The position numbers and the translations under genes were made by a program. From contig NC_043000.1 of the NCBI RefSeq assembly GCF_006345805.1, positions 153,016,001 to 153,080,000 on the forward strand: DNA of 64,000 bases. Reading direction: 5' to 3'. The DNA comes from Octopus sinensis. Taxonomy: Eukaryota. Shown here piece by piece: positions 1-64,000 of this stretch (position 1 is the stretch's first letter; the number at the start of each line of letters is the position of its first letter). The notes beneath the pieces are model-generated. The model ran no database searches, was not told the origin of the DNA, and saw only the letters and a program-made list of their open reading frames with translations.

Positions 1-115
1 AATCACGACTATAAGATACCCGGTTTTGGTTAAACTGCACCGCAAAATGTGGGAGTAGTTAGGAATCTAAATCGTAAGAGACAGACACACAACCTCTCTT
101 TTATATATAAAGATG
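1..115 (+). mobile_element. 3' part of a Helentron-like non-autonomous element (HINE/DINE-1-like), cut by the window edge
   Basis: Near-identical to the 3' portions of 56813-57120 (+) and 42093-42489 (-); same end ...TTTTATATATAAAGAT. Confidence 0.6.
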
Positions 116-659
116 TCAAAGGAGATAAGTGTATTTGCTGTAATAGTAGGGCTATAGTAATCTTGTGTCTTCCTGAGAAGTTCATATTCTAGTTTAGTTG
201 AATCAATATCAGAAATCATTGCACCAGAGTCAGAGTGCAGTTTCTGCTAAAAAAGATAATTGTCATTATCTTTATTGCAAGGCATCTGTAGGAGAAATGC
301 AGAGAGTGACATCAGGACACATTCATTGCATTTCTGGATCTGCTAATAGCTTTTCATTTAGTAACTTTGAAATTATTTCTGACTCGGACTCCAGTTTTAC
401 TTTGTCTGTAAGTGTTGCAATTATTTATGCCTGACTACCAATCTTGTACATAATACTACCAGATTAGTGGTTGGGCATAAATAGCTAAACTACCAGTTAA
501 TATCTCCAGAGGTGACGTCTTCAATGAGTGGTACACTGAAATATATCCAACCATGTAAGAAAAGGGTTGCTTTAAAAAGGAAAGAAAAGAAAGTAACAGA
601 GTTAACTGGTTATCGTATGAGGGACTACAACTAATGACAAGACACCATGAAATCCTTCA

Positions 660-3600
660 AATCCATGCTAGCATGGGTTTTGGACGGTTCGACCAGGGTT
701 CTGGGAAGCCAGAAGGCTGCACCAGGCTCCAGTCTAATCTGGCAATGTTTCTACAGCTGGATGCCCTTCCTAACGCCAACCACTCCGTGAGTGTAGTGGG
801 TGCTTTTTACGTGCCACATGCACAGGTGCCAGGCGGGGCTGGCAACGGCCACGGTCAGATGGTGTATTATTTTGTGCCACCGGCACGGAAGCCAGTCGAG
901 GCGGTGCTGGCATCGGCCACGAGTCGGATAGTGCTTTTTACGTACCACCAGACCAGGGATCCTGGCTGGTTCAATTCGATTTCGATTTCGCTTGCCCCAA
1001 CATGTCTTCACAAGCAAAGCGGGGTTGGCATGGGTGCCTGTCGTACGGTCGCATTGGAGTATTTTACGTGCCACGGCCACGAGTCGATAGTGCTTTTTAC
1101 GTACCACCAGGCCAGGGATCCTGGCTGGTTCAATTCGGTTTCGATTTCGATTGCCCCCAAACATGTTCTTCGCAAGCATGGGGGGTGGCGGGGTGTCGTG
1201 TGGGTGTCTTTCGGGTGAGGTTCTATATCGACTTCGCTTGCCTCAGCCGGTTTGCGTCCAGGGGAGGAAAGGCATTCATAAGTGGGCTGGGCTCACTTGT
1301 CCTGCCTGGTCTTCTCACGTACAGAATATTTCCAAAGGTCTCGGTCGCTGGTCATTTCCTCAGTGAGGCCTAAAGTTCGAAGGTCGTGCTTCACCACCTC
1401 GTCCCAGGTTTTCCTGGGTCTACCTCTTCCACGGGTTCCCTCAACTGCTAGGGATTGCACTTTTCTCACACACCATCTTCATCCATTCTCGCCACATGAC
1501 CATACCAGCGCAATCGTCTCTCTTGCACACCACAACTGATGCTTCTTAGGTTACAACATTTCTCTCAAGGTGCTAACGCTCTGTCGAGTATGTACACTGA
1601 CATTACACATCCATCGGAGCATACTGGCTTCATTCCTCACGAGCTTACGCATGTCCTCAGCAGTCACGGCCCATGTTTCGCTGCCATGTAGCATGGCTGT
1701 TCGTACACACGCATCATACAGTCTGCCTTTTACTCTGAGCGAGAGGCCTTTAGTCACCAGCAGAGGTAAGCGCTCCCTAAACTTTGCCCAGGCTATTCTT
1801 ATTCTAGCAGTTACACTTTCAGCGCACCCACCCCCACTACTGACTTGGTCACCTAGATAACGGAAGCTATTAACTACTTCTAGTTTTTCCCCCTGGAAGT
1901 GACGGAAGTTGTTTTCTGCAGATTTTCGGAGGTAATGCTCCCGAGCATCTGCCACATACAAAAACTATCTTCCCAGTTAGCCTACCTTTGACATTGCTGC
2001 ACCTCTTATGTGTCCATAGCTTACACTGGGTACATCTTATAGAGTTTCTACCTACACCTTTTCTACAGATCGAGCAGGGCCATCTTCCTGAAGATATTTG
2101 TGGATTGTCTACCTTTCTACTTATTAGTACTTTGGTTTTAGCTAGGTTGACTCTAAGGCCCCTTGATTTAAACCCTCCTTCCACACCTGGAACTTCTCCT
2201 CCAGTTCTGATAGTGACTCAGCAATAAGAGCAAGGTCGTCAGCGTAGAGGAGCTCCCAGGGACAGCCTGTCTTGAATTCCTCCGTAATTGCCTGGAGTAC
2301 TATGATAAATAGGAGGGGGCTGAGTACTGAACCTGGTGGACCCCAACCTCTACTTTGAATTCTTCTGTGTACATGTTGCCAACCCTAACCTTACTTACGG
2401 CATCTCTGTACATGGCTTGCACAGTCCTCACCAGCCATTCATCTATCCCTAGTTTCCTCATTGACCACCAGATAAGGGATCGGGGGACCCTATCAAAAGC
2501 TTTCTCCATGTCAACGAAAGCCAGGTACAGGGGCTTATCTTTGGCTAGGTATTTCTCCTGCAGCTGCCTTACCAGGAATATAGCATCAGTGGTACTTTTC
2601 CCTGGCACGAACCCAAACTGCATCTCATCTAACTAACTCTCTCTCTAATTAGTTGGGCTATGACCCTCTCCGTAACCTTCATTACTTGATCCAACAGCTT
2701 GATACCTCTGTAATTATTTGTATCTAGGGCATCCTTTACCTTTGTAGCAGTTGACTAGTATGCTGCTGCACCAGTCATTGGGTATGACTCCTTCGTGTAT
2801 CACCTGGTTGACTATACGGGTGACTAGGTTATAGCGACACTACCAGATATTTTGAGCATCTCTGCAGTAATTCCTGATGGGCCTGGGGCTTTCCCTGTCT
2901 TCATGCTTCTAATTGCCTTAGCTACCACGGAACTATCAACTCGGATAGCTGGTCCCTCTGTAGGGTCAAGATTCGGCAGACTCTCTTTATCCCATTCATT
3001 TTCCTCATTCAGCAACCTTTCATAGTGGCGTCTCCAAGCTTCTCTCTTTGCATCCTCATTTAGCGCAAGTGAACCATCCTCCATGCGAACACATTTCTCT
3101 CCTACCACATCACGATTCTCTCTCACACACTGTCTTGCAACACGAAATACCTCAAGTCTTTCATCCTCACGGCGCAGGACATTGGCAAATTTTCTCTTAT
3201 CTGCTTCCCCTCTGGCTAGATAGACCTGTCTCCTAGCTTCCCTTCTGGCAGTCTGATACCCTTCCCTGCTACCACCGTTCTTCCAGGCCTTCCAAGCCTG
3301 TTTCTTTTGTCTAATAGCCCTGTCAACAATATTGTTCCACCACCACGTTATTTTGGGTCTTAAGGGGACTTTGCACCAGCCACAGATCTGGTCAGCGGCT
3401 TTCAGCAGGTTGTCCCTCAGAAACGTCCAGTTGTCTTCTACCCCATGTGTAGCTATACCCCCTTCCACTTCGTCAAAGGCTTCAAGTAACATATCTCTAA
3501 ATCTCTGTCCATTCGCAGGGTCTTTAAGCTTCCAGACCCTTCTTCTCCATGTTGGTCGTCTTCTAGTCGCCCACTTTGTCCTGATCCTAAAGTCACTAAC

Positions 3601-5760
3601 TACCAGTCTATGTTGTGGGGTGCATTCTTCGCCTGGGAAGGTTTTGGCATTTATAAGCAGCCATCTTTCCCTTTTTCTGGCAAGGATGTAGTCGATTTGG
3701 CTAGTATGCCGGCCCGATCGGTAGGTGACCAGGTGGCTTGTTGGTTTCCTGAAGTTAGTGTTGCAGACCATAAGACTATTCGCATCGCAGAACTCCAGCA
3801 GCCTGGTTCCCCCCTCGTTGCGGGAACCATAACCGTAGCCGCCATGTACGCCATGGAAGCCCCCAGCATGTCATCCAACATGCCCATTGAAATCACCAGC
3901 CACAAACAGAAGGTCCCTGTTGTTCGTCAATGAGGTGGTCTGCAGTAGGGTGTCATAGAAACTGTCTTTCTGTCCATCGGGTAGCCCTGGCTGAGGGGCA
4001 TAGGCCGATATAATGGTTGCTAATCTATTATGAAGCACTATTCTAATCTTAAGTATTCTGTCACTTACTCTGATTACCTCAATTACTCTATCTATCCATT
4101 TCTCAGCGATAAGTATACCCACGCCACCAACCCCGTCAGTGTTCCCTGCCCAGAAAATCTTGTACCTGTGTTCCTTGCCTGTGAGGACCCTAGCAGATCC
4201 TCCTCTCCACCTTATTTCTTGCATACAACATACATCAACACGTCTCCGTTCAAGCATCTCGACTATCTCGCCAGACCTACCTTTCAATGTGCCAACGTTG
4301 AGGGTGCCCACCCTGAGGGTGTGGGAGGTGTGGGCCTCTGAGACCCTGGGATGAGGGACAGCAGTGTTATGTACCTGAAAAGAAAGCTTGCATTTGCCAG
4401 ATATCATACTGAGACTCTAGACTACAACCTGCATAAATTTCACAGTTTTTGCGCTATATGATCACAATAAACCCTACATAGGGGTGCGGGGGGGGGTCAA
4501 GAAAGATAGAAAACAGAAACTTCCGGTTCTGGTGGATGGGTGGTAGGGCGGGGTCACCTCGAAGGAACCACAGGTTTTAAGTTAATACGTAGGGAATTTT
4601 CTGCGACAGAAATTACTGAACATCTAGAAACTTCGGGGTTCGAGTAAAACATAATATAAATAGGGGAGAGAGAGAGAATATTGTAGTGAATTCTGGGAAT
4701 GGAATAATAACGGGATGACACTGAAATTAAAGGAGGAATTTAAAATGCATGACAGACAGGAAGCCATGCATACAAGATGGCGAAATAAATAATAGAGAAA
4801 CGGGATTTAGAGTTACGAATCAACGCTTAAAAAAATGAATATGAATGACAGGTTGTAAGTTAAATTCGCTTAGCTGGTCATTTTTCGAGTCAGTGTTTTG
4901 TCAGCAAGATGTAGAATCGAGAAGAGGGACGAGATAAATCGAACACTGCTTTATAAGAGTTAGGGATTGGGGGGGGGGATTATCAGGTGGCAGCATGAGG
5001 AAAGAGAGAGGGGGAAGAAAGAGAGAGAGAGAGCTAAGGAACAACAGGTTTTAAGTTAATACGTAGGGAATTTTCTGCAACAGAATTACTGAACATCTAG
5101 AAACTTCGGGGTTCGAGAAGAACGTAATAAATAAGAGAGAGAGAGAGAGAGAAAATATTTTGTAGGGAATTTAGGGAATCTTTGGGGAAGGAATAACAAC
5201 GAAGGAACAACAGGTTTTAAGTTAATACGTAGGGAATTTTCTGCAAACAGAAATTACTGAACATCTAGAAACTTCGGGGTTCGAGAAGAACGTAATATAA
5301 ATAAGAGAGAGAGAGAAAATATTTCGTAGGGAATTTAGGGTATCTTTGGGGAAAGGAATAATGACGAAGGAACAACAGGTTTTAAGTTAATACGTAGGGA
5401 ATTTTCTGCGACAGAAATTACTGAACATCTAGAAACTTCGGGGTTCGAGAAAAACATAATATAAATAAGAGAGAGAGAAAATATTTCGTAGGGAATTTAG
5501 GGTATCTTTGGGGAAAGGAATAATGACGAAGGAACAACAGGTTTTAAGTTAATACGTAGGGAATTTTCTGCAACAGAAATTACTGAACATCTAGAAACTT
5601 CGGGGTTCGAGAAGAACGTAATATAAATAAGAGAGAGAGAAAATATTTCGTAGGGAATTTAGGGTATCTTTGGGGAAAGGAATAATGACGAAGGAACAAC
5701 AGGTTTTAAGTTAATACGTAGGGAATTTTCTGCGACAGAAATTACTGAACATCTAGAAAC
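660..5760 (-). mobile_element. Near full-length RTE-clade non-LTR retrotransposon (APE endonuclease + RT), inactivated
   Basis: Consecutive minus-strand ORF pieces: APE (TLNVGTLKG...CCMQEIRW, AYAPQ, GDFNGHVG), RT (QFGFVPGKSTTDAIF, FVDMEKAFDRVPR, LYADDLAL at ~2223-2251), RTE C-terminus (MLHGSETWA; GRGRPRKTW at ~1400); in-frame TGA at 3871-3873 and several frameshifts; 3' UTR ~660-1320 matches many short copies in the window. Confidence 0.92.
5035..5760. repeat. Tandem array of ~162-166-bp units (about 4.5 copies) plus a detached copy at ~4561-4680
   Basis: AGGAACAACAGGTTTTAAGTTAATACGTAGGGAATTTTCTGC...CTAGAAACTTCGGGGTTCGAG recurs at ~4561, 5035, 5201, 5366, 5528, 5690. Confidence 0.95.
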
Positions 5761-5920
5761 TTGAAAAACAGAAAAAACAGAAACTTGAAAAACAGAAATG
5801 AAATGATGATAATGATGATGTAAATCAATGTCTGATTTTTAAAATTTTCCACTCAATGCTTGAAAGTGTTTCTTTCTCTTCGTTATGTTTGTCTGTGTCC
5901 ATTCTAATTAAATGTACACA

Positions 5921-6081
5921 GCGCAGGAGTGGCTGTGTGGTAAGTAGCTTGTTTACCAACCACATGGTTCCGGGTTCAGTCCCACTGCGTGGCACCTTGG
6001 GCAAGTGTCTTCTACTATAGCCTCGGGCTGACCAAAGCCTTGTGAGTGGATTTGGTAGACGGAAACTGAAAGAAGCCCGTC

Positions 6082-6116
<35 letters not shown>

Positions 6117-6335
6117 TGTGTGTATTTGTGTGTCTGTGTTTGTCCCCCTAGCATTGCTTGACAACCGATGCTGGTGTGTTTATGTCCCCGTCACTTAGCA
6201 GTTCGGCAAAAGGTATCGATAGAATAAGTACTGGGCTTACAAAAGAATAAGTCCCGGGGTCGAGTTGCTCGATTAAAGGCGGTGCTCCAGCATGGCCGCA
6301 GTCAAATGACTGAAACAAGTAAAATAGTAAAAGAG
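5921..6335 (+). mobile_element. tRNA-derived SINE, family A (CORE-like)
   Basis: A box TGGCTGTGTGG, B box GGTTCAGTCCC, CCTTGGGCAAGT CORE-like motif, internal (TA)n/(TG)n, tail GGCGGTGCTCCAGCATGGCCGCAGTCAAATGACTGAAACAAGTAAAAGAG; more than 10 copies in window. Confidence 0.9.
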
Positions 6336-6665
6336 ATATTCTATTTGAATAATTGTAGCTCTTTAGGTTCATTCTTTCATTTAAAAATTTCAAAAATGTA
6401 AATATTTATTTCTAAACTGGTCTGTGATTTGCGAGATTCTCTCTACTCTGAGATAACATTGAAGAATGTTAGGTTAATAATGAGAGCCCAGCTATATGAT
6501 GTTAAGTTATAAAGTTATAATTATGCTGATGAATATTTCATACATACTGTCTTTCTTCCTCTGTATTTTCCTGTTTGACTATACTCACAAATAATATATA
6601 TGCACAAATATATACTTTGAACAATCATAGAGCGTAAATATATTTGAGTTTGAGTGTGTGTTTAT

Positions 6666-6929
6666 ATCATCATCATCATCATTTAGCATCCGCTTTCCAT
6701 GCTGGCATGGGTTGGATGGTTCTACTGGGGTCTGGGAAGCCAGAAGGCTGCACCAGGCCCAGTCTGATCTGGCAGTGTTTCTACAGCTGGATGCCCTTCC
6801 TAACGCCAACCACTCCATGAGTGTAGTGGGTGCTTTTTACATGCCACCCGCACAGGTGCCAGACGAGGCTGGCAATAGCCATGATCGGATGGTGCTTTTT
6901 ATGTGCCACCGGCACAGAGGCCAGCCATG
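6666..6929 (-). mobile_element. 5'-truncated copy of the RTE 3' end with (GAT)n tail
   Basis: Matches 660-900 (CCATGCTAGCATGGG...GGATGCCCTTCCTAACGCCAACCACTCC) and starts with (CAT)n. Confidence 0.85.
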
Positions 6930-7653
6930 TATATATATTAATATGTATATTTATCTGTACTCATGCACACATATATACGCCTACATACATAAGTGTATGT
7001 TTATTTATATGTATGTGAATAGGTACATGTGTACAAATATGCATGTATATGTGTGTATGTATATATGCATAGATATATATATATACACATATGTATATTC
7101 AAAGCTATTGCCTTTAAAATATTTTTCTTTAAATTTTGACATCTTTTATGCAACTTTGTTTTATAATGAACAGATGTGAATGATTTTTGTGCAAATGTAT
7201 GAGTTTGTGTGCTTTGTATATATATATATGTGTGTGTGTGTGGTTGTGTGTGTGGTTGTGCATGTGTTCAAAAAGATGAAAGCAGTATGTAGGTAGGAAA
7301 TGTACGAGAGAGGGTGCAGGCAGAACAAAGAAACCAAAATTAAATAATAATAATAATATTGATGATGATGATGATGATGATAAAAGCTGATAAAGGTTCC
7401 CCTCTCCATGAAACCTAGTCTAGAAATTCTAAAATGATGCTAGAAATTAACAGAATGTGTTGAGATGATAAAGATGTAAACAACTCTGACTACAAGTTTA
7501 CTAAGTGTACAAAGTATATTTAGCAGTCATGCGGAAATTGTTGTTGTAGGTAGTAATGATGATGGGAGTGGTGGTGGTGGTAGAAGTGGTAGTATTGGTG
7601 TTGGTTTGTTGGTGGTGGTAGTGTTGATGAGTGTAGATGATGGGGTACATTAT

Positions 7654-7871
7654 ACTCTCTTACTCTCTTTTACTTGTTTCAGTCATTTGACTGCGGCCAT
7701 GCTGGAGCACCGCCTTTAATCGAGCAACTCGACCCCAGGACTTATTCTTTTGTAAGCCCAGTACTTATTCTATCGGTCTCTTTTGCCGAACTGCTAAGTG
7801 ACGGGGACGTAAACACACCAGCATCGGTTGTCAAGCAATGCTAGGGGAACAAACACAGACACACAAACACG

Positions 7872-7909
<38 letters not shown>

Positions 7910-8080
7910 CATATATACGACAGGCTTCTTTCAGTTTCCATCTACCAAATCCACTCACAAGCCATTGGTCGGCCCGAGGCTATAGTAGAAGACACTTGCC
8001 CAAGATGCCACGCAGTGGGACTGAACCCGGAACCATGTGGTGGTGAACAAGCTACTTACCACACAGCCACTCCTGCGCCT
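7654..8080 (-). mobile_element. SINE family A
   Basis: Reverse complement of the 5921-6335 consensus, full length. Confidence 0.9.
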
Positions 8081-8284
8081 ATGATGCTGTTTGTAGTATA
8101 AGTTGTAGTAGTGCTGGTTGTCGTGTCGTTGGTACTAGTGCTACTATTGAAGCTGTTGTAACTAGTAAAACAGGGTTAGGGATTAGTGAGAAGCACCAGT
8201 GAGCTGAAGGAAAGAAAAAAAACCCAAAAAAACATAGCTTTGAACTTTGAACATTGTTGGGCCTTTTACCTGCTTTGAGGAAAG

Positions 8285-8714
8285 TGAAAATCGAAATCGA
8301 AATCTTTCAACATGAATGGAAATTGTAGCTGAGATACCAGTGCCGGTGACACGTAAGAGAACCATCCGAACGTGGCCGTTGCCAGCTCCGCCCCGATGGC
8401 CTCCGCGCCGGTGGCACGTAAAAAGCACCATCCGATCGTAGCCGTTTGCCAGCCCCGTCTGGCCCCCATGCCGGTGGCACGTAAAAAGCACCATCCGATC
8501 GTGGCCGTTTGCTAGCCTCAGCTGGCACCTGTGCAGGTGGCACATAAAAAGCACCCACTACACTCTCGGAGTGGTTGGCATTAGGAAGGGCATCCAGCTG
8601 TAGAAACACTGCCAGATCAGACTGGAGCCTGACGCAGCCTTCTGGCTTCCCAGACCCCAGTTGAACCGTCCAACTCATGCTAGCATGGAAAACGGACGTT
8701 AAACGATGATGATG
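8285..8714 (+). mobile_element. 5'-truncated copy of the RTE 3' end with (GAT)n tail
   Basis: Reverse complement of the RTE 3' UTR with several ~60-bp GTGGCACGTAAAAAGCACC subunits; ends GGACGTTAAACGATGATGATG. Confidence 0.85.
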
Positions 8715-9878
8715 GGCCAAATTCTATTTCCTTCAAACTAACCGATGACCATTTAGTCTGCCAACCAGCCTACCACTACTGTTACTACTACTCAAATGTC
8801 CTCTGTCTTTCTGGTCTTTACTACTGTGGACCATCCCTACTTAAATCCATCCATTACTCTCCTTTTCTTGTCTATTACTCTCCTTTTCTTGTCACCCCTG
8901 TTATGTCTGTCCAACCTTTACTATGGTAAATTCTTTGTATTGCTTTTTTTCTCTTATAACTGTAACTCCCTTCCTATCTACATGCCTCTAACAACCACCA
9001 ACATGCAGAATTTAGAAGAAAACCAATAAATCAAATCCGTATCATCAATACATACCTAGCCTCATTGATGCTAGCTACCATGCAACACCACACACTTGAA
9101 TGTATCAAGTGTGTGGATTGAGAAATTCTTTGTTGTTACATAAAGTGTCAGCTCCCTGAAATGCTGTTTCCTTTTTTACAGAAACTACTATACTTCTGCT
9201 ACAATACATCTGACATTAACTGTTGTTATTTAGCTCCTTATCAGCCCTTGTCAAGCAAACTTATTGTCAGAGACATCCTACTCTCCAGTCTGAGAGAGCC
9301 TGAAAAGCTTTAAGCACCTGAAAGTACTTTTTCTGGGTTACTTTGCTGTAATACTAATCATAACTTACAGTAATTTCTTGATGCATTTTTCAAATAAAGA
9401 AGGTAAGCTGTATTTAGGAACTATATTGTATTTAGGAACTATATTGGTATTGTAAATACCTTGTCTTTTCTACAAGTATTTGTGACATAAGTTGAGTGGA
9501 ATGACTTCAGCTGAGCACCTAAAGCAGGATTAAACACTGTTCAGAATGGGAAATTAATCAATTGAAAATATCCCATCATAATTCATTAATACTGCTGTTC
9601 TCTGGAGATAACATTTATTATCCATTCTCATGGACTAAACAGAATAGGAGAATACAAAGAATGGACTAAATAGAACAGGAGGATACAGAGAATGGACTCA
9701 GCAGGACAAGAGGATACATGTGGGATAGAAGAGTTTTTGAAGAGGTCACAGGTATGTGATGAAAGATTTCCAGACAATGGACATAAGATAAAACAAGAAC
9801 AACAATAAACAAGTGAAGAGCGAATATATAGTGCTTGTGTTTTTTTTTAAATTTATTATGTTATTTATTTTCTTCTAG

Positions 9879-10000
9879 CTTGTTGACCCTGGTGATGTGC
9901 TTGAACATGGAGAAGTGCGTGACAGCAACCGCATAACGTTAATATCTTTAATGAAGGAACATGGTTTCAAGACTATTGATCTGGGTATTGCTGAAGACAG
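9879..10000 (+). CDS. GPHN: Gephyrin E-domain internal exon (LVDPGDVLEHGEVRDSNRITLISLMKEHGFKTIDLGIAED-)
   Basis: TTTTCTTCTAG acceptor, GTAATG donor at 10001; aligns to vertebrate gephyrin [40 protein letters not shown]; 122 nt, phase 0 to 2. Confidence 0.93.
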
Positions 10001-10887
10001 GTAATGTCAGTTTGAGATTTTCTTAATAAAGTAATTGTGATGCAGTGTGAGAACATTTGGTTGAGGGTGCCATCATATTGCAAAAGTTCGGGCATGGCTG
10101 TGTGGTTAGGGAGCTTGCTTCCTAGCTACATATGGTTTCGGGTTCAATCCCACTGCATGGCACTTTGGGTAGGTGTCTTCCACTATAGCCCCGAGCCGAC
10201 CGGAGCTTTGTGATTGAATTCGGTAGGTGGAAGTTACTGCCGTGTGTATATGTGTGCGTATAGCTGCTCAGTGCCTCTCCGAAAGAGAGAGAGAGAGAGG
10301 GTATGGTTGATTGGGTGAAAAATAATTATACAACATTGAAATAAAATATTCTGAAACCAGTATTAACCCTTTTACCATGGAGATCTGGAGATCATATATA
10401 TATGCTCAAAATTTCATAACTCTTAACTACAGAAAACAGTTTTATATATGAATCTATCCTTCGTTGAGGAATGTCATTTTTGAAACTACTTTTTGTTGAA
10501 ATGTTGTCCAGTTTATTGAAGCACTGTGACTTGCAGAGGATACCAGGTCTATTTATTTATTAGGTATTTAGCGTCATTACTAGAATAACCATGAAATTTA
10601 AGTATTACTCACTAAGAATTTCATTAAAAAATCATTATATGTGCACTTAAATGAATTTATTGGTGTTCAAAGATTATCAGGTCACAAATGTTCATTTTTC
10701 TTGAAAAAACCAAAAGCAGACCAACTTTGAATTTCTTAATGATTGAAAACAATGTTGATGTAAGTTCATTTATTAAATAATGTTAGTGAAGTGTTTGATG
10801 AGTAGTTCTTAATATTGTCATCACAACATTTCTTTCAAACTGTAGTTTCAAAGCCATTCCACTTGAATTTTGGTCTTAATGCCATAT

Positions 10888-11315
10888 AGGCGCAGGAGTG
10901 GCTGTGTGGTAAGTAGCTTGTTTACCAACCACATGGTTCCGGGTTCAGTCCCACTGCGTGGCATCTTGGGCAAGTGTCTTCTACTATAGTCTCGGGCCGA
11001 CCAATGGCTTGTGAGTGGATTTGGTAGACGGAAACTGAAAGAAGCCCATCGTATATATGTATATATATGTATATATATGTATATATATATGTGTGTGTGT
11101 GTTTGTGTGTCTGTGCTTGTCCCCCTAGCATTGCTTGACAACCGATGCTGGTGTGTTTATGTCCCCGTTACTTAGCGGTTTGGCAAAAGAGACCGATAGA
11201 ATAAGTACTGGGCTTACAAAAGAATAAGTTCCGAGGTCGAGTTGCTCGATTAATAGGCAGTGCTCCAGCATGGCCGCAGTCAAATGACTGAAATAAATAA
11301 AAGAGTAAAAGAGAG
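10888..11315 (+). mobile_element. SINE family A
   Basis: Full-length match to family consensus. Confidence 0.9.
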
Positions 11316-11922
11316 AAAGAGAGAGAGCTTAATTGTCTGATTGTAATCTCAACTGAAAACTCTACTTGTTTGATTTCTTTAAGGATTTTATAAACTGCTT
11401 ATAAGATTAACTAGACTTAGCAAATAGTTACTTACTGTCATCTAGATAAGTGGTCTCAGGGAGTTTGTAAGCAGTTGCACAACCTGTTAGAAATAACTAC
11501 CGATTCACCCTCAAATGACATTTTATCATCTTATGGAAAATATACTTTGGACAACAATATGAAAAACTGGAATGTCTTTGATCATATGTCTGCTTGATTG
11601 GGGTTGACATGTGGCTAAATACCAACAGCAATGCTGGACATAGTCGTAATAGAACTACAGAAGTTATAGTACCAAAGGAATAGAATATCAGAGAACTGCT
11701 CCTTTTGCAACAAATGGGCTCTCAATCTATACTTATGACAATTATAGTAAGAATGTGTCAGACGTGTGATGTTGCACAGTAGTAAGGCATGGGATGCTGG
11801 ATGGGGAAATAAATGCAGAAACAGGAGAGGGAGCAATGTGAATGAAATAGATGATGAGTGAAAAAGAAGTGCCATGAATTGACAATGGAACTTATTTGTG
11901 AGAAAAGATTAAGAAAGATTAT

Positions 11923-12335
11923 AGGAGCAGGAGTGGCTGTGTGGTAAGTAGCTTGCTAACCAACCACATGGTTCCGGGTTCAGTCCCACTGCGTGGCATC
12001 TTGGGCAAGTGTCTTCTGCTAATAGCCCCGGGCTGACCAATGCCTTGTGAGTGGATCTGGTAGACGGAAACTGAAAGAAGCCTGTCGTATATATGTGTAT
12101 ATATATAAGTGTGTGTGTATATGTTTGTGTGTCTGTGTTTGTCCCCCTAGCATTGCTTGACAACTGATGCTGGTGTGTTTACGTCCCCGTCACTTAGCGG
12201 TTCGGCAAAAGAGACCGATAGAATAAGTACTGGGCTTACAAAGAATAAGTCCCGGGGTCGAGTTGCTCGACTAAAGGCGGTGCTCCAGCATGGCTGCAGT
12301 CAAATGACTGAAACAAGTAAAAGAGTAAGAGTAAA
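11923..12335 (+). mobile_element. SINE family A
   Basis: Full-length match to family consensus. Confidence 0.9.
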
Positions 12336-12547
12336 GGCTTTGGAAAAGTGGTGAGGTCAATATCTCAAGATATTGGTTGGGCCTAATTGTTGACATGACA
12401 CGAAATTAAGAGGATAGTAATATTTTATACTGTAAACCTGTTCCAACCTATGTTAACCTGGAAAAACAGATTTTAAAAGTATGATGATGATGACGATTCA
12501 TACATTCCTGATTACAGTGTTGATAATTACAATTCTTTCTAATATTA

Positions 12548-12895
12548 CATCATCATCATTATCATCCTTTAACATCCGCTTTCCATGCTAGCATGGGTTG
12601 GACGATTAGACTGAGGACTGGCGAACCAGATGGCTGCGCCAGTCTCCAATCTGATCTGGCAGAGTTTCTACAGCAGGATGCCCTTCCTAATGCCAACCAC
12701 TCCGAGAGTGTAGTGGGTGATTTTACATGCCACTGGCACAATGGCCAGTCTTGCAGTACTGGCAATGACCACACTCGAATTGGTGTTTTTGACGTACCAC
12801 CTGCACAGGAGTCAGTCCAGCGGCACTGGCAACGACCTCGCTCGAATATTTTGTTCACGTGCCAGTAAGGCGACACTGGTAACGATCACGCTGAA
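12548..12895 (-). mobile_element. Truncated RTE 3'-end copy with (GAT)n tail
   Basis: (CAT)n then TTTAACATCCGCTTTCCATGCTAGCATGGG...GGATGCCCTTCCTAATGCCAACCAC. Confidence 0.8.
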
Positions 12896-13078
12896 ATGTT
12901 ATTTATTTAAAAATAGCAACTTATTTCACAAAGTTGGATAACTGAAAAATATTAGCTGAAATTGCATAAAAAATATTTGTGGTAACAACAGCAAGAGCTA
13001 TGTGGCTGCTTAAATATTTTTTTGTCAAATAACTCACCCGCACACATGCATGTGTACATGAATGCACACACACACACA

Positions 13079-13121
<43 letters not shown>

Positions 13122-13122
13122 G

Positions 13123-13325
13123 TTTCTTTACTGCCCACAAGGGGCTAAACATAGAGGGGAAAAAACAAGGACAGACAAAGGGATTAAGTCGATTACATCG
13201 ACACCAGTGCGAAATTGGTACTTTATTTATCGACCCTGAAAGGATGAAAGGTAAAGTCGACCTCGGCGGAATTTGAACTCAGAATGCAGTGGCAGATGAA
13301 ATACTGCTAAGCATTTCGCCCGGCG
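13123..13325 (-). mobile_element. tRNA-derived SINE family B, 5'-truncated
   Basis: Reverse complement of GAGTTCAAATTCCGCCGAGGTCGACTTTGCCTTTCATCC...TTTAGCCCCTTGTGGG as in 23987-24219. Confidence 0.85.
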
Positions 13326-13370
<45 letters not shown>

Positions 13371-13809
13371 ACACACCCACTGAATCTGATTTAAGCAATT
13401 AAACATAAGGAATATAATCTTAATTTTAATAATAATGATGATGATGATGATGATGGAGTAGGAGGTGGGGAACGTTGTTAAATGCCCCATGGCTATGTAT
13501 ATATTTCAATATTTTTCCTGTTTCCTACTTGATTGATTAGAGCAGAAGTGTTACACTTAGGTGCCCTTCTCGTCTTTGTTCGCACTCACATGTGTTGCGT
13601 GGGTGTCTCCCCATTAGCAATCAATTGCAGCTGAATTGCACACATGGTCCCCTCCGATAAATGCTTGGTATGCAACAAGCTTGCATTTGTTATGTTTTCC
13701 CCCTCTCACAAATGACAATCTATCCACATTGCTGTACATATGGTTATTTTTTCAACCATATCTCTCTCTTGCCAAATAGTTTCTCAGTACATGAAAGAAA
13801 AGCACAAAA

Positions 13810-13840
<31 letters not shown>

Positions 13841-14549
13841 TAAGTAAATAAATAAATAAATAAATAAATACAACACAAAGAAACAAATAAAACATAACTG
13901 TATATTTATTAAATATGATATTGGAATATGTTTCTGCTGAGATTTCTTGTCTGGGACTAGAATTTGACTTGTAGTTTTTGTTGTTGTTTGTTTTATTTAT
14001 TTATTTTTTTCTTAATGTATGACTGAAATATTGCAATGATATAACTTTTGGACAAGCTGCTCTAGCCTGCTGCTCACTATTATTTCCTTTTAATGCCTCA
14101 CCACCAATCTCTGATAATGTTTTGATTGATGATTTCTGAAGCTATGCCTGCAGTTTACCAATGATGTTTTTAGAGGCTTTCAGTTGACGGGGTCATTAGG
14201 CTCTGGCCAAAAAACTGTAAAGGTCATTGTTTGTCATATTGTGTCATCTAAACTGTACTGTATCCTTTGTGCCTCACTGTGCCTTGTTTGCACTCCACAA
14301 CTCTTGCTGGTCTGCCCTCCTGCCTGTTGAACCAATCTGGTGGTTTTCTTCAAACAGTCCACCAGGCACCGTCTTCACATGCATAGGTAGACAAGTCCTA
14401 GCTCACCAGCGGTTTGGAAGTGTCAGCTTCCCTCATCATGGTTTAGCTGGTCTGTGGATGCTGTAGCTGGGGTGTGGCTGCTGTTGCATGCAGACAACTT
14501 TGAGGAGCCTGAGGTGAGAGCTGGATGTCATGAGTCCTAGAGTGGACAA

Positions 14550-14990
14550 ACTACTTCAAAGAGCACTACATGTTACCTTATCAGAGGTACTAACCCACCA
14601 AGACACCCCATGCACATAAACACTGCTGAAGAAGGTGCAAGTCACGAGGGCAGGCCACATTGTTTGAATGCCTGACTCGTCACTCCTTTAGAGACTGTCT
14701 TACAGTGAAGTGGCAGAAGGCAAGTGCATGCAAAATGGACAGAAAAATATGCTTTAAGGACATACTCAAATCTTCACTGAGAAGCTTTGAGATCAACCCC
14801 CAACACTTGGGAAACACAAGCACAAGACTGCCCTTCCTGACAAAGCTGTGCTGACAGAGGTACCACCTCCTGTGAACAAAACAGGGTTGCTAGGGCTCAA
14901 AGAAAATGTGAACTATACAAGCCCAGAGCTGACTTCTTGCCTTCAGTCCCAACAGACCACCAGTGACTGAGCATGCATCAGACTGGTTAG
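14550..14990 (+). mobile_element. Decayed RTE-type LINE C-terminal fragment (different family from 660-5760)
   Basis: KICFKDILKSSLRSFEINPQHLG resembles the RTE C-terminal K.R.KD.LK.SL..F.INP..WE motif; stops and frameshifts. Confidence 0.5.
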
Positions 14991-15087
14991 CCACTGTTGG
15001 ACACACTGTGCCCTGTCTTCTTCACCCATGTGTTGTCCTTGGTTATTGTTGACAAAAACAAATGAACTAGTCTCTTCTACTATAGAG

Positions 15088-15262
15088 GGGGATAGTTGAT
15101 TACATTGATCCCAGTGCATAACTGGTACTTATTTCATCAACCCCAAAAAGATGAAAGGCAAAGTCGACCTTGACGGAATTTGAACTCAAAATGTGAAGAC
15201 ACAGGAAATACTGCTAAGCATTTCGCCTGGCTTTCTAATGATTTTGCCAGGTTGCCACCCTA
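15088..15262 (-). mobile_element. Diverged SINE family B
   Basis: GATGAAAGGCAAAGTCGACCTTGACGGAATTTGAACTC matches family B reverse complement. Confidence 0.7.
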
Positions 15263-15407
15263 ATGAATGAACTAATAATAACTGTATCCTAGGCAAAGAT
15301 GCTTAACCCCCAGTGGGCCAATCTACCCAGCTATGGGTAGATACTGTGGGATGGTATAATTCATTGTTGTAGCAGTGCAGGATTTAAACCTTTCAAATTA
15401 CAAAACT

Positions 15408-15460
<53 letters not shown>

Positions 15461-15748
15461 TTAGCGTCCGCTTTCCATGCTAGCATGGGTTGGATGGTTC
15501 AACTGGGGTCTGTGAAGCCAGAAGGCTGCACCAGGCTCTGTCTGATCTGGCAGTGTTTCTATGGCTGGATGCCCTTCCTAACGCCAACCACTCCATGAGT
15601 GTAGTGGGTGCTTTTTACGTGCCACCCACACAGGTGCCAGACGGAGCTGGCAAACGGCCACAGACGGATGGTGCTTTTTACATGTCACCGGCATGGGGGC
15701 CAGGTGAGGCTGGCAACGGCCACGATCGGATGGTGCTTTTTACGTGCC
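15408..15748 (-). mobile_element. Truncated RTE 3'-end copy with long (GAT)n tail
   Basis: About 17 CAT units then TTAGCGTCCGCTTTCCATGCTAGCATGGG; three GTGCTTTTTACGTG subunits. Confidence 0.85.
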
Positions 15749-15937
15749 ATAGACTATTATTGTATTTAACCCCTTTGTTTATTATATTTCTTAGAAAATA
15801 CACTGCCTTTGTATCAGTTAATTATGAAAATAATGAAGAATCTTTAGTTTGGATGAAAGAAAAAAATTATCTGTCTTTTCATCTCACTTTTTGTGGGGAG
15901 AAACATTGTCAGGTTGTTATTTGTATCTTTGCATATT

Positions 15938-16349
15938 TACTTACTTTTACTTTTACTAGTTTCAGTCATTTGACTGCGGCCATGCTGGAGCACCGCCTTT
16001 AGTTGAGCAAATCGACCCCGGGACTTATTTCTTTGTAAACCCAGTACTTATTCTATCGGTCTCTATTGCTGAACCGCTAAGTGACGGGGACCTAAACACA
16101 CCAGCATCAGTTGTCAAGCAATGCTAGGGGGACAAACACAGATACACAAACATATACACACACATACATATATATATATACATATATACGACAGGCTTCT
16201 TTCAGTTTCCGTCTACCAAATCCACTCACAAGGCATTGGTCAGCCTGAGGCTATAGCAGAAGACACTTGCCCAAGATGCCATGCAGTGGGACTGAACCCG
16301 GAATCATGTGGTTGGTAAGCAAGCTACTTACCACACAGCCACTCCTGCG
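15938..16349 (-). mobile_element. SINE family A
   Basis: Full-length reverse-complement match. Confidence 0.9.
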
Positions 16350-16958
16350 TTTCAGTCTTTGGATTTTAGAAAGGAAGAAAATTACTTGAAATAAAACTTT
16401 CTTTTGCTGTTTTTAGCTATGTGTAAAAGAAAGTAATAATTTTGAAATATGTTGCTTGTCAAGGAAGCGAGAAAAGATAAAGTGAGAAAAAAAAAAGAAG
16501 AAAAAGACAAGGTTGCCAGATCAGATTTTAAGGAAATTGGTTGTCATGGGTGAAATGATGAAAGATGGAGATGGATGGGAAGTGGCAGTTTTGCATATTC
16601 ATTTAAACTGGCTTTGAGAAAAATAGGTACTAATTAAGCTCTCTGATGGGAAGTGGTATATAATTTATTATTTAACCACCAGACACCCAATCTGGATTGT
16701 CACTTTCAAGAAAAATATTAGTCATCTTTCATGTTTTTATTGATGTTGTTCTTGCTATTTAGGTTGCATAACTGCAAAATTTGTTCAAGTTATGGTATGG
16801 TGGTAACTGATTAACTTTTTAGGAGAATATATGTAGCCATAGTAACTAAAATAGGAGTTTAAAACAAAAGAGTAATGGTAAAAATTAGTCCAGCACAGGA
16901 ATCATTGCAGGGCTTAGAATTTCACCTTAAAACCATGTGATTCTGGGTTTGCTCTTAC

Positions 16959-17177
16959 TACTCTTTTACTCTTTTACTCTTTTACTTGTTTCAGTCATTT
17001 GACTGCGGCCATGCTGGAGCACCGCCTTTAGTCGAGCAAATCCACCCCGGGACTTATTCTTTGTAAGCCCAGTACTTATTCTATCGGTCTCTTTTGCCGA
17101 ACCGCTAAGTAACGAGGACGTAAACACACCAGCATCGGTTGTCAAGCAATGCTAGGGGGACAAACACAGACACACAA

Positions 17178-17220
<43 letters not shown>

Positions 17221-17376
17221 ACAGGCTTCTTTCAGTTTACCAAATCCACTCACAAGGCATTGGTCGGCCCGGGGCTATAGCAGAAGACACTTGCCCAAAG
17301 TGCCACGCAGTGGGACTGAACCCGGAACCATGTGGTTGGTTAGCAAGCTACTTACCACACAGCCACTCCTGCACCT
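16959..17376 (-). mobile_element. SINE family A
   Basis: Full-length reverse-complement match. Confidence 0.9.
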
Positions 17377-18168
17377 GTATACTACTGTATACTATCTTGT
17401 GCATTTGTCAACTACCAGATCCTTAGTTTGACCAATATCTTGTGAGAAGAATTTGGTAGATAGAAATTGTGTAGAAACATAGTGTGATTGTATATCATCA
17501 TTAATGTCTATTTTCCATGATGACATGGATCAGATGGTTTGACAAGATCTGATGGGGCCAAGGGCTGCACAGTACTCCAGTGTCTGCTTTGGCATGGTTT
17601 CTATGGCTGGATATCCTCCTTAATGCCAACCATTCTTCTGTATGTATTGGATGTGTTTTTCATACCTCTGGTACTATTGAGATTGCCATGCAACTTGTTA
17701 AATTATTAACCCTGAGGGAGTGGGCTCAGTTTTCTACTTGGGTGTGAGGTGTTAAAGTATGTAAAGTGGGGTTACAAGAAAACCAGTGTTACACTGCTCT
17801 CATTTATTTAAAAAGTGTTAACTTGGCCTTTCAATAAAATAAGGAATGTTAAAGTTGGTACCAGACTGAAATAACATATGGTTTTTTTCTTCTTTTTATG
17901 AATTTGAAAATAATTTGTAGGGTCATGTTTGAGAATGTTCAGCATCACAGATGAGATGATACAAGATTTTAAAGAGTTGAAGAGATTTTGTATTGCAGGC
18001 TTCCATCCAATGTTATCTTTGTGAAACAGACTTTTAAACAATTATGTTGATGAGAATTATAACACATACAAACACATTTTCACATTGTTTATTAATGTTT
18101 GCTTTTCAATTGTATTGTTCTTGTAGAAAGTCCCTTCATATCTAATTTTGTCTGCATTCCCATTATAG

Positions 18169-18256
18169 TCCTGACACACTGTTTACCAAGTTATCCATTG
18201 CTATTTCTGAAGCAGATGTTGTTGTGACGTCTGGTGGTGTGTCTATGGGAGAAAAG
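18169..18256 (+). CDS. GPHN: Gephyrin internal exon (-PDTLFTKLSIAISEADVVVTSGGVSMGEK)
   Basis: CCCATTATAG acceptor, GTGAGT donor; MoeA/gephyrin signature TSGGVSMGEK; 88 nt, phase 2 to 0, in frame with 9879-10000. Confidence 0.95.
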
Positions 18257-18667
18257 GTGAGTGACTTCTGGTTTCCGGTTGATTATATTTATATATTTAT
18301 TGTGGGGGAAGGAAGAATTTCATGGAGGAATTCCTATTAAGCCTTTGTAACTAAGTTAAAAATGTCAGTAAAATGTCACTTGTTAGGTGTTGTGCTTATA
18401 TTATTAAGAAAGCAAAGAAACTGTGTTATTGACATTACACTCCTTTGGCTCTCGGCAATCTATGTACTTTGCACATCTTCTGTATATATAAAGGTGATGT
18501 GGTCTGAGAATTGTGGAAATGCAATTTCTATGTGTTCGTGTATATGTGTGTGAGAAAGAGGAGAGTGTGGGTGATTTCATTGGAGGTCCTCTGCATGTTA
18601 TAAACATAACTTCTAAATCTGAACTTGGAAGTCTTACAATGTAGCTATTATATGTATAAAGTATAAT

Positions 18668-19080
18668 AGGCGCAGGAGTGGCTGTGTGGTAAGTAGCTTG
18701 TTTACCAAACCACATTGTTCAGGATTCAGTCCCACTGCATGGCACCTTGGGCAAGTGTCTTCTACTATAGCCTCGGTCCGACCAAAGCCTTGTGAGCAGA
18801 TTTGGTAGACGGAAACTGAAAGAAGCCCGTCGTATATATGTATATATATATATATATGTGTGTATGTGTTTGTGTTTGTCCCCCTAGCATTGCTTGGCAA
18901 CCAATGCTGGTGTGTTTATGTCCCCGTTACTTAGCAGTTCAGCAAAAGAGACCGATAGAATAAGTACTGGGTTTATAAAAGAATAAGTCCTGGGGTCGAG
19001 TTGCTCGATTAAAAAAAAAAAAAGGCGGTGCTCCAGCATGGCCACAGTCAAATGACTGAAACAAGTAAAAAGAGTAAAGA
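18668..19080 (+). mobile_element. SINE family A
   Basis: Full-length match. Confidence 0.9.
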
Positions 19081-19821
19081 GATCACATCAAAAACAATTT
19101 CTTTTATATAATGCTATATCTAGATATCATTGCATTTAAGTTGTTGTGGTCACCATATTTTATTTCTTATCTCTACTGTACCTGCATGGTTCTCTTACAG
19201 TCTCACAGTGTAGCACCTTAGGCAAGGTCTTCTACTATAACCTTGGTCTGTTCCAAATTTTGTGAGTGAAACTAGGTAGACTGAAAATATGTCCATTGAA
19301 TGGAATGTACCTCTTCTTGATGTACCCAGTTTAATACCACCTCGTAGCTCTTGGGTACATTTAGTTGGATCCACTTCATTACATTTGGATCAAGTTTCTG
19401 GTTTGAAGATAATCTAAGAATTCATGATCTCTGCTTGAATTTTCCTCACCACTCTCAGAGACCAGAAAAACGGTTACGGGCACCATTTGCTTTTACCTTC
19501 TGACTAAGCCATAAAAAAAAAAAATCCCATTCTAAACATTTCAGACACTTCCTTGTTCCTCAAAATATATCTCACTGAAGTTACCAACTGCCTCTATTAT
19601 TCATTATCCTTTTTTTTTGTTTTTATTTGATGCAAGCGAGCTAGGAGGTGGTTTGAGGGAGATTTCACTGTTGATTTGTAGCTTATCAAGCTATGACATA
19701 GAGACTCGCATGTTGATTTGTTGTAAAATGTTCACCATTGGTCAATTATCAACTATTTCAAAACAATTACTGAGGTCATTTGAGATAACCATTTTGTATT
19801 CTTTCTTTTACTTTATCTCAG

Positions 19822-19895
19822 GATTTATTGAAACAAGTTCTTGAAGAGGATTTGGAGGCTGTAATTCATTTTGGAAGGGTTTTCATGAAGCCTGG
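19822..19895 (+). CDS. GPHN: Gephyrin internal exon ([25 protein letters not shown])
   Basis: CTTTATCTCAG acceptor, GTAAAT donor; signature [11 protein letters not shown]; 74 nt. Confidence 0.95.
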
Positions 19896-20367
19896 GTAAA
19901 TACATTCTTTTTATTTGTTTAATTAGAGTGTGTCAGAGTGTTTTTCCATACAGCTATAAGGAAGACCATATTGTTAGCATTTGTGTCATGAATGAAGCAA
20001 AAAGAAGTCCGAAACTTAGTGCTATCAGCTGTCAAAACACTTGATAACTTTTACAGTGTAGTTCTGCTGTTTCAACTTGTGATACCTATGTATAGCTAGA
20101 TGCAGTGGGCTGTTGAAAGCTGGTACTTTCTTGGTTAAAGCTCAGTGCATGTGAAATACTATCCACTGCCCACTCATACCAGCATACCATGATTTTAATA
20201 TTTTGGGTATCTTATAGGCAGAATGAAGTCTGACATGGATGAAATTGAAAGAAATTCACATGGATGAAATTCCAACAATTTGCAAAATTGTTTACTACAA
20301 GTTTTTGTACATGACACAATGAGGTTATTTTGTGGAAAATGTGAGGTAAAGAAAGTGAATGCATTAA

Positions 20368-20588
20368 CCCTTTAGTGTTCAAATTTCTCTATTAAATGTA
20401 ATACTTTTTCACTCAAATTGTTTTGAATTAATCCTCCATTACTTTATAGCTTTGAGGTTTCAATGATGTGATTGTTTATTTTTAGAATGTCAATGTAGGT
20501 TAGGTGTGAGAGGCTAGATATGGCCAGTTTGAATATAAAATATGTAGAATATATTGGGCCAGATTTGGCCAGTTTAAACACTAAAGGG
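20368..20588. mobile_element. piggyBac-type MITE
   Basis: TIR CCCTTTAGTGTT(C/T)AAA at both ends, flanked by TTAA at 20364-20367 and 20589-20592. Confidence 0.75.
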
Positions 20589-20784
20589 TTAAATGACTTT
20601 AAACGAGGCTGGTATAGAGGATCAACTCTGGTGCAAGCCAGAATACATCCCACTCCCTCTAGATGTATATCAACATAGGTTTGCATAGAAATCATTATAC
20701 TCTTCAATTTTGTTTTGCTTCTCCATTGATAATCATCTTCGAGATGATGTTCCTTATTTTCTTTATACTTTTTTTCTTTTGTAG

Positions 20785-20953
20785 GAAGCCCACAACTTTT
20801 GCAACCATCGACACAAAACATGGCCGGAAGTTAGTGTTTGGTCTTCCTGGGAACCCAGTCTCTGCAGTAGTCACATGCAACCTCTTTGTTATTCCAGCCA
20901 TCTATCACATGTCTGGTTGTCCAACACCTCGGAGAACAGTTGTAAAAGCTAAA
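20785..20953 (+). CDS. GPHN: Gephyrin internal exon ([56 protein letters not shown])
   Basis: TTTTCTTTTGTAG acceptor, GTAAGG donor; signature [16 protein letters not shown]; 169 nt, frame consistent. Confidence 0.96.
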
Positions 20954-21441
20954 GTAAGGCCTGACATTAGTTTTTATTTCTTCTTTTCAGGACAGTTCAG
21001 TTTGTGCAACAGTTGGGAGCTAGACTAGAAGCAGTATATTTTTTCTTTATGTTTCTTGATTAATCATCATCATCATCGTTTAACGTCTGTTTTCCATAAT
21101 ATCTTTAAAATCTGCTGTTAGAATATTGTAGTTACCATTTATGTACAGGACATCTTTGAAGGATGTTATTTTAATCATTCAATATAAATATAAACAATAA
21201 CTGTACAAATTGGGTCATAAGTTGAGTGCATGCTTACATGCTTAGTGTAGTGAACCAAAAGAAATTTTACACCTGTACTGAGAAGTAAAACCCATTATTG
21301 TTAATTACAGTTCTTGTCAAATAAAACAAGGCAGAGAACTCCAAAACTTAAATAGATTAAAAATTTAATGAAAACATGCTGCAGATTATTTACTGCTACA
21401 ATGAAGTTTATTTTTAACATTTTGGAATTGTTCTTGTACAC

Positions 21442-21866
21442 AGGCACAGCTGTTGCTGTGTGGTAAGAAGTTTGATTCCCAACCACATGGCTTTGGGCTC
21501 TATCTCACTGTGCGGTACCCAAGGCAAGTGTTTTGTACTAGAGCCCCAGGCTGATCAATGCCTTGCAAGCAGATTTGTTTGACAGAAACTGAAAGAAGCT
21601 TGTCATGTATATATATGTGTGTGTGTGTGTCTCTCCTTGTCTTGATATTGCATGATTGTTATAAAAATTGTCGCAGCAGTGATGTCATTCCTTTCTAAAT
21701 CTTCTTTTAAAACATGCCGGGGTCATGATGGTAAAATATTATCATACTTGGAAACAGGCGAGGGTTAGTGACAAGTGAGGCATCTAGCCATAGAAAATTC
21801 ATCTCAGCAAATTTCATCTGACCCATGGTGAGCATGGAAAAGTGGACATTCAATGATGATGATGAT
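21442..21866 (+). mobile_element. Diverged SINE with family-A head and RTE-type (GAT)n tail
   Basis: 5' 190 nt match family A; 3' end GACCCATGGTGAGCATGGAAAAGTGGACATTCAATGATGATGATGATG resembles the RTE 3' terminus. Confidence 0.65.
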
Positions 21867-22656
21867 GGTCTTCTTCAATATGGTCAAAATTTGTAATCCA
21901 TAAACCCTTTTGACTCATATACACAAAATTAACTCACATCTGAGAAAAGCCGCATGGTTAAAAAGCATATTTCACAAGCATGTGGCTCCAGGCTTGATCC
22001 CTTTCCTCTAGTACCATGGGCAAGTATCTTCTGTTGTAGCCTAGGGTTGGTCAGTTACTTTGTAGTGAAACTTCAGAGACAAACTTTAGAAAAGTTCTTT
22101 ACTAAGGTATTGGATAAAATGTCTTGTGGTATTTCTTCTGCTTCGCTGCACTCCAAGATCAAATCTTGCTGAAATCAACCTTTTGAGATCAATAAAAATT
22201 TTCTAATGGAAAATGGTAATGGTGGAACTGTTAGAGTGTTGGGTTGGATACCTTGCAATATCTATTCTAGCTTTCTATGTTTTGACTGCAATGACACTGG
22301 TGCCAAGCTATATTGGCTTTCACTTTCTTTGGACATCATCAGTGGGGAAAGGAGCTTAGCATGCAAAGTCAGCTATTAGTCTTCACAAAAAAAAAAATCC
22401 TTTCCCAGGCCTATTCATTGAGGAGGAACTTTCTAGGTGCATAATCTCATAGTTAACCATGAAGGAAGAGCAATACACTCACACACACTACTGGCACTCT
22501 ATCACTTATGGCAACGAGGGTTCCTGTTGATTTGATCAACAAAACAGTCTACTCATGAAATTAACATATCTTGCTCAAGGACATGCGTTGCTGGAAATTG
22601 AACTCATGATCTTACAATTGTGAGCTAAATACCCTAACCACTGAGTCACACACGTT

Positions 22657-23070
22657 CATCAGCATCGTTATCATTGTTTAACGTCTGCTTTCTATGCTAG
22701 CATGGGTTGGACGATTTGACTGAGGACTGGCGATCCAGATGGCTGCACCAGTCTCCAATCTGATCTGGCAGAGTTTCTAAAGAGCTGGATGCCCTTCCTA
22801 ACGCCAACCACTTCAAGAGTGTAGTGGGTGCTTTTATATGCTACGCTCAAGTGGTGTTTTTTACGTGCCACCTGCACAGGAGCCAGTCCAGCAGCACTGG
22901 CAACGACCTTGCTCGAATGTTTTTCACATGCCACCGGCACAAGTGCCAGTAAGGCGACACTGGTAACAATCACGTTTGAATGGTGCTTTTTTACGTGCCA
23001 CCAGCACTGGAGCCAGTCAGCTGCTCTGGCAGCGATCATGCTCAGATGGTGCTCTTAGCGCTCCACTGGC
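22657..23070 (-). mobile_element. Truncated RTE 3'-end copy
   Basis: Close match to 12548-12895, with four GTGCTTTTTTACGTGCCACC-type subunits. Confidence 0.8.
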
Positions 23071-23312
23071 ATCAGCTCCTTTTATACTCATGAAGATCTT
23101 TTATTGAAGATCTATGTTTTACATAGATCTTCAATAAATGTTGATATGGTCAACTAAAATTCTTGATGCTGATGCCCCAGTATGGCCATAGTTTGAGACC
23201 AGAATACAGGTAATATGTCTTGACAATGAATTATCTTCTATGATGCAACATGTCCCATTGATTACTGGTACTTACTATACTAAATTTTACTCTATTTACT
23301 CTTCACTTTCAG

Positions 23313-23567
23313 GTGGACCGGAATATCAAGTTGGATCCCCGACCCGAATTTCATCGAGTGGTGCTGTCATGGGGACCTGGCGGAGTTGGGGATGATGATG
23401 GGTTACCTACTGCTTCCAGCACAGGCAACCAGCAGAGCAGTCGGTTGCTCAGCATGCAGTGTGCTAATGCCCTCTTGGCACTGCCGCCACATGCTGATGG
23501 CAGGTCTCTGGTCACAGAAGGAGAAGTCCTTGATGCAATTCTCATTGGAAATATTAGCTCAATGTAA
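23313..23567 (+). CDS. GPHN: Gephyrin terminal coding exon (VDRNIKLDPRPEFHRVVLSW...STGNQQSSRLLSMQCANALLALPP...GEVLDAILIGNISSM*)
   Basis: CTTCACTTTCAG acceptor; KLDPRPE.HR, STGNQ.SSRL.SM..AN.LL.LPP and GEV.D motifs of the gephyrin C-terminus; TAA at 23565-23567. Confidence 0.96.
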   Translation: MDRNIKLDPRPEFHRVVLSWGPGGVGDDDGLPTASSTGNQQSSRLLSMQCANALLALPPHADGRSLVTEGEVLDAILIGNISSM

Positions 23568-23986
23568 CAACATGACTTTCTCTCTTCCAAAATTCTCTCT
23601 TTCTCTTTCCCTCTTTCTACCCTTTTTTCTCTACTTCTTTTTGCTCCCTGCCCTCAATTTTTTTTGTTTTTATTGCTTTTTTTCCTGGTCTCCCATTATT
23701 TCTTCCTTTTCACTTTTTCTTTCTCCCCCCACTTCTTATTTCTCTTTTCTCACTGTATCCTTATCTCTCTCTCTCTTCTGTTTTCCTCTGTTATCCCTTG
23801 TTGACAATAATTATCTCTGTGTTTTGCATTGTGGAGTGGCAAAAATGATAATTCATCTTGCCAAATATCCTATTATTTTCATAGTTCAGTTCCACTGTGA
23901 TTGGGTTTTTTTTTCGTCCTCTTCTGGACTCAGTGAAATAAGTACCACTAATACACCCAAGATCCAGATAGTGTTACTTCACTATA

Positions 23987-24219
23987 AGGCGGCGAGCTGG
24001 CAGAAACGTTAGCACGCCGGGCGAAATGTGTAGCTGTATGTCGTCTGCCGTTACATTCTGAGTTCAAATTCCGCCGAGGTCGACTTTACCTTTCATCCTT
24101 TCAGGGTCGATAAATTAAGTACCAGTTACGCACTGGGGTCGATGTAATCGACTGAATTCCTTTGTTTGTCCTTGTTTGACCCCTCTATGTTTAGCCCCTT
24201 GTGGGTAATAAAGAAATAT
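23987..24219 (+). mobile_element. SINE family B, full length, with 19-bp TSD
   Basis: ATAGTGTTACTTCACTATA at 23968-23986 and 24220-24238; A box GAGCTGGCAGAAACG, B box GAGTTCAAATTCC. Confidence 0.92.
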
Positions 24220-24491
24220 ATAGTGTTACTTCACTATATATTTGTGCCAAATCAATATTATTTCAATGTATCAGCATGGCTCTTTTTCATTCTTCCACAA
24301 ACTTCTCAACTGATACTAATAGTGCAATGTAATCCTTCCCTGACTACCTCCAGCCCCCCTCTTCATCCCCTTCCTTATATTTCTTTTATCTCATATCATT
24401 TTCTTTCATTACCATTACTAGCTCATCATAATGCCATGTCTTTCACCCTGTGTCTCTGTTCTTCCCCTATGTCTGTCTCTCTTTCTCTCTC

Positions 24492-24527
<36 letters not shown>

Positions 24528-24624
24528 TAAAAATGGTAAGACAGCAAAAGAAAGGGACCTTGATATTATGTAAATAGAGGAATTTATCTGTAAATGTAAT
24601 ATGTGACAATTATTCGGTAGCCAT

Positions 24625-24685
24625 GATAAAACTCTGAGTTTCGGATGCTGAGGTGGAAATCCACGCCACCATCTCTTCAGTTATC
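24625..24685 (-). ncRNA. Type I hammerhead ribozyme motif (left arm)
   Basis: GAUAA-CUGAAGA-GAUG...CAUC-C-GAAA-CUCAGAG-UU/UUAUC: 5-bp helix I, near-palindromic helix III ACUC-A-GAGU, GUU site. Confidence 0.7.
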
Positions 24686-24733
24686 CAACCATCGGAAAAA
24701 TGCTATAATGGGATAGCATTTTTTCGATGGCTG

Positions 24734-24794
24734 GATAACTGAAGAGATGGCAGCATGGATTTCCACCTAGGCATCCGAAACTCAGAGTTTTATC
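24734..24794 (+). ncRNA. Type I hammerhead ribozyme motif (right arm, sense to gephyrin)
   Basis: GATAA 24734-38, CTGAAGA 24739-45, GATG/CATC helix II, GAAA 24777-80, CTCAGAG, GUU with predicted cut after 24789, TTATC 24790-94. Confidence 0.7.
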
Positions 24795-24840
24795 ATGGCT
24801 ACCGAATAATTGTCACATATTACATTTACACACACACACA

Positions 24841-24891
<51 letters not shown>

Positions 24892-25086
24892 ATATATCCA
24901 TTTATCTTTCTTTCTCATTCTACTCATTACCAATATTTAGTTCATCATAATACCTTGGCTATCACCTTTCTCTCTTGCATTCTTCTTGCTCTTCTTTCCA
25001 TGTCTATCTGGCTTCTTCATTTGGTATGATGCCAATAGCCAAGACAGCAGGACACTAATCTAAATACTAAATATCATAGAATTTAG

Positions 25087-25121
<35 letters not shown>

Positions 25122-25279
25122 CCTCTTCCTCCTCCTCAATTTAGTTTTTAGTGGAATTAACTTTGCTTAGTCTCTTATCTCTTTGATATTGGCAAAATAA
25201 GTAACTGTGCTATACTAGAGTGAGTTTATTGACTACAGTCCTTTCTCTGAAACCTTGTTCCTAGTTAAAAGAAGTCAAT

Positions 25280-25703
25280 AGGCGCAGGAGTGGCTGTGTG
25301 GTAAGTAGCTTGCTAACCAACCACATGGTTCTGGGTTCAGTCCCACTGCGTGGCATCTTGGGCAAGTGTCTTCTGCTATAGCCCTGGGCCGACCAATGCC
25401 TTGTGAGTGGATTTGGTAGACGGAAACTGAAAGAAGCCTGTCGTATATATGTATATACATCTATATGTATGTGTGTGTATGTGTGTGTGTGTTTGTGTGT
25501 CTGTGTTTGTCCCCCTAGCATTGCCTGACAACCGATGCTGGTGTGTTTACGTCCCCGTCACTTAGCGGTTCGGCAAAAGAGACCGGTAGAATAAGTACTG
25601 GGCTTACAAAAGAATAAGTACTGGGGTCGATTTGCTCGACTAAAGGCGGTGCTCCAGCATGGCCGCAGTCAAATGACTGAAACAAGTAAAAGAGTAAAAG
25701 AGT
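25280..25703 (+). mobile_element. SINE family A
   Basis: Full-length match. Confidence 0.9.
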
Positions 25704-26083
25704 ATGCTCACTATAAATTTACTGTTCTCTTTTTGTCTCCCACCTTTTCCTTCTCTCCCACTTAATTCCACCAGCTCCTCTTTCTCAGTCTCATCCTTCC
25801 TCTCTCCTTTGCCTCTCTGTTTGACACTTATTCTCTTTCTTTCTTAATCTTACTAGCTCTCTCTCTCTCTCTTACCTCTGCTGGTTTTCTATGTGGTCAA
25901 GCAATTTCTTTGAAATAGCTTCTCAAAAAAAATCTGGTTGTCTTAAAAATAGGAGGAGATAACCACCCCCGCTCCCAAGTATGATCTCCTTCTACCTGTT
26001 CATTCTTTCACTCCTTGGTCAGCTTTACTTCTCTTAGCATAGCACCTTATCTCACCATCCTACTTGTTATCTTGTTATCTCTA

Positions 26084-26313
26084 GCGGTGAGCTGGCAGAA
26101 ACGTTAGCACGTTGGGCGAAATGCTTAGTGGTATTTCGTCTATCGTTACGTTCCGAGTTCAAATTCCGCCGAGGTCGACTTTGCCTTTCATCCTTTCGGG
26201 GTCGATAAATTAAGTACCAGTTACACACTGGGGTCGATGTAATCAACTTAATCCCTTTGTCTGTCCTTGTTTGTCCCGTCTATGTTTAGCCCCTTGTGGG
26301 CAATAAAGAAATA
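26084..26313 (+). mobile_element. SINE family B with 16-bp TSD (1 mismatch)
   Basis: TATCTTGTTATC(T/C)CTA at 26068-26083 and 26314-26329. Confidence 0.88.
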
Positions 26314-26434
26314 TATCTTGTTATCCCTATGTACTTGATACATAGGACAACGCAGTCTCAAATATGCAAATATAATGTGTGATGGTCAGATCTGCTCAAT
26401 CAGACATTTTCCTCCTTGTCCCCACCTCTGTCTA

Positions 26435-26475
<41 letters not shown>

Positions 26476-28847
26476 ACTCTTTGGTCTATTTTCCTGTGAT
26501 TTTCTTTTTACTATTTTCATTCTGATACCTTCCATTCTTTTTACTCTCCTTCTCTCTTAACATCTCTCCTTCCTCATAAATTTCCCCTACTAATCATGTC
26601 TCATCAAATTTCCCATCATGTTCAACTGGTATGGTTTATATACCTAACTGAATTCAAATAAACAATAAAACAAATGCAAAGCAAAATCAAAATCAAAATA
26701 GGGTGGTGGGGTAAGTTAGGGCACTGTGAAGGTTTAGTATTTCAAGGTTCTCCAGGTGAGAATATTTTCATTTTCCTTCATTTAAAGGCTCTACCCAATT
26801 TACAGAAGATAACTTTTCTTCCTATAAGCTATCATTATTTACTTGTACTAACAGGTTTCTCTCACAGACTAATAAGAAAACCTTTAAACAGTTGCTCAAC
26901 CTGTTAGAAATAGCAGATAAATTTCTTTTAAATCAAACCCTACTTTTAAAAAGTTAGTACATATTTGAAAATGTGGTTATAGATATAATGCAAAAATGGA
27001 TTGGTTGTGGCTGGAATGCCTTTGACTTTAGATCTGTTCTTTCAGAGCCAATCTGGGGCTAAACTACAAACAGCAGTTTTGCAAATTGAGCTGGCTCTTC
27101 TTGTTGAGCCTGTCTCTCAGCTGCTGACTGACTGCTATTTGTCTGAATGTGTTCAGTCCCACTGAGGAAACCAAAGCCTTGTGAGTGGATTTGGTAGATA
27201 GAAGCTGAAATAAGACCATTGTGTATGTCATCATCATGCTCCGTACTGGATTTTATATATATATATAAATATATATGTATATACATACATACAAACATAC
27301 AGTCATCTAAGAATCCCTAAGTTGGAAAGAATACACGCATGTATATTTGTCAATAGAGTGGGTACAGTAATCCAAGTATACAGTATTATAGATTCATTTC
27401 AGTTAATCTTACCAATTGGTTTTGCTCTGGATATCAGATAACTGATTATTAGATAAGTAGTTAAGTAGCATTACATGCTCTTCAGAGAAAGCAGTGCATA
27501 TTTTTTCAACTTATGGATTCTTAGTTGACTAACACATCCCCTCATATTGCAGCATATATTGCAATAGACCACCCACAACTTGTGCCTTATAGATGCTATC
27601 CCTGGATGTGCACTCCACATGGTCATCGAAGACTCTCCACAGGTACATTTTATACATCTTTTTACCACATATCTGTCATCTCTGAGGAGCATATGGTGTT
27701 ACTTAACCACACCGTTATTTAATATCCAGTGTGAAACTGATTGGTAAGATTGGCCGAAATGGATCTATAACACTTTACTTGGATTAATGAATATGTATGG
27801 ATGAATGCATATGAATGTATATATGTCTGTTTACATCTGCTATGTCTTGTGCGAAAGTGAGGCAGGCAATGTTGTTAGATTCTCCTATCAACAAATTCTC
27901 CAGGCAGTTTGTGCCTTAGAAACTGTGGAATAAGTTTTCTCTTACTTGAGGTGAGGGCATTACACTGTAAAACAAAGCATCAAAAAAGATTATCTGGCTG
28001 TAAAACAAGGCCTTAACATATTCATCCAACCTATGGAAGTGTGGCAAAATGGATGTAATATGAACTGATGAACAAATGTCTAGCCCAGCCAACAAGTTTC
28101 AACATATTTTCAAATGTTTTTGAATGATTAGAGATCCTGTCTGCTTCACTGTTTTATTGAATGGGTGAGAATTGGTGACAGGAAGGGCATTTGGCTGTTG
28201 AAAATCTGCCTCTACAAATTCCATCTAATCCATACAAGCATGGAAAAGTGTGTATGTTAAATAATGATGTTGATTGAGAACACTAAATTACAAGTTGTTA
28301 TTTAGCCCAAGGCATTTCAGTTGTGGCCATCTGGTCTTTCTTGTAAAAAAAAATAATTGTATACCTAGAATCACATTATCAAATGTGCCTCCCAATTTTT
28401 TAACGATAAAGGTGTGTTATGAGAGAATTTTGGCAGCTATATCTAGCAAGTCAAGCAACCACATAGAAGCTTCCTTGCTGAAGATATAATATTTAAATGT
28501 TACAGTCATTGAAAGCTTTTGACAAATCAAAATTGCAATTTAGTTTCCATTATGAATTGAAGATTTTTTTTACTGTATCCTTAGATTCTTGGGGAAGGGT
28601 ATGAAAGTCTTAAAACTTCATGAACATTCTCATCCTATTAGAAAATAAAGCTTCTATATAACAAAGAAAGAAAAAAAAAGAACTCCAGTTATTCCAAAAC
28701 ATAATGAGAAACAGAATACACATGCCACAAAAACATATAACAATAACTTGGTGATTATTTTTTAAATTCTGCTGAAATTATGACAAATCTGTTTTTAAAT
28801 ACTCTCTTGCATATATATGCATTTACATACATGCATACTATCTAACA

Positions 28848-29180
28848 CAGGCCTGGCCAACTTGAATTGCATTGCAGGCCACTTTAATCACAGAAAATTT
28901 TTTGAGGGCTGCTTGTATACTGACAGAATTGAAAGCATTTTGCTTTCTCATGCTATTATTACAATAATGAACGAATGATCTTTGATTCAACATGAAATAC
29001 TATCGTTGCAAAAACGGTAGTATCGATTTTTTTTACTTTTCATTACAATCTTTAATTTTTGATATAATTTTTAAAAAATGTTTGTTTAAATAAACCCATT
29101 TCAAGAAAGTATCAAGTGGGTTGCATGATAAAAGTTTGCGAGCTGCATATAGCCTGCGGGCCTCAGGTTGACCAGCCCTG
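28848..29180. mobile_element. hAT (Charlie-like) MITE
   Basis: TIRs CAGGCCTGGCCAAC / CAGGGCTGGTCAAC; 8-bp TSD ATCTAACA (28840-47) vs ATCTTACA (29181-88). Confidence 0.75.
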
Positions 29181-29802
29181 ATCTTACACATACATAAATA
29201 CTTAGATATATGCAAATATTTACACACAAAGACTTTCTCATTTCTTTCTTTACTCTAATTCACTTTCTTACACATACACACACGTACACACACACTAACA
29301 TATATGCTCCCTCTTCTGCCATATATACTCAGAGAAACACACAAGTATTTATTCCACCAACACGACTTCATCACTTCCTTACCTACACAAAGCTAAGCAG
29401 ACAGTTACAATCCCTAAAATGCTGACACAATCATACACACAACCCCAGATAGACAATGACAATCACTCACATATTCACAAACAGGTCCTTTAATTTTTTT
29501 ATTACTCAATCCTTCAACGACACATATTTAGACACTCATGCATACATACACACATTGACACCTACATACGCTTTATTTGCACCGATGCAGAAGTGCATTA
29601 AGGTGTTAATATAATGGTGATATACTTGTACTTACTGTGAAAGAAGATTTTCAGAGCAAGGACCTCGCTCTCATTTTTATGCATGAAATCATAAGTGCCT
29701 AATTTAAGATAAATTTATATAACAAATATATTTGTTTTATGTGACTACTAATGTTTCTTATATTATTTTTGAATATAATAACGATTTATATATATATATA
29801 TT

Positions 29803-29836
<34 letters not shown>

Positions 29837-29911
29837 GTGTGTGATTTTAGGTATATGTATCAATTTGAAACAAGAAAGAAAAGCAGGCCGTCTAGCAGGA
29901 TCTGAAATGCA

Positions 29912-29950
<39 letters not shown>

Positions 29951-30399
29951 ACTACGTGCTGGATGACCAGCCAAACTTGATGGATATACAGTTTGGATTC
30001 TGTTCGTAGGCTTGTTTTTTTTTCTCTTTTTCTGCCTTAAATTCATACTTACAATGCCTATTATCATTTTACTAGGAAAATCTTAGCAGTTAATTCACAT
30101 GAAGCTGGAGCTTCAAATGAATAAACTCTACTACAAGCATTGAGTAATTTTTTTTTTTGTCTCTTTGCATTTAGTTGGAATCACCAACAGTCATAGCATC
30201 TCACTATGATAGGAATATTATACATCATCATCATCATCATCGTTTAGCGTCCGTAACACAATATAATGATGACCACACAAAGTATGTGTACTATTCCCTG
30301 TATTGAGAGCATGCAACTGATGAGTTCTGCTATGTATATGAATAAGAATAGTTGTCACATGTTTTCATTTCATCAGTTATGTTTTTAAAAGGTTTATAT

Positions 30400-30660
30400 G
30401 GAGCTCGTGGAGCCATGTGGCTTAGTGGTTATGGTGTCAGCATCATGATCGTAGGATTGTGGTTTCGATTCCTGGACTGGGCGACGCGTTGTGTTCTTGA
30501 GCAAAACACTTCATTTCACGTTGCTCCAGTCCACTCAGCTGGCAAAAAGGAGTAACGCTGCGATGGACTGGCGTCTCGTCCAGCTGGGAAACACATACGC
30601 CATGGAAACCGGGAAACCGGGCCCATGAGTCTGGCTAGGCTTTAAAAAAGGTGCATCTAT
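30400..30660 (+). mobile_element. tRNA-derived SINE, family C-type tail
   Basis: A box TGGCTTAGTGG, B box GGTTTCGATTCC; tail GGAAACCGGGCCCATGAGTCTGGCTAGGCTTTAAAAAAGGTGCAT shared with 35001-35297 (-). Confidence 0.8.
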
Positions 30661-31131
30661 TTATTTTATTTATATGGAACACAATGTTGCCTAGACAAGA
30701 AAAACAAAGTACAGTCAGAGTGTTCAGTTCATAGTTGTAGAATGTGTATTAAGACAAGAGCAGGAATATGCTTGTGGAAGTGGTGAATGTGCTAATACTA
30801 GTTTAGGTGGTTCATTTTACTAATGCAGCCTTTTGATAGTCATAACTGTGGAGACTGCTAAATGCAAAGATTTGCTGGGAGGTCTTGTTTCTCTGTTAAT
30901 GTCACTAACCTCCTAGCATTCAGACTACCTGCCTGGCAAGTTCTATCTTCTCAGATCTAGTCTCTTTTTATGTACTGCAGCACAAATTTTATGAAGCTGA
31001 TTTATAGTCGCCTCATTGCTAAAACATCCCGTAATTTATGTACGATTTCATTGGCCAGCTAGTTTTTGCTGGTGTCATCACTCAACTGCCAAAACTCCAA
31101 AGTTCATTGTTCAGATCAATGTGTAGACCTG

Positions 31132-31167
<36 letters not shown>

Positions 31168-31545
31168 TGTGTGGTTTTGTTTGTGAATGTATGTCTCTTG
31201 ACATCATGGGCTGGCTTTGATTGAGCATCACTGTCATAGAAGTGATGTCCTCTTACAGTTTTCTGTGAAAAACATGTCTGGCCATGAACCATTACATTTC
31301 TTAAAAACAGGTGAAAGTTGTTGGCAAGAAGAGTATTTAGTTTTAGGAAATCTACCTTAAGGAATTCCATCTGATCCATGCTAGTATGTGTAAAAACGAT
31401 CATCATGATAATAAATATGGTGCAGGCATGACAACTGTGCTACTTGGATTACATCCAGCGATAGTAAAAGCAACAACAGCATGAGACCCAGCTGTAGCAT
31501 CAATAGCCTTAATGACTAACATCACCAGCGCAAGAGCACAAACGT

Positions 31546-31800
31546 GGAAATATGTCAGTCCCACAGGCGGCCTGTCCAAGCAGCATCTGAGTAACCATAG
31601 GTCCTCTTTTAGGATATCAGAGAGACACGTGTTCCTGGCCGGCTAAGTATTGCATTTAAAGAGGAGAGTGCACCATATATAATTGAATGGAGGATCCTAG
31701 AACAACTGGGACTATATCTAAACAGGAGTAAATTATGTAAGCTTTGCTTGGCCAAAGGAGCAAGGGTCCTGAGAAAATCACTTGATCTGGGGACATTTTT
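31546..31800 (+). pseudogene. Decayed Penelope-like GIY-YIG endonuclease fragment
   Basis: KYVSPTGGLSKQHLSNHRSSF (YIG-like, NH..SF) and PYIIEWRILEQLGLYLNRSKLCKLCLAK (W.IL...Y....C.LC motif). Confidence 0.6.
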
Positions 31801-31812
31801 AAACATCAGAAA

Positions 31813-31847
<35 letters not shown>

Positions 31848-32834
31848 CTGAAGTTAATAAAAGAAAATGGAGAAGAAAAATATAATAGATACTTGGTTCA
31901 TTTTATTTGTATCACAGTGGAAAAGTAATGCAAAGTAAAAGTGATAAGAATATAGATAAAAGAATCCAGATCAACAAAACAACCAAAAAATATCTGGAAA
32001 AAATTCTACACATGTTTCAATCCGACAGTATGTTTGAATCAATATTTCAACGATCAATATTAGCTAAATTTCATCGACCAGTATCTAATCACATGATCTC
32101 TGAGTCCTAATAAGTTGTTTACATTTGAAAATTTCAATGAACAGTCCTCAAATTAGGTATTTTGTAATTCAAGACCGGAAAATATACTTGCTTTTAAAAC
32201 TGACCAGAAGACTGTGTCTGTTTAGAAAGAAGGGCAAGAGTGAGTGGAGAGCTCATGGCCAGGTATGGTCGTAACTATTGTCAAGATTTTAGGAGTAGTA
32301 ATGGGTATAAAGTATTTGTCTATAAAGGAGGCTATGTAGGGGAAGACCCCCAAATCATGGTGTTAATTATCAGTTAATGGGGCAAGACGCTAATAAAACT
32401 TGTGATGATAATACATGGGAAATTTTATGATGGGGTACCATGCATAGGTGGTTGTTTATAAACAGCATTGTTATGTTATATAGATAAAATTTTAGATTAT
32501 CAAGCATATCATAACCAAAATAGATAAAATGTGTATGTATATCAATTTTCAACATTAAAAAGGAAAGATTACATAGCATCAGTTTAATATTCATTCATAT
32601 GCATAATTATATACTTATTAGATGGTTTGTCTAAAGACTGCTCTTGGCATTTACTTATGGAATACTGGAAAGACAATATATTAATTATAAGCCACGGATC
32701 AGAAAAAAATAAAGTTGTGTACAGATACACATATTTATGTGCACACATATACGTTTGTATGGATATAGTATAAACATCTCGCATAGACATAAGTTACTAG
32801 AAAGTATCAATCTCTATTTCAGAACAATAACAAC

Positions 32835-33268
32835 TTATAGAGATAAGAGGTTAATAGGTAAGGATGTCAAAAGTAAGAAAACAAAATAATATATATACAT
32901 CAACCTATATATAGGTAGATATATAGATATATATATGTATAGGTAGTTATACAGGTAGATATAAATAGATATATGTATATATATATATATATATATAAAA
33001 GTAAATAAATGGCACAACGAAGCACCGATATTTACTGGAAAATAGCGAACGTATATATATATATATGTGTGTGTATGCATATATATATGTATGCATATAT
33101 ATATATGCATATGTGTATATATATATATATATCACCTTGATCGACCAGTCCGTCGGGCGTCCATTTGACACCGCTTGTCACAGCACGCTGTCCACACCTC
33201 TGCATAAATATATACATATATGTATGCATCATATATATATGCATATATATATACATATATATATATGT

Positions 33269-33309
<41 letters not shown>

Positions 33310-33330
33310 TATGTATATGTAAGCCTGTAT

Positions 33331-33366
<36 letters not shown>

Positions 33367-33385
33367 GTATGTATGTATATATATG

Positions 33386-33424
<39 letters not shown>

Positions 33425-33545
33425 GTATATATATGTATGTATGTATATATATGTATATGTATGTATGTATATATATGTATGAATGTATATATATATATAT
33501 GTATGTATATATATATGCAGATATATGTATGCATATATATATATA
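32835..33545. repeat. Compound (TA)n/(TATG)n microsatellite region
   Basis: Directly visible; source of the Y/I/C/M-rich ORFs. Confidence 0.95.
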
Positions 33546-33677
33546 ATTTAGAGACAAACCGCTATTTAGTTAATCTATCAATATTGAAAAGGTGTTATCT
33601 ATAATAACCACATAGATATTAATTAAATATCTTATAATTATTATACTAAAAATCTCATGACGAATGAAATATTAAAT

Positions 33678-33758
33678 TAACTACGCGTGTTTCATGACTA
33701 TATATATAAATCGTTAATATTAATTCAATTTTAAAATATATAGCCACTCTTCAGGTAA
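33678..33758 (-). ncRNA. Type I hammerhead motif in PLE pLTR, partly decayed
   Basis: CUGAAGA, 11-bp helix II (GUGGCUAUAUA/UAUAUAGUCAU), GAAA, ACACGCGU near-palindrome, GUA site; helix I weak. Confidence 0.55.
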
Positions 33759-33804
33759 AAAATTAGCATAAATTAAGATATTATAATAAAACTATAAACA
33801 TATA

Positions 33805-34025
33805 GGAGGCGCAATGGCCCAGTGGTTAGGGCAGCGGACTTGCGGTCGGAGGATCGCGGTTTCGATTCCCAGACCGGGCGTTGTGTGTGTTTATTGAGCG
33901 AAAACACCTAAAAGCTCCACGAGGCTCCGGCAGGGGATGGTGGTGATCCCTGCTGTACTCTTTCACCACTCTAAAGGCGGTGCTCCAGCATGGCCGCAGT
34001 CAAATGACTGAAACAAGTACAAAAA
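33805..34025 (+). mobile_element. Chimeric SINE: family C head with family A tail
   Basis: Head GGCGCAATGGCCCAGTGGTTAGGGCAGCGGACT matches 35170-35240 (-); last ~50 nt identical to family A tail. Confidence 0.8.
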
Positions 34026-35000
34026 AATATAAATATATGTATATTAACAGTAAATAATTCAATAAAATTTTACAATATCAATGCAAAGCAAAAACATGAC
34101 TTATCTTATTGATGAAAACGAGTTAAAAGAAATTTTTAACTGTAAACTAACAACCTAGCGTAGTAAAAAAAACTATCTCGTTAAACGTGACGTAAACAAT
34201 AAATAAATAAACAGATATGTATTTAACGATAAAAATAATCAAATAAACGTGACGTCATATACCGTTTACGGGGGAAATTCTAAATTTTCAATAGTGTAAA
34301 ACTACATTATATGTAAAAAAAAAAATTAATTAAATGTCCATAAATTAATATATATTCTTCAATTAATCTTATCAATCCCTTAGTTTAAATTTATTCTAGT
34401 TTTGTTCATGCACTACATAACCTATAACTAATTTATTCTCATTATAATACTACATAATATAACTTTATAAATTAATAACATAAATTAGGGTATATTTATT
34501 CACAAATTATCTAAACTTATGATATAAGTAATTCGACTTATGTCTACATTTAATTTTCCTCTCATCTTGGGAATTAGACAATTGTTTTTTAGATAGTAAT
34601 ATCTCCATAAATTCATTTGTACATAGTAAACAAAAATTATTACCTATTCGATAAGATTTAGCTTTATAAACTATCTCCCATTTTAAATTATATTTAATTC
34701 CTTTAGATTTTAATTCCCATATATATTTGCTATGGCTAGTAGAATTAATGTTTTATTCTTAAATGAGTGCATGTATTGGGCCACCCTTAATTTAATTTTA
34801 TTAGACGTCGACCCCAGGTAAATCACATTTATATTATAACTATTCCTATTAATATTATCATCTATCAGAGTCACTACACATTTATATACTACATCAGCCA
34901 AGTTACATTTATTTTAAAATTTACATTTCGTCGTGTCTCTACACGTACAATTAAATTCTGGTCATTATTATTCCTTTTTTTCTTTTCCTTTTTCGCCCTT

Positions 35001-35297
35001 TTCAAGCCTAGCCAGGCTCATGGGCCTGGTTTCCCGGTTTCTGTGGCGTATGTGTTCCCCCCAACTGGACGGGACGCCAGAAACAGGAAGAGAGAGTGAA
35101 AGAAAGTTGTGGCGAAAGTGCAACAGGAGTCAACCACCACCCCCTGGCGGAGCATCGTGGAGCATTTAGGTGTTCAATAAACACACAACCGATCCTCCGG
35201 CCGCGAGTCTGCTACCCTAACCACTGGGCCATTGCGTCACAAAATAAATGCACCCTTTTAAAGCCTAGCCAGGCTCATGGGCACGGTTTCCCGGTTA
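35001..35297 (-). mobile_element. SINE family C plus an adjacent second tail fragment
   Basis: Reverse complement head CCCTAACCACTGGGCCATTGCG; tail AAGCCTAGCCAGGCTCATGGG present twice (~35005 and ~35262). Confidence 0.75.
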
Positions 35298-35334
35298 CAC
35301 ACACACATACATACATATATATATATAAAGTTAA

Positions 35335-35515
35335 TCCAAACAAGAAAACACGAAAAAAAAACAACAACGCGAGGACGTGGAACAAATATAGTATTATTGG
35401 ACGCTCAGGAAAGAAGGGAAGAAGAAGGGTTTAACGTTTCCAGCGGAGCTCTTCGTCGGAAACATAGGAGAAGGAAAGATCCAGAGAAGGGAAGACAGAG
35501 GAAAAAAATCGCCAA
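35335..35515 (-). mobile_element. PLE pLTR-like fragment with a mutated minimal hammerhead (35429-35463)
   Basis: Homologous to 44590-44800 (+); GUUU-CCGACGA-A-GAGC-UCC-GCUG-GAAA-CG-UU-AAAC. Confidence 0.6.
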
Positions 35516-35530
35516 CAAGCCAGGATGTGC

Positions 35531-35900
35531 GTGTGTGTGAGGGAAAGGGTAACAGCGTACGTTTTTAAAATTCATTTTTCCTCGTATCTTTTTTGAGTGA
35601 GTCTGATTGACTGAAAGAGAGAGAGAGAGAAAGGTGTGTGTTGTCGGAAAGAGAGGGAGAGAAAGTGTGTGTTACTGTGTGTGTGTGCGACAGAGAGAGA
35701 GAGAGAGAGAGAGAGATAGCGTAAATTTAATCTATTTACTTTTTCTCGCATCTGTTTTTAGTGTTTGACTGAGAGAAAGAGAGAGGGGCGTTACGCTATC
35801 ACACACTCTCCCTCTCTCTCAGTAAAAATCACTCAAAAAAGATGCGAGGAAAAATAAATTTTAAAATGTACGTTGTCACTCTCTCTCTCCCTCACACACA
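35531..35900. repeat. Foldback/MITE-like inverted repeat with ~85-bp arms and GA microsatellites
   Basis: 35531-35620 is the approximate reverse complement of 35810-35900 (CGTACGTTTTTAAAATTCATTTTTCCTCGTATCTTTTTTGAGTGA). Confidence 0.7.
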
Positions 35901-35949
35901 CATACACACATCAACACCCCCCTCTATCTCTCTCAAACATACACTTACT

Positions 35950-36370
35950 TTATGCTGACATCAAACGAAATGTACATTTCCACTTCAAAAAGCAAATAAA
36001 AAATTTTTACGGAATTTACCGAACGCTGTACCTTAACAGCTGATAGATCATTGACAACTCTGTGACTCAAAACAAAGGATAGTCCTCGCCGAAACTTATC
36101 TCCTGCCATAAAATCTTCGATGATATAATGATACCAGAAATAAATCACTGCTTTAATCCCCACCTTTAATCCTCTGCATCGACAACAGGTTGCATTTCCA
36201 GAATACAGAATGATACCCTTTAGTGAACATATTGAGAAATGTGCAAAGCAACTACTACCACAATTTATAATCTCCATTCTATCAATGTGCTACTGGAACA
36301 CCAACACAAGTTAGATTAAACAAGGAAACCCTCTTCATTGAAAAATATAAGCCAAAACTTAACCACTTCT
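35950..36370 (+). pseudogene. Decayed Penelope-like endonuclease C-terminus
   Basis: HRQQVAFPEYRMIPFSEHIEKC...PFYQC...KETLFIEKYKPKLN, the PLE H.QQI...P.S.H...C...PFY...E..FI....P.LN pattern. Confidence 0.65.
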
Positions 36371-36756
36371 AACATTTTTAAATAAGGAAACTCACCTCAT
36401 TGAAAAAATATAAAGCAGCACCTAACCACTTGTAACATTCTATTTCTTCTAAACTAAACCATGTTTAACTAGTCATTCCCAACATGTTTGATTATCTCCC
36501 TTATACCGGAAAAATCCCTGGTTACCTTCCCCTGCCTGGAACTTCATATTTCAAAACATAGCGAAGACATGACACGATGTAGGTAAAGAAATTTGAAAAG
36601 AAAATATGAAACCGGTTATTTCTCCAAAAACTATGTTACCATACGCAAAATTTTATAACATTTTTCTAACGTAGCGACATAAATATATTCTTTAACCATA
36701 TAACATAACCCTTCTGTAGTTTTTTCACTAACTTTTGTTTTGCACATACACACACA

Positions 36757-36800
<44 letters not shown>

Positions 36801-36802
36801 AT

Positions 36803-38700
36803 ATACTTTGATACTTTGATAGGTTTCGGCCATTATTGGCCCAGGCCATGTCTAACTTAATACCACCACCTGGTGAAGTCTTTCAAGTCAGAATTTGGGC
36901 ACTATGGCCCACTCAAGTAGAGAGTTATTGTTTACAGAGACATATCCGGGTGTAGGGGGTTTATCCGGGATTTCTTGAAGGAATCTGTCCAAAGACTTCT
37001 TGAACCCTATAGGGTCTGTTTCTGTTTTAATGTGTTTTGGTGTAATGTTAAAGAGAGCGGGGCCAATTGAGGTGAAATAATTGTGCCGTATTGTTGTTAT
37101 GAGATGAGAGTGCGATTTTTGTTGTGGGCGGATGGCACGGGGCCCAAGCCTTGGATGTACCTTAAAGGTGATGCCAACATCATTTGGGCAATGCTGATGG
37201 AATATTTTCCACATCATGCAGATGATGTAGCGCTCACGGCGACGTTGGAGAGAATAAAGTTTTAGCTTTTCTAGTCGACCTCAATAGTCGAGGCCTGTCA
37301 TGCCATCTATCTTTTTTGTGATTGCCCTTTGAGGTGCTTCAACTTTTATGATACTTTGTTTTGTGTGGGGAGACCACAGTGGACAACAGTATTCAAGGTG
37401 GGGTCGGGCAAAAGCGGAGAAGAGAAGGATAATGTTGTGGATATCTCTCGACTGGAAAGTTCTGAGAATCCAGGAACACATTCTGCGGGCCATGTCAACT
37501 TTGGTGTTTATATGAATGGCCCAGCTTATGTTGTTGTCCACAATTACTCCCAAGTCTCTGATGTTGTTGGATGCCACGAGAGTTTCACCTGAAGGAAGGG
37601 AGTATGGGAGTTTCAGGGCATCCTCTTTTCTAAAGTGGATTAACTCGAATTTATCCTCGTTCAGCAGCATATTGTTCTTTTCTGCCCATTGGATAACAGC
37701 CAGTAGATCTGACTGAAGGCATGTCCGGTCACTCGCCTCATTTATGACCTTCTGGAGCTTGGAATCATCTGCAAAGATTTTTATGTTGCTGTGCTTGATG
37801 ATGTCATTAATGTAGATGATAAAAAGAAGTTGGCCCAGCACAGTGCCTTGCGGAACGCCACTACTGACTTTGGCTGGGCTTGATTTTACCCCTTCAACTA
37901 CAACATGTTGAGATCTGTCTGTCAGGAAACACTTGATCCATTTCAGTAACTTTCCAGAGACACCAATGTTGGATAGCTTTTTCAATAGGATCTTGTGATC
38001 AACCCTGTCGAAGGCCTTGCTGAAATCAAGGAAGATGACATCGGTGTTGGAGCCCTCTCCCAAAGCTCTCAAAATGTCATCAAAGTGATGCAGGAGCTGC
38101 GTTAGGCAGTCCCTTCCATTACGGAACCCATGTTGGTTAGAGATCAGCCGTCTGTTGCTTTCCAGAAATTGGGTTATTCGAGATCTCACCACCCTCTCAA
38201 ATACCTTGATGATATGAGAGGTGAGTGAGATCGGACGGTAGTTCACTGCAAGGGACAAGTTTCCCTTTTTGAAAACTGGGACAACAGACTGGGACAGAAA
38301 GCTTTTAGGAATATAGCCAGCATCCAGTGAGTTTCTCCACAGATTAGCAAGGGGAGATGCAAGTTGGTGTCGACACACCTTCAGGACACAAGCAGAGAAC
38401 CTATCGGGGCCTACTGCTGAATTGTGTTTTATTTCGTTTATCGCCGCTAAGACATCAGGGGCACCAAACTATATGTCCGATATAGTGTGTTGGGGGTTGA
38501 CATCACTGATACAGCCCAGATCGGCCATATCAGGATTGCTGAAAACAGAGCAGTATTGTTTCTGCAGTATCTCGGCCATTTCCATCAATTAGAGGGCCAA
38601 CAGTGGAGACAGTGACCCTGTGTTTCCTCGCAAATGAAAAGAATACTTTGGGGTTGAGTTTGATTCTTTCATTATATCAACTTCTCCTCAACTGATCTTT
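36803..38700 (-). mobile_element. 5'-truncated CR1-group LINE (RT and C-terminus) with (ATCAAAGT)n tail
   Basis: 365-aa ORF 37281-38378: QHGFR, FLDFSKAFDRVDH, SGVPQGTVLG, FADDSKL, RPHLEYCCPLWSPH; continuation 36888-37217. Confidence 0.92.
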
Positions 38701-38777
38701 GGTTATTGATGAGGGTCTTCATGCATTGTTGGAGGTTATATTTTTGGGATATATATATATATATATTATATATATAT

Positions 38778-38855
<78 letters not shown>

Positions 38856-38858
<3 letters not shown>

Positions 38859-39398
38859 CAAAATAAGGGTAAAAGAAAAATTCTAATGCCAAATATGCCG
38901 AAAAAAAGACAAAAATTGTCAATAACCATTATAATTTATGCGTCTCGAAACAAACCGATAGAAATTTCTAAAAAGTCCGTTATTACCGTATTGGTCCCAA
39001 TTTCGGGGTTAATTCATAAGAATTTTCCCCTCTTCAGCGATAAATACGTGAGATATAAGTGAAATACTTACTCATACCCACGGAAAAAGCAAGTACTAAG
39101 TCCTGAGCAGACCTAAGTACCCCAAATATATCCAAAATAGAAAATCTTCCGCATATCTCGAGACACGTGTAATTCGAACTAGAAACTTTCACAGAGTGAG
39201 AGAAACTGGAAGTGAACACTATTAAATTTATAACTAATGTAGAATAACATTTTTTTCGGGGAAAAATGTTATCAATGGCCAGCATACCAAAAAATACCTT
39301 TAACGGTTAAATTTATAAATAATTTACAAAATAAGGGCAAAAGAAAAATTCTAATGCCAAATATGCCGAAAAAACAAAAATTGTCAATAACCATTATA

Positions 39399-39404
<6 letters not shown>
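38856..39404. repeat. 468-bp unit with ~84-bp direct terminal repeat, embedded in (TA)n
   Basis: TTACAAAATAAGGG(T/C)AAAAGAAAAATTCTAATGCC...CCATTATAATTTA at 38856-38939 and 39324-39404. Confidence 0.85.
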
Positions 39405-39440
<36 letters not shown>

Positions 39441-39664
39441 GAGGAGTCGTTCTTTAATTGGAGTAGTTTCCAAAAGATTTCTAACGTTGATTCTTCATAC
39501 TTTACTTTGGATTTACTGGTGTAAAATGGCGTAGATACAAAAAGTTATGTAAGTATATTAAGTATATGATTTAAGTTATAGAACGAAGTTCGACAAATTC
39601 AATCATATTTTTCAAATATGTAGGAAATTAGATGTTAATATGAGATAAGATATTTATTCAAGTC

Positions 39665-39725
39665 GCTAGACGATCGTTTCGTACAGGACAAGAATCCGTG
39701 TTGTCAAAGAGTACTCATCAGTAGC
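39665..39725 (-). ncRNA. Type I hammerhead ribozyme with fully canonical core
   Basis: GCUA-CUGAUGA-GUAC[...GACAA..UUGUC..]GUAC-GAAA-CGAUCG-UC/UAGC; G10.1-C11.1 pair, palindromic helix III ACGAUCGU, GUC site. Confidence 0.85.
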
Positions 39726-40249
39726 ATAAGAAAAATAGGAGGTTAATAAAGAAAAGGGTGGACTTAACAATTACATGGGTATTGTGTTCTTACTAATTTC
39801 TAATGTGCAATTGTTATAGGAGTCATGTCTATTTAAAACACGTCTAACGAGTAACGGTTTGGGGATGATACATATAACATAGAAATATGGGTAACCTTAT
39901 TTCTATAGATTAGTGTAAATGAGCTAGTTTAAAACTCCATATAAGAAGTAAGAAGCAAGTGTGTTTGAAAATCCAAATAAGGGAGTATGGAATATTTAAA
40001 TACAGGAGACTGAAATTTATATTCGACGGTTAATAATCATTTTGGTTTTTTTTTACAAATTAGAAAAAAATGTTTAAGAGCCCTCATAAATGGTTAGTGG
40101 TATATAATATAAACTTTATAATAGAATGTTTATGTAAATAACATGCCAGAAATATAAAAGGAAATAATTTACAGGAAATTGTTAAAGCAGTAAAACTTAG
40201 ATACTAATAAGCGGTTAATACGATAATATAAGATAAGTATAAAACCTAT

Positions 40250-40654
40250 ACTCTTTTACTCTTTTACTTGTTTCAGCCATTTGACTGCGGCCATGCTGGA
40301 GCACCGCCTTTTTAGTCGAGCAAATCGCCTCTGGGACTTATTCTTTGTAAGCCCAGTACTTACTCTATCGGTCTCTTTTGCCGAACCGCTAAGTGACGGG
40401 GACATAAACACACCAGCATCGGTTGTCAAGCAATGCTAGGGGGACAAACACAGACACACAAACATACACGCACACACATATACATATATACCACGGGTTT
40501 CTTTCAGTTTCCGTCTACCAAATCCACTCACAAGGCTTTGGTCGGCCCGAGGCTATAGTAGAAGACACTTGCCCAAGGTGCCATGCAGTGGGACTGAACC
40601 CGGAACCATGTGGTTGGTAAACAAGCTACTTACCACACAGCCACTCCTGCGCCT
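40250..40654 (-). mobile_element. SINE family A
   Basis: Full-length reverse-complement match. Confidence 0.9.
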
Positions 40655-41357
40655 ATAAGGATAATAAATGAATATATGATGATTATGGGGTATGTTACTT
40701 AAAATGTTCGCTGCTAAAACTATAAACATATATGGAATGGTATATAGAAAAAATATTTCGAAAAGATTAGAGAATAATTTTAGAGAAAGTAGATATTATC
40801 GAAAGTCGAGTAGTGTAGAGGAGGTAATAAATAAGGGGAAAATGGTCTAGTTTATATCTACTAGCAGATAGAAAAATTTAAACTATTGGCATTATATGTA
40901 TATGGATAGAGTTACTCAAAAAATATTTTTTACTTGTGTCATATATATAGTTATACATATAGAGGTTTGGGCATGTAAATACCGATACAACTGAATATGC
41001 ATATATAAAAAAACATGATTTTTGTACAAGTAAAACAACGCTATTGTGTATATACTTGCGTATATACACATATACATATATACACTGACAATTATGGACA
41101 AAAATGTTATCAGACATCGAAACATACGATAATGCATATGTGCACCCTATAGACGACAGTAACAAAAAGACACTTTTATACACTGAACACCTGTACCCAT
41201 GTACACATATGTACATAAATAATTTTTATATATGTGCCTGAATTTTTAGTGGCGATATAGGTATAAACATACATCATTATATTATAAAAAAAATCAAATA
41301 TACATTATAGAAAAATATATAAAAATTATAATATTTGAAAATTATTTAAATATATCA

Positions 41358-41420
41358 GTGGTGGTGCCCCAGCATGGCCGCGGCCTTCGGGCTGAAACAT
41401 TTTAAAGGATTTTAAGGATT
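41358..41420 (+). mobile_element. Isolated retroposon 3' tail related to the SINE A tail
   Basis: GTGGTGCCCCAGCATGGCCGCGG..GGGCTGAAACA followed by (AAGGATTTT)-type repeats. Confidence 0.55.
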
Positions 41421-42092
41421 ATACCCTAAACATTTGAATAAAAAAAAAAAAAAATAGTTGTGAAAATAGTTATAAATCTAGCTGGCTAAAATATACCTAT
41501 ATATAAAAAAGGTTAAATTAAAAAATTAAATAACAAAGATTATATATGTATATAGGGGAGGTCATAATCAAATACTTATGTATGATTTTATGTACAATTA
41601 TATACTGGGATACTTCTGTACATATGTGAGAAGTATCCAACTACAGAAGATGCATTTTTTAGATCTGAGCATATATATAAATAAATATGCGTACGGAAAT
41701 GGTTCGCAAGGTTCCGAGCTGGAGATTTTAGCCTTATTGATAAAGAGCGATCAGGCAGACTATCCACTACAGATGATGACACACACACACATATAGGATC
41801 TAGTTTTTTCATTCGCAAAATATGCTTTTTGTAGAAGACAGTAAGAAATCTGAAAATTGGCTATAATAATGTAGCATTCCAGTCTCATTGCTTTGAAGGT
41901 ATGATGTTGTGAATAAAAAAAAAAATTGGAGAAAAATGTTACAGAGGTTTAAACATCGAAAAAAACTGGGTATTTTTAGTCAATAGTGAGACAGAAATTT
42001 TCTGCGTTTAACGGAGTGATGTCAACTTTAAGGTTGTACCTTGTGAAATGTAGCGTCTGACCTGTTCATTGTAGGCTTGTAAATAAACAGAA

Positions 42093-42489
42093 ATCTTTAT
42101 ATATAAAAGTGAAGTTGTGTGTCTGTCTCCTACGATTTAGATTCCTAACTACTCCTACATTTTGCGATGCAGTTTAACCAAAACCGGGTATCTTATAGTC
42201 GTGATTCATATCGAGCCCTTCTGGGTATTAGCGCGCGTCTACGATGAGTCTACGATTTAAAAACAATTACCATCATTTTTTCCATTTTAATGCATTTTTT
42301 CGCTATTATATAAGGGAAGTAACCCTCTAAAAATGTCTACGATGAGTCAACGATTTAAAAAAAATTTACCATCATTTTTTTCCCATTTTTAATGCATTTT
42401 TAAAACTATTTTTTGGCTATAACTCTCTAAAAATGCTTATATAGTTATTTCCCTTACAAACCCGAGCAACGCCGGGCGATACTGCTAGT
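42093..42489 (-). mobile_element. Helentron-like non-autonomous element with internal ~100-bp tandem duplication
   Basis: 5' ACTAGCAGTATCGCCCGGCGTTGCTCGGG hairpin start, 3' TTTTATATATAAAGAT; homologous to 56813-57120. Confidence 0.7.
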
Positions 42490-42633
42490 ACCTAATAAAA
42501 TCAACATCTTCTGGATTTAGTCTTTCTCTTTCATTAATTGTATTTTTAAAATCTTTAAAAAATTTATATTAATACATTTGTCTGGATGTGCTTACTTTGT
42601 GCGTATTTCAGTATTATGTATATCTGCCATGTA

Positions 42634-42840
42634 TCTTTTTTTTTTACTTGTTTCAGTCATTTTGACTGTGGCCATGCTGGAGCACCGCCTTTAGTCGAGC
42701 AAATCGACCCCGGGACTTATTCTTTTGTAAGCCCAATACTTATTCCATCGGTCTCTTTTGCCGAACCGCTAAGAGACAGGGACATAAACACACCAGCATC
42801 GGTTGTCAAGCATGCTAGGGGGACAAACACAGACACACAA

Positions 42841-42888
<48 letters not shown>

Positions 42889-43080
42889 TATATATATTAT
42901 ATATATATATATATATACGACAGGCTTCTTTCAGTTTCCGTCTACCAAATCCATTCACAAGGCATTGGTCGGCCCGGGGCTATTATAGAAGACACTTGCC
43001 CAAGATGCCACGCAGTGGGACTGAACCCGGAACCATGTGGTTGGTAAGCAAGCTACTTACCACACAGCCACTCCTGCGCA
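42634..43080 (-). mobile_element. SINE family A
   Basis: Full-length reverse-complement match. Confidence 0.9.
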
Positions 43081-43094
43081 TAAGTGTGTTGCGC

Positions 43095-43126
<32 letters not shown>

Positions 43127-43399
43127 AAAGGGGGGCGTCTGTCTCCAAAACTTCAAAGTTGAGTAACGTTTTCATGCTTGGATTTGTAAACTACGATAAG
43201 AATAAATACGGAAAGAGCACAGAAAAATGCTAACGCTCAGAAGCAGAGAAAAATACGTAATATGCTAGCACAGAAAAAAATTAAAACAAAACATGCAGGT
43301 GAAAAGAATCTTGTGGTGTGAAGAACCATTTGTAAAAAAATCAACATAGAACAGCGTGCGTCACAGACAACAGTGAGGTGAACCACAACACAGCGTCCT

Positions 43400-43413
43400 G
43401 TTGCCATGGTAAC
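43400..43413. promoter_or_regulatory. RFX X-box-like palindrome with nearby inverted CCAAT boxes
   Basis: GTTGCCATGGTAAC; ATTGG at 43441 and 43507. Confidence 0.35.
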
Positions 43414-44129
43414 AAGCTGCTAATGCCACGCTGTCTGTTGATTGGCTAAAATTTCCCAACTTTAATTCCAAATAACATCAGATTCTTTAATTTACGAGAT
43501 AAAGTAATTGGTTGGTCGTAATCAAAATTCAGAGTTGTATCGATACACCGAAATTGAAAGCAATCTGAGCAGAATTAAGCGGGGCTGATTTTGCGAATGA
43601 GATAGACTAGATTCCACCCCCCATATATATATCTTTAAAATATTTTTTTTAGACTTAGGGAATAATAATTACTCCAGGTTATCAGGATATTTACTATTTT
43701 ACACTTTACTAATGCAGAGCAAACAGTATCAATTATAATATTATTATTACAAATTTGAGATTTTACCAATAGGACCGCAACTTCAATTTCAGGACAACCT
43801 TATTTTCTGGAGTACACATAGAAACTTATATCCAAAATACTAATCTAATAATATACGCATTTTAAAGCCTACTATAACATACAATAAGAATAAAGTACAT
43901 TAGAATTAATTATAAATTATTTAAACATATTTAAATATATATATATATATATATATTCACCTTACCTGTTATTAGTCTGTGGGGAAAGAAGATAATATTA
44001 ATCAACGCTACACGTGTTTCTGTCTTGGTGGTTTGTTTTACCAGGCTATACCTAATACATAAGTCCATCAGTGCGTCCTCAGGCTATTTATCTTTTTATT
44101 ATTAATGGATCCAACTTAATCCAAAAATT

Positions 44130-44804
44130 CTAAGATATCTTCATTAAAAAATAAGAACACACACGCGCGCGCGCGCATACACAGAGACACATGCACACCA
44201 CACAAAACACACACGCACAACATATACATTCACGCACACACATACATACACTGGCACACACATACTTCAAACTGCCGGTCAAACACCTTTCTACTGACCA
44301 TTCCTCTACGCACATGTGAAGAGACACACAGCGACACAAAGAACCACCACTCTTGTTCCATGCTGCTGAATTCTTCCCACAATATTAAGAGACACAAAGT
44401 TCACTCACACATACACATATAAACAACCAACACCACACACACAACACACACATACACACACACACACACACAGACGCACAGATTTGCGCGCACGTACATG
44501 CCCCCCACACACACACATATACTTCCTTCTCTTACACTCTCCTGTCTTAGAAAGAACATTTTCTTCACCCATTCCCTTCCGGTCATTTCAAAATCTAACC
44601 ACATGTGAATCGTTGGCGATTTTTTCCCTCCGTCTTCATTTTCATTTGGACTTTCCTCTGTCTCCTGTTTCTGAAGAAGAACTTTGCTCGAAACGTAAAA
44701 CCACCTTTCTTTCTTTCCCTGAGCGTCTGCTAATAGTTTGCATGTACCACGTTCTCACGTTGTTGTTTTATTCTTGTGTTTGTTCTTCGTTTTTTATTAT
44801 TTAC

Positions 44805-44870
<66 letters not shown>

Positions 44871-45560
44871 TAATATTATTACAAATTAGTGTGAGAGTGT
44901 GTGTGTGTGTATGTGCATGTGTATGTGTGTGTGCGTGTGTGTGTGTGTGTGGAGTTATATGTGCGTTCCTCTGTGTGTGTGTGCGTATATGTGCGTGTGT
45001 ATGTCCATGTATGTGTGATTGTGTGCGTATATGTATGAGTGCGTGCTGTGTGTGTGGGAGGTATGTGCGCGTTCATGTACGTGTGCATGTGTGTGTATGT
45101 GTGTGCGTACGTGGCGTTGTGTGTCAGGTATGTATGCATTCCCATGCTTGTGTGTGTGCGTGTGTGTGTATGTGTGTGCGTGTGTGTGCGTGTGTGTGCG
45201 CGCATATATGTATGTGTTGCGTGTGTACATGTATGCGCGTGTATGCATGCGTGTGCGTGTGTGTATGAGCGTGTGTATATGTGAGTGTACGTGGGTTGTG
45301 TGTGTGGAGCTATACATGCATTCCTGTGTGCGTGCGTGTGTCTATGTGTGTGCGCGTGTATGCGTGTGAATGTGTGTGTTTATGCGTGTGTGTATGTGCG
45401 TGTATGTATGCGTGTGTGTGTGTGCGTGCATGTATGTGTGTGGGAGGTATATGTGAGGTATATATGCGTTCATGTCCGTGCGCGTGCGTGCATGTGTACG
45501 TGTGTGTGTGTGTATATGTACGTGTGTGTATGTATGTATGTGTGCCTGCTTACAGAAATA
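44130..45560. repeat. Compound (CA)n/(TG)n/(TA)n microsatellite region (interrupted at ~44520-44800)
   Basis: Directly visible. Confidence 0.95.
44667..44701 (+). ncRNA. Minimal type I hammerhead in a PLE pLTR-like fragment (~44590-44800)
   Basis: GUUU-CUGAAGA-A-GAAC-UUU-GCUC-GAAA-CG-UA/AAAC; palindromic ACGU helix III; one mismatch in helix II. Confidence 0.65.
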
Positions 45561-45799
45561 AAATAAAATATAATAAAATAAGATCGATAAAAAGGGGTAA
45601 GAGCGGGAAGGGTACAAGATGAAAAAATTTGAAATGAATAAAAAATACAAGGTAAAAAAATAAAAAAATAAAAATAAAAAAGAAAGAATAAAAAATAAAA
45701 ATAAAAAGCTTTAAGAATTATAATTAAAGGGATAAAATAGAAATTAATACAATAATAAAAATTAATATAATTAAAAAATTCGACAGAAAAAAACACGAT

Positions 45800-46460
45800 A
45801 AAAAATCGAATAAAAGGTAACAGTGTAAAAAAGTAAGTTGGTATAAGAGAGGATAAAATAAGATAAAATAAAATAAAGTGTAGCTTTTTTAATGAGGGGG
45901 TAGAGACAGTCGTTAAGAAGATGGGGTTGTGTTGAGTCCGAAAGGACTTTGTGTTTGTAGACTGATAATGTAATGCTGTTCCAGGCGGAGTTGGGAGCTT
46001 GTGGATCCGTGGTGTAGGGCGACGCCAAAAACGGAGATATTAGAGGTGGAGTGGTTGGCCAAGCGGAAATGACGGGTAGATGTTCGATGAACCGGTCGGC
46101 CATCCGGCAGGCCGTCTGACCAACGTAGAGTTTATTGCAGTAATAAAGCTTAAAGGGGTGCAGGAGGAGTTTCTAATGTAGAGGGTGTGCTCGTCGAATC
46201 CAGTGAGGGAAGTGGTGTTGGTGATGAAAGGGCAGGTGTGGCAGCGGGATCTAGAGCAAGGAAGGATCCGGATGGGGCTGGGAGGAAAGAAGGGAAGTGC
46301 TACGGACCAGTAGATCGTGTAGGTTACAGGCGTGTTTAAAGGAGTGCAAGGGTGGGTTGGGGAAATGGGGTGGGTGTTTGGATCTAGCTGGAGACCTGAA
46401 TATCTTACAACCCGACTGCTATTTTTGAAATTAAAAGCGAAATATTTTGTTGGTACCCTC
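45800..46460 (-). pseudogene. Decayed Penelope-like (Neptune-type) Cys-linker + GIY-YIG endonuclease
   Basis: CSRSRCHTCPFITNTT linker, then after a frameshift KLYVGQTACRMADRFIEHL. Confidence 0.75.
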
Positions 46461-46628
46461 ATGAATAGAAATTTGCTTTATGAACGTGGTCGTCCTCATA
46501 TTTGGATTAGAGAATGACAAACTTGGAACCCATACACAGCAGAAAACAATTCGTAGGAGGAAACTCTCCCTCGGAAAATGTTATAAGCTTGCACACGTTT
46601 TTGTTCCGATCCATTTTACCATCAGCGA

Positions 46629-46629
<1 letters not shown>

Positions 46630-46709
<80 letters not shown>

Positions 46710-46722
46710 CTATCTATCTATC

Positions 46723-46781
<59 letters not shown>

Positions 46782-46784
46782 CTG

Positions 46785-46817
<33 letters not shown>

Positions 46818-46826
46818 GTCTCTCTG

Positions 46827-46862
<36 letters not shown>
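46630..46862. repeat. (TCTA)n/(TC)n/(TA)n microsatellite
   Basis: Directly visible. Confidence 0.95.
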
Positions 46863-46864
<2 letters not shown>

Positions 46865-48916
46865 AAATGTCGTGATGGAACGGAGCGTATGCCAGCCAAC
46901 GAGAGGGCTTCGACGACTCCCTTTTGGTCCCTAATTCGCTAGATATATAAGTCAAATTCTTTCAAACTATAATCACCTACTGATCTAGGAAAATGAGAGT
47001 AAATAGTCCTAGTCATTTAGTTTGTGGTTCTACCTATGCTACTAACTCATGCTTCCTTTCATTTGCAGGTTGGTGCTTTATTAGAACATTTAAAATGTAG
47101 CAAATACTTCTTAGATGTCTGGGTATATTTACTTCCCTAACTCTTGATTCCGTATTTAATTCACCGTAGATTACAGATCGAATTCTGGTGTGGTACATTT
47201 TTTTTTATTATTCTCTCCAGAAAATTTATTAAGAAAAAAAAATTCATTCATATCCTCGTATAGTTTAAAAGTTACCATATATATTTTCATATATGAGTCA
47301 CTGAAAATATGCGATTATGATTTTTTTAAAGTTTGAAAACCACCCAAATTAGTGTGCTTAAAATCTTTAATCAAATTATTTATAATTATTGAGTAAACCG
47401 AGTTCACTTCAAATTATATAATTATAGCGAGATTAAATTCCTACAGAACAAAAATTGATAAATTCCCATGAAAACTATATCACGAGAAAAAATACTCAAA
47501 GGAAAAAACAAAAATAAACCGACGGAATGCTGAGCAAGTCTTTTTATTCTTTTTTCTCGGTTATGATCGAAAATTAAAATTTTAGTGGATTACATCTAAA
47601 TGTTAGAGGAAACACGCCAAGGTCATGAAGTGAGAACTTCCAAATCTAGCGTATTTCTTAGACAGGATGTATACCACTGAAACTGCTGTGGTCATTTCTT
47701 ACGAAGTCGGGCAAGTGAAAATCCACGGCTGCAGAAAAACTTTCAGCAACAGTTAATTTCACAATGAAAATTCATTTCATTTTGGTTCTAAATTTAGTTC
47801 GTCCAAAATATGTCAGTAGCGGTCTATTAGTTACTCTCCCGTCATCTCGCGTAAATTTCTGGAAAACAAACAGCCAAAGTACTGCACGTGTTCTATGAAT
47901 GACCTTGAAATTTTTCTCACCCAAAAGGAAAATAAAATGGAGCACTATCAGATATATATCTCTGAATTGAATTCAGTTCTTTCTCAGAATCAAAACTGTT
48001 CTTGGAATTACTTCACCTGTCTTCTGTTGCCGAGCTTCGGCAATTTTCCACATGCTTGGAGTAGAGAGAAAAAAAAACGAAAAGAAAAACAGCGGAAATA
48101 AGATAAATTTTTATTACTGAAAATCTTAACTCTTAATGCCAACGCGAAAAACTGGAAGTTAAACATATGCTTAGTGAAAAGGGCTGGGATTAAAAAAAGA
48201 TATAATGGTGCTGGGTAGAGAAGCTCTTGTGCCAAAATAGTACAAAATCAAAATGTTTCAGTAGTACAGTAAATTCAAAATCACTCTATAAAAATATAAA
48301 TACATGGATGTGGGGATGTGGGCTACGTGTCTCCAGATACTGAGTAGTTTGGTATGCAAAACGAAGTCCCTAATAAAGGCAATCAAAATTAGTACTTCGA
48401 GTTTTCTAAATATCAATCGTGCCAAACATACAAACGACATCGAAGCGAAATCATGGTTTCAGCTTAATATATTACGGATATTTATCATCAAATCACTTAA
48501 TTGATTATTAAGAAATTCCCTTATAAGAGGACAGGTTTTTTTGCTGGTCCATCTAAAATTTTAACAGTAGCGGAAAATGTTAATAGTAGCTGATGGACAT
48601 AAGTTGATTCCTTCATCAAGTGGTTGTTTATACTCCTACGAAGATCTGGCGGTAAAATTCAGATGAAGCCGTTTTCATAAACTTCTTACTCGGTTAAACA
48701 GTGTTTTCCGGAAGACGTTTATTGCCTTACAAAAGTAGAAATAGTATTGCAGACGATTCTAAAAGCAGATGTCCAGCTCTATGCATTGATGTTAATACAA
48801 TTTACGACCGAGAAGCATGACAATTAATGTATTCTCGATATTAATCTATTTTCAAATCAAATAAGAGGGTGAAACGAAAAAAAAAAATGTAGATTAGTTG
48901 ATTATTGATTCAAATA

Positions 48917-50175
48917 TAATGTCATCCCATAAGTAATGTCCGAATTTTAAACAAAGAAAACAAGACCTTAAATCTTACATTTTAATGAAACTTAATCGCC
49001 AATATAGTTTCCATGATTATCTATGACATCTTTCCATCTACTCGTAAGCTTTTTAATACTATTAATGAAAAACTCGATTTCAAAGAGAACTCTGAAAGGT
49101 CAGTTTCGACTTCCTCAGTTGTCTCAAGAGTTAATCAATCCAAATTATTCTGTAAGCTACAGAACAAATGGTAATCTGAAAGAGCAAGGTCTGGGGGAAT
49201 AAGGCAGATGAGCGATTTTCTTCCAGCCAAGTTCCTCGATATTCTGTGACGTGATCTTTGCAGTGTGGGGTCTTGCATTGTTCTGATGAAACACCACTCC
49301 CTTTCGATTCATTAAAGCAGGCATTTTTTCTTCAAAGCAGCATTCAAACTCTTTAATTGCGGACAGTAAATCTGAGCATTGATTGTTGCCATAGTTGGTA
49401 GCAACTGAAAGTTGATGACTCCTTTGCAGTCCTATCAAACGGAGAGAACTTTCTTGGCATGGAGTTCCCATTTCGGTTGTGGTTAGGCCGTTTTCCCTTC
49501 AATCCAATGTCTATAACGCTTAACATTTGGAAAAAGACCCATTTTTTTAATCACCGGCCACTAGTCTGTCCAAAAAGGGTGAAATGAGTTCATGAGAACA
49601 AAGAGAAAAGCTGATGTCCACTCGGGATTTGCGGTTGGCTTCAGACAAATCATGAGGCAACCATTTTCCGAGTTTGAGGATCTTTTCAAGCTGTTGAAGA
49701 TGGCGGTGAACAAAGCTTGCTTGCCAGTTCTTCAACTGAAATTGCATAATCTTTTTCAAGTTTTGCCAAAAGGAGCTGGTCATCAAACTCAATTGGGTGT
49801 CCTGCTTGGACCTTATCTTCACGGTTGAAATCTCCACTTCTTAAATTTACAAACCATTTTCTGCAAGTTCTTTCCTTAAGGCATTCTCCTCCATAAGCTG
49901 AGTGACTATTTCAAGTCTCTTCAGCTACAAAGTTCTTTTTTTAAACTCATAAAGCATTATGTACCTCAAATGCTCCTTAGACACTTCCGTGTTTGAAGAG
50001 CTATATTTAGTGAAATTTCAATTAGATTATCCTGCAAAATGAAATTTAATTAGTTTAAATATATCCAAAAACATATAAATATCACTTGATGCCATTAGAC
50101 ATTCTAGAATATTGTTAAAACGTTTAAAAATTGAAAATATATTGAAGTCTGGACATTACTTATGGGATGGCCTAA
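48917..50175 (-). mobile_element. Full-length but decayed mariner transposon
   Basis: 25-bp TIRs (22/25 match, ...CATCCCATAAGTAATGTCC), TA on both sides, ~1.26 kb; transposase remnants HLRYIMLYEF, WLPHDL (WVPHEL), FHQNNARPH, HLPYSP. Confidence 0.9.
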
Positions 50176-50899
50176 TATGTACAATTTGAAGCTGCTAACT
50201 AGGTTCATTCAATTTCTAAATTAACAATCAGACTGACAGATGAGAATAGATTTAATTTTGTTGTGTCAGCAATCAATTTATATGGCTAGTTTCGGTCTCC
50301 TTTTTAAGTTTAGGATCATAAAGTTGAAAACGATGTTTGTGGTGGAGACCAAGACCATACAACAAATGCCTCTGAAATAGAATTAGTAGAGAATATTAGG
50401 AATTTGCATTAGTCAAGCCAAGTAGAAATAATGGAAACAAGGAAAATCTCAGTTTAAAATAATTTGAGGGAACTCTTTCCAAAAAGGTACGGGAAAGAGA
50501 ACAAATATTAGTTATTTGTAGACTGAAGAAAAGGATAACTGTGAGCTAATACTCTTAATTGTTGACAGTAATAGTAATGAAAACTAAGTCATTAATATAA
50601 AGTTTATTGGAAGTACAGTGGATTAGAAACTTTACTGAGTAGGTTGTTGAAGTGCAACTCGCCATTGTTTCGCGTCGCATTCGGCTATCCTAGTGAGGTC
50701 GAGGTTAAACAATGCATTTGAATTGAGTAGCATTATCAACCAGAGTTTCCGTGGTTGATGTGTCTTAGATGCTGTGGTGAAGCACAAGTAGATAAATTCT
50801 ATGAGAATAGATGCGATGAGCAAGAGAAAGCTGAATTTAGAAATAAAAAGAAATCGAAAATGATCGGGTAAATATATGGTCAGGCAGGATTACACAAGT

Positions 50900-51145
50900 C
50901 GGTGGCTCGAGAATCAGTAAATACAAAAGAGATAAGATCCGCCCTTGACAGGTCGAGCGTGTAACTCAAAATGGTTTAGTCTATCCACTGAGTAGATGTC
51001 ATTATACATTGAAGTGATCCAATGCCTGAAAATGAGCATCACGATCCTTATCCCTGACAACGCAACCGTCGTTATCGAAACACCAACACCTAATTTGCTT
51101 TTAAGTTCCAGTTTCTGGTTTACAGATAGACCCACATGCTTCTTC
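50900..51145 (-). pseudogene. Possible pogo/Tigger (psq-type HTH) transposase N-terminal remnant
   Basis: KKKHVGLSVNQKLELKSKLGVGVSITTVA resembles K+K+..L++.QKLE+..KL..G.S of Tigger/Jerky proteins. Confidence 0.4.
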
Positions 51146-51190
51146 TTACAACTATTATGAAGTAACGAAGTAAAAAAAAAATACAAGTTA

Positions 51191-51352
51191 GGCGCAGGAG
51201 TGGCTGTGTAGTAAGTAGCTTGTTTACCGACCACATGGTACCGGGTTCAGTCCCACTGCGTGGCACCTTGGGCAAGTGTCTTCTACTATAGCCTCGGGCC
51301 GACCAAAGCCTTGTGAGTGGATTTGGTAGACGGAAACTGAAAGAAGCCTGTC

Positions 51353-51387
<35 letters not shown>

Positions 51388-51611
51388 TGTGTGTGTGTGT
51401 GTGTGTGTGTGTTTGTGTGTCTGTCCCCCTAGCATTGCTTGACAACCGATGCTGGTGTGTTTATGTCCCCGTCACTTAGCGGTTCGGGAAAAAAGACCGA
51501 TAGAATAAGTACTGGGCTTACAAAGAATAAGTCCCGGGGTCGAGTTGCTCGATTAAAGGCGGTGCTCCAGCATGGCCGCAGTCAAATGACTGAAACAAGT
51601 AAAAGAGTAAT
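51191..51611 (+). mobile_element. SINE family A with ~23-bp TSD
   Basis: GAAGT(A)9-10TACAAGTTA at 51167-51190 and 51612-51634. Confidence 0.92.
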
Positions 51612-53134
51612 GAAGTAAAAAAAAATACAAGTTACTTAATTTACTGAATTGCTGGGTCACGCAAGTTATGCTTGTGTTAATTATTGTAGTTGTTATACCG
51701 TGCATTGTGCTACCATATTACTAGTCTAGCATGCATATTACTAAAAACCTGACCCGCAAACATTAGATTACTTCAACCTGCCTTAATCTTTGTTTCTGAA
51801 TTCGTATTATTAAATTATGAACAGATTATATCCCGACTCAGCATTAACAGAATTAGGATATAAAAAATCAGTTTCAGTAAATTAAGTTATACATACAACT
51901 ATAAAAACATAGTGTGTATTAGTTACAATGCTAGTTCATTCAGAATATATACCTCTACAATGATGCACAAAGATGGCAGCAAAAATCAACCCTGACAGTC
52001 TATTTCTTCAGTCAGGTTTCGTCCGGTTTAACCGACATCCTGCTCAACGGAATATGATTCAACGGGGCTTCACTGTATAACCCCTCCACATACACACACA
52101 CTCCTGACGTATTCTCTGTAGACGTGCAAGAAATAAACTACGAGGCAAACAAAGGAGTTTACTTCGTATAATTTAGTGTCAATTGACGGATCTTTTATGT
52201 TTGGCTGCTAATTTACAATCTCCTCAATTCCTGCTCGAATTGTTTTCATATTCCGTGTAATATGGTTTTATATGCTTTGAAATTCATTTTTGCAATAAAT
52301 AAATAAATGAATAAAGGGTTATTAGCTTTTAAAGTTTGAAAATTTTTAGTAATTTTAGTCAATCGTAAGCCACATATTCATACTTGTTTCCATAATAACA
52401 AGCCAAGCATGAGTCGACAAATATTTCCACTCATTGAGGTTGTGGTGAGACGTACAAAAGAGATAACCAAATAGGCCTTAAATCACGCACCAACATATTT
52501 TTTCCTTTACTTTTGGATAATCGAATGAATTCCCGCGTGTAGAATACAAATTCACAAAATTTTCTGAAAATTCCCCCAAATAAAAAGTTATGTGGTGCTA
52601 TATGGCGTGCTTAAAGCAAAATTTAATTTGTTGCAATTGACAACACATGCTTTCACGCACAAAATGACTGCTTCCAAATCCTGTTTTCTGACTGGGTAAA
52701 AATGATCAAACTTTAAACCTCTATAACTTATTAAAAATCTTTTTCTGAGATTCAGCATGGAAAACTACATCAATGTAACAAATTTCAAAATTTTCAATAA
52801 ACTTTAAATTTTCGAAAATTGGCAGCAAAACTGAAAAGAGCCCAACTGACGGACTTGGGGGTTAAAGTTTTAAGAATTTTCAGAATATTATCTCGCAAAT
52901 GTAATGAAATAATGATTTATTTGTGCAAAGCAATTTTAACATTAGGTTCAAAGATGATGAAAAAAATGTTTACTTACGACAATAATATAGTGACTTATAA
53001 TAAACTGAAACCAATGGTTACTTGAAAATAGAAACTTTGTTGACATACATACATATATACACACACATGCATACGTACATACATACATACATACATACAT
53101 ACATACATACATACATACATACATACATACATAC

Positions 53135-53685
53135 AAGGTGGCTTTCCCCTCGTTATCGAGTATGGCCATTGCACGAAGCTTAATCAATGTTGTTATCGTG
53201 CAATGCCTGTGCAAGAAGATTTTTTTTAAAGTGAGGAAAGGCTGTGCACTGAGTCAATCCCACTCACTAAGCAACAGCAGCCATAATCCGGAAAGAAGAA
53301 CAAGTCAACATCATCGGTAACCACTGAGCCGCAGGTTTTATGTCGGAGTTATCCCAGTTACCTGAGTTACCTTCTCCTTGAAGGATGCCCTAACAAAGGC
53401 TAGGAGTCCTTCACTCCCAATGGTTTAACCGCGCGATCGGGTATTCAGTCCGATTATTTCTATGTCCCCGCGCATGATACAGCCCCAAGACATTTATTGG
53501 ATGGCCGTTGACTCTCAAGAGTTTCTCCGCCCTTTGACGGTTTTTTTTTCATCCCGCAGGGTGTCCAATAAACATCCTCCTCACCAAGCAAGCTTGGTGG
53601 GGTTGCCGGTTTAGTCGCCTTCGACCCGACCATGCAACAGGTTGTACTGGGTTACATGTTACCAGTAGCACTCGAAAGTGACCAG
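53135..53685. mobile_element. Unclassified ~550-bp GC-richer element flanked on both sides by (TACA)n
   Basis: Sharp boundaries with (TACA)n tracts at 53042-53134 and 53686-53770; 10-bp hairpin CATTGCACGA/TCGTGCAATG near left end. Confidence 0.45.
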
Positions 53686-53766
53686 TACATACATACGTAC
53701 GTACATACATACAACATACATACATACATACATACATACATACATACATACATACGTACATGCATG

Positions 53767-53837
<71 letters not shown>

Positions 53838-54051
53838 AATGTACACTGTATTGAAAATAAGGGCTACTAATAGCTTCTTGCCATAGAGACATTCAGATTA
53901 AGCAGATTATATAACGTGCCTTGTTATATACAGTCTTCAAGCTCATGGCATACAGTCTTCAGGCTCATGGCACATGATTAGTTGTTTGTATTCGATGGTG
54001 TAGGTATATTCCTAATAAATTAGTCCATGTGGTATAAATCCATAATTGTGT

Positions 54052-54519
54052 GTTAGTTAGTTAGTTAGTTAATTTGGCTCAAAAGCAAATAGCAAGGCCA
54101 TGTAGGGGGACATAGAGTTATGTACAGGGTGGTGTTCATGCAAAGAGTTCAGGCCACTTGTGGTCAAGGGAGACTTTGAACCGAGCGGTCGTCGGCATCT
54201 TCACCATCTCGTCTGGCAGCTTGTTCCACGGATCCGCAACCCGGACGGAGAAAGCTCCTCTCCTTCGATTGAGATGAAATCGTCGCAGGTAGAGCTTTTC
54301 GGAATGACTCCGCAGCCGACGCTCTGGAGCAGGAGTGAAGAACAGCTCTTTTGAGAGGTTACACTTTCCGCTTATGATGTTGTGGGCGAGAATGAGATCA
54401 CTACGGCGGCGGCGTTTTTCAAGAGAATAAAGGTCGAGCGTCCTCAGCCTTTCTTCGTAGGACAAATTTTTGAGACCATGAACCATGCGGGTAGCCAGCT
54501 TCTGGACTCTTTCGAGAAT
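54052..54519 (-). mobile_element. 5'-truncated CR1 LINE 3' end with (TAAC)n tail
   Basis: LERVQKLATRMVHGLKNLSYEERLRTLDLYSLEKRR...FSVRVADPWNKLP, the CR1 C-terminal pattern. Confidence 0.9.
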
Positions 54520-54954
54520 TGGTAGAACCCTTAAAACCCTTAGAATCACTCAGCTTAACGTAGCTATAATGGCAAACGTATGGATTTTACACACACACAC
54601 ACGCACACATACACACACATGCGAGCGATCACAACGGTTTTATTCTATTTTTTCTCATTTTTCGACTCACTTTCATCCTATTTCACATTAAGATAAATTA
54701 TTGTTAGTACTTTTTGTAAACTGAATGTATACCTTAATTATACTGTTTTGAATTATTCGTTCGCAATTCATTCTTAAATTCCAGACATTAAGCCCTATTG
54801 ATTAATACTATTCCGTTTCACAGAAAAACAAAACAAAAAAAATCCCAATAAAAATACCTCCAAATATTTTCAGAATGGATACATAGTTGGTGTTGTAAAA
54901 AATGTGAATGGAAGAAGAAATTAGAAACCTAAACGAGTACCATAACACAATATA

Positions 54955-55237
54955 TTGTATATGTGTGTACGTATGTGTTTATGTGTATGTGTGTGTTTGT
55001 GTGTATGTATATGTTTGTGTGTATGTGTGTGTTTGTGTGTATGTATATGTTTGTGTGTGTGTGTATGCTTCTGTGTATGTGTGTGTTTGTGTGCATGCGT
55101 ATATGTTTATGTGTATGTGTGTGTTTGTGTGTATGTATATGTTTGTGTGTATGTATATGTTTGTGTGTACGTATGTGTTTGTGTGTATGTGTATGCTTCT
55201 GTGTATGTGTGTGTTTGTGTGCATGCGTATATGTTTG
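54955..55237. repeat. (TG)-rich compound minisatellite with higher-order ~128-bp duplication
   Basis: GTATGCTTCTGTGTATGTGTGTGTTTGTGTGCATGCGTATATGTTT occurs at ~55063 and ~55191. Confidence 0.85.
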
Positions 55238-56396
55238 TAAGCCCAATAATCCACCGATTCTTTGGAATACAACTGGAACATAAGACTTCGTCATTACACA
55301 CGTCATTGCTTTCTTTATTTCAAACATACTTAATCTCTGGCTTATTAAATGGCTATTGGTTATTAAGATGTTGGCCTTGAAGTTGGTTGTGTTTTCTATG
55401 TGATGGGTTCTAATCGAGCCCAATTTAAACCTTAAAGGAAGTGTGCTTCGGCTTACCTATGATCATAGAGGATGAAAGGCTGGGAAACGATTCTATCACG
55501 AAATAAAAACACTTTATCTTACAGACATAGAAAACTTCCAAGAACTTCGTCAGTTGTACAGTATCCTCATACATAATAATTTTGGAGTATATTTCGTAGG
55601 AGAGTTTCTTTTACAGATAACATTTAAATGGCTAAGTAACGAAGTGGACATAATTTGTTTGATAAAGAGTAGGATCCGTAAAACGGTTTGCCAGGAAGAA
55701 GAGAGTCTAATGTTTAGAACTGTACAATTCACTGGGAGAGGTGAATTTTGGTAGTGACAAATGAATAAATTGAGAAAGAGAGAGAAGGAAAAAAGGGAAA
55801 GATAAAAATTAAGTAAGGGTGAGTTGGGGATCTGACAATTTTTTATTAGCAGTCTGACACTCTATAGACGAGACTGATAACCTTTCTCAAAATAAACAAC
55901 AATGAAATGTTAATTTAAAATTCATAAATGAAAGAGAGGGTATAAAATAGAGTTTAGTAAGGGAATAAAAAAATTATTACATGAATTCTAGATAGGAAAG
56001 AGAAGGACAGTTCTTGTAATTATAAGCAAATCTACAAAACAAACTTTGAAATTCTGTTATTAAACGTTGATATAATTAGACGTTGAGTTTGATTATCTTT
56101 GAGTAATTAGAAACCACAAAAGTAACTTAAATGCTTTGTTTATTTTATTTGTAACATGCGTGTTCTGTGACTGAGTTCAAGTTTAGCCACTTGAGATGTT
56201 TCGAATGTAGCTACACATTTCATATCACTGGCACCTTGCCTACTTCCTATAATAGTAAAAGCTTATTTCCATGAATGTACTCTATATTCTCCAAATTACC
56301 TTCCCAAGACACGAAACACTCAAATCAAAACCTTTGTTTGTTTGTTTCTTTTTTTTTTTTTTAGTGAATGAAACTAACACGAAATCTCTACTGTTT

Positions 56397-56585
56397 GGCG
56401 AACTGGCTGGCAGAATCGTTAACATTTCTTCCGGTTTTATGTTCTGAGTTCAAATGCCACCGAGGTCGAATTTGTCTTTCCTCCTTTCGGAGGGAGTCGA
56501 TAAAATAAATAGCAGTTAAGCACAGGAATCAACTAGACCCTTGCCCACCAAATTTCAGACCTTGTGCTTATAACAGAAAGGATAT
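56397..56585 (+). mobile_element. Diverged SINE family B-like copy
   Basis: GCTGGCAGAATCGTT...GAGTTCAAATGCCACCGAGGTCGAATTTG. Confidence 0.65.
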
Positions 56586-56812
56586 TTTAGGAGTACAGTA
56601 AGGCGTTAAGCCGGCAAAATCGTTTACGCCTCTGACAAAACGCCTTGTGACATTTTTTCTGATTTTACGGTCTGAGTTCAAATTCTGTCTGAAAATCACT
56701 TAAGGTAGACATTCCACAGAAATGTTCCATCTTTCATAGAATGCTCCATGCTAACACATCTGGTCTTCCTGATTCCTTTCTATTGGTCCAAACATTACGA
56801 CTTTATAACCAA

Positions 56813-57120
56813 ACTAGCAGTATCTCCCGGCGTTGCTCGGGTTTGTAAGGGAAATAACTATGTAAAAATTTTTAGAGAGTTACTTCCCTTATATAACCCG
56901 AGCAAAAGTCATTAAAAATGCGGAAAAATGATGGTAAATTTTTTTTAAAATCGTAGACTCATCGTAGACGCGCGCTAATACCCAGAAGGAGTCGATATGA
57001 ATGACGACTATAAGATACCGCTTTTGGTTAAACTGCACCGCAAAATGTGGGAATAGTTTGGAATCTAAATCGGAGGAGACAGAATCTCACACACACAACT
57101 TCAATTTTATATATAAAGAT
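56813..57120 (+). mobile_element. Helentron-like non-autonomous element
   Basis: ACTAGCAGTATCTCCCGGCGTTGCTCGGG start, TTTTATATATAAAGAT end; homologous to 1-115 and 42093-42489. Confidence 0.7.
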
Positions 57121-58702
57121 AACATTTGCGGAACATTTGCCTGATAAATTCGATGAATTTCAACAGTAAGTTCTGTTGTCTGTTAATCCATTTCCGTTGA
57201 GTCCGATTACATTAACCGACATGGAGACGTTAACTTCTTGTCAATCTTCCAAGTAATTTACTCTGATACAAATATATTTGTTTTTATAGACTAAATTTCG
57301 CTTTACGCTATCGGATTCAATGCTTTACTACCGAGTACCATGCAACATAATCTTCGAACAAAATAATGAAAGAAACCCTAAAAAACACCAATAATCTTTA
57401 TAACACAAGTGTACTGTATTCTAAAATCAGTTATGCGTGCATTCAAAATAAATATGTAACCTAAGAATAGTTATCAAATGCACGATTACTTTGCACCAAC
57501 AGTTCTACGTAGTACAAAATGGGGAGCATTCTATTGTTTAACACATGTTTAAATCGAGAATGATTGCTGCTCAAATGTATTTTGAAGAGAATTTCGTATA
57601 AAGGTTTGTAAAAAAAAAAAGAAATGATAATGATGGCCTTCATTTGACAAATGTCTAGCTTTTCGGGTTTTAGCTTAAAGATGAGAATTATGGTATTGTA
57701 TGTTCCACCCGTTTTTTTTTTCTTTTGGCTTCCCAATTCTCTGCCAGCAACAATGCTAATTTGCATCTCTAGGACTTATGGTATTGTTATAAAGCGGCTT
57801 TCTAAACAGAAAACTCCGCATTTGTTCGCCTCTTATTTACGGTTCACTTCAAAGAGACAAAAAGCAGATTTTAACAGCTAGAGTGCTTATGATAACAAAA
57901 GATACATATGTGCATTTATACACGAATGCATAAAATGAATCTCGTATTATATATAAGACTATATGTATACATATGTCGGTATGTATCCATGTGTACTTAT
58001 AAAGTTAATGACTATCATTGTATGTATATATTTTTCTCTTTTATACGTTCATATAGCCATATGCATATGCACGTGTGTGCGCGCAATTTTGTGTCAATTT
58101 ATATGCATTGAAAATAACTTTTTCTGTAAAAAAATAACTTTTCCTGTAAAAAAATGTTAGATGTTTCGTGGTATTTTATACAAACACATATACACATATT
58201 TGTGTGTGCGTGCTTATGTATGTTTATACAATATACATACATTTCACACATACGTAATCACATACACATAAAACAGTCAGTTTTTAATATATATGTATGT
58301 GTGTATGTGTATTACTCTCAAATTTGATTACTTTTGCATTTATTATTATTAACGTTGAAATATAGTGTCAATACATGAACTGTAACAATAACTGGACCTA
58401 TATTAAATATTTTTTCACTTTGCTAATTTGATTACATATAATATAGTTACATCGAATTCTGGTATAGCCGACCATTTTCAAGAGTTAAAGGAGATAGCAG
58501 ATCACGGAAGGACAGACATTCACACAAACTGTACTCATATAAATACAAATTCCAACTAGAAACAGAAAGAGCGTTTTATTGAAAAGGAAACAGAAAGTCC
58601 ATTGCAATGAAATTAGCAACAGAAGCTTACAATTCACAAATTTAGAGTATGAAAGTGTTCACTTATATATATATAAGTTATAAACCTGTATATATTAAAG
58701 TT

Positions 58703-59210
58703 TGAAGGCGGCAAGCTGGCAGACACGTTAGCGCACCGGGCGAAATGCTTTGCGGTATTTCGTCTGCCGTTACTTTCAGAGTTCAAATTCCGCCGAGGTC
58801 GACTTTGCCTTTCATCCTTTCGGGGTCGATAAATAAAAGTACCAGTTTTGCACTGGGTCGATGTAATCGACTTGATCCGTTTGTCTGTCCTTGTTTGTCC
58901 TCTCTATGTTTAGCCCCTTGTGGGTAGTAAAGAAATATATAACTTGCTTTTCAGGTCGCAAAAATAAAAAAAAATGAAGGCGGCGAGCTGGCAGAAACGT
59001 TAGCACGCCGGGCGAAATGCTTTGCGGTATTTCGTCCGCCGTTACTTTCAGAGTTCAAATTCCGCCGAGGTCGACTTTGCCTTTCATCCTTTTGGGGTCG
59101 ATAAATTAAGTGCCAGTTACGCACTGGGGTCGATATAATCGACTTAATTTGTTTGTCTGTCCTTCTTTGTCCTCTCTGTGTTTAGCCCCTTGTGGGTAGT
59201 AAATAAATAA
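58703..59210 (+). mobile_element. Head-to-tail dimer of SINE family B within one 15-bp TSD
   Basis: Monomers 58703-58937 and 58975-59210; GTATATATTAAAGTT at 58688-58702 and 59211-59225. Confidence 0.85.
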
Positions 59211-59211
59211 G

Positions 59212-59434
59212 TATATATTAAAGTTAGATAAGACCGATTTATGGGACTACCTTAAATTTACGTCCAAAAACGGCTTAGCTTTATGGCGTATCATCAGATT
59301 CAAAAACCTATTGGCTAAAGGCCTCTCTCGCTAGAGACAGATTTTGGGATTTGATTATACACCATAAAGCTAATCCCTTTATGGAATTGAAACCTAAGGT
59401 AATCCCATAGACCGGCCTTATCTAACTTTAATAC
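59212..59434. mobile_element. Older ~220-bp foldback element with two decayed head-to-head hammerhead motifs
   Basis: Arms start TATTAAAGTTAGATAAG / end CTTATCTAACTTTAATA; left arm (-) keeps CUGAUGA, right arm (+) keeps helix I, helix II, GAAA and helix III. Confidence 0.7.
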
Positions 59435-59708
59435 ATATGTGTGTTTGTGTGTTTGTGTGTATGTGTGTGTGTGTTTGTGTGCGTGTGTGTGTGTGTGTGA
59501 AATATTAAAAGGTTGCACAGAAAGTCGACAAGGGGTGCATGGGAAACATACACAAAAGACGTGAATACGATCACTCCCTCATCAGTTATATCCGAGTTTG
59601 TATCACTGTGTGTAGAACAATATGTTAATCAATGAAATTCCAACTAAATATTATTCTCACGTTTTATTATTTGCAATTTTTACAATTTTACAATTTTACA
59701 ATATTGAA

Positions 59709-59750
59709 ATAAACTAGTACTTTCATGCGTCACGCAATCATCAGGTTCAT
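59709..59750 (-). ncRNA. Minimal type I hammerhead motif (left arm)
   Basis: AUGAAC-CUGAUGA-U-UGCG-UGA-CGCA-U-GAAA-GUAC-UA/GUUUAU; 6-bp helix I, palindromic AGUACU; U-U at 10.1/11.1 is non-canonical. Confidence 0.6.
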
Positions 59751-59815
59751 ATAGTGACAGTCGTGTTCCACGATTGACAATTGTCGTCAATTGTGGAACA
59801 CGACAGTTACAACAA

Positions 59816-59853
59816 AAATCTGATGATTGCGTAGCACATGAAAGTACTAGTTT
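59816..59853 (+). ncRNA. Minimal type I hammerhead motif (right arm), slightly decayed
   Basis: CTGATGA 59820-26, GAAA 59840-43, GTAC, CUA site; 4-bp helix I, one mismatch in helix II. Confidence 0.5.
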
Positions 59854-60261
59854 ATTTCAATATTGTAAAATTGTAAAATTGTAAAATTGTAAAAATTGCA
59901 AATAATAAAACCTGAAAATCACACTAAGCTGGATTTCATATATATATATATATAATATATATATATATATATGTGCTCTACCTTTAAGCTAAACTGCCCA
60001 CCGACAAACTCTTCTATTTTAGAAGTTATAAAGTCATCCAGAACGCTTGATGTCATATAGATTACGTCATATGTAAATAAACATATATATACTGTTCTAT
60101 CAGTATTTACGTGATGAAAAATATATCTTTCCACTTGTTCTACACACACACACACGTATATATATACATGCATACATACATATATACTTACATATATAAA
60201 AATATTTAGATATATATTCATATATATATGTGTGTGTGTATGTATGCATGAATGTATGTAC

Positions 60262-60305
<44 letters not shown>

Positions 60306-62047
60306 GTATGTATGTATATATAGGTGTGTGTGTATATGTATATATATAACCTGATAGCTTCCTAATAAAGTGCAGTGCTAAGCAAAATACTACTAATCGG
60401 AGTCATTATAATGTGGAATAAATTAACAAAATGAACGTGATAAACATCGCTAAATGATTGAACAATCAAGCAGATTCAGTGCCACACCCTGCGAACACAT
60501 AGTACTTTTGATAACTTTACGCATTGTAATATAGAGTTATGGTGAATTTAGAAAATTAATTTATTCAGATCTACTTTTTATTATAAAAATAATTAAAGAG
60601 ATTAAATTAATTAACTTCAAACTGGAGTATATTTGCCTTCTCACAATTAATGCAGTTTAAAGGCAACAGTGTGAAGTAGTACAGAAGATGCTATATCTGG
60701 AATGAAGAGCCAAATTGCAGCTCTTCCTCTCATATTGGTTGCTCTTCGAAGAAACGCCCCAATACCGCCTGCAGTTTCTTGAACATTTTCTTGTGAAGCC
60801 TTTCGTGAATAAAACACTTCTTTTTGCCTTTCTACTGGACTCCTGATCAAAGCCATTTTCTATAAAGTAAACCATGATTTTCTTAAGATTGGTGATACTG
60901 TAACTGAAGAATTCTATAAGTCTTTCCAATGTTCCTGGCTCTACAATCTTCAGGCTCGTTTTGGATGAGCTGCTATGATAACTCCTGCAGCTCTTTAATA
61001 AATAAACTCTTGCTGTGGAAGTCCATTAATTTATCCTTATCTTCTGTACCGCCATTTTGCATTCACCCTTCGTTAACCAACTCAACGATTTCATTGATTA
61101 CTACTGTCCCTGTTGCTTGTAAAATTCCAATAAGTCATTTCATACTTGTGGTTATGGTTTCTTCCAAACTCTGTTAACACAGTTCTCAGTAACTACTTTA
61201 CGAAGCTACTTTGTTTTCAATGGTTATCAAAGAATACTTTTTTTCCAGAATTCGCTGATTATCTTGGCCATATCTTCCACAAGCCATTTGAAAGGCAATA
61301 GACTTTGATATTAAAAATTACACTTTCGATAGTTTTGAGCAAGAAAGATGTGTTTGGAAGCAAACAAATGCGACATAAATGCAGGTCTGAAGAGTGTCCG
61401 AGATTCTGCTGGGAATCATTATTAATCAAGAATACCTTTGTTTTTACTGTGAGATAAAAGTATGACACAGACCATCTTGTGAAAATTTCTATAGTCACCT
61501 TGGCTTATTGATTTTAGTTTCAAATTCGGTACAAGTAGATGGACTTTTGGTATTACCCTCATTCATCCTGGTGTTCTTAAATGATAACTACTGACGTCTT
61601 GCGTGTGACGTTAGCAACACAAGAGAAAATTTAGTTTCTTACACTTAAAATATATCCCTGTATGTAATACTTCCAAGTTTAAAACCAAATAAATCCCAAA
61701 ACAAATTTCAATAAAGTGAGAAGATTTACTCTCTTCGCTTTTAACAGAACTAAAATTGTCTTAAAGTAAGCTTCCCTGGAAAAGATATGAGTACGGTATA
61801 TAATTCAAGAGTTGTCTTCTCTACAACATAAAATTTCTATCAAAAACCTATACTATGCACCGAAAACATGACATAAGTTCACAAATGAAATAACTTCGTT
61901 GTCGCTGCATCATGAAAATATTCATTTTAACCAATATGATATCACCTCAAAAATCGCGAAACAAGTGAAACACTGAGTAATGGCACAGGCTTGTTCAGGT
62001 GCGTACAAGAAATACTTGCTACAATAAGCATTGAGAACTTTTCTACA

Positions 62048-62140
<93 letters not shown>

Positions 62141-62144
<4 letters not shown>

Positions 62145-62430
62145 GGATAAATGAACACTTCAAACCTGACTTCATCACCAAGGCCATACGCCTGGCACTA
62201 GAAGAAAACACCTTTAGATTCGATGATAAAACATATCGACAATTAATGGGCACAACAATGGAGAAGCTGTTTGCACCCTCATATGCTAACATAGTCAGGG
62301 GATACTTGGAAAAAAATATTTATGAGGAAGTAGAGAGAGCTTTTAATCAAGATTAGAAAAATACATCATTAAAATGGGGAAACGCTTCCTCGATGACTGC
62401 GTCATCTTTTGAGACAAATCAAATGAGGAC
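62141..62430 (+). pseudogene. Decayed Penelope-like reverse transcriptase fragment
   Basis: NTFRFDDKTYRQLMGTTMEKLFAPSYANIVRGYLE (F.F....Y.Q..GT.MG...APSYANI) and KRFLDDC catalytic motif. Confidence 0.8.
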
Positions 62431-62999
62431 CTACAAATATTTGATAACTGCACCCTCCCTACTTTTCTTATTCTCCCACCCTACTTCTTAACATTGACAT
62501 CTTTGAAAGGTCACCAGCCCTTTTAAGAAAATGTGTTTGTTTACAAATATATTGATAGGTATACAATAGAAAGAAAATAGAAAGGAGAAAGAAAAACAAG
62601 AAAAATACTTTGTAATGAAATTTCAATGAATTGACTGCATCAAATTGAAAAGAAATCCCTCTCTCTCTATCTGTCCTATCCTTTCCCCACGCTTTATTAT
62701 TATTCTTTCTCTACTTCCTTGATTTTCCTGAAACCTTTCTGTCTCCCCTCACCTCTTTGCTTTTCTTTCTCTCTCCATTTTTCCAAAAGCAAAAAACAAA
62801 ACAAAGAAAAACAATATCCTCCTCTTCCCAACAAAGCATAAAAACTGATTCATATAAACCAACAACGAAGCGTTCTGTTTTTACCATTTTGATTTTGATT
62901 TTGTCTTCAGTTCGGAAAACGAACGAAAGCACTATTATTCAAAGTTCTGACTGCCCCTTTTGTCTCAATATACAATATCTGTACACCACTTCAAACACT

Positions 63000-63034
63000 T
63001 TATACATACATACATACATACATACATACATACA

Positions 63035-63068
<34 letters not shown>

Positions 63069-63084
63069 CATGTATACACCCACC

Positions 63085-63115
<31 letters not shown>

Positions 63116-63125
63116 GCATATATAT
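63000..63125. repeat. (TACA)n/(CA)n/(TA)n microsatellite
   Basis: Directly visible. Confidence 0.95.
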
Positions 63126-64000
63126 CTGTGTTTATAGTGAATTCTGGAAGTCACTGTATGATAATTCTCATCGCGGCTCTTGTATGAAATTTTCTTTAAA
63201 TTATGCAAAAACCATCTGGAATCTTTTAAACAAGCTTTTATTCTCGCAAATAATGATTGAAGATTCTGAAATCTATTTTAGTTTGCATGACGAAAGGAAA
63301 AATGGGAAGATATAATGTAAACAAAGAAATAATGCTCTTATACTCAGCATATTGCATTATTTAAAAATACATGCATACACAGAAACATGCTTACACACGC
63401 ATACTCACAAATGGGGAGGATTTTCCCCTGAAATTATTTCCGGAGCGAAATGCTTTCCTACGTCCGAGTGTACACGAGAATGTTAGATGTGATTCTACTC
63501 CCGTTTAGAGTACTTACCGTCCTTTTTAGATATAAATCTTATTTGAAAAATACACAATGTATGGGATTAGCTGTGAACTTAATCTTGGTCTGCTTGGCAT
63601 CCTTCTTCATGTTCCTGAAATTCATATCTACAGCTTTATCAGTATATTTACCTTCTCTAGGATGTTACTAATTGATTTGAGAACTTTTCATTGTTGGAAA
63701 ACCTTTATGAAATTAGCTGAAGATTACGTGACATATTATATCTGCAGTAATATTTGCAGCTTTAATAAATTGTTATAGTATGAAACAATTGTACTAAATT
63801 ACCGGATCCATTCTTGTTGCTTATTTTTGGTTATTTGAAAAATAGGTAGAAGTTAGTGACAAGAAAGACAGCCGGCTGTAACATACGGTCTCCTTAAAAT
63901 ATATTCCTCTAGCCCTTACTACACACAGACACACACATACACACATAGACACGTACACACATAATGCATGCATACATACATACATACATACATGCATACA

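Follow-up and report, generated by a model that had tools for sequence, protein, structure and literature searches.

Penelope-like elements (PLEs) are known to leave complex tandem and inverted insertions, in which a 5'-truncated inverted copy is joined head to head and the pseudo-LTRs are inverted (Evgen'ev & Arkhipova, 2005; Arkhipova, 2006; Craig et al., 2021, PMC8557442), with a target bias toward microsatellite and AT-rich DNA (PMC8557442, PMC11167929) and, as an optional feature in the literature, a tail extension. In Schistosoma mansoni, dual minimal hammerhead ribozymes (min-HHRs) located ~100-700 bp apart on opposite strands have been attributed to truncated PLEs; dimer-type hammerheads of PLEs and metazoans have a published signature, namely a palindromic helix III, a long helix II, and a base left unpaired after A9 (Cervera and de la Pena, 2014, PMC4209133). 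Metazoan non-LTR retrozymes are recognized by a unit of 170-400 bp, holding a single hammerhead, that occurs in direct tandem array, as a dimer or more, and gives unit-length circular RNA (Cervera and de la Pena, 2020, PMC7229834; Li et al., 2026 preprint, 10.64898/2026.07.22.740005). Regarding integration, purified Anolis PLE protein primes from and extends both target strands in vitro, and its reverse transcription starts 111-118 nt into the ORF, with the hammerhead cut site at +26 (PMC11167929).

Here we describe three foldbacks (E1, E2, and E3) and a fourth head-to-head pair (P4) in a window of 64 kb, the whole stretch of Octopus sinensis DNA that was analysed (Table 1). The window also holds a mariner remnant at about 49.2-49.9 kb, and its only other short-spacer palindrome measures 74 bp. 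Like PLE inverted insertions, E1-E3 are arranged head to head, the 3' ends pointing outward and each lying close to a hammerhead, and show heavy 5' truncation, at microsatellite or AT-rich targets and with PLE ORF remnants in the same window; unlike them, both copies are only ~100-150 nt long and mostly symmetric, the hammerhead module alone being left, with neither an attached ORF nor a visible one-sided 30-40-bp tail. They resemble the S. mansoni dual min-HHRs in placing two minimal type I hammerheads of opposite strand no more than a few hundred bp apart, each with a short helix I, a long helix II, and a palindromic helix III, whereas near-perfect foldbacks with 6-29-nt centres in a different animal genome go beyond that description (one sentence, without anatomy, in PMC4209133). 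As in retrozymes, which are thought to be PLE-dependent, the units are short and non-coding, with a type I hammerhead needing a dimer. Nevertheless, an assignment of E1-E3 to the metazoan non-LTR retrozymes was rejected, since they are inverted and not direct, with no transcript carrying two sense ribozymes and no release of unit-length RNA; a partial direct tandem was present only at 38857-39405, and this 1.18-unit copy fits the retrozyme kind. In L1 twin priming, inversions result from priming on both target strands, and adjacent, non-overlapping parts of the template are inverted. E1-E3 resemble that process in an inverted arrangement arising in target-primed reverse transcription, the PLE protein extending both strands in vitro (PMC11167929), and differ from it in being two copies of the same 3' segment.

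Table 1. Positions of foldbacks, hammerhead motifs, microsatellites, and PLE remnants in the window.
Feature	Position	Strand	Details
E1 foldback	24589-24830		242 bp; arms 24589-24706 and 24713-24830; 6-nt centre
E1 left-arm hammerhead	24625-24685	-	C3 to H17 = 24680-24630; perfect core, helix I 5 bp; GAUAA CUGAAGA G-AUG...CAU-C-C GAAA CUCAGAG UU/UUAUC
E1 right-arm hammerhead	24734-24794	+	C3 to H17 = 24739-24789; descriptor match
(AC)n(TA)n(TG)n microsatellite	24828-24890		Abuts E1 right end
P4, fourth head-to-head pair	27365-27789		Arms about 27365-27500 and 27667-27789
P4 hammerhead remnant	27403-27488	-	G12 changed to A; helix III CCAAUUGG
P4 hammerhead	27679-27753	+	Hammerhead of the pair
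PLE remnant	36162-36369	+	E 5e-12, 18 query proteins; matches residues ~677-709 of a 745-aa relative
Tandem hammerhead element	38857-39405	-	1.18 units of ~466 bp; HHR_B at 38989-39037
Single textbook hammerhead, HHR_A	39669-39721	-	CUGAUGAGUAC...GUACGAAAC GAUC GUC/UAGC
E2 foldback	59212-59437		226 bp; arms 59212-59309 and 59339-59437
E2 left-arm hammerhead remnant	59242-59303	-	CUGAUGA intact, G12 lost (UAAA)
E2 right-arm hammerhead remnant	59345-59407	+	C3 and G8 mutated; UGGGAU UUGAUUA ... GAAA CCUAAGG UA/AUCCCA
Imperfect (TG)n tract	59438-59498		Directly after E2
E3 foldback	59632-59939		308 bp; arms 59632-59778 and 59786-59939
E3 left-arm hammerhead	59709-59750	-	Descriptor match 59715-59744; helix I 6 bp; AUGAAC CUGAUGA U-UGCG-UGA-CGCA-U GAAA GUAC UA/GUUUAU
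E3 right-arm hammerhead	59816-59853	+	Descriptor match 59820-59849; helix II weakened by CG to CA change
(AT)n microsatellite	59938-59972		Abuts E3 right end
PLE reverse-transcriptase remnant	62156-62451	+	tblastn E 1e-17 to 8e-23; homologous to RT and GIY-YIG proteins
Single hammerhead	63717-63793	+	Helix III CAAUUG; 1.27 kb downstream of the same-strand PLE RT remnant

Anatomy of the foldbacks

The first-pass annotation had described three unrelated palindromes with one design, and all three were confirmed, with a corrected size for E3 (308 bp, not 251 bp). Arm-to-arm complementarity reached 94.1% in E1, where 7/7 differences sit in the inner half, 82.6% in E3, where (UUGUAAAA)3-4 and about 45 nt occupy the end of each arm, and 80.8% in E2, an older, decayed foldback. 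Centre spacers ranged from 6 to 29 nt, being 6-7 nt in E1 and E3. From the centre outward, the arms share a ~10-35-nt leader, a minimal dimer-type type I hammerhead, and a 34-90-nt tail ending at the host-DNA junction, often a microsatellite. In all four pairs (E1, E2, E3, and P4) the 5' ends of the two arms face each other and the 3' ends point outward, which matches the published inverted 5'-truncated PLE copies adjacent at the 5'-end (PMC8557442, PMC8969392).

No sequence similarity was found between E1, E2, and E3, and none had a second copy within the 64-kb window; there was no target-site duplication at any of the three, and their termini are unrelated to one another, with no common terminal motif. 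One-sided 30-40-bp tail extensions were likewise absent from E1, E2, and E3, whose two arms stop at matching positions. At least 4/10 element ends abut a repeat tract, against 4.6% of random positions, namely the right ends of E1 and E3 and both ends of the ~466-bp tandem element, which is flanked on each side by a (TA)n tract; the right end of E2 lies beside the imperfect (TG)n.

The inverted repeat ends at the element boundary, leaving the flanking (AC)n, (TG)n, and (TA)n tracts outside the palindromes, which bears on whether the palindromes could have been made at the DNA level after insertion, through replication template switching or the fold-back repair of a double-strand break close by. 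Fold-back priming at breaks is known to produce palindromes with short spacers, and the centres of only 6-29 nt belong to that type. Such an origin is nonetheless very unlikely, since it requires a separate event at each of four independent loci and a duplication that halts exactly at the outer element end each time; moreover, with a single additional short-spacer palindrome in the window, no general regional property is apparent.

Hammerhead motifs in the arms

The descriptor used to seek hammerheads demanded CUGANGA and GAAA without mismatch, A15.1-U16.1, H17, and no fewer than 4 bp in each of helices I and II. The window contained eight perfect-core sites, compared with 0.017 per dinucleotide shuffle. 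E1 and E3 satisfy the descriptor in both arms, with perfect cores; in E2 both cores are broken, and the union of the two arms meets the descriptor, as 1/3000 column shuffles do (5/3000 in a looser setting). The claim of a type I hammerhead in each arm thus held for E1 and E3, but in E2 the motif is restored only by uniting the arms.

Helix I measured 4-6 bp; helix II, of no fewer than 4 bp, carried a bulge or unpaired base after A9. Helix III inserts were palindromic at 7/7 hammerhead loci, 0-2 positions off perfect, a condition that the descriptor does not impose: CUCAGAG (E1), CCUAAGG (E2), GUAC (E3), CCAAUUGG, CGAUCG, CAAUUG, and UUGGGACCAA. The outward-pointing motifs with a short, palindromic helix III that had been proposed were seen in E1, E2, and E3. 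Rfam hammerhead covariance models, suggested as a further check, gave no match in the window at gathering score or E<=10; this negative says little, because the textbook hammerhead at 39669-39721 was missed too. As judged from their sequence, these observations support the arm motifs as genuine hammerheads of the minimal type I, dimer-dependent sort that PLEs carry.

The same evidence weighs on a chance resemblance to hammerheads among foldback or MITE-like DNA transposons, of which whole-arm inverted repeats and a 226-308-bp size are typical, and with which the mariner remnant would agree. That both arms of E1 and E3 match at a chance rate of 0.017 per window, with palindromic helix III in every case and no target-site duplication, shared terminal motif, or second copy in the window, makes this explanation extremely improbable.

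Other hammerhead loci and PLE remnants

P4, which was absent from the first-pass annotation, has arms about 70% alike and ~170-190 nt apart. Head-to-head pairs account for 4/7 hammerhead loci in the 64 kb, three of them being near-perfect foldbacks. The PLE remnants reported earlier were represented by two ORF remnants, both of which match proteins with RVT_1 and GIY-YIG; the match at 36162-36369 falls in the stretch holding the C-terminal GIY-YIG domain in the scanned 698-817-aa relatives. Both belong to families other than those of the E1-E3 arms, and no longer PLE copy with a 3' end matching any arm was found in the 64-kb window.

The same descriptor, applied to 80 independent metagenome PLE loci, returned 16 hammerheads, 15/16 on the ORF strand and mostly ~180-280 nt past the ORF end; no head-to-head pair occurred in these 80 contigs, which are short. 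In the octopus window, the hammerhead at 63717 sits about where the PLE 3' region would be expected relative to the RT remnant. From the published start of reverse transcription and cut site, the insertion end should lie roughly 85-92 nt beyond the cut; the cut-to-end distance was 90 nt in E3 and 34-43 nt in E2, E1, and P4.

Predicted folding of the transcripts

Whichever strand is transcribed, the RNA would contain a single hammerhead in sense and a single copy in antisense, so that the two motifs are never in the same RNA, contrary to the notion of twin ribozymes. Predicted whole-element hairpins ranged from -95 to -201 kcal/mol, compared with about -3 to +1 kcal/mol for catalytic monomer folds, which are predicted to be marginal (-2.6 and +0.9 kcal/mol vs MFEs of -11.3 and -5.4). 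Moreover, transcription reaches the antisense arm before its partner, and no more than 6-29 nt separate the two. The RNA switch proposed between hairpin and ribozyme fold is not supported by these predictions, in which the hairpin overwhelms the ribozyme; if transcribed inside a longer RNA, E1-E3 would simply fold as long hairpins.

These values also concern the reading in which the foldback itself is the transposing unit, i.e., a distinct non-autonomous PLE-mobilised class that amplifies two-armed, its RNA alternating between hairpin and ribozyme fold. In its favor, symmetry is seen in three of the four pairs, with arms of 98-154 nt and a common layout, pairs make up 4/7 hammerhead loci in the window, and such symmetry would arise naturally were a discrete short RNA to be copied as far as its 5' end off both target strands. 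We consider this class unlikely, given that a two-armed transcript would hold one sense hammerhead and an antisense rather than two ribozymes, with the energy gap noted above, and that the PLE reverse transcriptase would have to read through a perfect 100-150-bp hairpin. Furthermore, each element is single-copy in the 64 kb, 6-19% arm divergence and broken E2 cores give no sign of maintenance by selection, and the arrangement is already accounted for by published PLE insertion features. Indeed, head-to-head inverted 5'-truncated PLE copies (PMC8557442, PMC8969392) and dual opposite-strand min-HHRs (PMC4209133) are both in print, and the suggestion of a new element class is not supported.

Probable origin as PLE insertion products

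Based on sequence comparison, E1, E2, E3, and the pair at 27365-27789 are probably dead insertion products of PLE-type retrotransposition, and not a separate kind of element. The link to PLE-type mobilisation drawn in the first-pass annotation remains the best reading, considering the PLE-type hammerhead motifs and the PLE remnants in the window. Each arm would represent the last ~100-150 nt, at the 3' end, of an RNA with a hammerhead, only that part having been copied, and the template may have been either an autonomous PLE truncated at its 5' end or a short non-autonomous (retrozyme-like) RNA that depends on PLEs. The lack of relatedness among E1, E2, and E3 can be explained by the great diversity of PLE hammerhead families. 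Arm divergence since insertion (6-30% across the four pairs; 6-19% in E1-E3) and the decay of the E2 cores fit neutral relics.

Two routes may be envisaged for PLE insertion products of this form. In a snap-back route, a short cDNA would fold back and prime its own complement, yielding the inverted second arm, which the near-perfect symmetry and 6-7-nt centres of E1 and E3 fit. Alternatively, both cleaved target strands could prime cDNA, and a template jump would join the two cDNAs, a route with which the asymmetry of P4 agrees. Against this origin, near-perfect symmetry marks three of the four pairs, and the truncation point of every pair lies just upstream of the hammerhead; 5' truncation that was random and independent would not give rise to this pattern, and either snap-back or a discrete short template would be needed. 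Nor is the confinement of E1 differences to the inner half predicted by simple neutral decay of a snap-back product.

A more specific and doubtful proposal takes the symmetric foldbacks as what a discrete PLE-dependent template RNA of ~100-150 nt, a minimal "SINE of PLEs", regularly leaves behind once a dimeric PLE complex has copied it as far as its 5' end, starting from each of the two cleaved target strands. This template would consist of a module binding the PLE protein-RNA complex and a hammerhead, nothing more. If true, the foldbacks would be evidence that both-strand priming, until now observed in vitro alone, also takes place in vivo, and would constitute a recognisable, recurrent insertion type seeding long-hairpin (dsRNA) loci at microsatellites.

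Significance

These foldbacks open no long-standing question; they provide a clean example set of a kind that PLE specialists already describe, namely inverted, truncated, hammerhead-bearing insertions at microsatellites. Since Rfam-based scans miss every hammerhead in the window, such elements are probably under-annotated. With four of seven loci paired, and three of them near-perfect foldbacks, the set could help to discriminate between snap-back and both-strand priming in PLE integration, and such relics would be ready-made long hairpins wherever they lie inside transcripts.

Results

Rfam cmscan found no hammerhead family, whether the whole window or narrow slices were searched and whether the cut-off was the gathering score or E<=10; its top matches (mir-297, mir-3149, MIR7723 and others) were microsatellite or generic-hairpin artefacts. 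This negative carries little weight, since an 801-nt control scan, again at E<=10, also failed to detect the textbook hammerhead at 39669-39721; Rfam was therefore replaced by a custom descriptor assessed against shuffled sequence. The more than 100 sub-threshold "miRNA" matches spread across the window at E<=10 (mir-297, mir-3149, mir-1277, mir-466) lie on (TA)n/(TG)n microsatellites, e.g., at 33059-33129, 60232-60302 and 24820-24897, and are simple-sequence hairpin artefacts.

The descriptor demanded CUGANGA and GAAA without mismatch, H17, and A15.1-U16.1 enclosing a short insert; helices I and II each had to reach 4 bp, and helix II was allowed one bulge and one unpaired base per side. Eight perfect-core sites were found in the window against a mean of 0.017 in 60 dinucleotide-preserving shuffles, and a stricter version gave four sites where the shuffles predict 0.01. 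At all hammerhead loci the A15.1-U16.1 insert is palindromic, perfectly or nearly so (CUCAGAG, CCUAAGG, GUAC, CCAAUUGG, CGAUCG, CAAUUG and UUGGGACCAA), a property that the descriptor did not require. Such a palindromic helix III insert has been published as a hallmark of the dimer-dependent hammerheads of metazoans and PLEs (Penelope-like elements), which also have a short helix I, a long helix II and, following A9, an unpaired base (PMC4209133). Allowing one mismatch added six sites, with two expected by chance; these were treated as chance because none has a palindromic helix III.

The seven hammerhead loci comprise four outward-facing inverted pairs, one partial tandem and two single motifs. 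Three of the pairs are the foldbacks E1, E2 and E3, which had been described as palindromic and sequence-unrelated; both points hold, as they are genuine inverted repeats and as BLAST of each against the window matched nothing but microsatellites and the element's other arm, so that they are mutually unrelated and single-copy in the 64 kb. E3 extends ~29 bp further on each side than had been proposed. In a whole-window self-comparison they are the longest short-spacer palindromes; the one further case, of 74 bp, is near-perfect (86%) and has no hammerhead motif, and the larger spaced inverted repeats are accounted for by a ~415-bp interspersed repeat. This repeat, by far the commonest in the window, has 11 full-length copies in both orientations with 86-94% identity to the first, and usually adjoins (TG)n/(TA)n.

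Features of the window
Feature	Position	Strand	Details
E1	24589-24830		arms 118 nt each, 94% complementary; centre 6 nt; perfect-core descriptor site in both arms
E2	59212-59437		arms 98 and 99 nt, 81% complementary; centre 29 nt
E3	59632-59939		arms 147 and 154 nt, 83% complementary; centre 7 nt; perfect-core descriptor site in both arms
P4, head-to-head pair	27365-27789		arms ~70% alike; ~170-190 nt between arms
Descriptor site	27682-27746	+	right arm of P4
~466-bp hammerhead element	38857-39405	-	1.18 tandem units; flanked by two (TA)n tracts
Descriptor site	38989-39037	-	in ~466-bp element
Descriptor site	39669-39721	-	single, textbook hammerhead: CUGAUGAGUAC...GUACGAAAC-GAUC-GUC|UAGC
Descriptor site	63717-63793	+	single hammerhead
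Palindrome, 74 bp	56833-56905		
LINE copy	1873-4416	-	endonuclease/exonuclease/phosphatase 3871-4407; RVT_1 pieces 2303-2632; PHD-like zinc finger 1873-2217
Second LINE, not PLE	36891-38468	-	near two hammerheads; RT ORF matches RVT_1, E 1e-28
Probable mariner/Tc1-type transposase remnant	49160-49910	-	weak Mos1 HTH_48 match, below Pfam cut-off
Exon-like stretch	20783-20908	+	weak MoCF_biosynth domain-end match (gephyrin/MoeA-like), E 1.7e-4, below Pfam cut-off
~415-bp repeat, copies 1-6	5921-6336, 7656-8078, 10890-11314, 11927-12331, 15944-16349, 16969-17372		
~415-bp repeat, copies 7-11	18670-19082, 25282-25702, 40251-40652, 42634-43079, 51192-51610		

The first-pass annotation had placed a hammerhead core in every arm, which is borne out by the perfect cores of E1 and E3; in E2 the cores are decayed, each arm having lost invariant bases (right, UUGAUUA...GAAA; left, CUGAUGA...UAAA). 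The union of the two E2 arms, in which a core position counts if either arm has the right base, satisfies the descriptor; when the columns of the arm alignment were shuffled, only 1 of 3000 trials did so (5 of 3000 under a looser setting). In P4, the fourth head-to-head pair, the right core is perfect and the left carries G12 to A, with CCAAUUGG as helix III. In E1 the two arms are identical over their outer 60 nt, which start at G12 and run to the end of the element, and all seven differences fall in the leader, the 5' strand of helix I and helix II, within the inner ~60 nt; this clustering may be due to chance. One of these differences preserves a helix II base pair, which is U-A in one E1 arm and C-G in the other; by a rough estimate this apparent compensation was not significant.

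Two PLE ORF remnants were identified in the window. On the same strand as a PLE RT remnant and 1.27 kb downstream of it is the hammerhead at 63717, at roughly the position expected for the 3' region of that PLE copy. The RT ORF at 37281-38378 was considered as a PLE partner and rejected as a LINE: it has LINE-type motifs, and the solved structures closest to it are LINE-1 ORF2p and R2. A hypothetical protein of Argonauta hians shares 61% identity with this RT. At 49160-49910, the weak HTH_48 match and a transposase-like translation recognised by eye point to a likely mariner/Tc1-type remnant.

With microsatellites making up 3.9% of the window, a random position has a 4.6% chance of falling within 3 bp of one. 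Against this background, such tracts directly adjoin E1 and E3 at their right ends and the ~466-bp element at both of its ends, and an imperfect (TG)n directly follows E2. Moreover, two different hammerhead elements are associated with a single (TA)n tract at 38749-39437, the 1.18-unit element lying inside it and the hammerhead at 39669-39721 ending ~230 nt upstream of it, and E2 and E3 lie less than 200 bp apart beside (TG)n and (TA)n, which suggests that microsatellites are insertion hot spots.

Discussion

We read the hammerhead pairs as, most probably, dead, inverted, 5'-truncated products of PLE-type insertion. Published work describes heavy 5' truncation and common partial tandems among PLE insertions, and truncation is also given for PLEs along with pseudo-LTRs and inverted pseudo-LTRs (PMC8969392). 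PLE hammerheads sit in a pseudo-LTR close to the 3' end (PMC8557442), and insertion is biased to microsatellite or AT-rich DNA (PMC8557442; PMC11167929). Furthermore, in the PLE studied in vitro, reverse transcription starts internally, 111-118 nt into the ORF, with the hammerhead cut site at +26 (PMC11167929); an insertion is therefore expected to end tens of nt past the hammerhead. Measured from the cleavage site, the outer end lies 34-43 nt away in E2, E1 and P4 and 90 nt away in E3. Near-symmetry is seen in three of the four pairs, with truncation just upstream of the hammerhead, an arrangement that independent random 5' truncation would not produce.

In the simplest account, the terminal hammerhead module alone would have been reverse-transcribed, and the second, inverted arm could have arisen in two ways: the short cDNA may have snapped back and primed itself, or both target strands may have served as primers before a template jump. 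Snap-back would fit the symmetric, tiny-centred E1 and E3, and both-strand priming the asymmetric P4 at 27.4 kb. The inverted repeats of E1-E3 end with the elements and leave the flanking simple repeats out of their symmetry, which argues that the arms were duplicated during insertion and not by later DNA repair.

As a positive control, the same descriptor was applied to 80 RT + GIY-YIG loci on metagenome contigs (346 kb), where 16 hammerheads were detected. Fifteen share the strand of the ORF and lie upstream of it or beyond its end, in the latter case mostly by ~180-280 nt. Head-to-head pairs were absent from these 80 PLE contigs, and their few foldbacks (L025, L040, L078) all lack a hammerhead. 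An E1 24-mer had no match in the metagenome contigs, the protein of one window ORF had no exact database match, the PLE fragment yielded no candidates in a word-indexed protein search, and a 22-kb Argonauta hians locus showed neither hammerhead nor similarity.

The shared design of E1-E3 had been taken to define a new, PLE-mobilised class of foldbacks. Both the arrangement and the PLE link are already in the literature: "dual min-HHRs ... (~100-700 bp) but in opposite strands" were reported in 2014 and assigned to truncated PLEs (PMC4209133), and the pairs in the window are further examples of the same kind. That the foldbacks form a distinct class is improbable.

The proposal that the RNA of either strand switches between a hairpin and a self-cleaving fold is not supported. 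Since the motifs lie on opposite strands and point outward, the 3' half of any transcript contains one sense hammerhead and the 5' half its exact antisense, which is made first and is separated from it by only 6-29 nt. Hairpin energies for the two strands are predicted at -193 and -201 kcal/mol in E1, -95 and -115 in E2, and -161 and -173 in E3, against catalytic monomer folds of -2.6 in E1 (MFE -11.3) and +0.9 in E3 (MFE -5.4); single arms are predicted to fold at -14 to -24 kcal/mol. According to the literature, cleavage by these motifs requires a second sense copy or a protein, and a foldback transcript would supply neither.

Nothing suggests that selection maintains the foldbacks, given the arm divergence (6-19% in E1-E3, 30% in P4) and the broken E2 cores. 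As regards their genomic setting, the exon-like MoCF fragment has closest database proteins that are 66% identical, and if it belongs to a plus-strand host gene, E1-E3 could be intronic.
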